From contig JAUFOQ010000017.1 of NCBI GenBank assembly GCA_040285855.1, positions 1,674,001 through 1,738,000 of the forward strand: a stretch of 64,000 nt of DNA, written 5' to 3'. This document shows, in pieces, positions 1 through 64,000 of the stretch. The notes beneath the pieces are model-generated. The model was given only the letters and a program-made list of their open reading frames with translations. It was not told where the DNA came from and did not search any database. Origin of the DNA: Eukaryota sp. GEM-RC1. Lineage: Eukaryota. Positions within the stretch are counted from its first letter, which is position 1, and the number at the start of each line of letters is the position of its first letter. Position numbers and translations under genes: made by a program.

Positions 1-17
1 TTAATGTCAAGAACATG

Positions 18-1690
18 TTTATTCGGCACCTAATAAGGTAACCTTCCTACAAACTATGAAATTGTAAAAACAAACAAAAAATACTAAGATTAAATCCAAA
101 CGACTTCATCACCACCCGGTAAAAGATTGCGTTTATCAACATTAACCTTCACACCAAACTTGTACAATTTCTCAATTAATCTAGAGAAATAGAAAGGTAT
201 ATTCCGATATATGGAAAACACTATACAGTTTTTCCATTCAGCCATTCTAAACTTACGCTTCTTGTCTTTACACAATTCTTCGAAATCCTTGAAAAATTGA
301 TCACCAGCAGGACTAATAGATCCAAAAGAGAAACAGCAAAAGGTTGAAACACAAATTTGGAATATGAGTTTCTATTTAATTCTTCTACTTGAGAGTCATA
401 CTTGGAGTGTTTGAGCTTTTCAGCTGCTGTCAATGGATTAAAAGAAGAATCGAATATCCTACTAACACAAGATTTGTTACATACATCTACTGTAGTAAAA
501 TCCATTAATGATTGACTCGATTTAAGCCACGGAGTATGTAGATCCCCTCTATTTTGATCAGTAAATTCATTTTCTGAAAGGTGATTCAAAACTGGTTCAA
601 CTTTAGAGTGAAAACCATGTGCTTTAAACATAGAATAACAAGAATCACGTACACCATCATGAATTACTGCACGTAGATGAATAACATAACGACAATTAAT
701 TAAATGACGAAAAACACCATTAGCTCCACAAGAGCACGTTGAATAGTTTAATAAATTTGCAGGCCAAATAGCCAAACGAAGACGCATATTGATCATCCAA
801 GCTTCATCAGATAGATGTTTTCCATACACCTTTGGAATTTGAGAAATAAATCCAGAAGGTCCACTGTTACAAAGATCGATTAAAAAAGCAGCGAACTCGG
901 GACTATTAGTTTTAGCCAAGCTAATACGATTATTAAAGTCCAAGAGTTCAAACTCCTTGTCAATTTATTTTGCAGCTTACATACAGCAGACGGTAGAGAT
1001 GAAATATTTTTAAAGGAGTCTCCTTCAAATGAGCTGGGAACAAAGATTCCCACATTTCAGGAGACAAAGATGATACCAAATCTTTAGCAGAGTGAATCCA
1101 ACGGCAATTACTGGAATTCAACAGATTGATTCTATCCAAGGGAAACCGTTTCAAAAATTCAAACATAAAATTCTTAACACCTCCTAAAAGAGCAGATTTT
1201 CTAATGATTTTTGCATGGGTGAAACCTACTCCTGCGAATTCAGAAGAATAAAAAGCATGAAATGGAATCTTAGACTCATCAATTTCAGCCAAGTTAGAGA
1301 GAAAATTTGTTCTTATAGAATTAAATTTCTTGGCAAATGTTTCAGTAAGGGAATAGTCTAATGAACGTAAAAAATGATTAATTTTTCCGGAAAAACAGAC
1401 CTGAAGCATAGCAAAGGAAACATGTTTGATCACATCTAAAGATAATATTTGATTTAGTTTTTCTTCAATTGTGGTTAATGAACTCTCCAATTCTAAATGA
1501 ATTTTCTCATAATTTCCCAAAAACGTGCCAAGGAAACGAAAACATTGAGTAGAATAATCGATGATAGGAATATTACAAAAACCAAGATTAGAAACATTCG
1601 AAGACTTGACAACAAGAAAACACTTAACAAAATTGATTGTTAAACCAATACTCAAAGAAAGTTCAATGAAACGTGAAAAACACTTTTTGA
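18..1690 (-). mobile_element. 5'-truncated non-LTR retrotransposon, RLE type (CRE/R2-like): RT C-terminal region, CCHC finger, restriction-like endonuclease
   Basis: ORFs 960..1655, 221..943 and 90..275 join across homopolymer frameshifts. Motifs CSCG-x7-HLINC, IHDGVRD, VEP, RGDL..MDFT, KHSKY, FQPFAVS. Short 3' UTR ends in AATAAA. Near-identical copy at 33249-34899. Confidence 0.8.
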
Positions 1691-1696
1691 GAACGT

Positions 1697-1826
1697 CTAA
1701 TGTAGATAAACGTAATCTTTTACCGGGTGGTGGTGAAGTCGTTTTGGTTTAATCATAGTATTATTTGTTTGTTTGTTGCAATTTCATAATTTTGTAGGAA
1801 GGTTACCTTATGGGGTGCCGAATAAA
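1697..1826 (+). mobile_element. Short 3'-end fragment of the same retrotransposon family, inverted relative to 18-1690
   Basis: Encodes NVDKRNLLPGG.EVV.. plus the 3' UTR ...ggaaggttacctta..ggtgccgaataaa, the reverse complement of ~18-145 with several mismatches. Confidence 0.8.
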
Positions 1827-2007
1827 GTTTTTCAACAGTGATAATAGTATCTAGAGGATTTCAAAATATCAGTAACATTTACAGTTAGTTAATTCGATCT
1901 TTATTTACAATAGTTATAGATCAAAATTCTGTATTGATTTCCAAACAGTTTGAATAGCATGAAAACCGCTGTATTAAACCAAAAATACATATTGATATGT
2001 TTCAACT

Positions 2008-2400
2008 TTACTCAATGTTTACATCTATCATTTCCCAATAAAAACTGACAGTTGATACATCCGCCACGGCTAGAGCACTTGTAGCTCCAATAGAGTTGTC
2101 CCAAAAGTCTACACTAGTAATCATATGATTAGCTTTCAGTGCCTCTGACAATGCTCTAGCACATTCAATTTCAATTCCGACTTCGCCTAGATAAACACTT
2201 GTAACTGTCTTATTGCCCTTCAACAATTCAAACAATGTCATAGAAACAGAGTGATCAATACACACGAAGTTGTTTAAGTAGTGGAAAGAAAATGGAAGCT
2301 TTGTTTAAAAACTCTATGTCATTGTCATTTTCTAAATCCAATTCCAATCCCGAAACATTTTAGTGTTGTCAACTATAAGGATGGATTCTGCCAAAGAAGA
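2008..2400 (-). pseudogene. Fragment of an RNI/NLRC3-like leucine-rich repeat gene
   Basis: LKGNKTVTSVYLGEVGIEIECARALSEALKANHMITSVDFWDNSIG is a typical 28-aa RNI-like LRR. Short and truncated. Confidence 0.6.
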
Positions 2401-3111
2401 AAGACAGGACGAAGTGACAAGTGACAGTTTGTAGCACTGTAGTATATTGAGTTAGATGTTGGAACAATAGGTTACTTAAAGTTTCAATTTTGTATGAAGA
2501 CGTACATGTACATGTATTTGAGTTGTATACTGGACAAATTGTATCATGGTAGCTCAAGAGTAGATATAGAATATTTAGTATCTTCTAAGAACTAGTAGTT
2601 GGTTTTTCGTTAATATATAGCATAAAACAGTTTCTAATAAGTGTTCAATCATTTTTCTGGGTATTCAAGTATACGGCTGCGGTATTCGGCATCTTGGTGT
2701 TTTAATAGGTATGAGATAATCTTTTTAGGGATATATGTATCCACAACTATGATTTTAAGTAACTTGAAGTTCAAACTGCCTTAAAACCAATCAAATCTTA
2801 TAGTAACGGATGAATGACGATTAATGAATAGCTTATTTGATTCCACTAGACACGAGATCCAGTATGATATGGCAAGTTCAGAATTATGGAGTCGCTTCGT
2901 TAACGCGTCACTTATATAAATGTAACTTAATGACAGGAAATTCAGACTGAAAGTACTGTTGAAAATGAACAGTATCATTTCAACTGTGAATATCAACAAA
3001 CAGACAATGTGACTTATGAAACAATGTCATCATCTCCTGTTTTGAAAGAATGATCGTGATATTACTTCAAAACAAATCAGAATAGACTTAACTATTGGAA
3101 TTTAGTCAATA

Positions 3112-4516
3112 CAATCAGGTTCCTATAATTTCAACCCCCATAATTTCAAGAATCCTCTAATTTCAAGATCCCAAAATGTTACACCCTTTCGATACCTCTA
3201 ACATCAACTTTTCTCTAATATAACTGCTATCAGCTTCTAGAACTACTTAAGTGCATCTTCTTGAACGTCGATATGAGTCTGCATGGAATTTCCTGTTTTC
3301 GAGCCTTTAGTGTTCTGATACCTATCTAAGTACATTCTAGCTATGCTGATGATTGGTAGAGTCAGTTTGATTTTACTTTGTGTGTCATAAATCGTGTTTT
3401 CGCGTTTGCCTGCGTTCCAACTGGTGGTTTTCTTCCACTCACTTACATTCCAAAATACTTAACTATGAAACTCCAACGTCTTCTTCGTTGTTGCGGTTGT
3501 ACTGTTGGTTACTCATTTCCGCAAATCTGGCGAAACGTGGTCTGAAACATGCAAAACTCAGCTTTTACACATTACGTTGATGAAGTCCACGGAAAGGGAC
3601 ATCATTGACACCCTTACGGACGACAAGATCAACGAGAAATCAACACTGATCGAATCAGTGCCATTCATGTGAAGGACTAAGCAATACAATGAAGAATTGG
3701 TGTTTTATTAGGTTATACAGAGACTACAGAGCGTATCATGAGTGAAAGTAGCTGAGAAGATAGAGAGATCCTATAAATCCAAGGTTCCTGTAATTTCAAG
3801 GTCCGGATAGGGTTGAAATCATACCTGGAAAATACACTTTTCTGTATTTTCTGTATTTTTGTATTACGTGTATTTGTTTATTTGTATTTTTTATTTTTCA
3901 GTATTAAAATACTGTATTTTTTAGGAATACATTTTTGAACTTACTTACCTGTAAAAGTACCTATTTTGGATGTACATGTAGTTCTTTTATCTCCAATTTT
4001 TCTTCATGTGATTTAAAGAAATAACCAAAAACATGATATCAATCAAGATACCAGACAAAATAGTGGTAGCAGTTTATCAGCAACCAAAACAGAAGACAGA
4101 TGAACAAACTTCATTAGTCTACTGGATTCGGTTGTGGAATAATTGGAGGAAGTAGTGCTCCTTGATTGTTTTTCTAAAAAGCAGGACACAAAATACTTGC
4201 CAAAACCTGACCACAAGAAAACAAAAGCACAATTGAGTCTGACTAGGAGTGAGAGACAACTGACCAATCTCTATTTACTGAAGGAATTGTGGTTTACTTA
4301 AGTATTAATAGAAACGAATCTAAATACATGCACATGTAGGCGATCATTTAGCATTATTGTTATCTATGTACACTACTAAAAATACAGATAATACAACATC
4401 CTTGAATTTGTATTTTTGTATTTTTAATCTGTATCTGTATTTTTGTATTTTTGTATTTGTATTTTGTTCAACCCTTGTATTTTCCAGGTATGGTTGAAAT
4501 TATAGGAACCTGATTG
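3112..4516. mobile_element. Tc1/mariner-like MITE, TA target duplication
   Basis: TIR caatcaggttcctataatttcaacc at 3112-3136 and its reverse complement at 4492-4516. Flanked by TA (3110-11, 4517-18). Removing it restores the PIF1-tail relic. Confidence 0.85.
3820..4492. mobile_element. hAT-like MITE nested in the right TIR of the 3112-4516 element
   Basis: 17-bp TIR catacctggaaaataca. 8-bp TSD gttgaaat at 3812-3819 and 4493-4500. TGTATT-rich subterminal repeats. Confidence 0.85.
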
Positions 4517-4859
4517 TAGTTGATAGTGTATTAGATTATATTCAGTCTGATACTTCATCGCGTATGAAAGTGAAAACAATCAGAAACTGTCTTATTACTG
4601 ATGTGATCACTACCGATAATGTTGATGAACGTTATTGTATTGAAGTGCTTGTGGAATTGTTTCATACATTGAAAGCGTATTTGAACAATGATGAGAAAAC
4701 TGGTATATGCATTCTATTTGAATTATATTTAATTTTGAAAAATATCAGAAAGTATTGTCAATTTTGGTAGTTTCATTTTGTATTAAAAATGTAGTTTTAC
4801 ACATCATATTCATTATTATACTCAACGTGATATGAAGCTGTTAATTTAGAGGAATAAGA

Positions 4860-5500
4860 AAGATAATATCTACATGATATTGCCTAAGCCTTTGTAAGAT
4901 CAATTATATTGTATGTCTAAATCTTATGGAATAGTTTCCTTTTTAGAACCAATTTTGGCTGGTTTGATTGATGATACAGTTGTTGACAAATCGTTTGGAA
5001 ATAGCCGTGGTGATGTCAATTTCCTGGTCTCGATGGTTCTTTCATTATTGCTGATGTTATGTCTATCGACGTTTGTATTGGTTCCAACAAGAAACTTGCT
5101 AAATCTAATGCTAAAACCCTCTGTTGATTGGTGAAAAATTTACAAACGAAAATTATTGTGCTAAATTGAAATTATTGAATTCGGCCTCGCACTCGAATTA
5201 CTTGTTGTACCCTTTTGTATTTTAACTGTACGGTTCTTTAGGTGAATCTGCAACATTATCACATGAAATCATTGTGAAGATTGTAAAAGAAAAAACATCT
5301 AAGACTTTTGATCCTATATTTTGGAAAAGTCGAATTGTGTTTGCTATCTTTAAAGGTATGGTGACTTCTGTGTCTAGCGCTTTATTATCTCTTGGCAGAA
5401 AGTATGAGGATAAGGTAGGTGAGAATTTACAGTTAGGCAATCTGGACTTTGAGAATATTGATTATTAGATGTATGTACACTGTAGTGTTGTTGTCAATAA
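4860..5500 (+). mobile_element. Degenerate 3' fragment of an RLE non-LTR retrotransposon (second subfamily)
   Basis: SYGIVSFLEPIL...RGDV and FDPIFWKSRIVFAIFKG parallel the RLE C-terminus of 18-1690. Ends in AATAAA near 5500. Confidence 0.65.
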
Positions 5501-5866
5501 AGATATATTGGTAAAAACAAAGTAAGTAGAGTAAGGAACATCGTAAGTCTAAATTTTCATCTATCAGTAATTCTCCGTCGATGACTACAGGCGTGCACAA
5601 TTGCAAATTTAAAAGTTTCGTGTTGTACCAAACTGTTGTGAGGAGAACTGATTTTGAAATTAAACCGGAGAACACACATAGTTTTTTTCCAGAAATCAGA
5701 AGATACAAATTCATAAAGAATGCAATGCAATCCCAATCAATTGGTTTTATACTTCTGTTAATTACATGAACTTTGAGGTAATGTTTACCAATTGAAGGTT
5801 TGTCAGTTGCTAAATGGTAACTTCTACTAGTAGTAAAAGTAACTGTAATTCATTTCGCAATGAACC

Positions 5867-8185
5867 ATGATAGTCACCAATAATATACTGGCTTCTGATA
5901 AGACTTCAACACCTCTTCTTTCTTATAGTTACACCAAAAGACCTCTGTTAGTTGCTGTTGATGACACCACAACAATACTATTTACCTCTAGTGGATCCTA
6001 CCTTCTACAGAAGCTTTCCCCTCCCAAACCTATCAACATCCATGGATCTATCTCCACTTCCTCTATTCACTCAGTTCTATTCATTTCTTCCAAGTTCTTC
6101 CCTCGGGTTTTGGTCTTTGTGATAGAAGATTCCTCTACTGCTGTGTTCAAGGTTGTTGCTCTTGAACTGGACGTTACATCTCTTTCGCTCTCCACACTTC
6201 TTTTTGATTCTTGTTCTATACCGTTTTGTCCTCAATTGTTTACTTCCAGATCATCTTTATTCATTTACTGGCGGCCAATGTTGTTCGAAATTGATGTAAA
6301 TTCCTTTGAACTTGTCGACTCACAGTCTATTGATCTAGGCACTAGCCTCAAACAAATACAGTTTTCAACAGATTCTATATATTTGACGAATTATCGAAAA
6401 GTTTGGAAACTTTCAAAAGAACAACAACATTTGAACAACAATGGTTTGGCAATTACAAAGATCTGTTTTCCTTATTTTAATTTTTCAGATTTTGATGTTC
6501 TAATTTTAAATTTTGATCAGAAATTTGTCGAGTTTTCTGCCCAACCAATCACTTTACCCAATCAAACCTTGATCTCTTCTATTTCTGATAGACCTATTGT
6601 TATTAGTGACAGTCAATTATTTTTGATTGATCAAGTTCTGAGTTATTATTCATCTATTTCTGTATTTATCGAGGGTCACGTCTGTCTAGGTCAAAATGTT
6701 GTAAAATTATTTAAATTTGATGAAGGAATATTACTATGTTTCCAAAAAACTTATTATTTTATACCAGTTCACTTGTAGTGTCAAGGAAATTCTCCTCGAT
6801 TTTGACCTGATTGAATGTATTCGAGATCCTCACTCCAACACGTGTTTTCTTGTTGATTCTTGTGGAAAATTACGCTCCTTGGATATCACAACTCTTCAAT
6901 TTTCGATTATTCAATGTTCTTTAGATTTTTCAATGAGTTCACTTGTTGGAGTCATTGATGATGTGATAGTTTTCAATAATAACAATCAAATTGATTTCTT
7001 TTCAATCAAGTCAGCACTTTTGATTGCTTCTGAAGATATTATTTGTAATTCTGCGTGCTGTGTATCGAATTTTTTAATTATTTCGAAAAACTCAATCATC
7101 AACGTGTATTCAATCAAATTGAGCTCAAATTCTCTTTCTCTTGATTTATTCTTCCAACTGCCAGTTATCAGTGTCATTAAGGTTTTTCCCGGTATTAATA
7201 ATTCATTTTTATTTGAAACTAGCTTAGGGAATTTGTTTGTAGGTAAAATTCTTGACGACAGTGTCTGTATTGAAGCTACGGTAAATCCTCCAATTCAATC
7301 AGAATTGATTGGTCTTGATTGTTCACATAATGAGCTCTATCTATTTCAGTTTTATTCCCAAACGTTATTTATGATTACTTTTGATCTCAATATCATTTCA
7401 AACCGCCCAACGTTTCTTTCCATCATTGATACTGATTTTGAACCAAAGTTTGATTGTCAATCAACGATCTCTACTCTGAGTTTGATTGATTCTACTGATG
7501 ACGTTGACAGTCTTCTTACACTCAAGACTTTTACTTTCCATAATTCTATTCGAGACGTTAATTCTATCAAGTATCAGATTCCAACAAACTTTTGTCTTTT
7601 TGATTTTAGTCTGGGTACTTATAATCTAGAACAGTTTACTTTCTTTGTTGGGGTTGCTCAAACAACAAATGAGGCTGTTTTACTGGGATTTAAGAGTGAC
7701 TGTCATGCAATCAGAACTGATTATCATCACGTGTTGATCCCAATTATTGGATTTTTGAGCGTTTCTGGTGCAATGATTGGTGTAATCGGTCATAATGATA
7801 ACTCTCATCAGCTTGCTCTTTTTCAATCTCAATCAAAAATGATTCTATATCTCTTCTGAGTAGTAATATGATTGATCTTGGTTCTCAACTGGATGGTGTT
7901 GTTGGTTTTAAAATTTTGAACTTTGAATCTGTTGTGTATACTATCTGTGGTTTGGACAATTCTTTGTTAATTCACAAATTTTCAAATTTCTGTAATTTTT
8001 CTAATTCTTTCCAATCTGTACAGTCTGTTACAATTCCTTTAGATAGTTTCATTTCTCAAGTATATTGTTCTTCTGGTTCAAGTAGTATTCAAATTGTAGT
8101 ACATTTTAAAGATCAAATTCCATCAGTTTTGATTGAGATGTCTTCAGATCTTTCTTTTCCAAAAATCCTTGTTCAGAGTGTGTAA
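5867..8185 (+). CDS. Hypothetical ~770-aa beta-strand-rich (possibly beta-propeller) protein, reconstructed
   Basis: Three ORFs (5867..6778, 6717..7859, 7868..8185) read through if frameshifts are allowed at A-runs near 6745 and 7838. No recognisable catalytic motif. Confidence 0.55.
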
Positions 8186-8487
8186 TTGAGTTTGAATTTA
8201 AATAATTTGGAATTAGGTATTATGACACTTCCATTGAAGTCTCTTGAATTATTATAATAATATTTTATTGGGGGAACCATCTTATTTGGAAAGCTGAATA
8301 ATTATTATTAAAGCTAACTGCTTTGTCAAAAGATCCGCTTGGAATCTACGTACTGTACAATGTATATATGATGTACTTAAAAAATGATTGTCATTGAAGT
8401 ACTTTTAATACTTGAATATATATTTTAATTTTGCAGTTTTAACCTACAACTACTAGTAGACTAAACAGGTGCATTACTGGACCACTA

Positions 8488-9103
8488 TGATCGAGGTCCT
8501 AATACAAGCATAGTAGAGGGTATGCTTGTATTGTTTCACAAAATAAACTCACAGATTTCTTTTAATAAATACTGATTTCTATATATAAAACCGCAGAGAT
8601 TCATATTGGAATTATTCATAGATTTCATTTACTAGTTACAAAAGCCCTTAGCCATTATAATTTGTAAAAAGACTAGAACAAATGATGGACAAGTCTGTAA
8701 CGTAAGAACAACTATACATCTAGGAAACAATGATACAATGAAGTTTCTCAATTTTTACGGCAATTAAATTTGTTCTATAGACACTAGCTTTAGGGAAGCG
8801 ATTTGATAGTTTACGAGATTAACGAAAACCTTGTTTGACCAAGAAACTGTAGACGTGTCACATTTTGATGTTTATTTTGGTTCGATTGATCTATCTGTCT
8901 GTCAGGATTGATCAGTATATTTTAAAGATAACTGATTGACGTTATTAAGTATCCATTTCAATGTTAGTGATCTTGTCATGATTAATATTTGATTATACAA
9001 AAGGCAGACTTAAAGGACCCTAATACAAGCAAGGTGCCAATACAAGCATAGTAAAGGACATGGTTGTATAGCATTTAAGGTTGCTTGAATTGGGACCTCG
9101 ACG
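8488..9103. mobile_element. Degenerate MITE
   Basis: Imperfect inverted ends tcgaggtcctaatacaagca and tgcttgaattgggacctcga. Internal repeats of aatacaagca. TSD unclear. Confidence 0.45.
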
Positions 9104-9278
9104 ATATTTACAGACTAAATTGCACCAATTTTTATAATATTCATATTTGTAAGTTTTTGGAAGAACCTTGATTGTATCATGCCAACCATTACTTGCACGT
9201 ATTTGGTACACTATTACACCATTGGCGTGATAAATGGAATGGTGAGTTTCCAGTTTTCGATTCTCAGACCAAACTTCT

Positions 9279-10538
9279 ATGGAAACGACCATTCCAATAT
9301 CATTAAATGGGTCTCCGAATCCAATGATAGTAGTTCCCAATAGCCTTGATGAACCTCTTCTATCTACCAAACTACTACTATCAGTAAACAGAACTTACTG
9401 GGAGTTCTTCTTCATCACTCTAGCTTGCTTCTCTTGCTATGCTTCTATGTTCTTCTTCCAAAGATATGTCAGTGATAAAGCTGGCTTTGACCACGGGAAT
9501 GTCCTGCTGGGTGTAGCTATCTCTTTACTTGCTTTTGGCAACCTCATCTTTCGACTTGCTCACAACATTCTCTTTGCCTTCCTCTCCCCCAGACATCGTT
9601 TGGTGCTAGCCATGACAATCATGCTAATAGTTGAAGCTACTCTGTTCTCTTTGTTTAAGTTTGCTGACAAGATTGCCATCTGGCAAGTTGGGCTTTGTTA
9701 TGGTCTTGCTGGTATGGGAATAGGAACTTTTGAAAGTAATATCATGAACGTTGCTACTGCCTATGGTAAAAAAGCTAAAATGTACGGTCTCTATGGAATT
9801 CCCTTCGGTATAGCTAGCGTGACTGTCCTCTCAAGACCAATCATGAACTTTTTTGATTGGAGTCAACCTACATATATTTACTTTGCAGTGGGAACTCTAC
9901 AGATATTGTGCATCCTACTTCTACTTACTAGAGTTGACGTGAAGGTGCTAGCTAGACAGGGAACTTCCGCTAGTGATTTTATGATGTATCTTTCTGAGTG
10001 GAGGAGGTGGTTTTTTAAAATTCTGCCTTATGCGCTCACCATGGGGGTCAATATGTTTGCTGTTTCTAGTTTCTCGCCAGGGATTGAGCTCTACGTTTTC
10101 ACTGATGACGTGATTGTCGTTGATTTGATATTATTTAAATTTTCTCTTGCAAATCACTATTTCTTTAGCTTATTTTCGCTACTGTTTTGCATTGGAGATT
10201 TCTCTTCAAGAATTGTTTTTGACAGAATCCGTCTTAAGAAACCTTATCCATTTCTATTATTCACGGTCTCGGGGGTCTTTCTAGGCTTACTAAAAGTACC
10301 AGTGTTAGCTCTTTGTTGTGGTTTCCTTGTCTCTTTTGGAAATGGGGGTATTTACACTACTAGTTCTAGAACAATTGATCAAACTGTAGATTCTAGGTAT
10401 AACGGTATTGCTTATTCGTTTTGGTTGTTCATTTCCGATTCTTTCTCTGTATTGGCTTACGTAACAACTCAGTATATCAGGGACATACTAGTACCACCAA
10501 CTGGTGGAGATGTTGGTTTTATTTATAGTTTTTATTGA
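9279..10538 (+). CDS. Multi-pass membrane protein, MFS-like (CLN3/battenin-like transporter)
   Basis: Intact 419-aa ORF with about 11 hydrophobic segments and motifs LAGMGIGTFESN and FGNGGIY. Confidence 0.7.
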   Translation: METTIPISLNGSPNPMIVVPNSLDEPLLSTKLLLSVNRTYWEFFFITLACFSCYASMFFFQRYVSDKAGFDHGNVLLGVAISLLAFGNLIFRLAHNILFAFLSPRHRLVLAMTIMLIVEATLFSLFKFADKIAIWQVGLCYGLAGMGIGTFESNIMNVATAYGKKAKMYGLYGIPFGIASVTVLSRPIMNFFDWSQPTYIYFAVGTLQILCILLLLTRVDVKVLARQGTSASDFMMYLSEWRRWFFKILPYALTMGVNMFAVSSFSPGIELYVFTDDVIVVDLILFKFSLANHYFFSLFSLLFCIGDFSSRIVFDRIRLKKPYPFLLFTVSGVFLGLLKVPVLALCCGFLVSFGNGGIYTTSSRTIDQTVDSRYNGIAYSFWLFISDSFSVLAYVTTQYIRDILVPPTGGDVGFIYSFY

Positions 10539-10850
10539 TAGGTTGTTGTTGTTGTTTTTCTGTGTGTTTATTAGTTTATTGTTCACTTTTTTGTATTAAA
10601 TTCAGTTTTCCAAATTTTATCTCATGATTTTTTGAGCTTTGTTTCGACTTTTTCATTTGGAGAAAGAGTTAGTACTTTTCCCCAAAAGATGACGTGGTCA
10701 TTCTGGATGATGTGATGTTTTTGAAGTTCTAGACACAGAAAATGCTTGATCAATAGCACAACAGTTCGTATACAACTTGATTTGACATAGATCCATTTTG
10801 CCAAATTAACAACAGAATCTCTTATAATGAGACTTGTACTGAACATTGAA

Positions 10851-11511
10851 CAGGGCTCCTCACAAATAAATATAAATTCTATTTATTTCTATTTATTTCT
10901 ATTTCTATTTATTTTTGATCCTTTGGCGATCATGCAAATAAAACAAAATAAAACAAAATATAAATAAATATAAATATAAATAAAATGTCGGAACGAAAAC
11001 TTCATTGATGTACATAGTACACGAGTAAATTTAGTGCTCAAGGTTGTTGATTGACTTGAAACATGATGTGTGAAATATTCAAGCTCAGCCCAGAATCAAA
11101 GTCAAGTCATTTTTCCTCAAACTTTGACTTTTCAATGTCGAACGTAACCGAAGCAGACGAGCCTATATCTGTGCGCTAAGCCAATCCCACAACTATATCC
11201 AGACGTATGATTAGTGAACGATTCTAATGGTAGTCCACGATGCTGAACTTCGAACTAATGTCGAAGACCCACAGGTGGTGGCAACACAGTCAGAGTAATT
11301 TTACGAAGCAGAAAGTCAACTAACCGTTTTCGATAAGAAAGGGATGATCAAATGGATTGTGTAATCATCGATAGTGACTGAGACAAACTCTACTAATAAA
11401 ATATTTTGTTTTTATTTGGGTTTTATTTTGTTTTAATTATATTTATTTCACATTTATTTTTGGCACTTTTTGATGTTCAAATTATTTTAAATTATCTTAT
11501 GAGAGGGCCTG
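10851..11511. mobile_element. hAT-like MITE
   Basis: 8-bp TSD acattgaa at 10843-50 and 11512-19. Imperfect TIRs cagggctcctcacaa / caggccctctcataa. AT-rich subterminal repeats. Confidence 0.8.
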
Positions 11512-12321
11512 ACATTGAATGAAAATCACCGAAGAATCAGAGAAGCCATTTGTCTGATATTACCAAAAGTACAAACAGCAAATTCAACAAATGTAAATTT
11601 TGGATGAAGCTTAACAGCTTTTTAACGCTACTAACATGCAATTCTAACTGCATTACGTTAACATTTTAAATTGTTAGGTTTCGTCTGCATCTATTTGTTT
11701 AATACAATACTGAGCTTACCTACTGATCTTCCAACTTCATCTAAAGCAACTCTTTGAAAGTGATCAAAATCAATCGTTATGGTAGTTGGTTCTTCTTTAG
11801 CTTCTTTCCATGTGAGAAACGATATGAGCAGAGGTGATTTGATTGGTCCTTGGTTGTGCTCTCAAGAAATAATTATGGACTATACCACGGTTGATGGTTT
11901 GATCTTTGTAACTCAATTTATTAAATTTTAGAGGAAATTTGTTTAGCTCTTGAAACCACTGAAAGGAAAAAAATATATATATTTCCTCGATTTTTTTAAA
12001 TCTTCATATGAGATAGCACTGGAAATAGCTCTGAATCGGCAAGGGAAAATGAGAAAAGCAGTTAAGAGAAAATTACATGTACTTATATTATGTTTTATGA
12101 GTTAAGCCGACAGTGGTTTTATTAAGTCTAGTAATAGGCCAACTTGTTTAGCAGTGTGATTGATGTCTGTTGATCAAGAACAGACATTATCACGTTATCA
12201 CGCAGAATTCAAAACTATCTGTCAAATTAAATTAATAGTTTATAAATATGATACAAATACAGGAACAGAAAATTGGTCTAAACAATCCTCTTTTCAATTT
12301 TTTTTTAAAATTTCAAATTAT

Positions 12322-14346
12322 TCAATTCATCTCCAGCTGGTCCTTTTTCTGTGACAGTTCAAGAATCCGTTGATTTGCCTCAGCCCTTTCATGCTTAAAA
12401 ATCTGCTCAAGCCGCTTCCTTTCAGTTTCATCACTAGTTTCTTCCAACAACCTTATCCGTTGAGTTTCCTTATCTTGCTCATCAGTCACCATTTGAAGAA
12501 GTTCATCATTAAGCTGGTCAAGTTCTTTCTTCTTTCCATCATCCTTTTCTAAATCTGCTACCGATGGACGCCTGACTCTTGAATTAGGTGTAGCATAAGG
12601 AGATGAAGAAATCTTTTCTCGATCCTTAGCACTAGGTCTTCGAACTGGTTTAGGTTGAGGATCTTTCCTTACAGCAGACTCTTGTCTCTTTGGCCTCACA
12701 AGTGGAGCAGAGATTGATCTATCAGCTGGTGGCTTACTTTCTCTTGGTTTGCTCTCCTTTGGACGATATGGTTCAGGAGTATTTGACACTTTCGAAGGAC
12801 GACGGCGTGCTTCTGGAGGTAATGCAGAGGATGAACTGGAAATATCGAGTTCAGAGTCGTCAATTTCAAACAAATCAGTGGGCACTAGACCAATAAGATG
12901 AGCAGGTAACTCTAACTTTTTAGTGACTTTCATATGTTCCAGAGCTTCGTTGATTGCCTTCTTTTGGATTGCTGATTGATCGGAAAGTTGACGTCTCATT
13001 TTAAGCAAGTGATCACGTTGAGCCTTCATCATTTCGGCCCTCGACATCTTTGATTGGATATTCTCTCTCAAAAGCTCTCTCTTGAAGGCTTCCTTCCTCT
13101 TTAGTCTCTCCAGCTTCTCTGCTCGATCAGCTTCGTTGAGTTGATGCTCAAGGATCTTCATTCTACGCTCCTGCTCCTTCTCTTCAAATAACTTCTTCTG
13201 CACTTCTTCTTCTTGACGTCTCTTTTCCAGAATATCCTGTCTCTTCTTCTCCATTTTTTCATTGTTTCGTTCAAGAGTGATCTCCAATTGTTTCTGTTTT
13301 TCTTCAGCTTGGCGACGTCGTTCTTCGATTTCCTCTTGTCTAAGTTTCTCAAAGTACAAACGTCTCTCCTCGTTTTCAGCAAACTTTTGATCATATGCAC
13401 ATCTTTTTTCATAGATTTGTTGCTCTTGTTGCTGACGTGCTCTATCAATTTTTTGTTGATTGCGTTCACGTCTCTTTTGAGCTTCAATCGCGTGTTGTCT
13501 TCTCTTTTCCTCCAGCACCTCCTTCCTCTTTCGATCATTCTCTTCCATTTCAGCCTGTCTATCCATCATCTTCTGTTGTTGAGCTTCTAGGATGGCTTCG
13601 GTCTTTTGCCGATGTTCTTCTGCTTTCTGAGCTCGTTCAATGTCTCTCTCTCTAGCTTCCCTAGCAGCAATCTCCCTAGCTCTTTCCTCGTCTTGTAGCC
13701 TCTTGCGTTCTTGTTCAAACTTCTCCAATTGGATTCGACGTAGCTTCTCCTCCTCCTCAGCTTGCTTCTTTCTCCTTTCAATGTCTCGTCGTCTACGATC
13801 CTCCTCTTGATGTTTTTGTTTCTTCTTTAGTTCTTTTTGGCGTTTTTCTTCTGCTTCTCTTTCTTTGGCTAATTTCTTTTGGTTCTGGTCTTGTATGACG
13901 ACCTGCTTCTTTTCCCATAATAAAAGTTGTTGGATTTCTTGTTTTTGCTTTCTCTTCAGCTTTTCTAGACGTTGTTGTTCAGATGCCACCATGGTAGACG
14001 TACTAGCAGGCATTAGAGGTGATGACTGACTCATTGCAGAGGAACAACGAGACTGACTAAGAGAGGGATGGTTGAGAGAGGAATGACGGTTAGGTACCGG
14101 AGATGCAAGGAGGTCTGAGGGATTGTCGTATTCAGACTGAATGAGAGCTATAAGATCATCACGACGCTTAAGGCAGTGTTCATATCGTTTTTCAACTTCA
14201 TAAGGAAGATCATCAGCAGAGAGTTTACACTGTTCCTTGGGTTTGTTTATAAGATCAGATGGTATGACACCCTGGGCTCTACAAGCATAAGTGAAGCGTT
14301 CTACATCTGAAAAGCCAAGCTCAGATGCCAAGGATTCGAAGCTCAT
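12322..14346 (-). CDS. Long E/K/R/Q-rich coiled-coil protein, possibly flagellar
   Basis: Intact ORF. First ATG (MSFESLASELG) at 14346; the tool's longer GTG start runs into a MITE. Extensive charged helical repeats. Confidence 0.8.
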   Translation of the reverse strand: MSFESLASELGFSDVERFTYACRAQGVIPSDLINKPKEQCKLSADDLPYEVEKRYEHCLKRRDDLIALIQSEYDNPSDLLASPVPNRHSSLNHPSLSQSRCSSAMSQSSPLMPASTSTMVASEQQRLEKLKRKQKQEIQQLLLWEKKQVVIQDQNQKKLAKEREAEEKRQKELKKKQKHQEEDRRRRDIERRKKQAEEEEKLRRIQLEKFEQERKRLQDEERAREIAAREARERDIERAQKAEEHRQKTEAILEAQQQKMMDRQAEMEENDRKRKEVLEEKRRQHAIEAQKRRERNQQKIDRARQQQEQQIYEKRCAYDQKFAENEERRLYFEKLRQEEIEERRRQAEEKQKQLEITLERNNEKMEKKRQDILEKRRQEEEVQKKLFEEKEQERRMKILEHQLNEADRAEKLERLKRKEAFKRELLRENIQSKMSRAEMMKAQRDHLLKMRRQLSDQSAIQKKAINEALEHMKVTKKLELPAHLIGLVPTDLFEIDDSELDISSSSSALPPEARRRPSKVSNTPEPYRPKESKPRESKPPADRSISAPLVRPKRQESAVRKDPQPKPVRRPSAKDREKISSSPYATPNSRVRRPSVADLEKDDGKKKELDQLNDELLQMVTDEQDKETQRIRLLEETSDETERKRLEQIFKHERAEANQRILELSQKKDQLEMN

Positions 14347-14405
14347 GTGTGTTTCTATAAATGTTTTTGAGCGGGAATTTTTTCTTCTGATAAGTTCCTT
14401 CAAAC

Positions 14406-15490
14406 CATAGTTGTACTTCACAAATCACACTGTGATCTGTGATTTGTGATCACCGTTGTGATCACCGTGATCACAAAGTGCAAAAAATGTTCGAATTATT
14501 GTGATCACAATTGTGATGTGTGATCACAATTGTTGCCACTAAACTTGGTTGCTATTTTGCATAGTTGTACTTCACAAATCACACTGTGATCTGTGATTTG
14601 TGATCACCGTGATCACAAAGTGCAAAAATGTTCGAATTATTGTGATCACAATTGTGATGTGTGATCACAATTGTTGCCACTAAACTTGGTTGCTATTTTG
14701 TATATTTGTCAGATGTTAGTCAAATAAATGCAAATAAACATGATAAGTCAATTGTTTAGGTTGTTTACTGAACGGAGTCCATCATATTTTAATAGAGGTT
14801 ACACTATGAAGAAATAATAAGACCCACAAAAATACATAATTTACGTCCTCCTTCATTCCTCTAGCTATTTGTGGTCTTTGAGTGATAGATTCTCATTCTG
14901 GATCCCAAGAATTTAATTTTTGATTTTTTTACTGCGTTAAAATATGTCTGATTCTCATATAGATGATGTCATTTGAGTTTATTTTAACCTACCTCTATTG
15001 AAACAAGAAGAAAGAAATCTGAATTTTGCGCAGTTTAATGCATTCATGGAAGATGAATAGGTAGAGAAGGGTGACGAATCTTAACATGTTGACCTTAGTG
15101 AGATGGATGTTCAAAACGTAACAAATGACATTACAAGTGAACCATGTGCATTTTATGTTTTGAATCAGACGAGGATGATGCCACTGTGGAGGAAACATTG
15201 AGTTGTCCAACTATTAGTAGAAATAGTTAGTCGACAATTGATGAACTAAAGTAGCTTCAAAAATACTGTTTTTGAAGTTCGTGATAAATCAGCAACTGTT
15301 TAACTGTCTGTTGTTGGGGCCTAAAGTGTCGGGAGATAAGTGACAACATGATAATTTTTGATATCAGTTATGAAGAGTACACATTTCATATCACGTGTGA
15401 TTGTTGTGATCATTGTTATCACACTTTGTGATTGTGATTTGTGATCACAAATCACAAAACAGAACAAAATTGATGTGAAGTACAACTATG
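14406..15490. mobile_element. hAT-like MITE with a tandemly duplicated left end
   Basis: Perfect 17-bp TIR catagttgtacttcaca. 8-bp TSD cttcaaac at 14398-405 and 15491-98. Left ~150 bp repeated at 14560-14700. Many GTGATCAC subterminal motifs. Confidence 0.9.
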
Positions 15491-17066
15491 CTTCAAACTC
15501 TTTTTACTTATGGGATATACTTTTGAGATGCTCTGGGACTCGACTTAATTTTTAATCTAGAATCTCCGCAATCTGTGGATTTCGTTTTGAATGCATAACT
15601 ACTTATCATTACACATTCACAATAGTGAAATTGCAAACTTATTTTGGGAGTCCATTGTAAAAGTAGGAGACCCAATGAGACCAACCACAGACGCTCCTAG
15701 ACTAATGAGTTCTGGTCTCTGTTGAGACATCATCTTCCCTCTAGGAGCAATACATGAAATACTGAAAGAAAACTATTGTCTATACGAACTACTGATGGTA
15801 CAGACTTCTTTAAGTCAACTAGAAGCAGCTTCAGCTGTGAACCAGTATACGCGGAGTAAGGCAATGTTCAGCTGGATGCCATCCCAATACAGGCACTAGT
15901 AAAGCCCTGAACAAGACGCATCCAGCAATTGCAGGTACATTTGATGATTTGAGTGAATCTTTCGGTATATTTGTTGTCCCAGGATTCTCTGGGGGAAGCT
16001 GACGGTTAAAGCTTACCATATACCAGGCATACAGACATGGGACAGAGATAAGTAAGTATCAAATTCACTTTTCTGAAATACACAGACACCATGACCTAAG
16101 TTTGACTCACTTAAAACAGTAAGTTAGACAGTCTTATTCTTAAAACACTGTGCTTTTCGGGATAGACTATATACACCGCACGACATCTTACTATCCACAC
16201 TATGTCCCAAGCTGATTTCTCTTGCATCATTCTTCCCTGTACATATCAAACACATATTGAAATGATATCCCCTCTTACGCTTTAAAGAGGGGATAGACTC
16301 TGGTCCCTTTAATCACGCCTTTTGTTCTTCCTCGTAACGCCTCGCATGTTGAAGAAACTTTCTTTTGAGCTCTTCGTCTTGTCCATTAACTTGGTTCATC
16401 ATTTCGATAATCAGTTTCTCAGTCTCTTCTTCTTGTGGGATGCTAGTTCACCATCTACCTGTTCTGCACGAAATGAAGCCATAGCAGCTTATTCTTCTAT
16501 TAGCTCATGATTGTGCTGAAGAGTGTTATTCTATCTTCTCAATCTGTAAATCAAATAGAAGGGACAATTGTTTTTCTTTGTGTGTGACGTAAACCAATAT
16601 AGTCAGACCATGTAACATAAACTAGTTTATCCTTTTACTTTCTGGTGCGTTCCATAAATACTTCAAAACAACCATATGAGGACATATCATCAGTACATAA
16701 TGTCCAAAATTCAGCAGTATCAGGAAATGCAACATTATCTAGAACAGCATTACATTGTGGATGGTACATAGCGGAATTCTCAGCAGGAGCAGTAGTATCA
16801 TTGATTGTTTCAGCATTGTGGTCAGATACAACAAATGGGTTGGCAAGAAGTTGATCACTGAGTTAAACATCATCAACATCACTGCAATAGTCAGGAATAG
16901 AAGTGATCATCGGATGATCTAATTATGGAAGAAGAGCCATCACAAACAGCAACATTCTCATTAGAGACCTCAGTAGATGCGGTTATAATAGGAAATCGGA
17001 TGATGACTATTGAAGAAAGTTGACCATAGCAAAGTGAAAGTGTATAATGTAAGAAAAATCTCTGCA

Positions 17067-18533
17067 ATGACTCCAGCACCTTCATTCACAGAAGAGGGTC
17101 TCTTTGTCCCTAAAGCTACTAAATGTATTCGTTCTTCTGCTGCTTCTACATGTTCCCTCTCACTTTCTGATCTTAATTCTATCAAACAACGTGCTTCCGA
17201 AGATCCTATAGCTCAACGCCGGAAACTGAAAAAACAACAACGTCTAGAGGCTCATCAAGCTTCCAAACAACGTGTCTCTCAATGGAACAACACCTTCCAA
17301 GCTTCTGTCAGACGAAAAGAGGAAGAGAAACAACGAAGAAGACAACAAGAAGAGCTTCTGCTGCAACAACTTGATGATGAGGAGGCTAAGCATAGAGAAA
17401 CTCAACGCCGAGAAGTGTTATCACGTGCTGCGGAGCTCTACTTTCATGAGGATGAGTCAGTGCAAACACTTCAGTCAAAAATGATCGCCCTTGAGACACA
17501 ATCTGACTGGAAAAAGCAGCTAGATTATAAAAAAATGCTTGCAGCACAAGAAGAGCAATGGATTAGGAAAGTTGATTGTGACACGATTAAAAGAGATCAT
17601 GATGTTATCACCGAAGAACAAAAGCTCAAAATGGAGGCCAAAATGAAACAGAAATCGCTTCACAAATCACTCACTTCCCAATTAGATGAGTGTAGGGATC
17701 GACTGTCAAAAGAACATAAATCCCGATTGGAATATGAACAAAAACTACTGGAAGAGACCTCTAAAAAGGAAAAGGAAGCTGAAGAACAATCAAGAAAAGC
17801 ACGTGATGAAAAGAGATCAATGGTCCAAAAAGGAATGAAAGAGTTTGAAATACAGCGGAAACAGTATCTTGAAAATCAAAAGAGAAGAGAGGAAGCGGAA
17901 GAAGAAGAAAGAAAAAGGAGGGCAAATGAGAAGGAACAATTGGCTTTAGATATCAAGAGTTTGCATCAAGAAAAACAATTAAGGTTGACGCAGCACCAGG
18001 AAGCTTTACACAGAACTCTGTCGGACAATTTAAAAAATTTACAAAAAGAAGCTGATCAACGACTTCAGCTTGAAGAACAGGCCAAAATTCAAGCTGATGA
18101 TGCAAGAGAAGCTCATAAAGAGGAATTCCAACGAAATCTTCGTTCGGTGATTGTCAATTCTCGAAACAAGCAATGTGTCAAAAAGGAACGTCAAAGACAA
18201 GCAGAACTTGAAGAAGAAAAACTGATTGCAAGGCAACAAATGGAACAATTAGAACAATTGAATTTGGAAGCAAAACTTGAGGAGGAAGAAAATAGAAGAA
18301 AAAGAGAGAATTTGGCAAGAAAACAACGTGATCAAGCACTGAAAAAACTACAGAAATCAATGGACTGTGATGATAGATCAGATAGTCAATCAAAAATGAT
18401 TGAAGATTATGAAGAACAGCTGATTAATGATTGTGAAAAGAAAGGTCTTCATGTGTCTCATCTTAAACGACGGGTCAATTGTAGAAATAGGAAACCAAAC
18501 AGATTGTCCGAGTCACAGATAGTTCTTCTTTAA
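17067..18533 (+). CDS. CFAP210: Trichohyalin-plectin-homology coiled-coil ciliary protein, CFAP210/CCDC173-like
   Basis: SKQRVSQWNNTFQA..RKEEE...DDEEA...RREVLSRA..LYF.EDESVQTLQSKM matches the CFAP210 N-terminal pattern as I recall it. ATG at 17067. Confidence 0.6.
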   Translation: MTPAPSFTEEGLFVPKATKCIRSSAASTCSLSLSDLNSIKQRASEDPIAQRRKLKKQQRLEAHQASKQRVSQWNNTFQASVRRKEEEKQRRRQQEELLLQQLDDEEAKHRETQRREVLSRAAELYFHEDESVQTLQSKMIALETQSDWKKQLDYKKMLAAQEEQWIRKVDCDTIKRDHDVITEEQKLKMEAKMKQKSLHKSLTSQLDECRDRLSKEHKSRLEYEQKLLEETSKKEKEAEEQSRKARDEKRSMVQKGMKEFEIQRKQYLENQKRREEAEEEERKRRANEKEQLALDIKSLHQEKQLRLTQHQEALHRTLSDNLKNLQKEADQRLQLEEQAKIQADDAREAHKEEFQRNLRSVIVNSRNKQCVKKERQRQAELEEEKLIARQQMEQLEQLNLEAKLEEEENRRKRENLARKQRDQALKKLQKSMDCDDRSDSQSKMIEDYEEQLINDCEKKGLHVSHLKRRVNCRNRKPNRLSESQIVLL

Positions 18534-19829
18534 TACTTGTAAAATATTTATTGAAACATTTGTTTTTTTTTTAGAAATGGTTGTAAGTACAGTATAATCT
18601 TAATTCAAACATGTAAGTTATCGAAAACTTGAATTCGAGATTGTCTTTGTTCTATCAATTAAAATAGGCTTGATGTACATATCGATACTTTTTCGGAAAA
18701 TCTAAGAAAAAAATTACACTCATCATCTGAGTCTTTGTGTACTTATACAACTTACAATAAATGAAACTTATGTACTTTGAAGGGCTTCTGAAAAGCGTAA
18801 TCAAAAATTTGTAAACCCGTATAAGCCTTCACAATTAGAAGATCTAGGTATGAAAGATCAAAATCCTTAAGAAAAATGAGCTTCTGCAAGAGTATTTCTT
18901 TAAAGAAAATGAAATGGTTAAAATGACAATTTGAGAACTTAAAATGGAATTTTTTCTTCAAGTTTCTTCAACGTATCCGCATAAATAGAACTTGAGCAAT
19001 CCAGGAAAGGAGCAATTAAGTCACCGAGAATCAAACACGAGAAAATTATATTGAATTGTCTTATATTTATTGTCAAGAATTGTAAGTTTCTAAGTTAAGT
19101 AAAAATACAATAGAAATTGCAGTATTTTGCAGTATTCATCAAATTGTATGGTTCCAAAGATAGAACTTTTCGAGATACACTTCTCAATGAACAAGTATTC
19201 ACAGTTGTCAGATCTCTAATGACTATTGTCCTTGATGACTAGTCAATCATCAATGACAACTATCTTTCAAGAGAAGAAACTGGGAATGAGAAGATCAGAC
19301 TAAGAAGTATTCCTTCTAATATGGCGTCTAATATGGCTAAGAATGGCCCTCTAAGAATGGTCTGAATCTAGTTTTCGTTGAAGATGTTTGATATCAAGAT
19401 AAGCAATAGCCAACTTTTCGATTAGAGTCTCCTTCTGTTTGTTTAATGTAGCAACTTCTGCCTCAAGAGTGTTCACTGCCGCAAGAGTTCTCACACTGTC
19501 GGATGAACGCACTTTCTGAGTCCAAGCAAGGTTTGACACATCAAATGTGTAACTGATGGAACCCAATTTCATCGAGATATTGTCATGATGTGTGAGTAGA
19601 ACTGATGTTGAGGGAGAAGTTGACTTGGAAAGACGCCGAAACATGTGATTGTCCAAAAATCAATGTTAAAAGTCCTGTTGATTCTGTTATAGCGCTGTCA
19701 TAATCTCTGTCTTCAAATAGGATCCATGTATAACGAGAACAGTCTAAATCATTTCAGTCCACTACTCAGTGATTTCTATACATATATATAGATCTCAATT
19801 CATCGCAAAAATGGCATTTTTGAATCATT

Positions 19830-20030
19830 TATTTATAGAACAAAAACAGTGAGATAACAGCAAAAACTAGAACTCGATATCATTAAAGTAACATTTATTG
19901 CCATTAAAACTCACATCTGATTCTTCGTCATCGAAAGAATTCAAAGGTAATAGAGCTTTCGCAATCATAGCAGGAATATTTTAAAAATTGAAAAGACATT
20001 ATGATTCAACCAAAACTAAAACTTATAATC
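19830..20030 (-). mobile_element. Short 3' remnant of an RLE retrotransposon
   Basis: Similar to 38560-38730 and to the reverse complement of 27220-27375 (ctagaactc.atatcattaaag...ttgccattaaaactcacatc). Confidence 0.6.
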
Positions 20031-20407
20031 AAATACAGTCAAAACGGTTTATTTTTTTGGGACCTACGCTTTATAGAGTTTCACGGTACATACTTTGATT
20101 AAATAGTCTTTATTTATATCTAATTTCTTGTTGAAATGTTCAGTTTCAGCACAAATTTAAAAGTAGTGTTGTTAAATTGCAATTTGAATTTTTGGTAATA
20201 CTTGTCCAGCAGGTTTACAATTTGTCGGTGATTTTAGTCTTTTCTGTTCATCTAGACAATGCTTTTAATGGTTCTGTAAGGATCAATCGAATTATGTTTG
20301 TTCCTCTTGGAAGTCTTTTCAAGTTTTTAAATGCCATTTACTCTAAGTTGTATAGGTGGAGACTTTAACTTCTTATCTTCTCTGAAAAGAAAAGTAAAAT
20401 TAGTACT

Positions 20408-20493
20408 GAATGAATGTTTGTTGTTGCGATTAGACGATTATATCTTACTAATGAATGTTTGTTGTTGCGATTTGACGATTATATCTTACTAAT
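20408..20493. repeat. Tandem duplication, ~42 bp x2
   Basis: aatgaatgtttgttgttgcgatt(a/t)gacgattatatcttact occurs twice. Confidence 0.8.
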
Positions 20494-20539
20494 CATCGAC
20501 TTTGTGATTTAAGATATTATGTAGCATTTTTGATACAAT

Positions 20540-20575
20540 AACGTGCTCTCTTGGTCACCACCAAGAGAGCACGTT
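20540..20575. repeat. Perfect 16-bp-stem palindrome, related to the inverted-repeat remnant at 21088-21160
   Basis: aacgtgctctcttggt-cacc-accaagagagcacgtt. The same gtgctctcttggtcacca motif recurs at ~21109-21126. Confidence 0.75.
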
Positions 20576-20724
20576 TGTTGTTTGACACACAAAACCAAAA
20601 CCATTGAAGTACTGTCACTGTGTTTTGACAAATTTAGCAGCAATACTAAGACACAAAGAAGAAACATTGAAAAGATAAAGATGTAAGAAAAGAGGAAATG
20701 AGAATTCTGACATTACATAGTGGT

Positions 20725-21022
20725 TTCAACCTTTTGCGATGTCGATATACGGTAATATTGGACCAGCTGCACAAGGTTTTTTAACTTCCTTTGGTAAATT
20801 GTGTTCTGAGTATGGTAAAGCTTTCAATGAAAATTTTTGGTTGAGTAAGTTAACGTTTGCGTTGTTTCGTTCAATGCACAGATATTTTAATTCAATTTTA
20901 GGTAAGTTGTTCGGTGATGGACAGAAGGATCATAGTTTAGATACTTTAGTTAGTGTCTGTTAGTTATTAACTTCTGCAAATGCATTTATTTCACTGACTG
21001 ATCGTAAACCCCGTTTTTTTTT
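20725..21022 (+). mobile_element. 3' fragment of an RLE non-LTR retrotransposon (third subfamily)
   Basis: FQPFAMSIYGNIGPAAQGFL...FWLSKLTFALFR matches the RLE C-terminus. Its last ~75 bp recur at 63220-63295. Confidence 0.65.
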
Positions 21023-21400
21023 TACATAGAAATGAAGATCAACAGAAGAAATTGACTTTTCTATCGGCATTAATTCTTCTCACATGTCAAGGCTCTCGTG
21101 GTGACCACGTGCTCTCTTGGTCACCACTTTATCGTACAAAAAGAACACCAAGAGAGCCTAGGCTTTGAGAAAGCAGCTGACCGACTACTTAATTAACATT
21201 ACGTAAAATCATAGCTGTTTTGCTTCATTTTCAGAACTGTGCCTGTTTCTAACTCATTTGATTCATTTTGAAAGTAGTCAAACATGGAATTCCTGGATTG
21301 GACAGCTACATGGCTGTTATCTTATCATATAAATTGTACTTTAAAATTTAACTATACACTGATTGTTTATTGCTAAACAGTCAAACGTACAAAAGTCAAA

Positions 21401-23492
21401 CTAATCTTCAGAAACATTTCCAATAGCAATAGTTGCTTTCACAGTAATACCACCACCATTTACAAACCCAGATTCACCATCAAACAACTTCCCAGCAAAG
21501 ATCTCAGGAAATCCCCAACTACTTTTCCCGGGAGAGAATGAGTATGAGGTGCTCTTGTGAATGGTCTTGCTGTCATCAGCATTGGCTAATTCAAATTCTA
21601 AATTATAATGATCAGTTGAACTGGTACCATTATACTTCCAAAAAACGCCAAGTTTGATGTCGTTGTTTGCTAGTTTTGCCACACTTACTAGAATAACAAA
21701 CTTGTGATTGTCAAACAAAACTACAGGAGAGAAGAAACGGCCAAACTCATTAATGGGAAATTGTAATTGAGTGGAAAACAACGGACCTTCGGCAATGTCA
21801 ATGACATCAGACATTGCGACATCATAGGAATTAACAAAACACTTAAGTTCCAAACAATCATATTCATTTAGCCAATTGTCAAGTTCAATCATACTAACAT
21901 ATGAAGGAAACCCCCAAGTCTAAGATTAGAATTTTCAAATTTTTTAAAAAACATACAGGGTTCGAATGTCTCAATGTATAAGGTGTATACTTGGACTCAA
22001 GTAACTTAGCTTCTTCCCCTTCATTAACTCCATAAAGCGAGAATAAATGCTCAAAAGTCTTTTGCTTGTCCTCAGGAATAGCCTCGTTAAGTCTAACGAA
22101 GCAAGAGAAGTTGTAGGTAGAAAGAAGACCTTGGTTATGAGGACCAATTTCTTCGTTTTCAGTTAAGAAATTCCGCCCAAACTGAACCATGAGTTGGTAC
22201 CTGTACCCATCAATGATCATCGGTTTAGAGTAAGTTCTGTGCCCATAGTAAGTTCTCCAAGATCTATCAAAAGTGAAGGAAAAGAACGGACAGTCTCCTG
22301 GAAAAGGACAAACAGGTAAAGAGAAAACTTCAGCTGCGTCATCACACGTGTCAGCAAGGTATAGTTGGCATCCAATTGCATAGCTCACACAGTCCTCGTT
22401 CACTGCTAACTTCATGATATCATTAAGAGTCATTACATTGATGAAGTAGGGGACGTTGTTGAGAATGAAACTGTCCCAAGCATGATGAGAGTTCATCAAT
22501 GCATCGAAGAATCTAATATCATACCTTTGTTTGGTAGAAGAGGTTAAATGAGAGAGATCGCTGTTACATCTAATCGAACAGGTGAGTTTGTCCTCACTAG
22601 ACCAAGAGGTGGGAGACTTTGGAGAGTCAGCATCACCCACAGCGACTAGCACTTGCCAACGGAGTCCGTAGATCTTGTAGACCGGACTGTAGAAGATGTC
22701 ACCAACAGTAGAACCGCAAACTTCAACATCAACTGAAAGAAAAGCGCTGTTAAGTGGAAAGATTCTACTATCACCAGACTGTGATTCAATCTCAATACAC
22801 TCTTCGTCAGGGCGATCCCAAGAACCAATGACAATTCTTCCTTTCATCATCCCTTGGTCATTGTCGGGGTGAGTTAGAACTAGTAGTTGAGGAACGTCAG
22901 CAAAAGTCTTGAACTCTTCCTGTTTGGTTGACCATTCACTGGTGATAACAAGATCGTCCTTCTTAATCAGACCTAGTAGCGTAATCTCATAGTCAAAGAC
23001 AAGATCGTCATCAATGGGTTTGTGGGTGGTGCGGATGACACATTGAATTTGCTTGAATTCATGGCTGTAGGTAAGGGTTACTTCAAATTCAAAGTCATTG
23101 ACAACGACATTGAAAGTAGTGAGACATGAGGATAGAGGGAGTTCTAAAGGAGTGGATTTACCACCCAAACGTAACCAGCGAGATGGTTCCAAGACAGAAT
23201 GTGGAACGTAGGGAGAGCGTGCGTTGCTGATGCTTAAGCCCATTTTTGATCTAAAGAAGGAAGATATAGAGTGAAGATCGAAGCAGACATGAGCTTTCTC
23301 CAACAGTCCAGGGCGACGACATGTGGGACAGCAGCCATCCGATGAGCTTGACAACAATCCTTTAATGCAAGAATTACAATAGCAATGGCCACACTCTAGC
23401 ACTAGAGGACTTTGTAAGATGTCACAACAAATTGCGCAAGTCAAAAGGCCCTCAATTTCTTCCAGAGTGATGGAAATCTGATCGTTTGTCAT
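21401..23492 (-). CDS. RING finger plus multiple MATH-domain (TRAF-like) protein, ~684 aa, one intron
   Basis: C3HC4 RING CAICC..CGHCYC..C..CPTCR. MATH-like repeats (SPVYKIYGLRWQV, SKPMIIDGYRYQL, SWGFPE). Splicing 21920-21956 joins HSNP|TWGFPSYVSMIELD in frame. Confidence 0.85.
21920..21956 (-). other. 37-nt spliceosomal intron
   Basis: GTATGT...TTCTAATCTTAG, phase 0. Removal restores a MATH WGF motif and fuses two ORFs. Confidence 0.8.
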
Positions 23493-23519
23493 GGATGGAG
23501 GAGTGGAGATTTTTTTTCC

Positions 23520-23655
23520 AAGAAATGCATAAGATACTATGCATACTTTACACTTTCAAAGAAAGCTTCTTCATACACACCCCTTTTCTGCCGAAGCACC
23601 ACATTACGGCCTCCATTCAAGGTAACTTGAACTTCATCGGCCAATACATAGATAA
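23520..23655 (-). ncRNA. Candidate omegaRNA scaffold of the compact Fanzor
   Basis: Directly 3' of the stop codon: GGCC...UUCAAG-uuac-CUUGAA...GGCC stem (23608-23642), UGC-UUCG-GCA tetraloop (23589-98), and a 7-bp AUGCAUA/UAUGCAU hairpin (23525-44). Boundaries are inferred. Confidence 0.55.
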
Positions 23656-25454
23656 TTAAGTACGTTGGAAAGCTTCAGGCCTAGTTCCAAATAAGTAACC
23701 CTCTATAGCGATCTCAAGTTGATTTCTGGAGGCAGAAATATCTCTTGACCAAACCTGAGCACATGTTGGACATCGAAATATGGCGTGATTCACTCTTCTT
23801 ACTCCATCTACTTCATGATATATCAACTGATGCCTCACTTTACAGCAGTTAGTTTTTGCGGAAGTGAAGTATTCATTGCCCATAATAACGGGAAAGAATC
23901 TTTTGAGATATTGAAGGAATCCCTTTCTTGGAGACTTCACTTGCTGCCTAGATGGGCTAGCACCTCCTGTCCCAAACCAAACTCTGATTTGGCTTCCTTG
24001 TGCCATATTTTTCAAATTTTGAGCAAATAAATCAAATCGTTTCTGTTTTCTTATGAAGAAATCGAACTTGTTTCTCCGTAGGTTGGGCCTGTTCCCATTT
24101 AATAAACGCCGTTGTAGACTGTTCTTACTCATATTTTGATCAACAATAGTGGTCGATATCTCGAGCAGATACAGGTACATGTTCTGAACGGAATAGGTGT
24201 TTGACGTAGAGTTGCTCAAAGCACCAAACATAACAGTATTGATAGCCTTGGCTTTTGGCGCCAGTGTAATACCAGAGTCCAATAAATAGTCAGTGTTGGT
24301 TCCAATAGACCAACCACATAGGTTACTGTGGTTGGGATCAATTGCACACCATAACCAATCTTCATCAGGAGGAGGTTCGAAATCAGCTGTTCTCGCACGT
24401 CGTCGTGACGGAGCCACTTTCTTCTGTAGGTTACACTTTCTCTTTCGAGACTTAACCTTGAAGTCTTCGGAGCCACTGGCCCTCCTTGACTCAAACTGCT
24501 CCTTGGTAGGGCGGTTCCTTGTTTTTTTCGGCTTTGTGGAAAAGTTATCCTCAAACTTACACCATCAGAGGCCAGGGTGTAAGTCTGGAAACGGGGGCGT
24601 TTTCTAAACGTTTTCAGTGGGTTACTTTTGAGAGTCCTTGAGAAGTTGAACTTTGTGAAGTGTCTCTCCACTTCCTGAGAGAATGATACAAACACTGGAG
24701 CATAGCTGGCCATTGGAACTAGAGCATGGCGGCGCATACAATCTGGCGCAGCATCCTCGAGAGCAGACAACAGGTTCAATCCAGCAGCGAACAGAAATGA
24801 TGTGTTCGTTTCATTGAGGGCAACAGACCGTTCTGTCAATAGATTATTGAACAGGACAACATCCCCGACTAAGTGATTGAAGGTGGCCAGAGTTTCCTGG
24901 TGATGAGCATTCCACCAGTGCTGCAGTGATGCTCCAGGTTGAGCACCACGTACGACAGCAGAAGCGTATCCCTTAGGGGTCGGGCAGTCGAGGAATACAG
25001 CAGCGGTCCGGAAGAAGTTCAGCTTCCAACTGATTGGACCATCGGCCATCAGTTGTTGAAAAGCTTCAGACAACTGTCGTGATCTATCACTCAAGAGTTG
25101 TGAGTAACACCAGCGTGTCGGTTTGTGTCGGCCAAGAGGGGGGAACGGCCAAATGGATACTGGCGGAAGACTCGACGACAGATGCAGTGCAGTGTACACT
25201 CCATTGTCGTTCTCAAAGGGGCGGTTTACTTTCGGCTCAGAGTGAGCAACGAACCCAAAGCACTGGTACCAGAAACGCTGGTCAGTCAACCAGCGTGCTA
25301 AGTGGGGGTGCTGGAGCACAAACACCCGGGCCAGTAAAGTAGAGTGAACAGCAACGTCTCGAAGGTACCGAAATTGCCTGTCCATCACTGCCCGAGCTGG
25401 CGGGTCAAAAAACTTGGCAAGTGAACACGTGACCGTGGAGGTCGTGGTAGTCAT
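23656..25454 (-). CDS. Fz1: Fanzor1 (eukaryotic TnpB-like RNA-guided RuvC nuclease), ~599 aa, reconstructed
   Basis: N-terminal STVTCSL, SDGVSL, RuvC-I WCAIDPN, VWFGTGG, RuvC-II GNEYFTS, zinc finger TNCC..CPTC, RuvC-III WSRDISASRN, terminal RPEAF. One base missing in a T-run near 24540 joins ORFs 24216..25460 and 23656..24417. Confidence 0.9.
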
Positions 25455-25706
25455 GTTCAAGAAATTTATGAAATATTGTGGATTTTATTGTATTTCAACT
25501 ACAGGTTACTTTCAGAAAAATATTTTACATCAATGATTAGAATCTTTTGGTAAATAAGTACAGTAGACTAGAGGTTGTTGTTCTCAGAATTGTTTGAATG
25601 ATCCCAATGATCTCGCTAGATGAATGAATAAGATTTACGATGGGTCATCTTAATCATCTTAATTCAAACTTTGACTTAGTGACAACGTCTTTGTATATGG
25701 TAGCTA

Positions 25707-26253
25707 CAGTATACAATCCCTGCTAGTGGAATTTGGGACTGACTGACTTTCTCCCCTTGACTTTTTTGATTCTGTGGGATGATTCCATCGTGGCGTTTCT
25801 CTCCTACTTTACATTCATGAATCTCTTTCTCAACATCCTGAAATTCCTGACATCACTAACAGTGATAAAACGGACGACGACTTTAGTAGAGACGATTTGC
25901 TGGAGGAAGAAGGCACTAAGAACATTAAATGAGCTTTCAGGGGTTAGATAATCCTTCGTCATGAAGGCAACCACAAGCTCTTCCTCTTCTGTGATGGATT
26001 TCGCTTGTCTGTCTCCGTTTTCATTCCTTCAACAGCTCTCTACTTAACGTTCTCATCTGATTTCTGTTTTCAAATTCTTCCTTTGGGTGGAGATTTTGTC
26101 TACTACAAACTTTTCTGTTTTTGTGAGGATGCTCCTTCAGTCATCACAGATGTACTTTCTTCGTGGAGATTTAAGACTTTCCTTCTGCATGTGCAATTGT
26201 GAGATTAGATTCCAAGATTTTGACTGGGATAAATCCTGATGGGCTGTATACTG
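25707..26253. mobile_element. Internally deleted DNA transposon remnant (Tc1/mariner-like ends)
   Basis: Ends cagtataca / tgtatactg, both flanked by tagcta (25701-06, 26254-59). Confidence 0.5.
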
Positions 26254-26814
26254 TAGCTAGAGCTAATCCATACATGTTACTGATAGTATGACTGTTTATG
26301 TTGAAGCAAAATCAACGATATTGTTTCCGCTACACTATTATACATAAGTAATTAATAGAATGTACGAAATAAAATACACATCTTTGTGTTAATAAGATTA
26401 TCACATCTAACTTTAGATGATCTTCGACTTGTAGAGCCATTTTCTAATCACTATTCAAAGAAAAGTATAGCGTTCATACTAGTCTGTGAAAATCCAACGA
26501 AAGTAGTCTGTGAAAGTAGAACACAGACACAGAAAGTAACATTACCGTACAAAATCTATAACCGAAAGAGTTTGTCAGATAGTCTTACAGTCAGTAATAA
26601 TTTAACTAAATATTATCAATTCATTTAAGAACAAGCATTCATAATGTTTTGCAGCACAAGAATAGTAGTCTTTCAGGGGTTTTAAATAAATAATAATTCG
26701 TAAATACACTGTGTAGATAAGCTTCTTCAATGACCATTGTAATTTACAAGTCTCAAAGAAATATTTTAATTAGTTGCAATCGATTCATTACATATAGAAC
26801 TTGCATTCAAATGT

Positions 26815-27410
26815 GTAAGCCCTACAAAATCGAATCTTTCGTGGAGCCACTGTTGAGATCACTTGAAATCAATAATTAAAAAAAGTGATTCTGACAATAC
26901 TTTTGGTAAAAGAAGAGCTGATGTCGTAGTTCCATCAGTCAATGATGAACTGATGTTGCTGATGTGATTTTTGTGGATGTTTGCAAAAAAAGTGCATTCA
27001 AGGATGCAAAAATGAAGTTTCTCCACTGAATTCTTCAGAACAATACAAGAGAAACAAATATGATGAACCATTGAATGCTCTCAAACATTCTAGACATGTA
27101 AAGTACAAATTATGTCCTTTTGCAATCTCAATTTATTGTCGACTTGAAAAAGATGCTCTTAGTTTTCTCTCCGATTTTGAGAAAGTTGTCAAAAAAAGAA
27201 TGAACAAGAAATTTGATTTCAAGTTTTGGTTGAATCGTATTGTTTTAACAATATTTAAAACAATTCCTATCATGATTTCAAAAGCTCTATTAGCTCTCAG
27301 TGTTTTCTATGAAGAAAAAGCTGAGGTGAGTTTTAGGTACAATGAATGTTGCTTTAATGATATTGAGTTCTAGTTTTTTTTAGCTATCTTACTGTTTTTG
27401 TTTCCAAAGA
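26815..27410 (+). mobile_element. 3' fragment of an RLE non-LTR retrotransposon
   Basis: FVEPLL...KRRADVVVP, SEQYKRNKY, LCPFAISIY, FWLNRIV. Paralogous to 38525-39185. Confidence 0.7.
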
Positions 27411-27430
27411 AAAGCCTTTTGTAAAAAAAG

Positions 27431-28131
27431 CAGTGTTGCGCCATTGTTTGCCATACACGTATGGACCCCCATACGTCCATACGTCCATACGCGTATGGCA
27501 TTTTCGGTTTTTGCCATACACATTTTGACTACATGTATCTGTATTTGAACTTCTTCGACGCAGAGACTCTATGACTTGTTTAAAATTTTGTAGATAAATA
27601 TTCTTTATTGAAAACTAAACCTCCACTTCATTCATCCATCTCATTTCAAAAATAATCGCCATCAGAATGCCACCTCTGCTGCTATTGTTGGATGTGTTTG
27701 ATCTGAGTTCCATTGATGTGTATAGAACTGTTTTTGATGTGTATAGAACTGTTTTTTTTTGCGTTCTATTATCAGTCTGTTTTTGTTCTTATCTTCCTAT
27801 TTCTGTTCTATATAGTGAAAAAACTACAAAAAAGTCTTTCGTCGCTTTTTGTGAAAAAATGAGTACGTACTCAATCTCTGTCACACGATTTTACAGAGCA
27901 TACTTGTTTTACTAATTTGATGACAAATTGTTTAAGCACAAGGTATGCCTGGCTGCACAAAACACAGTGAGAGTGTATGACATGGTATTTAGACATTATG
28001 AAGCAATGTGATAATGGAAAGATTCTGCTAGATATGGCTTGATAGCCATGGTCAGCCATTCTGCCATTCTACCATACGTCCATACGCCCATACGCGTATG
28101 GCAAATTAATTTTGGTTATGGCGCAACACTG
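27431..28131. mobile_element. hAT-like MITE
   Basis: 14-bp TIR cagtgttgcgccat. CCATACG subterminal repeats at both ends. Near-matching A-rich flanks (taaaaaaag / taaaagag). Confidence 0.8.
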
Positions 28132-28166
28132 TAAAAGAGTCTCAAAACAATCTTCCTGACGCTTCT

Positions 28167-30977
28167 ATGTCTCTCAAAACTTCCCCAGGATATCATTATA
28201 CACGAGATGCTCATCCTGATTCCGTAGATAATATTCTGGCTAACATTGAATCTCAACTGGATGAAGTTTCTGAGCTTTCTCCTTCAGCTTCTGATCATCT
28301 CTTGGAACAGACTCTCTCTGTCTGCAACTCTACACCTTCTCATCATGCTGCTCGTGCATTGATTCTTCTTGACAGCCTTCTTGAATCTGATACCATTATT
28401 TCTCGATTTCGTCCTTCTCCCAAGAACCTCCTACGAATGAACCTCCCTTTCTACATCTCCTCATCCAATGACATCCTTCGTACCCATGCTCTTCACATCT
28501 CCCTTACACTCCTCACTCGCTTTTCCTCTCTCCAAATCGACGACATATCTACAGACCAACTCATACAATCTCGTATCCTCAACCACATCGCCTTCGACTC
28601 CCGTGACTTCCTCCAACGTCAGTTCTCTCTCCTTTCCCAATCCCTTCTCTCTTCCAGCTCTTCTGACAACCACTCTAGAGCTCATTCTTCTTCTTCCTTG
28701 GATGTGTTTGTTGAGGAGGCGGTGGCTACTGCAATTAACAAACACTTTGGAACTTTAGAAAGAGAATTTCGACTATTGAAAGGAGCTCAGGGAGAGATTA
28801 TGAATCAGGCTCAAAAGTGTCCGAGGTAAGCTCAAAATCATTGAGTTCCTTTAATGACAGTAGAATTGAATCTTTAGGAAAGTCTGTTGAATCACTTTCG
28901 GTCAAAATTAATAAGATTTTAGGTCAAAACTCCATGGAACCTGATTTGAGTGAGATTCGACAGCGACTGTCAACACTAGAGACCAAAAAGGACAGTGTAA
29001 TTCAGGATTCGGAAACCTGCCATGACGATACTAATAGTAACTACCTAGAGGAGATCACCAATCTAAGTCAGCTCGTCAATCACATTTCTGATCAGCAATC
29101 TGAATTGATTGCAGACATTTCATCACTAAAAGCAACTGTGAGCTCTATAGACTCAACTACATTGGAGTCAACTACAGAGTTGCCCACTGTTATCCCGGCT
29201 TGGAATCATGACGTTGACTTGAACAATCAATCAGAATTGGATTCCAATAATCAATCAGAATTACTAATTAGGAAGTTGAAATCACTTGAAACTGATATCG
29301 GTGGAGTTCACAAAACTTTCACAGGTTATGATCGTTTATTCCAAGTCTTTCAGAAAGATATTGACCTTTTGAAAGGTCAAAATTCAAAGAATAATGACCG
29401 AGTTTCTCTAATTCAGACTAGAATGGGAGTGACTGAAGATGAGGTTTCTGCTTTTGAAGGAAAGATTAAACACTTTAAAGAGTTGCTGAGAAAAGTTGAT
29501 GTGAAAGTTGACAGTTTTGAAAATTTTAAAATTCTTACTGATAACCTTCAACATAGTTTAGCATCAATGAGGGAGAGAATTAAAAATTTAGAAGAATCTG
29601 TGGAAGACAAATTTGAAATTTTCGATGATTTAGTGGATTGGAAACGGTTTTCAGAACAAAAACTCACAGATTTAAATACTTCAATTCCTGTTTTGTTAAA
29701 ATTTAAAGAAGAAATGTCCGAAATTCTACCAAAATTTAGAAATTCCATTCAAGAATGTGATAGCATGTCGTCTGAAGTTTCTAAAAATTTAAATAATCTC
29801 CAATCATTTGATTCAGATCTATCAACGCTAAAATCCACAATCAATGATCTCAATTCACAGATACTTTCCCAATCTAAATCAATCACTACCTTAGAATCAT
29901 CAATCAATGAATCATCGACCAATCAAGAACAGCTCTCTGATTCAATTTCCATTTTAGCTTCTGCTCAAACAGATCTTTGCAATGCTCTAGAACATACTAA
30001 ATCACTTCTATCAGCTGAGCTTGATTCAAAACTTTCCTCTTTGGGAAACTCTAGTCTGGACCCCAGTCAACGTTTCCATTACTTAGAGTGGGGTTATAAC
30101 AATCGAATGGCGGTCTCTTGGGATCGATTAGAAGATTTTTTAAATATTTTGTTTTCAGAGTTTTATTTGTCGAGTTCTACTACTGTGAGGAAATTGAAGT
30201 GTGATCATCATCAATGTTTGGTTGCAATCAATGAAACTATGCAATCAAATTTGATTGATGATGAGGAACTGGCACTCAACTTCTTGTTTTGTAAGAATTT
30301 TTTGTTAGTTGATGCTAATTTGAAATATTTCGTCGAGAATAGGTGCTACCGACAATTTGTTACCATCATTCAGAGGAATTTGTCCAATGTGTCTCTTGTT
30401 ACTCACTTTTTAAATATTTCCAATCTAATTTCAAAATTTGATCACTATATTGAACATTTAATTAATGAAGGATTTTTAATGATTCTTAAACAGATTTTGT
30501 CGTTAGATTCTCGTGAATTAGTTACTCCAACTTTAGTGCAATCACTTGTTGTTCTTCGAAGTGTTGGTCGATTAGAGTTTTCAATTCCATATTTGTTGGA
30601 ATTTGAAATATTCGAACATATTTTAAATCTTTGTGCAAATTCACAGGTTTTCAATTACTGCACAAAGAATCTTTTATCCTCTGACCTCCCAGCCAATGGT
30701 GAATTTTTAAAATTTTGTGAACATATTTTTGCTGTTTTAAAATGTTTTGCTGTCCATGCCGATGGCTGTTCAACTATAATCTCATCTGAAGTTTTTGATT
30801 TCTGTATCACCACTACCAAAAACTCTGATCAATTAGCTCCCCCTATCAGGTGCAGTTTTGAAGTCGTTGTCGAAGTTCTATAAGGGACAAGTGGCGTTGA
30901 AAGAAAAGGGCGCGCTGGAATTGATTTCTATACGATATCCGCTTATAAAGTCACCGAGAACTCCGCGAGCGCGGTGA
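28167..30977 (+). CDS. Coiled-coil protein with a helical (ARM-like) C-terminus, reconstructed
   Basis: ORFs 28167..28829 and 28817..30883 join at an A-run (~28815). A shift in the C-run at ~30840 gives LSGAVLKSLSKFYKG...RAR* ending at 30977. Confidence 0.65.
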
Positions 30978-31056
30978 TCACGTGATGTAGATTTAATCAG
31001 GAAATGTTTATAAATATTGATGTATTATAAAAAAAGATCTTGTGTTTACAAATGAT

Positions 31057-31515
31057 TTACATGAAGGCAAATGAATGGCCATTTCCAGCCGGTGGTTTGA
31101 CAGGTTTATGGCCAGTAGTTGTCACTTTCAGCTGGTAAGTAGGATCTACCTTTTCAATGAGAACTGAATGGAAGGGCTGGGTGATGGCCATTGTAACCAT
31201 CATACCAGGGGGAGGAGATGAGTAGCGGACATCAACGTGGATAGCTTTGGTGGAGTGATGAACTGTGGCGTTAGTGATTTCAACTGAATATCCACCTGAG
31301 TTAGCTTGTCCGTAAAAGGCTACGAGAAGAGAGTGTGCATTAAGATCCGGTGGAGGGCTTGAGAAAACGTTTTGGAAGCGACTGTATTCTGTTGGAGTAC
31401 AGATAAGTTTCACTCCTGTTTCGGTATGAGGACAATAGCTTCCAGATTTGAATGTTTGTACCATGTTAGCTAAGATAATGGAAAAGAAGAAGGAAAAGAC
31501 AACTGAAAAGGACAT
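31057..31515 (-). CDS. Secreted small protein with a PrcB C-terminal-like domain
   Basis: Hydrophobic signal peptide, then LVAFYGQANSGGYSVEI...SPPPGMMVTMAITQPFHSVLI, matching the bacterial PrcB_C pattern G..P/NTGGY.V.I...P......Q.IT.P. Confidence 0.7.
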   Translation of the reverse strand: MSFSVVFSFFFSIILANMVQTFKSGSYCPHTETGVKLICTPTEYSRFQNVFSSPPPDLNAHSLLVAFYGQANSGGYSVEITNATVHHSTKAIHVDVRYSSPPPGMMVTMAITQPFHSVLIEKVDPTYQLKVTTTGHKPVKPPAGNGHSFAFM

Positions 31516-31819
31516 CAGTTTGTATTTAATTGAACTACTATTGATATGTACAGTCTTTTTTGTTATGATGCTCCTTCAGTTATCTCAGATGTACTTGCTG
31601 TCTTGTGTTCTTCATAGCTATCCCTTCTTTGTTTACTATAACATCAAGAATGATATCAAATTTGTCAATGTGTCACTGCTTTATCTTTGAACCCCTTTCT
31701 CTCCGTCTTACTGAGAACGGGAACCCACCAGTATCATCAGTAGAATGGCCCGCATTTTAACTTTTATTTCACACAACAATAAAGACCCATATATATCTGT
31801 TCACTCTGCACCGAAGCAA

Positions 31820-31890
31820 CCCCCGGTTTATGTCCAAATTCGGTTTATGTCCAGTCCAAGAGGTGGACATAAACCGGGGGAAGACTGTAC
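31820..31890. mobile_element. Single end of a Tc1/pogo-like MITE
   Basis: Repeated cggtttatgtcca plus inverted tggacataaaccgggggaagactg-ta. No partner end found. Confidence 0.4.
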
Positions 31891-32214
31891 TAGTACTGGA
31901 GTCAACTCATAGCCTATATTAAATACCATTTAAATTAAACCAGTTTATGACTATTATCAGCTTCATTTGTAGGTAAAAAAGCGAAATTGAGATAACAATT
32001 TGAGTAGCCTTCTAAATATGACTTAGAAGTCGAATCCAGTCAACTCCGCTCATGAGTCGAGTCGAGTCGGCTGACAAAAGATCAAAGTCTAGTCGAGTCG
32101 AGTCGAGTCGTGCACATGTCTAGTACTAAGCTTGTTACAACCACAAGACCAAATGTGTGGTGTCAGTATGGTACACGGGATTGCTGCAAACATTTAATGA
32201 TCCATAAAAGATAT

Positions 32215-32295
32215 AAACAGTCTACCCTCCCATTATGACCACCCTTCGAATAAGTCTGGTAAGACACCTGGTCATTTTAGGAGGATAGACTGTTT
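32215..32295. repeat. Tiny inverted-repeat element
   Basis: aaacagtctaccctcc ... ggaggatagactgttt. Confidence 0.45.
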
Positions 32296-33248
32296 GTACC
32301 GTAGGGTACAAAGATTAAAGAAAAGATGTTTATATATGAAATATACAATACCAACCAACTACAACCACCAACAACCACCAAATAATTGCAGCAACATATG
32401 TTTGACTAATCGATCAACAAATAGAAACAACAAAAAGTTGGAACTAAATTTGGAATACATGTGATAAACTACATGTTTAACTGTGTTTATGAAATACAAA
32501 CTTGTATAACAAAAATCAGAAGTACAATGCTACGTCAACAGCAGAATTTTGTGATGAATGATGTCCCTGTTTATGTATCTTTATTTTTGTTTCTGTATTC
32601 TGTATTTGTATCCGTATTTGGAAATGTTTTCGTGTATTTCCTAGGTATGGTTTTCCGTCAGCAAATATCGTTAGCTCTATTTTATAAATTATTAATCTAG
32701 GAAATGATGTAATGCGACTTCTCAACAATACATCAGTGTAATAAACTGGATTTTCAGTTTGAACTCATTCGAGGGTCAGTTTTCAGAAAGTATCACAAGT
32801 TTAATGTTTTTCAAAAGAAAAACAGTTGATTGATGGAAGGTACAAAAATACATATCACAATAAAAGCTATGAAATACTAGACAAAGAAAATTTCTGGTCA
32901 ACAGTACCACAGTTTTTACACAACGTTGTGAAACTTGATTTAAAAATTTTAGGCATCGAACGGAACAAAGGTAAAATCAAACGGTTATGCCAAATTGATA
33001 AGTTAAATCTCTTATTCTTAGAATAACTTACACATAGATCCAAAATCAGTTAAAAACTTAGAAGCCATTTCACCAAAACTACCAAAAATAGAAATAGCAA
33101 ATGGAACAAATATAAAGTTTGAATATCAATTTTGATTGAGTTTTAGCAACATCTTTGGAATACAAACCAATTTTACGTTTTTCAGCTGTTTCCAGGTGAT
33201 TGCAACCTTTTGAATTTAAACCATTAACAAAAGTTTGAGCACATGGAT

Positions 33249-34899
33249 CGTTTCATTGAACTTTCTTTAAGTATTGGTTCAACAATTAATTTTGATAACT
33301 GTTTTGTTGTTGTTAAGTCTTCGAATGTTTCTAATATTGGTTTTTGTAATATTCCTATCATTGATTATTCTACTCAATGTTTTCGTTTTATTGGCATATT
33401 TTTTTGGAAATTATGAGAAAATTCATTCAAAATTGGAGGGTTCATTGACTACCATTGAACAAAAACCTAATCAAATATTATCTTTAGATGTGAGTAAACA
33501 TGTTTCTTTTGCTATGCTTCAGGTCTGTTTTGCCGGGAAAATTAATCATTTTGTACGTTCATTAGACTATTCCCTTACTGAAACATTTGCCAAGAAATTC
33601 AATTCTATTAGAACAAATTTTCTCTCTAACTTGGCAGAAATTGATGAGTCTAAGATTCCATTTCATGCTTTTTATTCTTCTGAATTCGCAGGAGTAGGTT
33701 TCACCCATTCAAAAATCATTAGAAAATCTGCTCTTTTAGGAGGTGTTCAGAATTTTATGTTGGAATTTTTGAAACGGTTTCCCCCTGAATGGAATCAATC
33801 TGTTGAATTCCAGTAATTGCCGTTGGATTCAATCTGCTAAAGATTTGGTATCATCTTTGTCTCCTGAAATGTGGGAATCTTGGTTCCCTGCTCACTTAAA
33901 GGAGACTCTTTTAAACAATATTTCGTCTCTACCGTCTGCTGTATGTAAACTGCAAAATAAATTGACAAGGAGTTTGAACTCTTGGACTTTAATAATCGTA
34001 TTAGCTTGGCTAATACTAATAGTCCCGAGTTCACCGCTTCTTTAATTGACCTTTGTACTTTCCGAATTTATTTCTCAAATTCCTAAGGTGTTTGGATTAC
34101 ATCTATCTGACGAAGCTTGGATAATCAATATGCGTCTTCGTTTGGCTATTTGGCCTGCAAATTTATTAAACTATAACTTGTTCTTCTGGAGCTAATGGTG
34201 TTTTTCGTCATTTAATTAATTGTCGATATTTTATTCATCTACGTGCAGTAATTCATGATGGTGTACGTGATTCTTGCTATTCCATGTTTAAAGCACATGG
34301 TTTGCACTCTAAAGATGAACCAGTTTTGAATCATCTTTCAGAAAATGAATTTTCTGCTCAAAAAAGAGGGGAGCTCCATACTCCGTGGCTTAAATCGAGT
34401 CAATCATTAGTGGAATTTACTACAGTAGATGTTTGCAACAAATCTTGTGTTAGTAGGATATTAGATTCTTCTTTTAATCCGTTAACAGCTGGTGAAAAGC
34501 TCAAACACTCCAAGTATGACTCTCAAGTAGAAGAATTAAATAGAAACTCATATTCCAAATTTGTGTTTCAACCTTTTGCTGTTTCTCTTTTTGGATCTAT
34601 TAGTCCTGCTGGTGATCAATTTTTCAAGGATTTCGATGAACTGTGTAAAGAAAAGAAGCGTAAGTTTAGAATGGCTGAATGGAAAAACCGTATAGTGTTT
34701 TCCATATATCGGAATATGCCTTTCTATTTCTCTCGATTAATTGAGAAATTGTACAAGTTTGGTGTGAAGGTTAATGTTGAAAAACGTAATCATTTACCGG
34801 GTGGTGATGAAGTCGTTTGGCTGTAATCTTAGTATTATTTGTTTGATTTTACAATTTCATAGTTTTGTAGGAAGGTTACCTTATTGGGCACCGAATAAG
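33249..34899 (+). mobile_element. Second 5'-truncated copy of the RLE retrotransposon at 18-1690
   Basis: High identity over ORFs 33274..33816, 33803..34045 and 34284..34826 and the 3' UTR. More disruptions than the first copy. Confidence 0.85.
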
Positions 34900-35647
34900 A
34901 AAAATTTACTTCAACTCCAAGCTTCAAATGTTAGATCTTCTGGATTTTGTTCTTCACAGAATCTCAATTTGGTTAGAATTTACTAAAGATTGAGTAGTTT
35001 CAGAAAACATGACACCGTATTTCTCACTTAAGAGGCAAAATGATCAAGAGAAACATTCAAATCAAAACATATTTGATTTGTCAGTATCTTGAATACTGAA
35101 TATGATCCGCTGAAAGACGCTGAGAACTCTAAAGCATCAAAAGCTGCACATCGCATTGCTGATTAAATTTCATGAAGACAAAATCTTTAAGCAGGTCTCT
35201 TTTTGCCACGTATGATGACATGGTTTTTAGTAGCTGATATGCGTGTTTTTAGTTAAAACACGTGGTTATCCTCATAATGGGGAGCGTATAGCAGGTGTCA
35301 TCTATACTGTGTTAGAAAATCGATGGTAATTCCGACTGACAACGCTACCAATTTTTTTAATGCCATAAGCAGGTTGAATGGAGTAGACAAAGCTCCTTTT
35401 CGACAATGCACTCCGCAGCTCTCATATTCAATTGTTAATGTTGGCCTCGAAGAAGTAAGTACATGTACAGTGTTGGAGAATGTACGAGCTCTAGTAGAGT
35501 TACTTCACCAATCTCTTGGCATTCGGCAGGAACTTGAAGATCAGTTTGTCGAAATTCATTCGATGACAAATGTTATTCTCATAAAGTCAATCGAAACAGA
35601 TTGTTTTTGAATCCTCTACATGTAGTAAGTTCCTTCATTATATCGCC

Positions 35648-37612
35648 ATGACTACTTTCGTTGCCGTGAACCCCATGTACCCCGGTATCAGCTATCCGCC
35701 TCCTCCTCCTGAATATCAATCTCAGAAGAAGACGAAACTCCTTGTAGCTGGTGCTATTGCTTTAGCCCTCGTTGTTGTGCTGATTGTGGTTGTAATAGTA
35801 GTTCAACGTGGTAGAACAGATGTTTTCCAGAAGACTTCTTTCAAAATGACTGCTACAGAAGATGATGACGATGGATCTTCTACTATGACCATAATTGCCA
35901 ATTTTGACTCCAATGTCTGGATGCTCGATGTTGAAATTACTGAAGATGTTTTATCCTTTAGAATGGCATTCTTCTCCGATGGATCAAATTTTTACATTGT
36001 CAATGATGTATGCGCCCCTAAAGACCCAGAGATCCTTGAAGAAATTGGCTTTGAGTCTGTTAACAAAATGAAGGTTGATCCTGATGTTCATGAGAAAGTT
36101 GGTCAACTTGATTACCAAGATAGTAAGTGTGACCTCTACAATGTTGATCCTGCTGAGGACCTCTACGTTTGCTTGTATGATGGTTTCATTGCTATTGTAT
36201 GTGATGGTGGACTGGATTTGACAGAAAACTGCCAAGTATTTACCGATCACGAAGAACTGTCTTCTAGTGATGCCAGATTAACACTAGAACACCACTGTTC
36301 TTCAATCCAAAAGACTGCATTCAGTGCCGATTACTATGTTGCAGAAGAACTTATCTCGGCCAGTCACGTTGATATTATGAACCCTAAAATGGCAATGTAT
36401 TTAGAAGACAACCGTGTTCTCTTAACGCAAGATCATACTTATGAATTTGACTCTGAACACTGTAACGTTGGTAATCCTGACGAAGATTTAATGGTAGATC
36501 TACAATTTATGAAGATCAATTTCTTCACCAATAACACCCATGAAACTAAGGAAGTTCTAGGTCAGACTTGTACAATCTTCAGGACTGACTTCCTAGGCTG
36601 GTTCATTGTTCATCTGTGCATCCACGACGGGTTCCTTTTCGAACAATGTTGGGAAGGATATGAGTGTATACAGTTTACCAATCATCAAGAAATATCTGCT
36701 GATGATCCTGCATTTACTCCACCAGAACACTGCGAGATTCCTTAGCCTATTGACCAAGAACTTGTGTTCTCTGCTGACTCTCAAACTGATGACGGAACTA
36801 TTGAGAATGCTTTTTACAAACTTGAACATGGAATTTTGTATTATGAACATGCTGGTATCAAGAACTTCTTTGAAGACGGGTCTCATTACTCTGTTGAAGA
36901 TGCTACGTGTTCCAGTCAAGCTGATTGGGAAACTGACAACAGGGTTATGGGTATGATTGTTGACGATGATCACACGATCCTTGGCTCTGAAACAGTCAAT
37001 GGAGTTGAATGTACTAATTATGAATACCACACTTGGTTTGATACGTTGGAAACTTGTCTGTCTGAAGATGGGTTCATACTTAGACATTGTATTGACACCC
37101 AGTGCACCACCTTTTCAAAACACGAGGAAGTTAGTTCCAGTCATTCAAACTTCCAACTTCCTGAAGAATGTTCTTCTGAAGGTGTTTATCAAGAACTTTA
37201 CTTTGCTGCTACTTTGGAAAGAGAAGGGCAAACCTCCGTTGCTCATTTCAACCTTTATTCATCCCTTTTTAGGTGGGAAGAAGCTGGTGAAGAGAAATTG
37301 TTATCAGGAGGTTCTGTGTACTCCTTTGATGAATCCACTTGTGATAGTTATACTGACTGGGATGTGGAGGATTTCATCGACTATTTGGTGATTCCTTCCA
37401 GTGGTTTCCAATTTGTAGATGATGACGTGATTGGAGGAGTTTCGTGTAAACGTTATTCCTATACAGTGTTCTGGGGTGCTGATGTCACCAACTGTATCAC
37501 AGATGACGGTTTTGTTGTGGAATTATGTGAGAATTTGGAATGTTCGTATCTCACAAACCACTCAGTTATCGCTGCTGATGATCCTAAATTCGAACTTCCT
37601 GATCATTGTTAG
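35648..37612 (+). CDS. Type II membrane protein with four Cys-containing ~140-160-aa repeats (ependymin-like); internal stop codon
   Basis: N-terminal TM helix. Repeats end in (F/L)..P/E.HC. In-frame TAG at 36743-45 where the paralog reads GAG (CEIPEP). Confidence 0.7.
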
Positions 37613-38524
37613 ATTTGTTTATAGATGATGTAATAAATTTTTTGTGTTTACTTAAGAGGCAACCTAAATATAATCTGAAACACTTCAGCAATCATAAGTG
37701 ATTCACCACACTTTCCCACAGCAAAATACAAAGTAGAATCTCATCTCCGAATATAGTTGATGTGTAGAACAACCAAAAGACAGTGATAATTAAGAAGAGA
37801 AGATATATAACAAAGAGAATTCTACAAATACATCTACAACAAATCAAACATTCCAACGTCAAACCACATAAAGAACATGGTTTTCACTTCAAAATTGAAT
37901 TACCGATCCAAAAAAATGACTTTTGAGATCTTAAAGAGGGGGTCTCAATACACTGTGGCTTAAATAGAGTCAATTCTTTGCTTTTTAATGTGAATCAATG
38001 TAGAGACTGTCTAAGTTGACAACTTACCACACAACCTTGGCTAAAAACACAAAAGTGAAACACGATAATTATAACTGGCCAATATTTACAGTCAACTTCC
38101 AGGAAATACAATCATTGACATCTATTATGCTTGGTTTGTTCTTGTAGATAACCTGATGATTACTGGGATTGTTGTTCAGAGCTGGTCTAGGTGCATTTCC
38201 CAACTATGATCGTATTCAAGATGTGTCAAATTCAAACGTTCGTCCTTTACAGTAATCCAAAGCCTTCCAGCACACGCGTGTTGGACGGCTTTCACTTTAT
38301 TGTTGTCAAAGACACGTGTTGACAAGCGTGTTAACAACAATTCTCACTTTTCTATCTTTCTTGTAATAAAGTTAGCTTAGTCAAGCATCATTACACAGAA
38401 ATCTTGTTAAAAATTTATTTTTCACAAATATCAGCTGGGAAACAAGTTTGCCAAAGGTTAGGTCAAACTAACGACAATTCTGATCTCAAATTTTTCAAGA
38501 AACAAGAAGATTTTTTTTCACACA

Positions 38525-39185
38525 TTTATTTATGGAAAAAAAAACACTAAGATAAACAAAAATACTAGAACTCAATATCATTAAAGCAACAATCATTGCC
38601 ATTAAAACTCACATCAGCTTTTTTCTTCATAAAAAACACTGAGAGCTAATAGAGCTTTTGAAATCATGATAGGAATTGTGTTAAATATTGTAAAAACAAT
38701 ATGATTCAATCAAAACTTGAAATCAAATTTCTTGTTCATTTTTTTTGACAACTTTCTCAAAATCAGAGAGAAAACAAAGAGCATCTCTAACAAGACGACC
38801 ATAAATTGAAATTGCACAAAAGGACATAAATTGTACTCAACATGTCTAATATGTTTGAGAGCAGTCAATGGTTCATCATTTTTTTTTCTCTTGTATTGTT
38901 CTGAAGAATTCAGTGGAGAAATTTCATTTCTAGCATCCTTGAAACAAGAAGATTGTCTTGACTTGGACATCGTCTACAAAATTCAAAGACAACATTCTTA
39001 CCACCACCAATGAAAGCAGATTTTGTCCACCATTTAGATGAAGTGAAACCAACACCACCAAGATGAGCATCTGAGAAGGTGTGATTGTTCATTACTGCAG
39101 GATCCACTGAAAACAAAAATGCATGAAATTTGGTACGAATTGAATTAAAGATGCTACAGAAGTTATAGGTAAGTACAGGGGTACA
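38525..39185 (-). mobile_element. Internally deleted RLE retrotransposon remnant
   Basis: HLGGVGFT..SAFIGG (RT C-terminal region) is joined directly to NEISPLNSSEQYKRKK..LCPF..KFDFKF. Confidence 0.7.
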
Positions 39186-39563
39186 TTCTTCTTAGTACAA
39201 TTCTGCATTCAGGTCAACAATTTCTTTTACTGGTGTCTTCTTTTTCTAGTATTCTCTTTTGAATGTCAAATTGTTGATGCTGAGTGACTTTTCTTTAAGT
39301 CATATTCTTGATGCTAAGAACAATCAAACAACCCTGTTCACGATCAATGCAGAATATCATATCCAACACTCATTTCATATTTAATCTGGGCAGCAATCAA
39401 GCTCGAATCATGACATAAGGGGTCTCTCCTTCAGAATACATGTTACATTCATATTTGAAAGTTCTCTATAGAAGTAAATATGGTAAGGCATCAAACGGTA
39501 CGTAGGTGGTTGTGAAATACTCATTTAAAAGATGAGTTCTTTTGATATTTATCCGAAAATTAA

Positions 39564-42057
39564 TCAATTGATAGTACAATGATCCGGCACTGTAAATTTA
39601 GGATCATTTGCAGAAATAACTGAATGACTTGTGAGATACGAACATTCGATCTCCCCACTAGCTGAATTATCCAAGCAATATTCTAGAACAAAACCATCAT
39701 CAGATATGCAGTTGGTGATGTCATTTTCGTCATCATTTCTATAAGTATACCGTTTACATGAAACTCCTCCAATGACATCATCATCCACAAACTGGAAGTC
39801 TACAACTGGAACTCTCAAGTAGACAACAAAACTAAAAAGATCAAAAGCTGAATCTATAATGCAGATTGTCGGGTAATACTGGATTACTGCGCGGTCTTTC
39901 ACTAGTTCTTGTCTTTCGCCAACTTGTGTCCACATAAGAGATGAATCGAGGTTGAAACGAACATCAGTATAAGTTTCTCCTTCCCTTTCCAAAGTAGCAG
40001 CAAAGTAAAGTTCTTGATGGACAGGCTCAGGAATCCCGCAGTGTTCTGGTGGGGTAAATGCAGGATCATCAGCAGAAATTTCTTGATGATTGATAAACTG
40101 GACACACTCATATTCTTCCCAACATTGTTCGAAAAGGAATCCATCGTGGATGCACAGATCAACAGTGAAGTCTTCTAAATAGTCAGTCCTGAAGATTGTA
40201 CAAGTCTGACCTAGAACTTCCTTAGTTTCGTGGGTGTTTGTTGTGAAGACGGTGATCTTCATAAGTTGTATATCTAACAACCATTCGTCATCAAAGTCAT
40301 CAATATCACAGTGTTCAGAATCAAATACATAAGTATGATCTTCTAAATAAATAACGGAACTACTACCAGTATCCATAGCCATTTTAGGGTTCAAGATATC
40401 AACATGACTGCTGGATATTGGATCTTCATCAACATAGAAGTTAGCACTGAATGCAGTCTTTTGGATTGAAGAACAGTGGTGTTCAAGAGTGAATCTAGCA
40501 TCACTGGAAGAAAGTTCTTCGTGATCAGAAAATATTTGGCAGTTTTCAGTCAAATCCAGTCCACCATCACAGGCAATGGCAATGAAACCATCGTACAAGC
40601 AAACGTAGAGGTCTTCAGCAGGATCAACACTGTAGAGGTCACACTTACTATCTTGGTAATCAAGTTGACCAACTTTTTCATGAACATCAGGATCAACCTT
40701 CATTTTGTTAACAGACTCAAAGCCAATTTCTTCAAGGATCTCTGGGTCTTCAGGGGCACATACATCATTGACAATGTAAAAATTTGATCCATCGGAGACG
40801 AACGCCATTCTAAAGGAGGAATCATCTTCAGTAATTTCAACATCGAGCATCCAAACATTAGAGTCAAAATTGGCAATTATGGTCATAGTAGAAGACCCAT
40901 CGTCATCATCTTCTGTAGCAGTCATTTTGAAAGAAGTCTTCTGGAATGAAGGAGGCTCAGGAATCTCACAGTCTTCTGGTGGGGTAAACACAGGATCATC
41001 AGTAGAAACTTCTTGATGATTGGTAAACTGAATACACTCATCGGGCATACATAGTTCAATAATGAACCCATCATGGATGCACAGATCAACAGCAAGCAAC
41101 GAAAAATTAGACCTGAAGATTGTGCAAGTCTGACCTAGAACTTCCTTGGTTTCGTGGGTGTTGATTGTCAAAAAGTGAATCTTCATATGTTGGAGGTTTG
41201 ATATTAATTCTTCGTTAGTATCTCCAATACTACAGTGTTCAGAGTCAAATTGATAAGTATGATCTTGCGTTAAGAGAACATGGTTGTCTTCTAAATACAT
41301 TGCCATTTTAGGGTTCATAATATCAACGTGACTGGCCGAGATAAGTTCTTCCGCAACATAGTAATCGGCACTGAATGCAGTCTTTTGGATTGAAGAACAG
41401 TGGTGTTCTAGAGTGAATCTAGCATCACTGGAAGGAAGTTCTTCGTGATCGGTAAATATTTGGCAGTTTTCAGTCAGATTCAATCCACCATCACAGGCAA
41501 AGGCAATGAAGCCATTATACAAGCAAACGTAGAGGTGTTTAGCAGGATCAACATTGTAGAGGTCGCACTTACTACCTTGGTAATCCAGTTGGTCAACTTT
41601 CTCATGAACATCAGGGTTTACCTTCATTTTGCTTACAGACTCAAAGCCAATTTCTTCAAGGAACTCTGGATCTTCAGGGGCACATACATCATTGACAATG
41701 TAGAGAATTGATCCATCGAAGAATAATCCTCCTTGATGGACACTGAGCAGCCAAACACTCTCCGAAAAAAAAAGATCCGCAACTATGGTCATAGTAGAAG
41801 AACCATCGTCATTTTCCTCCACGGACTTCATCTTGAAAGACATTTTCTGGAAAACATCTCCTTCTCTATCATCATCTTTTCTCCTTAGGACGTTGACTAA
41901 CAACTATTACAATCAAGACCAGTAGAACTGCAATAGTTAAAGCAATCGCCCCAGCAACGATAAGTTTGATCTTCTTTGGTTTGTGGTATTCAGGACGAGC
42001 ATCAGGAAGGGGATAGCTGATCCCTGAATGCATTGGATTGGCGACGAATGTAGACAT
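39564..42057 (-). CDS. Paralogous type II membrane protein with five Cys-containing repeats
   Basis: MSTFVANPMHSGISYP...TM at 42057 joins ORF 39564..41903 via an A-run shift near 41880. Long near-identical blocks shared with 35648-37612 and an internal ~300-aa duplication. Confidence 0.75.
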
Positions 42058-42249
42058 GATGAAATCGTGAAGGCAAGTACAATAGATGAGTTTGAGTGCA
42101 AAAATCATAGTGTTATTCAAATGACTTCGTTTGACTGACAGCTGTGTCCAACACCATTTACAAAGTCTATTGCTTTAGAACTCCCGTTTCTGTCTCCTTG
42201 ACTCAGGAATTGAACATTTGTATTCATCAAGTTTTTGTTAAATTGTACT

Positions 42250-42366
42250 ACTGTGAATTTCATTCCAAATGCATAAGGGCATAACCCTTCACATTTTCAT
42301 GAGATAAACCACAGTTGACAAAGTCCTCATTCGCAAAGTCTTTTAAGACGAGCTAACTTCATAGAT
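42250..42366 (-). ncRNA. Candidate omegaRNA scaffold of the large Fanzor
   Basis: Non-coding, directly 3' of the stop. GUCU-uaaa-AGAC hairpin and a long stem AAAUGUGAAGGG-uuaug-CCCUUAUGCAUUU (42267-42296). Confidence 0.45.
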
Positions 42367-45260
42367 TCAAGATTCCTGATCTTTCTGGTTTACGTTTACG
42401 TGTGAGTCCTTGGGTACATATTTCTTAGGCTTATTTGGACAAGTTGCTCTGTTATGCCCAGGTTGAAAACATATACCACACTTGTTAGGACCTCTGACTT
42501 TTGTTAGAGGACACTTTGCCTTACCCTTACCCTTACTCACAGTCTTTTTCTTAGGAATCTGATCTGTATTCCCGCCATCCACGACAGGTGTTGTTTGAGA
42601 TTTTGGTCTCTCGAGGATGGCAGGTCTACCTTGACCTTGAATTGTTCCATTTACAATAATGTAAATATTGATAGCAGAATTGAAATCTCTATTCCAGAGG
42701 ACATGACATTTAGCACATTCAACTAAGCCCCATGGTGAGACTTTGTTGTTCTTCAATCTTTCTTTCGAAAATGTCAACTGGTCTGTCCATTCTTCATCAA
42801 AGTTACGCTCCACAATATTGTCTAATTGATTGTGTTCAATAATTTCCTTTTTTAATTCTTTTCTCTTCCTTCTGTAACTTCTTCTTCCAATTAGGATCAG
42901 TGACTTTGATCCTTTCAGGATTGGAACAGATACCTTCGTCATTTCTGGAAACACATGCAGAGCAACATTTGCTGGTCTTAAATTCATCAACTAGGAACAC
43001 TTTAAATCCAAATTTTCTCAATAATTTCCGAATTGAAGCACCTTTTACAGTCGATGCTTTACGTCTTCTTCGACGAAAAGCAGTGTCGTTCCAGTCTCCA
43101 TACCCAACAACGACTTCATCTGGGTTTCCAAACTGGAGAGTAAATCTGTGAAGCATGTTTTTCTCACTTCGTTCCTTTCTTGAATACTGTGTTAAGCGTC
43201 TACGTCTAAACCACTTTTCTTCGTAAATTCCTTCAGTATTTCTTTGATCAGTAGTGGGTGATCGTAATAAAGAACAGGTAATTTCTTTACCAAGAACAAA
43301 AGCAGAATACTGAGTCAATTCACAAGATTTACTACCTGGCGAGTTAGAGCCCCATTGATCTAAAATTTGTTGCCCATTTATGTCAATGCGTCTGCCATCT
43401 GGAATGTGAATAAATTGGGTAGAGTATTGTTGTAACCGTTCAGATTCAGATAAACGGTGGAGATTATATCGTCTTATTTTCTTCTCCAGCTTCCTCTTCT
43501 TTCTCTTAGCTCTTTTTCTTTCCTTCCTTGTTTTTTTCTTTTCCATGGAGACTTTTTAATATCGGCATTGCGCTCCCCAGCAGTGTATCTGAATACTTTC
43601 CAATCATCACGATTTTTCAACTTGACAGTTGATGGTTTGTCAATAGTAGGTGCGTCTTTCCAATCCTTCAATTCCTTTTTTAATTTTTTCAAGCTTCCTT
43701 TTTTCTTTGATGATTTTGGAGAAATCTTTCTTCTTCTGATTTTGGCTGATGTATCGAAACCTTCGATTTCCTTTTCCTCCTTAGATTTTAAAGAAGCACA
43801 ATACATCAAATCATGCTGATTAGGATCAATAGCAACAATTCTTTTGGATTTCAAATTTAAGTTTTGAATTTCTGTGGAACTCAAAGAATCAATGTACCTT
43901 TCAGTAGCTGTGTAGTCAACTGCTTTCACCTTCTTATGAGGATTTCCTCTCCCATCAAGCAGATCTTTCCGCATCATCATTAAATTACAGCTAACTCCAT
44001 CTGTAGAAATAGAACTGTTTTTGAAGTCATGAGACAATGACTTTGGAAGACACTTTGGTTTCAAAACTGAGTGCCAAATATCTTTTCGAACGTCATCAAA
44101 GCTACCTTTCATTTCTGATGCATAAACTTCTTTAAACCATGTAGTATCCAATCTGATATGATTAGGAATCAGTGATTTTGTTAGAGGAAAAGGATTATTG
44201 GCAGTAACACCAGGACAAGAGTCCTCAACAAGACGTTTCAAATACACTGCATGACTTAAGAATTTCAAAGGATCTACTTTTTCAGCATAATAGATTGTTT
44301 TCTCCATTTTACCTTCAAAAAAAGTAAACAAATAGTTAAAAAATAGTAAACTCAGTCTAGAATTGGGATCAGGAAACACTTCAACATCTTGAAAATTAAT
44401 TTTTGAAATTTCCCCATTAATGATCAACTGTCTGACTTCATTAAGCTTTGTACACAACTCTTGTCGTAGATTCTTATCAGTAAGCTTGTTAAGTCTATCT
44501 TTTTCAGGGTAACCAAATTAAATACTTGAAAAACATATTCATGAAAGTGATCACTCATGTTAGTCTTGTAATTCGTTATAATTTCAGTAGCCATGTAATG
44601 CAATATACGAGATAAACGATGACTACTGGGAAACACAATCCTATCAAGTCCAACAGATCGAGCAGCTATTTCTAAACGAGGAATATAATACATCAAGAAG
44701 TGTTGAGCAAACTGATTTTGAGTTGAGCCATCATTTGTGTTAGAAATTATGTTTTCTAAAGATTCTTGCACAGTCTCAATATGATTCTGATTGTTTACAA
44801 GTTTGTTGTCCCTAATCGTCATCATAGACAACACTTGTTCCATTGATTTCAACGTAAAAAAATTCTTCCAGTCTGGCAATTCAATTTTGGCAGTTTGAAT
44901 TTTAGTCCAAAGGTCAGGTTCAGGTTTAGGTTCATCACTCGCATCTTCAATATTTTCTAATTTAATAGGAGGAGTAGCAGCATGGATAGACTCTGAATGT
45001 ACATCTGTTTCTTCATCAGTTGACTCATCTGTATCAGAATTCATTTCTTCCTTAACAGTTACATTTGGAACAGTAGCAGGCAGTAACTTCTGAATGTAAC
45101 CTATAATACCTGAATGGTGAAAATTATGAACAAAAAATGTTTCAAAAAGAGAGTACTACGGACTCTTACTTGGTGAGCTCTCTTAACACGAGATTCAATA
45201 AATTTAACCTTCGCTTTGGACACAACATTGTCTAGTCGTTTCTTAACCACTTTCATTGGT
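42367..45260 (-). CDS. Fz1: Large Fanzor1 nuclease region of the polyprotein
   Basis: KVVKKRLDNVV..RVKRAHQV..STLFLK N-terminus, PNHIRLDT, ISTDGVSC, RuvC-I IVAIDPNQHDL, FRYT, FGNP..VVGYGDW, RuvC-II LVDEFKTSKCCSAC, CAKC..RuvC-III WNRDFNSAINI, GRP; then CGICFQPGHNRATC. Confidence 0.9.
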
Positions 45261-48200
45261 GACTTTGAACGTAATGTTTGTTTTTTGGGATCCAATAGGT
45301 CAGCCAACAAGTACTCAATCAGAGGTAATTGTTGAATTGAGTTCATCAACAATAGCGGTCTTGTCGATTCCTTGGCCCAAAGTTCATTTACTTTCTCCAA
45401 ATTTCTTACAAATTTCTTTTTAATCTTATCGACCTTCACTTTGGGATTGTCTGGAACTAAAACATTAATACTGTCAATTATGCCATGCAAGTTTTGGACA
45501 TTATTGACCAATTGAACTTCATCAGGATCAGAGTCATGATTAAGTTCTTCCAAGCGTTTGACAGTTTCATTTTTAGAAAAATTATTCATTTCAAGAAAAA
45601 TTTGAACAACATTTTCCAAAAAACGGCCACCAGTAAAGACATAAAAATTCTTCAGTACAGCATTCAAATCGAGACTAAAAAACGGACCAAAAGTTGTTTC
45701 CTTACACCATTTGTTGAACCAAAAGGGAATGTAGGGTTTAAATTCTGGAAAAGTAAACGTTGTATTGATTTTGAGGACTTGACAACGTGATACAAGAAAG
45801 GGAAATGTATCTAAGTGAAAGTCATAACTCACAAACAATCGTGGACAATGTTGAGTAATGAAGGAAATGAAGTTTTTAAGCATACTGGATTCACTATCTG
45901 AAATATGTAAGGTACACAAATCCAAGTTTGTAGTATCAAAGTTGCCATGAGAAAATAAATGTTTTTCATTAAACTCATTGTGATCAATGATCTCGATGGA
46001 AATTGATACAATAGGATCAACAGAAGAATCACGTTTAACTTCTAATTGATCTTCAGCTTCACCTTCAACAGTTTCAATGTCATCATCATCTTCTTGAACA
46101 AGTTGAACATTTCTGCCATTAATTCTTTCTTTTTGGCAAAATCACTTTGAACATGAATTAAACAAAAAGTTGGTAGATTGTTCCAAAGTAGAGGGGATTT
46201 AAGAAAGTCTTGAATTTGTATTTCTTCTTCTATAGGCTCAGTGTGTAGATTTACTTCCATTTTTTGGATTTCTTCTTGAATTGGCGATGGATACGACATA
46301 ATGGAGGCCTTAATTTTGGGTGGTAGTTCAGATGGTGGTACTTCAGATGATTCCAATGTGGACATACGGCGGTGAGTCTTTCGTATTGGAGTGTCACCAG
46401 TTGAAACAAGGGAGCTGGTAGTTCTAAATTTATTTCGTTGAATTAAAGGTGAACCTCGTGGTGATGGAATATCAGAAATTTTGGCCTTTCTTTTTTTAGT
46501 GCTTAAACCAGTAGATGCTTTAGTGCTAGCAAGACGCTTACCTGAGATTGGTGACGCAGAAACACGCGACAACTCAACAGGACTAAAAGTTTCAAAATGT
46601 TCCAAAATTTTACTTCGAGACTCGTGAACAGCAATAGTGGTATTACCCAGCAGTTCTTTAACATCAGTCCACCTTATGACCACAGATTGATCTAAATTCA
46701 TTAAAAGATCAATGTATTCGAGAACACAAAAACCAGAGTCAGTTAGAGTATGTTTGATATTTGATGGAATAAATTCTATATTTCTGGTTTCACACATTGA
46801 CAACACTGAATAAATTTTTGACACAATTGTAAATAAATTGGAGGAAGATGGTGCAACTGGCATTTGGTTAGCAGGAAATTCTCTGGCATAATCATCCTCA
46901 ACGTAGGTCGGATCAATGAATAAAATATGACTTGTAGGAGATGAAATGATCAGAATAATTAAACCCCAATGACGACCATCAGCAGTAAGATCACACATTG
47001 CACTATTGACAGGAACAAGTAGCATTTGTTGGTTGTTTTGACCACATTGGAAGAATTTCTGCGTCAAAAAATCTGAAAATGGATATTTATTATAGGGTTG
47101 GTCACCATATAATAACGGATATAAATCAGTTGGCCCAATTACATAGTCATAAAAGATTAAACCTGTTGATTCCACAAGTATTTTGGAATATTTGATGAAC
47201 AATTGATCGTCAACATAAGTAAACAATTTTTGAATCTGTTTACGGAGATCTGCAGCATTAAGTTCAATGTTAACTTGGATTAAAGCACGTTCAATAGAGA
47301 TCAAAGATAGATTGATGCCATCCCTTGAAATGAGTTCAACAAATTTTTGAATATAACCAATAACATAAATACCACAGTCATTAGGAGTCTGTGTCTTGGT
47401 GATGTTGACCCTCTGTACGTTCAATGTTACTTTCCTACATAATTCATCTACAACAGAACTTAGATAAGAAGAACCGACAATTGGATCCACAAATATCGCG
47501 TTGTTTTCCGCACAGTCTATTACCATTAGACCCCAATGAACTCCTCCAGATCCACCTGTTGTATTCATAGCATCGTTGAGAGGAACAGCGAAGTATCTGG
47601 TGCTTCTCTCCCGGGCGTCATCAATCTTATTTTGGCAGTATCCATCAGTTAAAAAATCTGACCACATCTCATCTGGAGCAATGAAATAGCATTCCCAATC
47701 AAGGTTTGCTTCTTTGAATTGGTGTTTTGAGTATTCAGAAAGGGCGTAATCATCTATCCATTGGCCAGGATTCAGATACTCTAGGGAGTCTTTGGACAAC
47801 GGTCCGGGATTGGATTCCACGTCACCATCCATGGTGAGATCTTCTTTGAATGGGGGACGGGAGGAGAAAACTGTACAAGAGAGGTCTAAAACACTTCGCG
47901 AGGAAGAACCACACACGGCATAGCTCTTGTTTTTAAGTATGTGTGTGTAGTTCATTGGAGGGGAATTGACACGGAGGGGAGAAACTGTACCATCAGCGAG
48001 AGAAGAACCACACACGGCATAGCTCTTGTTTTTAAGTATGTGTGTGTAGTTCATTGGAGGGGAATTGACACGGAGGTGAGAAACTGTACCATCAGCGAGA
48101 GAAGAACCACACACGGCATAGCTCTTGTTTTTAAGTATGTGTGTGTAGTTCATTGGAGGGGAATTGACACGGAGGTGAGAAACTGTACCATCAGCGAGAG

Positions 48201-48450
48201 AAGAACCACACACGGCATAGCTCTTGTTTTTAAGTATGTGTGTGTAGTTCATTGGAGGGGAATTGACACGGAGGGGAGAAACTGTACCATCAGCGAGAGA
48301 AGAACCACACAGGGCATAGCTCTTGTTTTTAAGTATGTGTGTGTAGTTCATTGGAGGGGAATTGACACGGAGGTGAGAAACTGTACCATCAGCGAGAGAA
48401 GAACCACACACGGCATAGCTCTTGTTTTTAAGTATGTGTGTGTAGTTCAT
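42367..48450 (-). CDS. Polyprotein (~2000 aa, reconstructed): repeat leader, 2A, Ulp1/SENP8-like protease x2, linker, Fanzor1, CCHC zinc knuckle
   Basis: Six ORFs chain through homopolymer shifts near 46130, 45135, 44500, 43550 and 42850. Bridging frames are stop-free (KERINGRNVQLVQEDDDD...; FVHNFHHSGIIG...; KDRLNKLTDKNLRQELCTK). Confidence 0.8.
46690..47797 (-). other. Tandem Ulp1/SENP8-like (C48) cysteine-protease domains
   Basis: Domain 1: LNPGQWIDD, VPLND..GGVHWGLMV, FVDP, QTPNDCGIYV. Domain 2: VPVN..GRHWGLII, FIDP, TDSGFCV. Confidence 0.85.
47800..47844 (-). other. 2A ribosomal-skipping (StopGo) peptide EDLTMDGDVESNPG/P
   Basis: Exact D(V/I)ExNPGP consensus, in frame, immediately before the protease domain. 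Confidence 0.9.
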
Positions 48451-48474
48451 TGGAGGGGAATTGACACGGAGGGG
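47903..48474. repeat. 99-bp tandem repeat, ~5.8 copies, coding (33-aa unit)
   Basis: MNYTHILKNKSYAVCGSSLADGTVS(H/P)LRVNSPP repeated with only single-base variants. Confidence 0.95.
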
Positions 48475-48895
48475 GAGAGCGAGAGGACCTCATCCCGCTA
48501 AACATGTATGCGAGAGTAATGATGAAGAGTATCTGTAAACTGATCTGGACTACAGTTGACTTTTTGCGACATCTTCAATTTGACAATACACCTGACATAC
48601 ATTCAATTTATTTTAACGACATGTGATGAACGAATAATTCTAATGACATCATGTATACACAAACATAGTACTGTACTGTATGGATTGAAACAAACCAACA
48701 TTGATGTCAATTTACTAACCTACAGTATGTTAAAAGTTATAAAGACTGCATGTAAGATTTATCTAAGTACTGTGAGTAGTGATAACAATAGATGTACATA
48801 TAAATAAGATCAAGTAAGTCACTGTCTGAGGTGTAGAATTAACCATAAAAACTAAGAACGAAAAAATTTATAAAGAACGAAAAAATGAATAAAGA

Positions 48896-51800
48896 CTATT
48901 CCCTCATTTTGTATTCCACATCTGTAAGATTTTGCCTCAAAAACGCGTGGAAAGTATTCCACTTTTTGCTTCGGGGTTGGTCGTTATCCATGATAACAAA
49001 CAGTGCGTTTTCAGTTCTTTGTTGAATAAAAGGAAATGTTGATGGCGTATCTGGAAGATCAATAATAATTGATATCTGACACCTAAATTCGGAAAATTTT
49101 TCCAAAATTCCCCAATTAGCAAACAATACCGAGTTTGGTTTCGTGTTGAACTGGTTCATTGTGAAATTATAAGCACTTTGAGTGACAGGTTTGGTTTTGC
49201 TACTGGCAAATTGGAGGGCATTAATGGTACCGTTCTTGGTTTCTTCACTAAACAAACTGCGATACGTCAGTACATCTTGTCTAGATTTAAACAATACAGC
49301 AATTTTTTCATGGGGTAACTTCCTTGTTTGGAGGATACCATGTAATAACCTTTTCAAAATTGAACTGATATCCGCAAATTTGCAATGAACAAGGTTGAAC
49401 TTTTTTCCTTTCAGTCGAATAGGAGGTCCTTCAGCTGGTGATAGTTTGTTTGGGTGGGATGATTTATCCAAACTTCTACAATATGATTGGAAATCAATTT
49501 GTTCCAAAGTTGTATCACCACCTGAACGACACAAAGTCATCACTTCTCCTGACACATCAACAATTCCAATTGTCATTGAAGTATGAGAAAAAATAGTTGA
49601 CATGGCTCTTGTATGCCCGTAGATAAACAAAATGAGATTTCTTTTTGTTTTGCACTTATACCTATACACGTTCCATCATTAGTGATACACAAAAATAATT
49701 CAAATGCTTCAATGAAAATACAGTCTACCAGACTAATTTTCTCACTTGTAGGGTAAAAATCATAGACAGATTCAAGACAGTGTATGACATTGCTTTCCCC
49801 ATCAGTTCTTATGAGATCTACGGATGACTCGCTTAAAACCAAAACAAAACCTTCTTTGTAAGCATGAAGTTTGGTGAAGAGCTTTCTTGGTCTATCTTTT
49901 GGTTCACGTTGCAAGTCAGCATGAAATTGAATATCTGTCACACTGACGGTGTAATCAGTAATGTAAATGAAACTGTCACATAAGGTTACAATATCCTTTA
50001 ATCCTGTTGTTTGACTAGTTAAAGTCCGCCTGACTCCAGACATTTCAAGTTCGTATATAAACTTTTCCGTCATTACCAAGCATCCCCTAAAATAGTGACC
50101 AGGCAAAAATATTGCAACAATTCTTTCATCAAGTTGGTGTTGCGTATATTTTCCATTTTCGGTACCATTTTCTACGCTGTCTTCATAAGATGACTCATTG
50201 TATAAAGGTAGATTAAGGAGTTTAATCATTGACTCTTTAACATAAATAACAAATAATCCATCAGACGAAACGTCAAATGGACTATCACTATTGATTTTGT
50301 TCAAAATTGAACTGGATTTGTGATCTGTAAGATCAAGAATCATAAGATAGTATGAGCCATTGAGAAGACAACGAGCAACAATTTGAGTTGTCGCCGGTAT
50401 AATTACACACTGTTGAACGACAAGTTGTACAAAGGTAAATTTACCAGCTATGTTAGGTACAGGTCTTTGAAAACAAATTTTTGAGCCTTCCATGACGCAA
50501 TAGGTTCTGTACTATACAAAGCAGTAGAAGAAGTAGTAAAAGCAGTAGTAGAAGTAGTAGTAGGAGCAAGAGTAGTAGAAGCAGTAGGAGCAAGAGTAGT
50601 AGAAGCAGTAGAAATAGTGGAAGCAGTAGAAATAGTAGGAGGAACTGTATCTTGCCAATACAATGTAATAATAGATCCTTTTCCAGTAACAAAATAAATT
50701 TCTGGCTTTTTGAGAGAAGGAAAAATTTTGATAATACCTGCATCCCAGTTTCGTTTAAAACGATCATTAAAAAAAGACAGGAGCGGCTCGATTATCAGTA
50801 TTAAAGAAACCAATACGATTCTTTCTAGTCACAAAAATGATGACTTTGGGATGACCATATATTCCACATGCATCAACAATACAATCATATGGCTTAGGTC
50901 CTTCCAACCACCCCTGTGGTCTTAACAGAAAATCTACTTTGATTTGAGATTTTGAAACCGTCACAATATGTAACGTTAACCATTTAGTTTTAACGGTTTC
51001 ATCTAACCGAAATGGTACACTACCAGCAGCATCATAGTCGGATGCGTCCACATCAATAATTGTTCCAGTAGGTTTCATGGGGGACGATTTAATGGCCTGA
51101 ATCTGATAGAACAAACGAGTAGGATCCATTTGTAATCTTTCACACAAATAAACACCTAATCTACATCGATTCAGGCAACCAATCATTGATACTAAAGGTT
51201 TCAGAACAGAATCATCGTATTCATAGCATATTTCCGACTTATGCGCAATATCAAATGATACCATTTGTGTGGTAATACATCCGTAGCTGAACACACGAAC
51301 ATACATCAATTGTAAAAATAAGTTGGACAAAGTACGTTCAAAATAACAGCACAAAGTTGGAAGTGCCTGTTGCGGAGTCACATATACACCTGACCATTGA
51401 TCACATTTATCGACAGGTAATCGAGTGAAAAGAGAGTTGTAGAATTTGAGATCAATACGACCACTATGACCGTTCAGAGTACTGTACTTAATAGGACTTT
51501 GATAGTAGTAATTTGAGGCTCTTAAACGCACATTAACGGAGAATGTTTTTTCTTTACATAGTAGACCAAAATTTAACAAATCTGCAACATTTACACCGGC
51601 ACTGTTACTGGAGTACCATTGATTAGTTTTGAAGAATACTGAGGGATAGGGGTGTATATTCAATTTGGGGAAAAACGGATGGGGTAATTTAGATGATGAA
51701 GAATTTTCAATCATTTTGGCCAAAATAAGTGAAATAACTCTGTTATTTTTACAATTACTCGCTGTAAGTTCGATTTCCTTGTCGGATTCAACAGAAAGTT

Positions 51801-54800
51801 CTAATTTAACAGCATTTGTGTCCCGCTGTCGCTGTTTTGAAGACTCCAATAAACTATTCAATTTTGTTATCTTTGCGTTTAATTCATCAACAGAAACACT
51901 TTCAAATAACGTCTTTTCAAATGGTTCAACAGGCAGCTGAGTTGAAGATCCTTGTAATGCCATGTCTTGTTGCATACTTCGAAACATTATTGAATTTTTC
52001 GGGTAAGACGACGCAAACAACAAAGTCAATTGTGAAAAATCGAAATTAGATGGAACAAGTGTTTGATAAAAAGATTGATCCTTAAAATCACTCCATTCTT
52101 TTTGATTTAGATCCTGTTTCCTCTCTTTTTCATGTTTATGTCCTGTATGGGCCATTTTGTACCCTTGTAATAAAGATTGGACCTGTTTGGCTTTAGCTTC
52201 TAACGAATCAAAGGTTTTGGACAATCGATTCAATTTGGATTGGAAGGTTTCACCCATACTTGATACACTACGCTTAATAACACTCAATTTGGACAGCAAT
52301 CTATCGCACCAAAACTTCAACTTCCTAAGGTCAAAATATTGTAAAATCTTCCAATTGATTGTACCGGATAACAAGGCACATAAAAATTTGAACATCATAT
52401 TCAGGTCTGAAAATCCGTGATCCGTTCCATCATCATACAAATTTAGAAAATTTCCTAGTTTTTCAACTTGGTTGATGTATTCTGTGTTGAACTTGAAGTT
52501 AAACAAATTGAAATTGAATGAACATAAAAGAATTAATCCGGCAACAACTTGATCTTGAACAAAACAATTGAATACAAAATGAAAATGTTCATGAGAATCA
52601 GCAAGAAGTGATCCCAAAAGTCCCATAGACGTCAGTTTGTCATTGATAAAACGACTCTCAAGGATATTATTCAGGTAGAGGGAGTAAACTGTTTCGTTTA
52701 CTGAAAAATCAGAAACGATAGTAGGCATGGCATTCAGAAAATCATTTGGATGAGATGAAATTTGTTTAACTTTCAAAATACAATCTTCCAATGGTGAATC
52801 TAGAATTTGTGGATCTTTTGTCGGAGACCTTGAGTACTGACCAATAAAATTAAAGTCAAATAATCTAATACAGATCCCAGGTCTTGTCCGTCCGACTCTT
52901 CCAGCACGTTGAGTAGCAGAGCATTGTGAAATGTGTGCCATAACCAATTCTTTTCTGAAATTTGGAACTCTTTCTAACCCAGTATCCAAAACAATTACTG
53001 CCGAGTCGATCGTGATTGATGACTCTGCGATGTTAGTTGCAGCAACAATCTTGAATTCATTGTTTTTACACTTGCTTGCTGCCTTGAGTTGATCCTCTCT
53101 GCTGATCTCAGAATACAAAGGATAACAACAGTTCATAGGCAAATCATTATTGTGATAACATGCTTTAACCAGACTTTCTACTTCAAAAGAACCAGGTAAA
53201 AAAACAATTAATGTTATACCTGGAACATCTGACTGTCTTGTATGAAGTTTTGTTAGTACAAAGTATTTGACAACAATTTTGTAAATAACAATTATCAATT
53301 GCAGGAGTGCGTCTGAGTTAATAATCGACGGGTGAAGTCTCTGATCTACTTTAGATTCAAAGTGTTTTTTATAATTTACCACTTCTGCACGAAAATCATG
53401 TTGATGATCACAGACAGCTTCTCGAAATCGAGGGGGAAATCCTTCAGTAAGTTTTGAATACCAGTCATTAGTTTCGAAATTCTTAAAGTCGAAAACGTTC
53501 AGGACTCTTGAGAATTGACCAGTGTCAAACATAAGGTTTTGTTGTTCTTTAAGTAAATCAGTCTCTGTCCATTGATTATCAGGGAGCAAAGTGTTTAAAA
53601 ACTGGGTTAAGTTCAGCAGTTGTTGATCCAATAGTTGCGGATGACAAACCACGTATAATGCCCGAGTTTTTTAAATTAATTTTCATTACTGTGAGTAACA
53701 GATCGACATCTATAGTTCTGTCATGAACTTCATCCACAATGACGACTTTGTAAGTAGAAACAAATGAATGCTGATTCATCAACAACATGAGAGTTAAACC
53801 AGTTGTTTGATAATGAACCAAAGTATTGTCTGAAAAATTGTATACCCCACCACCACAGTGATATCCAGCAATGGGGTAATCGTAAATAAATTTACTACCC
53901 AGTCGAGGTCTAGTTAAGGAGTTAAGAAATTCAGACAAAAAGATTGCCGAAGGTACCGTTGGTTGGGAAACAATGACTTTGCTAAAAAAAGTAAGCGCAA
54001 AAATAACAGGTGACAGTGTAGATTTTCCTGATCCAGTTGAACCAGTGATCATATAGGGTAAATCATAACTCCGATCAGAATTACAATAACACTTGATTAA
54101 ATGCTTTAATAGTTCAGTAAAACTATTCCTTCCAGTAGAAGTCGAGACAAAGGACAATTTATGATCTCGTTGAGCATGAAATAGAACATTCATCAAACTA
54201 GACAATGCGAAATGGTCTACATTGTGTCTACTAGCATATTGTTTCCAGTGAGTGATGATAATTGGAGTAATTTGAGTAATAAGGTCGCATTTTAAATCCA
54301 TCAGCTCAGTCATAAGATCATCGAAATTAGTATCATGACGGTTTACCTCAATTGGTTCAATAGCATCAACAGCATGAACATCAAGGAGAATTTCGGTAAG
54401 ATCTTCGGGTGTTTCTTCAACATCTTGTAATAAATCAATAACTTTGGCTTTCTCTGTCTTATATTTCAAAGCATCTTTAATTGCTTGTTCAACAACTTCT
54501 TCATGTGTTGTTCCATTGAATATATAGCTAATGAAAACAAATGGGAAGTTCATTAGATTTACAAAGGGTTCAAAACAATTTTCAAATTCTGAAGTGGAAA
54601 TAATGTAACTTTGATAACCTAGCATAAATACCAACAAATAAATTGAAGAAATTTGTTGATTTCGGTAATTCTCTTGATCAGTTTCATTTGAAAATAAATA
54701 TGTCTTGGCAAAGACATAAAAGCGATAGAGTGATCGAAAAATCCAGGTATCTTGTAACTTTGCATCAACATTGAGTAATCGGGAAGCATAGTTTTCAATT

Positions 54801-56158
54801 CTTACAGACATATCAATAGATGTATTATTAAAATCCTGTACTTGTTCATATTCATCAGCTTCGTCAGTTGTTTGTTCTGAAAGAACAGCTTGGCCATCGG
54901 CAGCTTCAGCATATTCTACAATTTCATTGAGTAGTTTTTCCAAGTAATTTTTGTTAAAATGTTTTGGTGGGGTCAGATCTCGCAGCCAAGTTTTTACTTC
55001 TCTTGCTGAATCAACTGTGAATGGGGAAAGAGAATCTGGCGTTGGAAAGGTATCTTTAAAAAATTTAGATCTTTGCAAATACTGATGACACAGTGTTAGT
55101 GCTATCGTCAACATTGTTGTTAACGAAAGACAACAGGCAGGATTTACAACGCGAATGAATTTCGAGAAATCAAGAGTATGAGCGGTTAAACAGCATTGGA
55201 CGGGCCTGGTCGAATCATGCTGTTGTGGAAGTATACCAGGCTGTCGGGGGAGCATACATTGATTACAAATGGCGTAACTTGAACATTGTTTATCAATTGT
55301 CAAACGTTTTTGTGCAGAAAATTGTAGAAGTTGTTGCGATGGTAAAACTTTCAGGGACGGCAAGTCAATGGAGGTGAAAACTTCATTATGATATTCTAGA
55401 AACTCAACAAAAACATGATCGACTTCTGGGGCAATCAGAGATTCAAAGAAGGATGTAATGTAATCATAAATATTTTTAACAGAAAGTCTTTTCATTGGTA
55501 GATCAAAATGAGCAAGAGCATTGTCTAGTTGAGACTTACATTCAGTAAAAGAAATGGGATCACGATCAGTCATTGCTTCTGGAACAGACTGTGAAGCATT
55601 CAGGTGATAGTGTTCCAAGCAAGTACATATACGATGTCCTGTAATGTTCTTCACAGGATGGATTACAGACTCATGTGAAATAAATGCACAGCCTGAGTGA
55701 GCGGAGGGTGGAAATGGACCGGGATTTGACTCTACATCACCGTCCATTGTGAGATTTCTTAACCAACTATGGGATGGAGAGGCATTAGATTCAGTAACAC
55801 GTACAAAACAACAATAGTTCAAGGCATGACTCTTCTTTACGAGCATGTTATCCCTATATGTTGTATTGGGGGAAGGGGGCGTAGAAAGAGAGGACTTCGC
55901 TTCAACAACGGGAGGAGAACAACAACAACAATAGTTCAAGGCATGACTCTTCTTTACGAGCATGTTATCCCTATATGTTGTATTGGGGGAAGGGGGCGTA
56001 GAAAGAGAGGACTTCGCTTCAACAACGGGAGGAGAACAACAACAACAATAGTTCAAGGCATGACTCTTCTTTACGAGCATGTTATCCCTATATGTTGTAT
56101 TGGGGGAAGAGAATGGCATTTTGAAACGATGGGGAAGATATATCCGGAGCAATTTCAT
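48896..56158 (-). CDS. Polyprotein (~2400 aa, reconstructed): repeat leader, 2A, unknown region, DEAH-box RNA helicase, T/S/A linker, beta-rich region, degenerate helicase-C-like domain
   Basis: GSTGSGKST, SQPT, TTG, DEVHDR, SSAT, VFLPG, ATNIAESSITID, QRAGRVGR. Five ORFs chain through shifts near 53590, 50770, 50480 and 49590. First ATG at ~56119. Confidence 0.8.
50520..50645 (-). repeat. Low-complexity Thr/Ser/Ala coding repeat
   Basis: TISTASTISTASTTLAPTASTTLAPTTTSTTAFTTSSTA. Confidence 0.8.
55715..55765 (-). other. 2A ribosomal-skipping peptide WLRNLTMDGDVESNPG/P
   Basis: Exact consensus, in frame, ~15 codons after the repeat leader. Confidence 0.9.
55808..56109. repeat. 117-bp tandem repeat, ~2.6 copies, coding (39-aa unit)
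   Basis: acaatagttc recurs at 55811, 55928 and 56045. Unit SPNTTYRDNMLVKKSHALNYCCCCSPPVVEAKSSLSTPP. Confidence 0.95.
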
Positions 56159-56845
56159 TTGATGTTGATCTTGATGCTTCTGACTTCACTTCACCACCTT
56201 GGATTTTACATCACCTTAAAAACACTTCTTTAACACGTTATCCCCATGGATGTTTACGTCTGTCTAACGTAATTCATGCTTACTTGGAGTTCATCATGTG
56301 TTGTTCTGGATGAGATCCATGACTTTTTTTTGAGTTTCCACCTTCATTTACTGTACTCTTGGTCAAAATCGAATCGTATTTGCGGTTTTTAATGATGAGA
56401 TATTTATGTAATGTTGGCTTCACAATAAAATATGAAATAGATAGTTACAGTTGAAAACATCCTATACATTTATAAAAATAGAATATAATTCACCATATGG
56501 CTTATGAGTCGTTATGATGCCGTTGCCGTGACGGATATGCACCTAAACCCACCACGATCTGATGATGTTGTAGTAGATCAAATGCGCAAATCAACTTTCT
56601 CCAATTACACACGAATCCAGGAATTTCAACAGGTTGTCAACAACCACCAGACATCTCTTCTCACTTTTTTTCACTATATGGTCAAAAAATCTTTATTGTA
56701 TATGATGGTTTCTTTCATGTACATAATGAAGGGAAGATATATCTAAAGTTCAAAAGGATTCTTCGTAAAATTGGATTTTTGACAAGAGACTTAAGAGGAG
56801 GGAGTGGAGTCGAAGTAATCTCAGTTGTTCCAGTTGATTCTGATT

Positions 56846-57415
56846 CTAAGTCATTGCTTGAGTTACTTGATTCTTCTTTTCATTCAATAAGTTTTCTTCT
56901 CTAACTGCCTTTGGAGATTTAGACTTTTTCATCTTAGAAAGTCTTGCAGAACATGAAACTTTTTGATGTTGTTCATGTTCTGCAAGATCAGACAAGTCTA
57001 TTGCTGAGTCACTTTGATCTTGAATCAAAATATTATATAAATTTTGAGAGGACAAGGAAGTAGTGGTACCATTCTTTTCTTCAAGAATATGAGTTTCTTT
57101 GTTAATAAAGAATTCAATGTTTTCCTTAAGATTATCACCAACAACATTTTTAAACCATGTTGTATTGTTGGTGGACACTGCGATATGAGAAGTACTATCA
57201 GCAGCTCGGGTGATTAAGATATAATCTCCATTAATTCCGAGATTGCAAGGTGAAGTTGAAGGAGTTGATTTTGTCTCAGTAAAAGAAAAGACATTGTATA
57301 CATCTTGGTGTTTAGATGCATACTTCCTCTGATAAGCAGAAAGACGACGTTTCCGAGACAGAACGTTTGTTGATGAGTTCATGCAAATTTTGCCGGGAAA
57401 CAAATTCTCCTTCAT
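56846..57415 (-). CDS. Hypothetical protein (strand uncertain)
   Basis: 189-aa ORF with no motif. A frameshifted plus-strand reading from 56504 is an alternative. Confidence 0.25.
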   Translation of the reverse strand: MKENLFPGKICMNSSTNVLSRKRRLSAYQRKYASKHQDVYNVFSFTETKSTPSTSPCNLGINGDYILITRAADSTSHIAVSTNNTTWFKNVVGDNLKENIEFFINKETHILEEKNGTTTSLSSQNLYNILIQDQSDSAIDLSDLAEHEQHQKVSCSARLSKMKKSKSPKAVREENLLNEKKNQVTQAMT

Positions 57416-58205
57416 CGGAATCTCAATGTCTTTGAACGAATCTTCTCTTGAAGTGATGTCAAGTCTGTTAGTACAATATCACGAACACTGCAACAGAAGT
57501 TTGATAACCTTATGCAATTGTTGTCATTGTACTTCGTTAGGAGATGATTCTGTGACCACATCTATATCAACTTCCTTAAAAGATCTTGTGTCAACTCTGT
57601 TCTACCCTTCATCAGAAACTTCTAATGTTGAGGAAGTCTTAATCAGAGTATCTCATCTTTGGCAGTTCACGCCTCTACTCAACAGTTTTCTCAACTGGAC
57701 AGGTTTAATTGATATTCTTCTTCATTGTTGTCTCAATGATGATACTTGTTTATTTTTGAAACATTTACATTTGCTGATCAATAGTTTTGCTTGTTTAGTT
57801 GGTATATTATTTTGTCACAGTTCTCGATCTTCTACAACTTTATTAATTCCTGTACTCCTCCAAAGTTCACTTCATGATGATGGTCATTTAAGATTTGTTT
57901 ATTTTAAAAAGATTGAGGATAAATTGTTGCTGTTACTTGAGGACAATGATTATTGTTTGTCTGTTTCAAAGTTTGTTTTGATTTTTGTTAACATTGTTTT
58001 AGCAAAAGGTAATTGTAATGATTATACTGAAGTTGTCAATTTGTTTAGTTTTATTTTAGAACGAAGTGATTTTGTTGACTTGAAACATGTTTTGACTTGG
58101 AAAATGTCAGGAAATGATGAGATTGATGTGGAGAATTTATGTGATGAGTTGTTGCAGTTTAATGATAGTGTAGTGAAGTATGTTTGTAAGTATCTGTGTA
58201 ACTAA
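57381..58205 (+). CDS. Hypothetical Leu/Cys-rich helical protein
   Basis: 274-aa ORF, stop followed by AATAAA and a minisatellite. Confidence 0.5.
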   Translation: MQILPGNKFSFIGISMSLNESSLEVMSSLLVQYHEHCNRSLITLCNCCHCTSLGDDSVTTSISTSLKDLVSTLFYPSSETSNVEEVLIRVSHLWQFTPLLNSFLNWTGLIDILLHCCLNDDTCLFLKHLHLLINSFACLVGILFCHSSRSSTTLLIPVLLQSSLHDDGHLRFVYFKKIEDKLLLLLEDNDYCLSVSKFVLIFVNIVLAKGNCNDYTEVVNLFSFILERSDFVDLKHVLTWKMSGNDEIDVENLCDELLQFNDSVVKYVCKYLCN

Positions 58206-58207
58206 AT

Positions 58208-58460
58208 AAATCTTGTAAAACACATGTTGTATTACAAATGTTGTGTTACAGATCTTGTGTTACACATCTTGTAAAACACATCTTGTATTACACATCTTGT
58301 GTTACAAATGTTGTAAAACACATCTTGTGTTACACATCTTGTGTTACAAATGTTGTATTACACATCTTGTGTTACAAATGTTGTGTTACAAATGTTGCAT
58401 TACAGATCTTGTAAAACACATCTTGTGTTACAGATCTTGTGAAACACATCCAGTCTTGTA
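58208..58460. repeat. 14-bp minisatellite
   Basis: Variants of cacatcttgtgtta / caaatgttgtatta / cacatcttgtaaaa. Confidence 0.9.
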
Positions 58461-59250
58461 TCTACATCCACATTTTCTTCATCCAAACTCATATCCACAA
58501 CGAAGCCACACTCTGTTACTTCTCGTTCTTTAAGAGTTATGTGACTCCCCAAACTGAAGGCTAGTGACATTTGCTGAAGACATACACCCGATACACATGT
58601 TAAATGCCATATTGTTACCCCTTGGTCTTTGATTCTCCTTCTTGTATAATAAACAGCTAGTGTCTCGTTTGCGTATCGTCGTTGCATATCTTTTATATGA
58701 CAACATCAAGACATGACAATTCTAATCCCAGTCAAACAGACTTACGCGTACTCTTTATTGTTTGGTCAATCCACTGCTTTACACTTCTCGCCAAACTTAT
58801 CGGAAACACATTCACTCTTTTCCTCTTTTAACATTTTGTGTTGATTCTATTGGAAGACGGTGCTAGATGTATTAGTTAGTCGCTGAGTAATGTCGCTGAG
58901 TAATATCATAATAGTTGGAAAGTAAGATTTGATCTATAAACAAGAAGACATAGATGTTAAAACGAAGTTTACTATTACAAAAAGAAGTCAGAGATGATAC
59001 ATATAAACATACAAACACACATCCTCCATCACTACTACTGGTGTGATATAGAAAATTCTTGCATATGAATCGTATGGAAGGACAAATGTTCACAGAATCA
59101 ATATAAAAGGACTTGAAGTCGTGAACTGCGGAAATGTGAGATTGTAATACCCCGACTGAAATACAGTCCCTGGATAAAGTCATAGTTTGAAGTGAAAGAG
59201 AAATTTGATGAAGACCAAGTTTCCCTGCGCTCAAACAATCCATCAACTCA

Positions 59251-61745
59251 ATGGCACCAACCTCTTTACACAACATCAATCTCACAGATGACCAACGTGA
59301 GATCTTTAACGCAATCACTACCAGCAGACACAACTTCTTTGTCACTGGTGGTGCAGGATCAGGAAAATCTTATCTTTTACATGCTCTCAAATACTGGTGG
59401 AATAACGCAGGATCTCGTCTCATGCGTGCTAATGGTGAAATCTTCTTCACTGCAACAACTGGGGTTGCCTCAACTGTTTTTGGTGGACAGACCATACACT
59501 CACTGTTTGGTTATAAGTTTATGAAAGAAGAAGAATCCATACATGATGTTATCAAATGTATGCCATCAAATGTCAAAATTTTGTTAAAAAATATTACTCC
59601 AAAAAATACAATGTTAATCATTGATGAAATTTCAATGTTATCCTCCAATTTGTTTCAACGGGCGAGTGACATTTTGGGCGAACTTATGCACACGCAAAAA
59701 TGTCACTCTCCGAAGAAACCATTTGGAGGAATTCAGATAATTTTTTTGGGGACTTTCTTCAATTAGCCCCTGTTGTGAAAAGTCTTGATGGAAAAGGAAA
59801 TCGAAAAGTGGTAATTTCTGATTTCGCTTTTTCATCAAGTGCTTGGAACAATTTAAATTTTAAATATTTTGAACTGACTGGTAGTATTCGACAGCAATCA
59901 GATTCCCAATTTTTTAATTTTCTAAATCAATTAAGATTGGGTCTGTTAGATAATTTTATGAAATCAATTCTGTGTACTCATTTCGAAACAGCAGAATCTG
60001 TTGAAAACCCAACAATTTTATACGGAAAGAATACTGATGTTGCTAGAGAAAATTTAAAACAATTCAAAATTCTGGCAAAATTCAGATTCCATTGAATTTG
60101 TAGCTGTTGACAAATTCAATGAATCTGAATTAAAATCTCAAATTAGAAAAAGAAGTTCTAGATTTCCAGTCAATGAATCTAATTTGGAAAAATATTATGA
60201 CATTGAAACTTCTGTGCTGACAAGTCGCTTGGATGACTTTGCTGAAAAAAAACTAGACTGTGTTGTGGGTGGACAAGTGATGTACACTCAAAACAAGCCT
60301 GAACTTGGATTAGTTAATGGTTCAAAAGGAGTTATTGTTAATTTTTCAGATACATATATTGATGTTCGGTTCAACGCTGAAGCAGAACCGAAAAGAATCA
60401 GTCAGTCAAGGTTTGCTATCGAACACTTGAATGAAATCGGAAGACCTGTTCAAGTGGCGAAAAGAATTCAGTTTCCGCTAAGACCTTGCTGGGCGATAAC
60501 AGTGCATCGATCCCAAGGTTTAACAATTGACGGGATTGAAGTTGCTATCCAGTTTTGGGAATATGCCCAACTTTATGTGACCTTAAGTAGGGTTAGGTCT
60601 TGGAGGAGTTTAAAGATTTTAAGTATTGGAAGAAGTTATCCGGTACCAAATTTGGAATTGTACCTATGGTATTATTCAACTTTTCATCCTGTTAAACCAT
60701 CCACTATTGATTTGTATGTTTTGGGAAATCAACATTGTCTTCAACGAGATTTCAATCATTTTAATTCATTGTTTGCAAACTTTTGTGCAGAATCGAGTGA
60801 ACCAATTATGGATGATGTTGTTGTTCCTGAAATTGTTCATGGTGTTGATGAAATTGTTGATGAAGTTATTGTTGATAATGTTGATGAACAAATTATTGAA
60901 AATAATGATCATCAAATTGTTGACTTGGAAAAAATCATTTAAACCATTTCGAAAAATCAAATTTATTTGAAACAGAAGCACTACTATCAGGATCCGATTC
61001 TGGTGATGAATCTGATAGTGATACAATTTCAACAAGTTTAGATGATTTTGTTGTAAATGATGAACTTGAAGAAGATGAAACTAATATTCCTCCCAAATTT
61101 ATTAATTGTGACTCAATTTTTAACAAAAATTCCCCAGAGATTGGTGTCAATAAGTCTAAACTTCCTCAGTTACCACGAGGCAACATTACTCTACCATCGC
61201 TTCCCCGTTTGAAGAAAACCCCTTTACCAACGAAGAATTTATTATTAAAAAAGAATGTCAGTGCTGGTATAGAAAGAAAAAGTTCCCAAGTATTTCCTCT
61301 TATTGATGATGAAAAGCGATTTTGTCTCAAGGAAGTTCAAACTGAAAGCTTTGAAAATGAAAAATGTGATTCCATATGTGAATATCAACAAACTGACAAT
61401 ATGACTTATGAAACAATATCATTGTCTCCTATTTTGGAGTATAATCGTGTTGCTACTTCAAAACAATTGAGAGTGGACTTAACTATTGGAATTCAGTCAA
61501 TTGTCGATAATGTACTAGATTGTATTGGATCTGAATATGCATCAAGTATGGAAGTGAAAACAATAAGAAACTGTTACATTACCGATGTGATTAATAGGGA
61601 TAATGTTGATGAACGTTATTGTAGTGATGTACTTGTGGAATTGTTTCATGTTTTGAAAGAGTATTTGAAAAATGATGAAAAGACTGGTATGTGTGTTTTA
61701 TTTGAATTATATTTAATTTTGAAAAAGATTGGAAAATATAGGTAA
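59251..61745 (+). CDS. PIF1: PIF1-family SF1B DNA helicase with acidic C-terminal extension, ~830 aa, reconstructed
   Basis: LTDDQ..F, TGGAGSGKS, TATTGVA, GQTIHS, IIDEISM, PFGGIQIIF-GDFLQLAPV, RQ, GLVNGSKG, QFPLRPCWAITVHRSQGLT, YVTLSRVRS. Shifts near 59745, 60080 and 60932. Confidence 0.9.
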
Positions 61746-61764
61746 TTTTGATAGTTTCATTTTG

Positions 61765-62345
61765 TGTTACACATCTTGTAAAACACATCTTGTATTACAA
61801 ATCTTGTATTACACATCTTGTGTTACACATCTTGTAAAACACATCTTGTATTACAAATCTTGTATTACAGATCTTGTGTTACACATCTTGTAAAACACAT
61901 CTTGTATTACACATCTTGTGTTACAGATCTTGTGTTACAAATGTTGTATTACAGATCTTGTGTTACACATCTTGTGTTACACATCTTGTAAAACACATCT
62001 TGTGTTACAGATCTTGTGTTTCAAATGTTGTATTACAGATCTTGTAAAACACATTTTGTGTTACAGAAAGCACTTGTAGTTTTGTAAATTCTAATATAAA
62101 ATAGTCAACAATTCAAAAGATCGAAGGTGTTCTTTTCAGTCAACTCTAGACATTAATAGTGAATATCTTTCTTGGCTGGGTTAACACATTGATTAGTGAA
62201 GACAGATAAGAGTCATGTCTAGGTCAACAATTCATTACACATACGACACTTTCATTACAAATGTTGTAGTTACAAATGTTGTATCACCAAATGTTGTAGT
62301 TACAAATGTTGTATCACCAAATGTTGTATCACCAAATGTTGTACA
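61765..62345. repeat. 14-bp minisatellite (same family as 58208-58460), two blocks
   Basis: 61765-62066 cacatcttgt(g/a)tta variants; 62255-62345 caaatgttgta variants. Confidence 0.9.
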
Positions 62346-62809
62346 TGTAGTTATAACTTGGTGTCTTTGTGTCTTCTGATGAATGAAGCTTCATGGACTT
62401 GATGTCGTTGACCTTAGTCTCATTCCAGATAGCATCTGATAGAATTGAAAAATGCAGTCAAAAATGACTGAAGACACAGCAGTGTATTACACGATCAGAG
62501 TTGTAGCAAACCAGCAGAGTTGTAGCAAACCTTAGTGTTTTCCTTTGGAGGATAAGATGTCAATGTGATGTATGTGTAGTAGGATGGTTCTAGTTGCACA
62601 ACGTTGAGTTTATTCATGACATGGTTGAACACAGTTCACAAGTCTAAGAACGAACACCTGCAAACACGTCTCTATCTTGAAAGAAGCTCAACACTGGATA
62701 TCAAACGATGTATGGAATCCATCAAAGAAGGTATAAGTGAATCAGTTTGGGGATATGTGGTTATGGGGTGAAGAGTTTTTGGGGTAAAATGATTTTGGGG
62801 AGTATGCAC

Positions 62810-63511
62810 TAGGGTTGTCAATGACTTGACTCAAGTCGTAAGTCGATTGACTTGAGTCAAGTCATTTCCAAGTCAAGTCATTTTTTCCGTTTGACTCAAG
62901 TCAAAGTCAAGTCGACTTGATATTTTCCAAGTCGAGTCATTTGACTTGACTTGTAAGTAATGTCGCTTTTTTTTTAGACGGCGGGCAACTGAAAATCAGT
63001 GTAAGATGCTCAAATACTGCAACTTTTTAAGTCATTAGTAAATAAACCAGACATCGTGAAGGTGATGATTCGTTCCATTCTTTAACCCTGTTAGAGGACT
63101 GGTTGGACAAGGGTTATGATATGTTAGAAGTCCGTAGTGATGACGAAGACGAAGACGTTGGTCAGCATATTGGTGAAGTTGTGGTCTAGTACTAAATCAT
63201 AATACTAAGTATCATTTATAGTTAGTGTCTGTTAGTTATTAACTTCTGCAAATGCATTTATTTCACTGACTGATTATAAACCCCGTTTTTTTTTCATTTA
63301 TACTTATTTATACTAATAAATTGATGTTAAACTATGATGAGCATTGGTTAATGATGCATTTCTATCACCCAAGTCATTATACAAGTCAAGTCATTTTGCT
63401 CAAGTCGACTTGGTACGATTTGACTTGACTTGATGAATGACTCAAGTCAAAGTCAAGTCGACTTGGGAATTTCAAAGTCAAGTCAATCGACTTGAGTCAT
63501 TGACAACCCTA
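62810..63511. mobile_element. hAT-like MITE
   Basis: 17-bp TIR tagggttgtcaatgact. 8-bp TSD gtatgcac at 62802-09 and 63512-19. Dense AAGTC/GACTT subterminal repeats. Contains a ~75-bp copy of the 20948-21022 retroelement tail. Confidence 0.9.
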
Positions 63512-64000
63512 GTATGCACCCCAAATGAATTGTACTAGTGTTTTGTCTTAATTATACTAGTTGGTTATGAGCAAAACGACTTAACAGATACTATCAAACA
63601 TTAATGACAGCTAAAATATAGATTTGACTGGACCTCGCCAACAACAATATACTCTGTGTTACACCAAGTGTTTTATTTGAGATAACATGTTTCAAACATG
63701 GTTGTTATGTATCGTACATAGTCATGTTGATGTTCAATCGACTGATTTTCGTAATGATTTAAGATAAAAGTTGTATTAAAAAACTGTTAAGTCTCTTTTT
63801 CAAACCCTGTTTGAAGGAAGAAAACAGGTAATAAACATACCTTGGTCGGTATAAAACGACCTGTAAAATCTAAACTTTCATAATGTTGCATTAAATGATT
63901 TTGGAGCTTCTTCAAAGCAAGTTTTGAAGACAAAATTTTACGACCCGGAATTTTTTCTTAACTGTTTTCACATAATTGTCTTATATTATCAACAACACTG

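What the first reader, a model, noticed from the sequence alone, without database searches (positions are those of the whole stretch)
42250..63540. Candidate new large mobile element: twin repeat-2A polyproteins (protease-Fanzor; DEAH helicase) plus PIF1
Seen: across ~20 kb there are no MITE or retro insertions until 62810. Two tandem polyproteins share one architecture (tandem-repeat leader, identical 2A core, cargo), next to a divergent PIF1 helicase and shared minisatellites. Established: Fanzor1 rides on diverse eukaryotic transposons and giant viruses; Ulp1 proteases and PIF1 are common transposon cargo; 2A peptides are known from RNA viruses and Ingi/L1Tc-type retroelements. Inference: these genes form one selfish element combining an RNA-guided nuclease, an RNA helicase, a DNA helicase and a ubiquitin-like protease with virus-style 2A expression. 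I do not know of a described element with this set, and I saw no transposase, Rep, RT or capsid.
Basis: partly seen in the sequence, partly recalled or inferred. Interest (0 to 1): 0.95.

Follow-up and report, generated by a model that had tools for sequence, protein, structure and literature searches.

The report
Fanzor polyprotein family with swappable leaders
This stretch holds one young copy of a multi-copy gene family of a free-living anaerobic protist in which an RNA-guided DNA-cutting enzyme (Fanzor1) is fused behind a protease, its start is built from interchangeable tandem repeats that a virus-style 2A peptide is predicted to clip off, and helicase genes sit alongside; no transposase was found, so it likely spreads by cutting DNA and being copied in during repair.

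Summary
Two minus-strand polyproteins each begin with tandem repeats and the same 13-residue 2A core (8 synonymous, 0 non-synonymous differences). One reads leader-2A-C48 protease x2-PolB-exonuclease-like-Fanzor1 (about 2030 aa); the exonuclease-like domain is new here. The other carries a DEAH helicase. ORF breaks look like long-read homopolymer errors; other copies read through several. Every module is multi-copy among named proteins of Eukaryota sp. GEM-RC1 (a Skoliomonas): 26 close Fanzor loci, 21 PIF1 pieces, 9 orphan-ORF copies, 7 DEAH loci. Four unrelated repeat leaders sit on 94-99% identical protease starts, one leader type is shared between both polyprotein families, and the protease is 90-99% identical on Fanzor subfamilies only about 50% alike: modules are exchanged by recombination. 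No transposase, Rep, RT, capsid or terminal repeat was found; PIF1 scores as cellular, not Helitron. That all modules move as one 20-kb unit is unproven: neighbours by locus tag 7 of 38 against 2.5-2.8 expected, from a sparse sample, without DNA of other copies. The MITE at 62810-63511 is separate. Verdict: new variant of Fanzor1 element; mobility mechanism inferred, not shown.

The parts
42127..42366 (-). 3' flank of the Fanzor gene; the element's end and the predicted guide (omega) RNA should lie here
   Evidence: Homology of the neighbouring host gene to its paralog at 35584 reaches only to about 42127; fold of 42200-42420 z = -1.7, 9 of 200 shuffles as good; no Rfam match. End and RNA not shown.
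42367..48450 (-). Polyprotein A, about 2028 codons across 5 frame breaks: repeat leader, 2A, C48 x2, linker, PolB-exonuclease-like, Fanzor1, zinc knuckle
   Evidence: read-through copies P0082 (break at 46140), P0017 and P0027 (45140, 44500), divergent P0096 (exo to zinc finger in one ORF)
42439..42480 (-). C-terminal CCHC zinc knuckle
   Evidence: Motif at 42480; Pfam zf-CCHC_2 E 0.003, below cut-off
42600..45265 (-). Fanzor1 nuclease with RuvC D (43833 motif), E (42991 motif), zinc finger and RD (42717 motif) present
   Evidence: Matches to S. punctatus, P. parasitica and G. theta Fanzor1 structures, E 9.5e-9 to 9.4e-5; motifs
45752..46033 (-). PolB 3'-5' exonuclease-like domain, acidic motifs degenerate (inactive by inference); no polymerase domain follows
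   Evidence: Pfam PF03104 E 1.2e-7, 6.3e-10 in P0096; PDB PolB hits E 0.007
46600..47802 (-). Two C48 (Ulp1/SENP8-like) protease domains; first with His-Asp-Cys, second with Cys replaced by Ser
   Evidence: Pfam E 7.8e-6; PDB C48 hits E 3e-7; Ser in 13 of 13 sequences that cover the site
47800..47838 (-). 2A (StopGo) core LTMDGDVESNPGP of polyprotein A
   Evidence: fits GD(V/I)ExNPGP of PMC3708506. Skipping not tested.
47898..48474 (-). Leader of 5.8 x 99-bp repeats, each with an in-frame ATG and one CCAAT
48896..56119 (-). Polyprotein B: repeat leader, 2A, unknown Cys/His-rich and helical N domain (54320-55717), DEAH/RHA helicase with motifs I, II (DEVH), III, V, VI, probable HA2/OB; ends at 50767 (1784 codons) or runs on through 3 more breaks to 48896 (2408)
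   Evidence: HA2/OB is a lead only (score 0.84); run-on beyond 50767 inferred
55715..55753 (-). 2A core of polyprotein B
55803..56109 (-). Leader of 2.6 x 117-bp repeats; other copies have one unit more or one fewer
56849..57478 (-). Unassigned open frame, 210 codons
   Evidence: no family; the one start variant looked up was not in the collection
57426..58205 (+). Orphan ORF X, 259 aa, Cys/Leu-rich, multi-copy
   Evidence: 9 other copies at 92-99.6%; no family; model all-helical but pLDDT 41.6
58220..58450 (.). 14-bp minisatellite, copy 1, just after the ORF X stop
59251..61745 (+). PIF1 helicase with acidic tail, about 831 codons across 3 breaks, no Rep domain in front
   Evidence: Pfam E 2e-24; copies read through two breaks; closer to cellular Pif1 (E 1.7e-24 to 3e-14) than to Helraiser (4.2e-8)
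61758..62343 (.). 14-bp minisatellite, copy 2 (61758-62065), just after the PIF1 stop, and a related 15-bp array (62255-62343)

Best explanation
The window holds a young composite copy of a multi-copy family built on an exonuclease-like/Fanzor1 fusion, whose protease, repeat-leader and helicase modules are likely exchanged by recombination and which likely spreads without its own transposase, by Fanzor-made breaks that host repair would fill by copying. Shown: copies of every module, the fusion, intact catalytic motifs in Fanzor1, the first protease and both helicases, unrelated leaders on near-identical bodies, mosaic proteins. Inferred: the tandem repeats are promoter units inside the reading frame; 2A skipping removes whatever peptide they encode, so the enzyme always starts at the same proline and leaders can be swapped freely; Fanzor1 with a guide RNA from the 3' end cuts empty sites; break repair from an existing copy, helped by the extra PIF1, writes in whole or partial copies, giving fragments, tandem pairs and mosaics; the DEAH helicase would remodel the guide RNA or R-loops and the C48 protease would strip SUMO/NEDD8 marks used in silencing or repair. 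I put the modular, recombining family at about 0.85 and the transposase-free spread at about 0.4.
For: Copies: 26 close Fanzor loci on 10 contigs, plus 10 and 13 pieces of two divergent subfamilies; 20 protease/exo pieces; 21 PIF1 pieces on 8 contigs; 9 ORF X; 7 DEAH loci on 3 contigs. Leaders: four mutually unrelated types (P0067; P0068/77/88; P0070; P0086) on bodies 94-99% identical over the first 180 aa after 2A, and the P0086 leader (protease family) matches the P0002 leader (DEAH-family N domain), 20 of 49 identical, 0 of 200 shuffles. 2A under codon-level constraint, 8:0. Mosaics: 6 proteins with C48 domains 90-99% but exo-like domain 48-51% identical to the window, against 3 with both at 97-100%. 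Tandem pairs: PIF1 twice, ORF X twice, Fanzor family three times within 12 tags; a 3' PIF1 relic in the window. No transposase, Rep, RT or capsid in Pfam, PHROGs, NCBIfam or PDB scans of the parts; no terminal repeats seen. Break-induced homing by TnpB is documented in bacteria (PMC13565253, passages).
Against: No DNA of any other copy was available, so ends, target duplications and empty sites are untested. Known TnpB homing restores an element at its own site and needs flanking homology; spread to new sites without a transposase is not demonstrated for Fanzor in what I read. A partner transposase elsewhere in the genome would not appear in my searches, and three segments (54320-55717, 49576-50760, ORF X) remain unassigned. 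PIF1 linkage is at chance level. The break between RuvC-I and RuvC-II is read through by 0 of 19 close copies that reach it, so an intact nuclease in this subfamily is inferred. No expression data.
Confidence: 0.4

Rival explanations
1. Non-autonomous DNA transposon or Helitron2-like family moved in trans by a transposase encoded elsewhere, with Fanzor1 as the usual passenger and the other genes as captured cargo.
For: Most described Fanzor1 elements are of this kind; CRe-1/2/3 are non-autonomous Helitron2 derivatives and MCi-2 has variable 5' regions on a near-identical Fanzor body without TIRs (PMC3627910 sections 8 and 12). Tandem pairs and a 3'-anchored relic fit rolling-circle copying.
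Against: No TIR or shared end motif among six candidate zones (output partly cut); PIF1 is not Helitron-like and 13 of 14 N-terminal pieces start at the same Met with no Rep. Does not by itself explain the selected 2A and leader swapping.
Confidence: 0.27
2. Several independent repeat families (Fanzor polyprotein, DEAH polyprotein, ORF X, PIF1) lie side by side here by nested insertion or segmental duplication; there is no single element.
For: PIF1-Fanzor 2 of 21 (expected 1.3-1.5), PIF1-X 0 of 21, PIF1-DEAH 0 of 21, X-DEAH 0 of 9; pooled signal vanishes at 12 tags (p 0.16-0.23); third Fanzor subfamily has 0 of 13 neighbours. Minisatellite is shared only by X and PIF1, 2A only by the two polyproteins.
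Against: The sample is too sparse to show absence: pieces of one gene co-occur in only 1 of 20 (protease/exo with Fanzor) and 0 of 7 (PIF1 halves). All 7 neighbours found lie within 6 tags, p 0.011-0.020; X-Fanzor 3 of 9, p 0.018-0.025. Leader sharing ties the two polyproteins.
Confidence: 0.15
3. Each module is an RNA-copied unit moved in trans by the host's non-LTR retrotransposons: repeat promoter and 2A at the 5' end, minisatellite tail at the 3' end, 5'-truncated relics.
For: N-terminal 2A is typical of non-LTR elements (PMC3708506, passages); tails follow the X and PIF1 stops directly; the relic at 2935-4805 keeps only the 3' end; retroelement-like fragments are in the window (label by eye).
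Against: No RT or APE in the region; the two 2A polyproteins have no such tail or poly(A); no sequence shared with the window's retro fragments.
Confidence: 0.1
4. Scattered remains of an endogenous giant virus or Polinton-like virus, whose gene sets include Pif1, SF2 helicases, CE-clan proteases, PolB and Fanzor (recalled).
For: Gene content and intronless polyproteins are virus-like; Fanzor1 occurs in large DNA viruses.
Against: No capsid, packaging ATPase, integrase or polymerase domain; DEAH matches cellular RHA helicases; no relatives in viral contigs (low sensitivity); GC 0.31-0.40, like the rest of the window.
Confidence: 0.05

Closest known systems
Fanzor1 of S. punctatus, P. parasitica, G. 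theta (PDB 8gkh, 9cf0, 9cer)
   Same: Homology from the N-terminal region to RuvC; DP motif, catalytic E six residues before the zinc finger, RD
   Different: Here fused behind an exonuclease-like domain and two C48 domains, with a 2A leader and a C-terminal zinc knuckle; no transposase or TIR found
MCi-2 (Mucor circinelloides), unclassified Fanzor1 family (PMC3627910 section 12)
   Same: Near-identical Fanzor-coding bodies with different 5' regions, no TIRs
   Different: MCi-2 has 11-12 bp TSDs and a partial Crypton recombinase in one subfamily; the section mentions no 2A, protease or helicase. TSDs untestable here
CRe-1/2/3 non-autonomous Helitron2-Fanzor1 elements (PMC3627910 section 8)
   Same: Fanzor1 without own transposase, many truncated copies
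   Different: They share ends with verified Helitrons and have introns; no such ends found here and PIF1 is cellular-type
2A-bearing non-LTR retrotransposons: Ingi, L1Tc, CR1, L2, Rex1, Crack (PMC3708506)
   Same: GD(V/I)ExNPGP near the N-terminus of a long ORF
   Different: There 2A precedes APE and RT; here it precedes a protease-Fanzor or a DEAH helicase and follows interchangeable repeats
Helitron RepHel (Helraiser, PDB 7lcc; PMC8788227)
   Same: Multi-copy Pif1-family helicase in a repeat
   Different: No Rep in front; score to Helraiser 36 bits against 56-90 for cellular Pif1
Protease- or helicase-carrying DNA transposons (AcademH, Inton/Enton; Zisupton and Ulp1-MULEs recalled)
   Same: Accessory helicase or C48 protease on a selfish element (Academ RecQ and Inton/Enton SNF2: passage)
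   Different: Those are defined by a DDE or KDZ transposase and TIRs, not found here

Membership tests
Fanzor1 | Sequence homology to characterised Fanzor1 rather than TnpB/Fanzor2 | tested here: met
   Only Fanzor1 structures are significant
Fanzor1 | RuvC D-E-D with E six residues before the C4 zinc finger | tested here: met
   AIDPNQ, DEFKTSKCCSAC, CAKC-WNRD; spacing as in PMC13565253 section 5.5
Fanzor1 | One continuous nuclease ORF | tested here: inconclusive
   Broken at homopolymers in the window; continuous in divergent P0096, but 0 of 19 close copies cross the 43530 break
Fanzor1 | Omega RNA at the 3' end with variable guide; RNA-guided cleavage | not testable with these tools
   No copy DNA or RNA reads; weak fold only
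2A/StopGo | D(V/I)ExNPGP core conserved in frame | tested here: met
   12 of the first 114 proteins fetched carry it
2A/StopGo | Ribosome skipping, which needs the upstream tract | not testable with these tools
   PMC3708506 shows the motif alone is not sufficient
Helitron/Helentron | HUH Rep fused to or beside the helicase | tested here: not met
   No Rep family hit; no ORF of 150 codons in 58206-59211 on the PIF1 strand
Helitron/Helentron | Hel-type Pif1 | tested here: not met
   (score comparison with one Helitron protein; no tree)
DDE/KDZ cut-and-paste transposons | Transposase gene | tested here: not met
   No hit; unassigned segments remain
DDE/KDZ cut-and-paste transposons | TIRs and TSD | tested here: inconclusive
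   None seen in the window but the right end is unknown
Non-LTR retrotransposon | RT with APE or RLE endonuclease | tested here: not met
Polinton / endogenous giant virus | Capsid, packaging ATPase, PolB polymerase, integrase | tested here: not met
   Only the exonuclease-like domain
DEAH/RHA helicase | Motifs I, II (DExH), III (SAT), V, VI | tested here: met

The most novel reading that the evidence does not exclude
A new class of eukaryotic selfish element with no transposase, RT or capsid: an RNA-guided nuclease makes the break, element-encoded PIF1 and DEAH helicases and a ubiquitin-like protease steer host repair into copying the roughly 20-kb element into new sites, and 2A skipping insulates the enzymes from freely swapped tandem-repeat promoters, a natural multi-gene homing drive in a eukaryote.
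Probability: 0.22. Interest if true: 0.92.

Novelty: new variant of a known kind. Interest (0 to 1): 0.7.

Why it matters
What Fanzors do in eukaryotic genomes is open, and several Fanzor1 families have no known transposase. This family has dozens of young copies in a cultured protist with a near-complete genome, so ends, guides, empty sites and targets can be read off and tested. The exo-like and protease fusion is a new Fanzor1 architecture in my searches. A 2A peptide kept by selection behind interchangeable repeat leaders, on an element without reverse transcriptase, would be a new use of StopGo: decoupling promoter turnover from protein sequence.

Tried and rejected
No whole genome held. 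Sequencing runs: none was listed, so breaks and expression are untested. DNA relatives: none confirmed in viral contigs, metagenomes or phages. Atlas: no usable hit for the N domain of polyprotein B; no fold above TM 0.5 for the DEAH C-terminal part. AlphaFold of ORF X was unusable (pLDDT 41.6), so no fold search was run; the fold job for 54320-55717 had not finished. Profile of alignment A1 and P0112 found nothing in PDB; a RecA2-like look of 48899-49576 and a beta-propeller look of 49576-50511 are impressions only. ORF X is unrelated to the PIF1 tail. The two leader units of the window are not detectably related in DNA (62 of 1000 shuffles as good); one CCAAT in each is weak. The second Fanzor-like gene at 23656-25484 is unrelated by BLASTP. 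Introns as cause of the breaks were rejected because other copies read straight through with the same residues. Programmed -1 frameshifting at 43530 stays possible (A-run of 7) but PIF1 shows the same shared break pattern (0 of 14 cross 60075). Earlier findings: three look-ups, nothing shown. Rfam: 0 matches.
Full report
Setting. The window is AT-rich eukaryotic DNA. No genome or reads were available, so evidence on other copies comes from predicted proteins. All named close relatives of the parts are hypothetical proteins of Eukaryota sp. GEM-RC1, one of TZLM1-RC. PMC11316075 (passages) describes Skoliomonas sp. GEM-RC as a free-living metamonad with a 33.5-Mb nanopore R9.4 assembly corrected with Illumina, 48% repetitive, 14,268 proteins, repeat-masked before gene prediction. 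That the window comes from this organism is my inference.

Anatomy. Polyprotein A (48450-42367, minus) reads 99-bp repeats, 2A, two C48 domains, a disordered linker, a PolB-exonuclease-like domain, Fanzor1 and a zinc knuckle. Protease domain 1 has His, Asp and Cys; domain 2 has Ser for Cys in 13 of 13 sequences covering it. The Fanzor triad and zinc finger are present. Polyprotein B (from 56119) reads 117-bp repeats, 2A, an unknown domain and a DEAH/RHA helicase most like cellular enzymes. On the plus strand lie orphan ORF X and a PIF1 with an acidic tail, each followed at once by the same 14-bp minisatellite. The left limit is 42127-42366; the right limit is unknown. The MITE at 62810-63511 has its own 8-bp duplication (the hAT label is recalled).

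Are the polyproteins real? Ten of 11 breaks examined contain a run of five or more A/T (or four G), against 27-70% for random windows of 40-150 bases. Named copies read through 46140 (P0082), 45140 and 44500 (P0017, P0027), 59750 (P0046 and others) and 60930 (P0061); divergent P0096 runs from the exo-like domain to the zinc finger in one frame. At 60075 other copies end in a different frame from the window, as variable under-calling of one A-run would give. Against: no close copy crosses 43530 (0 of 19 that reach it, of 24 examined) or 60075 (0 of 14), P0003 shares the 53600 break, and nothing tests 50767, 50480, 49600 or 42850; searches were limited by length, so long intact copies could be missed.

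Copy number. From cluster listings (15 of 18 members shown for the largest): 26 close Fanzor loci on 10 contigs, 10 and 13 pieces of two subfamilies at about 58% and 44% identity, 20 protease/exo pieces, 21 PIF1 pieces on 8 contigs, 9 ORF X, 7 DEAH loci on 3 contigs plus divergent P0002. I dropped the window's own proteins, unnamed P0083 and P0074 (probably the window's own model). Zero overlap between 14 N and 7 C pieces of PIF1 implies more than about 33 loci if sampling is independent. An 82% relic of the PIF1 3' end lies at 2935-4805, split by a TA-flanked insertion.

Module exchange, the strongest new result. The 2A cores differ at 8 synonymous and 0 replacement sites. Four unrelated leader types precede protease bodies 94-99% identical over 180 aa (P0069, at 84-87%, carries gaps and shares a leader type), and a protease-family leader matches a DEAH-family leader (20 of 49, 0 of 200 shuffles). 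Repeat number varies among 99% identical DEAH copies. Six proteins join a near-identical protease to a 48-51% identical exo-like domain, and six pieces of the third subfamily start at one Met without the protease. So exo-like/Fanzor1 is the old core; leaders and protease are exchangeable.

One element? By locus-tag distance within contigs (approximate tag ranges; two tags derived from accessions), 7 of 38 PIF1, X or DEAH pieces lie within 6 tags of a Fanzor-polyprotein piece, expected 2.5-2.8, p 0.011-0.020; at 12 tags still 7, expected 4.5-5.0, p 0.16-0.23. Singly at 6 tags: X 3 of 9 (p 0.018-0.025; two share one Fanzor), DEAH 2 of 8 (p 0.11-0.13), PIF1 2 of 21 (p 0.39-0.44); PIF1-X, PIF1-DEAH, X-DEAH and all third-subfamily pairs 0. 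Ten pairs at two distances were tested, without correction. Controls show the sample cannot show absence: pieces of one gene co-occur 1 of 20, 0 of 7, 0 of 2, 0 of 2, and the one pair joins two subfamilies. Linkage is therefore suggested for X and DEAH and open for PIF1. P0056 joins a PIF1 start to sequence that lies upstream of PIF1 here, hinting at head-to-tail arrays.

Mechanism. No transposase, Rep, RT or capsid was detected and PIF1 scores as cellular, whereas PMC8788227 (passages) finds most multi-copy eukaryotic Pif1 to be Helitron-derived. I commit to break-and-copy: Fanzor cuts, host recombination copies, extra PIF1 aids long-tract synthesis (its role in break-induced replication is recalled; I saw only a reference title), and the same process shuffles modules. 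All steps of this are inferred. Mobilisation in trans is the close rival.

Literature. Read: PMC3627910 passages and sections 8, 12; PMC10711439 passages; PMC13565253 passages and section 5.5; PMC3708506 passages; PMC12338488 passages, 0 occurrences of Fanzor or helicase in the main text. Searches Fanzor+2A peptide (4 papers), Fanzor+Ulp1+transposon (2), Fanzor+Skoliomonas (0), and searches listed nothing whose title or abstract start describes this arrangement; those listings were not read further. The library lacks most subscription papers and Repbase, and I opened no supplements; Fanzor and 2A catalogues in supplements may include these proteins.

Verdict. Real, multi-copy and unusual: a new variant of Fanzor1 element with 2A-decoupled, swappable leaders. 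Interest 0.7; a 0.22 chance of a new transposase-free class.

Noticed in passing
window 23656-25484 (-): A second, unrelated Fanzor/TnpB-like gene (Pfam TNB E 1.8e-5, AIDPN motif) in two frames, GC about 0.44, directly upstream of a RING gene with MATH-like repeats (21401-23555; MATH by eye).
   Followed up: partly
window 62810-63511: MITE with TAGGGTTGTC terminal repeats and 8-bp duplication GTATGCAC; 76 bp of its interior recur at 20947-21022 (97%).
   Followed up: partly
window 3112-4516: 1.4-kb element with terminal inverted repeats and TA duplication inserted in the PIF1 3' relic (2935-4805).
   Followed up: partly
window 221-1748, 33271-34826, 26963-27373, 38537-38929, 19839-20017: Fragments that look like non-LTR retroelement 3' halves of two families (88-95% alike within the larger family); the tail of protein P0014 appears to run into such an end, as if that Fanzor copy is interrupted.
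   Followed up: no
window 35585-37612 (+) and 39564-42056 (-): Inverted pair of host membrane-anchored, acidic, Cys-rich repeat proteins without a Pfam family; the Fanzor 3' end lies within 240 bp of one copy's 5' region.
   Followed up: partly
window 58403-58870 (-): Short broken frame with Cys/His spacing reminiscent of a RING or PHD finger between the first minisatellite and PIF1; no PHROG or NCBIfam hit.
   Followed up: partly
window 43531-43537: A-run of seven between RuvC-I and RuvC-II where all 19 close copies that reach it break; either a systematic error or a -1 frameshift site.
   Followed up: partly
protein P0002: Divergent polyprotein-B N domain joined to a histidine phosphatase (Pfam E 2.7e-34) instead of the DEAH helicase: different cargo or a gene-model chimera.
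   Followed up: no
window 50523-50641 (-): Thr/Ser/Ala-rich low-complexity repeat inside the possible continuation of polyprotein B.
   Followed up: no
window 58220-58450, 61758-62065: Each minisatellite unit is a small palindrome (ACACA-TCT-TGTGT type).
   Followed up: no

Follow-up and report, generated by a model that had tools for sequence, protein, structure and literature searches.

Fanzor1 proteins, including SpuFz1 and that of P. parasitica, are the closest described systems to the locus reported here (PMC3627910, PMC10432273, PMC10530073), and they share with it a split RuvC domain with D/E/D residues, a C4 zinc finger, a GDW motif and a multi-copy element. The motif published for Fanzor1 is D-X(125,275)-[TS]-[TS]-XX-C4 finger-X(5,50)-RD (PMC3627910). 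In contrast to Fanzor1, the protein encoded here is approximately three times longer, features an N-terminal 2A peptide, protease and family-B DNA polymerase (PolB)-type exonuclease as well as a C-terminal CCHC knuckle, and is encoded where no terminal inverted repeats were found. The passages of Fanzor literature and supplement text that we searched contain no Fanzor fused to such domains, nor do they describe a Fanzor combined with a polymerase-type proofreading domain and, optionally, a protease of the SUMO/NEDD8 type. We conclude that the architecture of this Fanzor1 is new and that its family looks mobile.

The window, which is the whole 64,000-nucleotide stretch of DNA analysed from Eukaryota sp. 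GEM-RC1, contains a chain of six overlapping open reading frames (ORFs) that extends on the minus strand from 48489 to 42367. The 5.4-kb path has zero in-frame stops between its breaks (~1,810 codons), and the joined frame has a length, obtained by counting from the 2A proline, of 1,812 aa. The order of domains is an Ulp1-type protease, a second protease-like domain, a PolB-type exonuclease, Fanzor1 and a CCHC knuckle, as listed here with their flanking features:

47898-48474, minus strand: tandem repeat leader, 5.8 copies of a 99-nt unit, in frame and stop-free, upstream of the 2A
47800-47841, minus strand: 2A (StopGo) peptide of predicted activity, ending DVESNPG|P (motif at 47800-47823)
47230-47802, minus strand: Ulp1/C48 (CE-clan) protease domain 1
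46585-47229, minus strand: second protease-like domain
46170-46584, minus strand: S/K/P-rich linker
45300-46167, minus strand: family-B DNA polymerase 3'-5' exonuclease domain
42600-45256, minus strand: Fanzor1 with acidic and basic insertions
43819-43830, minus strand: RuvC I (IDPN)
42980-42991, minus strand: RuvC II (VDEF)
42682-42693, minus strand: RuvC III (NRDF)
42953-42964 and 42706-42717, minus strand: CxxC pairs of the C4 zinc finger
42439-42480, minus strand: CCHC zinc knuckle (C-x2-C-x4-H-x4-C)
42367, minus strand: stop codon

The Fanzor1 segment matched PDB entries of S. punctatus (E=4e-5) and P. parasitica Fanzor1 (E=9e-5), and all of its Fanzor-type PDB matches were Fanzor1 structures, which places it nearer to Fanzor1 than to Fanzor2 or TnpB. 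Every element of the published motif is present in order, with a first spacer of ~283 residues by coordinates that slightly exceeds the published X(125,275) because of an insertion. The three RuvC acidic motifs and both CxxC pairs were located as the earlier note had described them, as was the C-terminal CCHC knuckle, which matches Pfam zf-CCHC_2 with E=0.003 (short of the cut-off) and is also found in the relatives P0075, P0028 and P0080. The knuckle is missing from P0082, a relative whose unbroken 1,473-aa ORF comprises a 2A, an exonuclease and a complete Fanzor1 but lacks a protease. In a quick 57-row tree that had no labelled Fanzor2 reference, the RuvC segments of P0082 and the window protein group together with an SH-aLRT support of 100. 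A second Fanzor-like gene in the window, at 23656-25484, is not significantly similar to members of this family.

The exonuclease domain, which is fused in frame to Fanzor1, was identified by PF03104 (E=1.2e-7) and PDB alignments. PF03104 also scored above the cut-off in P0016, P0063 and P0082 (E=5.1e-13 for P0082), and residues 270-560 of P0082 retrieved PolB-exonuclease clusters from the ESM Atlas. An S/K/P-rich and acidic linker had previously been proposed for this region; the S/K/P-rich stretch is present at 46170-46584, but the remainder holds the exonuclease domain and the start of Fanzor (~45256). In the window protein, the ExoI D-x-E, ExoII N..D and ExoIII Y..D catalytic residues are absent, and they are also missing from all three subfamilies of the named relatives. 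The strand that aligns with the D-x-E of P0082 lies at 46144-46167; a DDIET string near 46070 was considered as ExoI and rejected, as it is not conserved. P0082 keeps all of the catalytic residues and is the only protein seen with an intact set. From these residues, the window exonuclease is predicted to be dead and that of P0082 to be active.

Protease domain 1 matched Pfam PF02902 above the cut-off (E=3.5e-6), with CE-clan effector proteases as its top PDB matches (E=9e-8), and has intact His (47530-47544), Asp (47482-47493) and Gln/Cys (47371-47394) motifs in order. A PLND..HW segment resembles SENP8; membership of the SENP8/NEDP1 subfamily, with its NEDD8 specificity, is putative. The second domain is homologous to the first (27% over 109 aa, E=4e-9) and is also found in P0009 of a second subfamily. 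It retains His and Asp, with Ser in place of Cys (46729-46746) and His in place of the oxyanion Gln, and is probably inactive as a catalyst. Thus, the proposal of two Ulp1/SENP8-like proteases holds for domain 1, with its His/Asp/Gln/Cys set and Peptidase_C48 match, but not for domain 2, which lacks the catalytic Cys and has no Pfam match. The number of Ulp1/C48 modules per member is zero in P0082, one in 12 close copies and two in the window copy, with the junction between protease module and core probably near 46507-46536. The protease is an optional partner of Fanzor, and the exonuclease is the constant one.

The chain of ORFs is interrupted at five positions, at which the evidence from relatives consists of predicted proteins rather than DNA or reads:

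46130-46134, minus strand: frame break 1, A5 run; read through by 11 of 12 covering close paralogs, with the same break in the other
45132-45137, minus strand: frame break 2, T6 run, within the N-terminal part of Fanzor; of 12 close paralogs, 8 pass it colinearly, 1 is broken here too, 2 skip it and 1 ends before it
44500-44504, minus strand: frame break 3, A5 run; passed by 5 of 9 close paralogs, with the other 4 broken here too
43531-43537, minus strand: frame break 4, A7 run, between RuvC-I and RuvC-II; none of 19 close paralogs reads through, and 15 carry an identical off-frame tail
42859-42862, minus strand: frame break 5, A4 run, with one extra base relative to P0075; one of two close paralogs reads through and the other breaks at an adjacent run

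Four of the five joins require restoration of one missing base and the remaining site carries an extra base. Every ORF overlap contains a homopolymer run of at least 5, which is expected by chance at 0.30-0.69 per overlap and ~0.02 for all five together; because chance runs are common, support for the joins comes from the relatives rather than from the homopolymers. Joins 1, 2, 3 and 5 are uninterrupted in proteins that are 93-98% identical, and different close paralogs are interrupted at different runs. Of 7 proteins in the second subfamily, 5 have their frame ended by an A-run that the other 2 pass. The assembly behind the named relatives was built from nanopore R9.4 data and corrected with short reads, according to the part of the source consulted (PMC11316075). 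Homopolymer indels also occur in copies that are genuinely decaying. The continuous frame with five one-base corrections proposed in the earlier note is therefore upheld as a real chain with four joins found in relatives, but not at break 4, and its last site was misplaced: comparison with P0075 maps this break to the 4-base run rather than to a 6-base run. With Fanzor starting at ~45256, the break at 45135 falls inside it, so that four breaks lie within the Fanzor of the window copy, including the A7 break that no close copy passes.

The large fusion itself was likewise borne out in part. P0016 joins the 2A, protease and exonuclease to the REC part of Fanzor in one unbroken frame, P0036 and P0046 each extend unbroken from the exonuclease to RuvC-I, P0063 does so from the exonuclease to the zinc finger, and P0082 supports the 2A-exonuclease-Fanzor order; however, no single protein seen covers the span from protease to RuvC-III. 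We consider it reasonably probable that the locus encodes a single polyprotein of ~1,810 residues that belongs to a dispersed multi-copy family, with the five breaks as likely uncorrected homopolymer sequencing errors. That this particular copy is a single ORF we hold with fair confidence. Break 4 may be genomic, based on the absence of read-through in its close copies and their shared off-frame tail. We also rejected a short intron at this break, given that proteins of the second subfamily conserve the segment.

An alternative is that the subfamily is dead or non-autonomous, such that some breaks are real, Fanzor is not made whole and the element spreads passively with a helper. The loss of catalytic residues from the exonuclease and the second protease domain fits this explanation, as do the absence of a full-length member among the 44 close proteins examined and the neighbouring helicase gene, which is broken too. 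However, the ~1,810 codons contain no in-frame nonsense, all RuvC and zinc-finger residues are retained and the breaks are confined to single bases at runs; past the A7 break, the window protein and P0075 differ at no more than 3 positions in 97 and 12 in 161. We regard decay as unlikely.

A rather unlikely explanation is that four breaks are errors and the A7 at 43531-43537 is genomic, decoded by -1 ribosomal frameshifting or polymerase slippage, which would yield mainly a nuclease-less protease-exonuclease-REC-RuvC-I product and little full-length Fanzor. Slippery sites follow the pattern X XXY YYZ, which the zero frame fits by reading A AAA AAA, and the failure of every close copy to pass the site is as this explanation predicts. 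In contrast, distant relatives stay in frame past the site (10 of 10 checked), no stimulatory structure was detected downstream (z=+0.3; z=-0.4), P0052 appears to carry a still shorter run, as under-calling predicts, and the window copy has no run of at least 8 elsewhere.

Returning to the single polyprotein, we evaluated whether protease 1 cuts the chain in a viral style and frees Fanzor. A polyprotein layout led by a 2A and a long flexible linker are consistent with such processing, and CE-clan proteases mature the polyproteins of some DNA viruses. However, P0082 has a core of identical layout without any protease, and inspection of the linker by eye identified no conserved cleavage motif. 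Self-processing, which the earlier note had offered as one option, is therefore disfavoured and, judged from sequence, unlikely to be required; as an account of this protein, we regard it as quite improbable. An accessory deSUMO/deNEDDylase role with a putative substrate is more likely. Finally, separate adjacent protease and Fanzor genes with an artefactual fusion, to which the lack of any one protein spanning the whole chain could point, are very improbable and already largely refuted by the unbroken P0016, P0036, P0046 and P0063.

Upstream of the protease, the D(V/I)ExNPG|P pattern, a consensus taken from a published abstract, gave 2 matches against 0.01 expected, in frame with the upstream and downstream ORFs, and a 2A-type motif is present in 11 close paralogs and P0082. 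Each 99-nt unit of the leader contains an ATG and a hairpin of 4 bp, a 3' bulge, 3 bp and an 8-nt A-rich loop (e.g., 47919-47941). Covariation of this hairpin was not significant (169 of 500 shuffles reach the same level, with 3 distinct rows). The unit is homologous to a 117-nt repeat upstream of the neighbouring 2A gene (score 108; 0 of 300 shuffles as high). The 5' cassette of in-frame tandem hairpin repeats and a 2A is thus common to the neighbouring helicase gene, which suggests that this protist lineage has a modular gene system of wider reach. The helicase gene is also broken.

Two candidate guide-RNA scaffolds were found near the 3' end:

42560-42650, minus strand: candidate guide-RNA scaffold 1, a long hairpin right after RuvC-III, within the ORF
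42245-42366, minus strand: candidate guide-RNA scaffold 2, two stem-loops immediately 3' of the stop codon

The fold of scaffold 1 ranked first among 98 windows that cover the element (z=-3.4, or z=-4.4 once its limits were chosen), and that of scaffold 2 gave z=-2.6, with 2 of 200 shuffles equally stable. An Rfam search over 41500-57000 returned only two chance-level matches, neither at a candidate scaffold, and the 3' region shares no match of at least 14 nt with the rest of the window that would indicate a guide target. The domain matches of the ORF chain include no transposase family and no reverse transcriptase, and the 3' flank has no poly(A). Searches around the element established no element end, target-site duplication or terminal repeats, and flanking direct or inverted repeats were no longer than in shuffles. 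We class the element neither as a cut-and-paste DNA transposon (Mariner, MuDR, hAT and similar) nor as a non-LTR retrotransposon.

Based on this architecture, we propose that translation would start within the repeat-encoded leader, which the 2A would release so that the protein begins at the 2A proline. Fanzor would bind a guide RNA from the 3' end of the element and cut DNA, aiding persistence or spread of the element. The ancestral exonuclease, intact in P0082, may have trimmed 3' ends at the cut, with the fold alone remaining in the window protein. The protease would be a swappable passenger that is dispensable for nuclease maturation and may act near the target on chromatin or repair proteins, removing their SUMO or NEDD8 to counter silencing; Ulp1 domains in anti-silencing proteins of plant Mutator-like elements (MULEs) provide a precedent, as described in the part of PMC13317346 consulted. 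Without a transposase, the element would move through a helper or break-repair copying. A doubtful extension is that transposase-free elements spread by cut-trim-copy, in which Fanzor opens the target, the proofreading domain trims the 3' end and repair copies the element in, with a portable 5' cassette that swaps protease and helicase modules. If true, both activities would reside in P0082, making it the first nuclease-exonuclease Fanzor from nature.

This selfish gene of a single-celled eukaryote is repeated and dispersed: a single protist assembly has named proteins of the family on 12 different contigs. No related loci were confirmed in JGI metagenomes (searched with the window RuvC-II piece and P0082) or IMG/VR (P0082), whole P0082 gave no usable match in the ESM Atlas, and an AlphaFold model of P0063 without an alignment had a pLDDT of 32.5. 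The clade retains the exonuclease in fusion across members that are only ~30% identical, then inactivated it in some lineages and acquired a deconjugating protease, which permits on/off comparisons of exonuclease and protease on one RNA-guided scaffold. P0082, with its unbroken ORF, offers a ready candidate for a natural enzyme that would cut and trim under RNA guidance, and the clade addresses the open question of how Fanzors serve their elements.

Several systems beyond Fanzor1 resemble parts of this protein. Kaonashi/VANC-Ulp1 of plant non-TIR Mutator-like elements pairs a captured Ulp1 with sequence-specific DNA targeting, as here, but in the portion of that report consulted (PMC13317346) a protein does the targeting and the element encodes a transposase, whereas the present system is putatively RNA-guided without one. 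The 2A-bearing non-LTR retrotransposons (L1Tc, Ingi, CR1, L2 and Rex1) likewise place a 2A near the N-terminus of one long mobile-element ORF, as far as the consulted part of PMC3708506 describes them. In contrast to those elements, no reverse transcriptase, AP endonuclease or poly(A) tail was seen here, and the leader consists of tandem repeats that a helicase gene also carries. The proofreading domain of family-B polymerases (Pol delta and archaeal PolB) shares PF03104 and the order of the ExoI/II/III motifs with the domain described here, with a complete set of acidic residues in P0082; unlike in those polymerases, a Fanzor takes the place of the polymerase domain downstream.

The minus-strand chain under study is a real, unusual Fanzor1 architecture, which runs from 48489 to 42367 as six overlapping ORFs interrupted by five frame breaks:

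Join 1, 46130-46134, minus strand: one base short
Join 2, 45132-45137, minus strand: one base short
Join 3, 44500-44504, minus strand: one base short
Join 4, 43531-43537, minus strand: A7 run, one base short
Join 5, 42859-42862, minus strand: one base too many

Pfam places Peptidase_C48 after the 2A and a family-B DNA polymerase exonuclease domain within 45104-46141 (E=1.2e-7), an assignment supported by matching PDB structures of archaeal PolB and Pol delta; matches to a TnpB-type zinc finger and to CCHC are weak. The Fanzor starts at ~45256, immediately after the exonuclease and within one ORF piece, and its RuvC-II region matches two Fanzor1 structures. All motifs named in the earlier note were found in the sequence. 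An acidic linker had also been described ahead of the Fanzor; the acidic stretch is present, but it is an insertion inside the Fanzor, and an exonuclease domain lies upstream. This exonuclease has Thr where the ExoII Asp would stand, and its ExoI and ExoIII residues have changed as well.

Using the RuvC-II piece to search 1.84 billion representatives, we found P0082, a distant relative encoded by an unbroken 1,473-aa ORF, which comprises a 2A, an S/P/K-rich linker, a PolB exonuclease (Pfam E=5e-13) with D-x-E, N..D and Y..D all intact, and a complete Fanzor1, in that order, with neither protease nor CCHC. Among the 150 matches listed, P0082 alone carried a 2A, and it alone kept ExoII intact; a Ulp1 motif was absent from all of them. 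In a quick tree of RuvC segments (57 rows), the window's chain, P0082 and six relatives formed one group (SH-aLRT 100). Because P0082 holds 2A, exonuclease and Fanzor without a protease and groups with the window, these three, judged from sequence, are the constant part of the family. Scans of JGI metagenomes and IMG/VR did not find the genomic context of P0082. The catalytic residues of both its nucleases are complete, and P0082 is the best candidate for biochemical tests.

Protease 1, the first Ulp1/C48 domain after the 2A, contains His, Asp, Gln and Cys motifs. Of the two protease domains previously proposed, the second (domain 2) is indeed homologous to protease 1, but its catalytic Cys is replaced by Ser, which leaves that Cys in protease 1 only. 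Twelve close copies have a single intact protease with ~40% identity to protease 1. Domain 2 is shared with the second-subfamily protein P0009 and the exonuclease and Fanzor are of the first subfamily, which suggests that the window copy is likely a mosaic with its junction near 46507-46536. The protease is a real, accessory and variable component of the family; since the core exists without it, the self-processing polyprotein envisaged in the earlier note becomes less likely.

Relatives labelled Eukaryota sp. GEM-RC1 are many, lie on 12 contigs and form three subfamilies (~93-98%, 45-68% and 30-45% identity), and one relative, at 41% identity, is labelled Eukaryota sp. TZLM1-RC. The available part of PMC11316075 describes the GEM-RC1 assembly as built from nanopore R9.4 reads corrected with short reads. 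As the earlier note had reported for the five frameshifts, every ORF overlap in the chain holds a run of at least 5 identical bases, which alone is weak evidence because 30-69% of random stretches of equal lengths hold such runs. We therefore tallied 44 close-subfamily proteins, assigned by identity, at each join that they cover. Read-through occurred at join 1 in 11 of 12 proteins, at join 2 in 8 of 12 (same break in one, site skipped in two, earlier end in one), at join 3 in 5 of 9 (same break in four) and at join 5 in one of two. Other copies break at runs that are intact in the window, and one A-run terminates the frame in 5 of 7 second-subfamily proteins. Together with the lack of any nonsense codon along ~1,810 codons, this read-through and the differing sites of breakage suggest that the breaks probably reflect runs called systematically too short, in a repeat beyond repair by polishing. 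Most of the smaller remaining probability goes to a join 4 break that is genomic, either recoded or dead, as none of the 19 close proteins listed reads through there (15 have the window's off-frame tail, 4 other endings), although a read-through copy could have escaped this tally because clusters were reached via upstream-piece representatives and one cluster contributed 15 of 18 members. All 10 distant relatives checked continue beyond this position.

The window looks eukaryotic. Of its 17 overlapping-frame ORF pairs, five belong to the Fanzor chain; several other genes are split, and some pairs outside the chain could be introns. Other features are as follows:

221-1748, 26963-27373, 33271-34826 and 38710-38973: repeated ORF fragments, similar in our reading to C-terminal portions of CRE/SLACS-type non-LTR retrotransposons; four scanned pieces had no Pfam match
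23656-25484, minus strand: a further, compact Fanzor/TnpB-like gene split over two overlapping ORFs, with a TNB zinc finger at E=1.8e-5 and without significant similarity to the fused family
35585-37612, plus strand, and 39564-42174, minus strand: inverted paralogous pair of membrane-anchored cysteine-rich repeat proteins; a stop interrupts the frame of the plus copy at 36745, a position that is a sense codon in the minus copy
59212-61745: Pif1-like helicase gene with three breaks (PF05970, E=2e-24), flanked by arrays of one 14-nt repeat (58220-58450 and 61758-62065); 58220-62065 is possibly another mobile element
62808-63495: short GACTTGA/TCAAGTC repeat-rich element with related blocks at either end (repeat families D13 and D14, pair I16), which looks like a small non-autonomous transposon

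Upstream of the Fanzor-gene 2A lie 5.8 copies of a 99-nt repeat, in frame and stop-free. The neighbouring upstream gene (56185-48896, minus strand) encodes a DExH-helicase-like polyprotein (Pfam Helicase_C) with four breaks, led by its own 2A and carrying 2.6 in-frame 117-nt repeats at 55803-56109. The 99-nt and 117-nt units share homology (none of 300 shuffles scores as high) and fold on the sense strand as one small hairpin type, in which every pair is kept with one compensatory change, a pattern not significant with so few sequences. Close paralogs have different in-frame repeat leaders. We infer that 2A detaches the leader, which varies between copies and is specified by a repeated cis-element; the helicase polyprotein and the Fanzor gene may be parts of one modular element system. 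In the accessible text of PMC3708506, 2A is known at the start of mobile-element ORFs in non-LTR retrotransposons. Around the chain, terminal inverted repeats and target-site duplications did not rise above chance. Of the folds in 98 windows, the most stable comes immediately behind RuvC-III, and a pair of stem-loops comes after the chain's stop codon; either could be a candidate guide scaffold.

No Fanzor fused to Ulp1, protease, exonuclease or 2A appeared in titles and abstract openings of the matching open-access literature, and none fused to a protease or exonuclease in the examined passages of Fanzor papers. The searchable text of the supplements had no Ulp1, C48, PolB or exonuclease entry. 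The available parts of PMC6338049, PMC12338488, PMC10288648 and bioRxiv 10.64898/2026.06.03.729735 contained no fusion precedent; Jiang 2023 fig. S1B (domain architectures) may bear on this. The robust novelty is the exonuclease-Fanzor fusion.

Pol delta proofreading takes off short 3' tails in break repair. In the mechanism that we propose, the leader would be freed through 2A, and the ancestral exonuclease would trim 3' ends. Cutting would be RNA-guided, by analogy to Fanzor1 as described in the accessible portions of PMC10432273 and PMC10530073. Protease 1 might provide deSUMOylation or deNEDDylation near the target, a role for which the anti-silencing proteins of plant MULEs offer a precedent, as they bear an Ulp1 domain whose function is stated as unknown in the available text of PMC13317346.

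Follow-up and report, generated by a model that had tools for sequence, protein, structure and literature searches.

A virus-type StopGo (2A) peptide behind tandem-repeat leaders in a probably mobile gene family of a metamonad protist

Introduction

StopGo (2A) peptides are mostly viral; sporadic cases are known from retrotransposons and cellular genes, where their purpose is unclear. One viral type, motif 4 (DLTxDG; WV(R/K)DLTx[acidic]G; a 'class A/B chimera'), is listed in chordate and arthropod viruses and has near 100% activity in reticulocyte lysate (PMC12846837), and two W(V/I)RDL...GDVESNPGP peptides gave 89-95% activity (bioRxiv 2026.09.24.754024). In one screen, which covered canonical class A peptides, ~81% of cells landed in the inactive gate, with low scores for peptides related to host or retroelement sequences.

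Non-LTR retrotransposons, a class of repeated elements (L1Tc, Ingi, CR1, L2, Rex1), have 2A-like sequences at the N-terminal end of the long ORF, immediately ahead of the first catalytic domain (PMC3708506, PMC3894237, PMC13405545), and some of the 2A-bearing ORF2s also encode deubiquitinase domains (PMC13405545). In these elements, which have reverse transcriptase/APE, a leader of 40-80 residues precedes the motif. L1Tc has in addition a 5' self-cleaving ribozyme, and mouse L1 has tandem 5' promoter monomers, arranged head-to-tail in variable number and untranslated. Cellular 2A-like sequences (sea-urchin NLR signal 2A, ankyrin, RapGEF) are chromosomal, N-terminal and found in expanded gene families; those highlighted in the available text of the sources are leucine-helix types, for which that text reports no tandem-repeat leader (PMC4981915, PMC13405545).

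Here we describe two motif-4 peptides in a 64,000-nucleotide stretch of the genome of Eukaryota sp. GEM-RC1 (the window, meaning the whole stretch analysed). The motif itself is known; its setting, a repeat leader-2A cassette heading likely mobile protist genes, we could not find described.

Results

Two protein-identical LTMDGDVESNPGP peptides are carried on the minus strand of the window. Each is in frame within a long ORF with separable parts on either side: upstream stands a leader of in-frame tandem repeats, downstream the first domain of a long gene with broken frames. The initial annotation had picked up neither these leaders nor the payloads nor the gene family to which they belong. 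The features are as follows.

55803..56109, minus strand: leader array A, 117-bp unit, 2.6 copies; coding strand open in the 2A frame only
55715..55765, minus strand: 2A site A, WLRNLTMDGDVESNPG/P; motif 4, with N replacing the usual D at p6
53579..56119, minus strand: gene A, first frame: leader, 2A, Cys/His-rich helical domain, DEAH helicase RecA1 (GSGKST, DEVH, SAT)
50767..53670, minus strand: gene A, second frame: helicase C-terminal half and domains without assignment (QRAGRVGR; HrpA/HrpB-like, under curated cut-offs)
48896..50828, minus strand: three more overlapping frames without domain assignment, putative continuation of gene A
47898..48474, minus strand: leader array B, 99-bp unit, 5.8 copies; coding strand open in the 2A frame only
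47800..47850, minus strand: 2A site B, FKEDLTMDGDVESNPG/P; motif 4
46042..48450, minus strand: gene B, first frame: leader, 2A, SENP8/NEDP1-like C48 protease, second protease-like repeat, S/P-rich linker
45101..46141, minus strand: gene B, second frame: family-B polymerase exonuclease-like domain
42367..45155, minus strand: gene B, four more frames: Fanzor1-like nuclease and C-terminal zinc knuckle (AIDPN, DEFKTS, NRDFNS, two CxxC)

The 2A core is matched twice in the window and not at all in 100 shuffles; the chance expectation of D[VI]ExNPGP in the six frames of the window is 2.6e-5, and the NPG/ExNP matches of the window include no further 2A core. Both sites have the core D(V/I)ExNPGP with a preceding G, and both extend to the 17-residue StopGo motif 4, [WF]xx[DN]LTxDGD[VI]ExNPGP, with the aromatic p3 in register (W at A, F at B). 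The upstream hexamer DLTxDG reads DLTMDG at B and, with one conservative deviation, NLTMDG at A. The 17-residue pattern and its free positions match those of viral motif 4 (PMC12846837, bioRxiv 2026.09.24.754024), and a peptide equal to site A at 15 of 17 positions has been classed 'Skipping/Skipping and Falloff' (PMC13405545). Judged on sequence, both motifs are likely to be functioning StopGo sites.

The initial annotation had reported identical peptides with divergent codons, and this is exact as quoted: between the 13-mers of site A (codons 55753-55715) and site B (47838-47800), 8 of 13 codons differ, all 8 synonymously and none non-synonymously. Eight differences are, however, the saturation level (7.3-8.2 expected), so that the pair alone cannot distinguish common descent from convergence. 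The flanks, described there as unrelated, are so downstream; upstream they share the aromatic p3 and D/N at p6 (WLRN, FKED) and lie next to related tandem arrays. The proposed purifying selection on the peptide is supported, more by the 14 distinct 17-mers of the family than by the A/B pair. As to the suggested likeness to insect picorna-like virus 2As, a viral resemblance stands in the form of motif 4 (PMC12846837) and the insect picorna-like specificity does not, the motif being found in chordate as well as arthropod viruses and in a protein named as a Totiviridae coat protein. The 13-mer itself occurs in one picornavirus entry and two virus-like contigs; the latter differ from A and B at 7-9 codons, a saturated level that leaves direct recent transfer from them unsupported.

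Relatives of the two genes, near-identical and distant, are named from two Skoliomonas (metamonad) isolates. Of the 32 named gene models spanning the site, 29 retain the canonical core, with at least 12 contigs represented; 28 GEM-RC1 models lie on 12 contigs, and the motif is also retained in the second isolate, TZLM3-RCL. The deviant cores are those of P0069 (N16I), P0071 (P17L) and P0021 (V13T), to which the unnamed model P0029 adds another. The 14 distinct family 17-mers vary mainly at positions that are variable in viral motif 4. All 14 have W or F at p3 and 3 have N at p6; among viral 17-mers p3, which lay outside the search pattern, is aromatic in 19 of 32, and N at p6 is found in 0 of 32 although the pattern permitted it. 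For seven full-length protease lineages (21 pairs), identity is 76% in the 2A (65-94), 27% in the protease and 12% in the upstream stretch. The best 17-column window of the protease reaches 52%. The 2A motif is better conserved than the catalytic window of the protease. A region search with the 2A alone returned 5 GEM-RC1 proteins and nothing else.

The same 2A motif heads three unrelated payload types (protease-Fanzor, helicase and phosphatase). It marks a shuffling boundary: a given leader type can be joined to as many as three kinds of payload, and a given payload type to as many as three leaders. Copies of the cassette genes are dispersed and multi-copy. No Pfam match to an APE endonuclease or reverse transcriptase was found in 36 window frames or 25 relatives, and 41900-64000 yielded no transposase, no convincing terminal inverted repeats and no target-site duplication; the ends may fall beyond the window. 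The family is best read as dispersed genes of a Skoliomonas-type metamonad that are probably mobile as DNA and not as retroelements.

In each leader array, every unit has one in-frame ATG and one predicted hairpin. At the DNA level, unit A is related to unit B (1 of 1000 shuffles reaches the score), whereas as protein their similarity is not significant (816 of 2000 shuffles). Both give better folds on the coding strand (z -2.1 and -5.3, against -0.4 and -1.6, for windows picked after the fold was seen). The shared predicted hairpin shows 1 compensatory and 1 one-sided change in a comparison of two sequences, as many as in 238 of 500 shuffles. A back-translation hairpin test on 7 other leaders was positive in 1 of 14 comparisons (P0016 against A, 0 of 60 shuffles); a stem test by back-translation had no power and failed on its positive controls. 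Leader A has 2, 3 or 4 units among near-identical copies. Sigma-70-like matches in array B are a single site repeated, near chance level.

The C48 protease of gene B begins directly after the skip site with its His and Cys motifs intact, and the second protease-like repeat has Ser at the catalytic Cys position. For the residues after the PGP of site B a complete protease fold is predicted (pLDDT 87.7), with the NEDD8 protease Den1 as best match; by this model the first domain is a SENP8/NEDP1-like C48 protease. Further along, two colinear matches to Spizellomyces punctatus Fz1 (PDB 8gkh; E 3e-8 and 4e-5) are accompanied by the RuvC and zinc-finger motifs of Fanzor1, spread over three frames; 44424-45155, without database match, is placed in the gene by position alone. 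In a scan of the Fanzor 3' end for a structured guide (omega) RNA, one scored window inside the ORF end has z -4.6 and none past the stop is under -1.9 (single sequence); neither a guide RNA nor element ends were identified there. Gene B differs from known Fanzor1 in its predicted N-terminal fusion to the 2A, Ubl protease and exonuclease-like domains, a kind of fusion not found by keyword in a small set of Fanzor papers. The chain points to an undescribed long Fanzor1 fusion; a weak, word-index search for longer gene B relatives gave none in 5294 candidates. In gene A, the Cys/His-rich helical domain after site A also occurs in P0009. Its predicted fold is unusable (pLDDT 35), and an Atlas search gave no usable match for this shared domain, nor for a host protein.

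Discussion

Viral motif 4 lies between viral proteins, whereas here it is on a protist chromosome, near the N-terminus and behind a repeat leader. This position resembles that in non-LTR retrotransposons, and the Ubl protease of gene B recalls the deubiquitinase domains of some of them. Genes A and B and the scanned relatives nevertheless have neither reverse transcriptase nor APE; their leaders are variable tandem arrays, with 121-200 residues ahead of the motif in the window, and their payloads are unlike those of non-LTR elements. Nor was a counterpart of the L1Tc ribozyme found at the leaders, Rfam giving no match at gathering score in the window and no ribozyme-type match to E 10 around both leaders. 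Chromosomal setting, N-terminal position and membership of an expanded gene family are shared with the cellular 2A-like sequences, from which motif 4 here differs in having no poly-leucine helix. The arrays resemble mouse L1 monomers in repeating head to tail, in variable number, at a mobile gene's 5' end; unlike the monomers they are read in the frame of the ORF and lead into a 2A. A promoter role is putative.

Why should such genes keep a virus-type 2A behind their leaders? The order leader-2A-payload, the single open frame and the location of the 2A at a domain boundary are directly seen. With moderate confidence, we suggest that StopGo sites release a variable, repeat-built leader, so that the payload starts with proline, in a probably mobile, non-retro DNA gene family. 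The ribosome would start at a leader ATG, translate the repeats, skip the Gly-Pro bond and continue into the payload. More tentatively, the repeats may act as nucleic acid, forming hairpins that serve as a cis-element of transcription or translation. The 2A might then insulate the payload from whatever peptide the repeats encode, leaving the leaders free to grow, shrink and be exchanged. It is possible, at rather less than an even chance, that Skoliomonas DNA mobile elements, including the giant protease-exonuclease-Fanzor1 gene, express unrelated genes in this way, through one swappable cassette of an expandable RNA-hairpin array and an insulating virus-type 2A.

The 2A could alternatively be mainly a brake, skipping with frequent fall-off or less product, so that nuclease, Ubl protease and helicase, which might harm the host if abundant, are kept low and leader loss is a side effect. 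A brake has been suggested in L1Tc as well as in other non-LTR elements (PMC3894237; PMC3708506), and 59-70% of tested retrotransposon 2A-like peptides lower protein abundance (PMC13405545). The available text of the latter study, however, links the reduction to a poly-leucine helix, absent from motif 4 here, and the nearest peptide with a test result was assigned to the skipping class, although this class includes fall-off (PMC13405545). Braking also leaves the repeat leaders unexplained; we regard it as unlikely. It is distinctly unlikely that the leader peptide has a function of its own, as a small repeat protein rich in Cys and Ser that is co-expressed with the payload, or as a hydrophobic targeting signal giving dual localisation at partial skipping. 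Leaders do stay in frame (the probability that both arrays are triplet and open by chance is ~0.004), and those of A, B and P0016 have [IM]LxxK[SG]xA[LV]-C in common; yet the family has at least 8 different unit peptides, mostly unalignable, and the A/B protein similarity is not significant, in leaders rich in S and C and poor in D and E. A signal has a precedent in the sea-urchin 2A-like signal sequence, as given in the available text of PMC4981915, and several family leaders end in a run of hydrophobic residues (KD 1.7-2.5), 3-10 residues ahead of the 2A. The two window leaders, however, have no such run (KD 0.9).

Could the copies instead be proviral, from an integrated DNA virus or Polinton-like element with its own 2A genes, rather than transposon cargo? 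Ubl proteases, PIF1 and DEAH helicases, the polB-exonuclease-like domain and Fanzor are all found in large DNA viruses. The giant genes share their orientation, and viral Ulp1-like folds match the gene B protease, although cellular Den1 outscores them. Against this, the window gave no match to a capsid, packaging ATPase, polymerase or integrase, a single-sequence search of IMG/VR, sensitive to close relatives only, found no relatives of the Fanzor or helicase pieces, and all 47 viral motif-4 loci are on contigs <10 kb. A provirus is very improbable. Canonical cores are sometimes inactive (PMC3708506) and decayed copies exist in the family, as would suit a relic, linker or cleavage site without skipping. 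Such a reading is barely credible for a motif that is more conserved than a catalytic window while synonymous sites are saturated, and that keeps the exact viral register ahead of unrelated domains.

If the swappable-cassette reading is correct, StopGo would occur naturally in a metamonad, and in a DNA element that is not of retro type; the cassette would be a natural modular expression part. Working 2As here would imply that metamonad ribosomes skip. One motif is kept on dozens of genes with swapped leaders, in a culturable, free-living, anaerobic protist lineage, which makes the purpose of N-terminal chromosomal 2As testable within a single family. Leader removal, braking and targeting can be compared there with natural decayed variants as controls, and the family offers 14 naturally occurring variants of a motif class with high activity.

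Finally, genes A and B are both frame-broken in the window, the first break of gene A being a possible site of programmed frameshifting, and their paralogs read through only 2 of 9 breaks. Programmed frameshifting is not favoured at these two breaks.

Two 2A peptides of a type reported as active

The window holds exactly two 2A (StopGo) cores, both on the minus strand; a degenerate search found none in 100 shuffles.

55715..55765 (-), site A, in gene A, between leader array A and an unassigned domain that precedes a DEAH helicase
47800..47850 (-), site B, in gene B, between leader array B and a C48 protease, followed by an exonuclease-like domain and a Fanzor1-like nuclease

Codon-by-codon comparison bears out the initial annotation's claim that the two sites encode the same 13-residue peptide differently, with 8 of 13 codons changed and no residue altered. 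The purifying selection drawn from this is supported, the pair showing constraint on the peptide but being unable to separate descent from convergence. The sites are not recent copies of each other, because 8 differing codons is the saturation level (8.2 expected for equal codon use, 7.3 for that of the window) and two virus-like contigs with the same 13-mer differ from the two sites at 7-9 codons.

The full motif is longer than first described, WLRNLTMDGDVESNPGP at site A and FKEDLTMDGDVESNPGP at site B. By sequence, both belong to the 17-residue motif 4 that Li et al. (PMC12846837) describe; the accessible part of that study writes its signature as WV(R/K)DLTx[acidic]G, the tested example being almost 100% active. 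Baral et al. (bioRxiv 2026.09.24.754024), in the portion available, report 89-95% activity for two peptides of this type, an inactive gate holding about 81% of library cells, and low scores for host- or retroelement-related peptides. The peptide ATEWLRDLTKDGDVESNPGP, which matches site A at 15/17 positions, is classed as skipping or skipping with fall-off in the accessible part of the Snell and Matreyek table (PMC13405545). A toti-like viral contig of 5.5 kb (locus L002/L003 1-2967) encodes KEDLTMDGDVESNPGP some 60 residues from its start. Sixteen of these residues are the same as in site B, and the codons are saturated relative to it.

A family of leader-2A-payload genes

Exact look-up placed 5 of the 10 window proteins in the protein collection. 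The relatives described here were gathered with two query proteins and form a sample, not a census. Three further proteins in the gene A cluster carry the name Eukaryota sp. GEM-RC1; their leaders have 4 and 2 units, where the window copy has 3. GEM-RC1, a free-living metamonad, belongs to Skoliomonas, and its Nanopore-plus-Illumina assembly is 48% repetitive according to the part of PMC11316075 available. Judged by these relatives, the host of the window is probably of this lineage. In the related protein P0009, 35% identical, the repeat is another one, of 26 residues (WCHDLTNDGDVEANPGP), and is accompanied by the domain shared with gene A and by a histidine phosphatase. For gene B, a full HMMER search gave 41 matches, of which 23 contain the core: 4 are virus-like polyproteins with multiple 2As and 19 have the order leader-2A-protease; 17 of the 20 matches looked up were named Skoliomonas (15 GEM-RC1, 2 TZLM3-RCL). 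Core-bearing GEM-RC1 models number 28, across 12 contigs. Among 52 named models, 20 begin downstream of the 2A site; the 32 that span it comprise 29 canonical sites, one V13T and two broken.

Seven protease lineages, each standing for one clade and with truncated and near-duplicate rows excluded, give 21 pairs, over which identity is 76% in the 2A, 27% in the protease (52% in its best window) and 12% in the 25 upstream residues. All 14 distinct family 17-mers retain L7, G11, D12, E14, N16, P17, G18, P19 and W/F at position 3, varying at positions 4, 5, 9, 13 and 15 as do 32 viral motif-4 peptides, in which p6-p8 and p10-p19 are largely set by the search pattern. Leader repeats have periods of 26, 27, 27, 31, 33, 38, 39 and 42 residues, many models have none, and leader and payload types are mixed at the 2A. 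The A-like P0009 (GEMRC1_006047) and B-like P0059 (GEMRC1_006041) are separated by six gene numbers on another contig, and further 2A genes also form close pairs judged by gene number.

Leader arrays

Tandem arrays directly precede the 2As, 117 bp x2.6 in A and 99 bp x5.8 in B. On the coding strand of their repeat units only the 2A frame is open, with an in-frame ATG in each unit; the probability that both arrays combine a triplet length with an open frame is about 0.004 (1/9 x 0.17 x 0.23). The A and B units can be aligned as DNA, with a score reached by 1/1000 dinucleotide shuffles; as protein they give no significant alignment (816/2000 shuffles as high). Each unit is predicted to form a long hairpin. 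The coding strand folds better, with z -2.1 and -5.3 where the opposite strand gives -0.4 and -1.6; the windows folded were picked after the fold was seen, and an entire A unit whose ends split the stem gives -0.3. The apical 25 bases are identical at 18/25 positions and keep 7/7 pairs; one change in the pairs is compensatory and another is one-sided, a conservation for which two sequences allow no significance (238/500). Rfam has no family matching the arrays. At 48514-48605 (+), on the opposite strand to the sequence immediately preceding leader B, a C/D-box-like AUGAUGA...CUGA, far below Rfam thresholds, is probably due to chance.

Payloads and frame breaks

Site A is followed by an unassigned Cys/His-rich and helical domain and then the DEAH helicase. 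The 201 residues after site B are by themselves predicted to form a C48 protease fold (pLDDT 87.7), best matching the NEDD8 protease Den1 (E 2e-8); the alignment used included stand-alone SENP8-like proteins, and the related protein P0064 alone still puts SENP8 first (E 0.003). A second protease repeat, with the catalytic Cys replaced by Ser, precedes a polB-exonuclease-like domain and a Fanzor1-like nuclease with catalytic motifs.

Read as single-base indels, the frame breaks would leave genes of about 2400 (A) and 2030 (B) codons. The breaks number nine (4 in A, 5 in B), and paralogs are open across two: B1/B2 is open in 4 paralog models, identically broken in 2 and gap-bridged in 2, and B2/B3 is open in 2 and identically broken in 4. 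Other copies are broken where the window copy stays open, and P0064 runs as a single model from leader, 2A and protease through the exonuclease-like domain into the frame preceding the Fanzor matches. Homopolymers occur at most breaks and host genes are also broken, yet 45% of random 100-base coding windows contain such runs. The breaks are likely caused by sequence error or copy-specific mutation. The +1 break in the helicase (53579-53670, -) ends CCC TGA after a T5 run, and P0005, a near-identical copy of gene A, terminates at the same place; systematic error, a short intron and a programmed shift are candidate readings.

Mechanism

Peptides of the motif-4 type skip on the eukaryotic ribosomes tested so far, and we consider it very probable that skipping occurs at sites A and B. 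The order of elements, the open frame, the position of the 2A at a domain boundary, its conservation, the change in leader copy number and the shuffling of leaders and payloads are all seen directly. We moderately favour a full insulator model, in which the 2A frees the payload from the leader: a ribosome would initiate within the leader, the leader would be released at the Gly of the 2A and the payload would begin at the Pro. The repeats would act as a nucleic-acid element, the weakest step of the model. The main rivals, both compatible with it, give the 2A a role as a brake on expression, for which the accessible parts of PMC3894237 and PMC3708506 provide precedent, or give the 2A and leader a role in targeting, as in the part of PMC4981915 available.

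Nature and novelty of the element

We argue that the 2A genes are probably mobile DNA, because near-identical copies are dispersed and Fanzor1 is present. No transposase, element ends or virion genes were found within the window, and the genes are assigned to no transposon superfamily. They do not qualify as a non-LTR retrotransposon.

Literature searches within openly accessible papers gave no report that places a 2A in Skoliomonas, in a Fanzor gene or in a DNA transposon. The family names and peptides are absent from the accessible supplements of Rao et al. (PMC12338488), where the 13-mer comes solely from a picornavirus, and from those of Snell and Matreyek (PMC13405545) other than the large Table S2, which may bear on the point. 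A keyword search of the available parts of PMC3627910, 10.1101/2023.08.09.552727 and PMC10530073 gave no protease fusion to Fanzor. It is the architecture and setting that are new; the recoding motif itself was already known.

Other features of the window

56846-58205, in the gap from gene A to the first 14-bp array, two unassigned ORFs in opposed orientation (210 and 289 codons) that match nothing in Pfam, NCBIfam or PHROGs
51-1833 and 33249-34865, a pair of decayed copies in inverted orientation, about 94% alike; no Pfam match
35585-37612 (+) and 39564-42174 (-), two paralogs in inverted orientation, in which a membrane stretch is predicted at the N-terminus and Cys-containing domains recur
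23656-25484 (-), another, distant Fanzor/TnpB-like gene, split over two frames; it has a higher GC content than the DNA around it and lacks a 2A
59212-61745 (+), PIF1 helicase in three frames and an acidic ORF, bracketed by satellite arrays
58220-58450, 61758-62065 and 62255-62343, related 14/15-bp satellite arrays flanking the PIF1 helicase region
62810-63511, non-coding element of 702 bp with terminal inverted repeats beginning TAGGGTTGTC, flanked by the 8-bp duplication GTATGCAC

The decayed copies presumably correspond to the 3' part of a restriction-like-endonuclease non-LTR retrotransposon, and the 702-bp element is one that we take, from its features, to be a hAT-type MITE. The inverted paralogs, one with an in-frame TAG and the other with a frame break, presumably resemble ependymin-related proteins, though without Pfam support. 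Decayed copies of the last ORF of the PIF1 region lie at 2934-3111 and 4516-4805.
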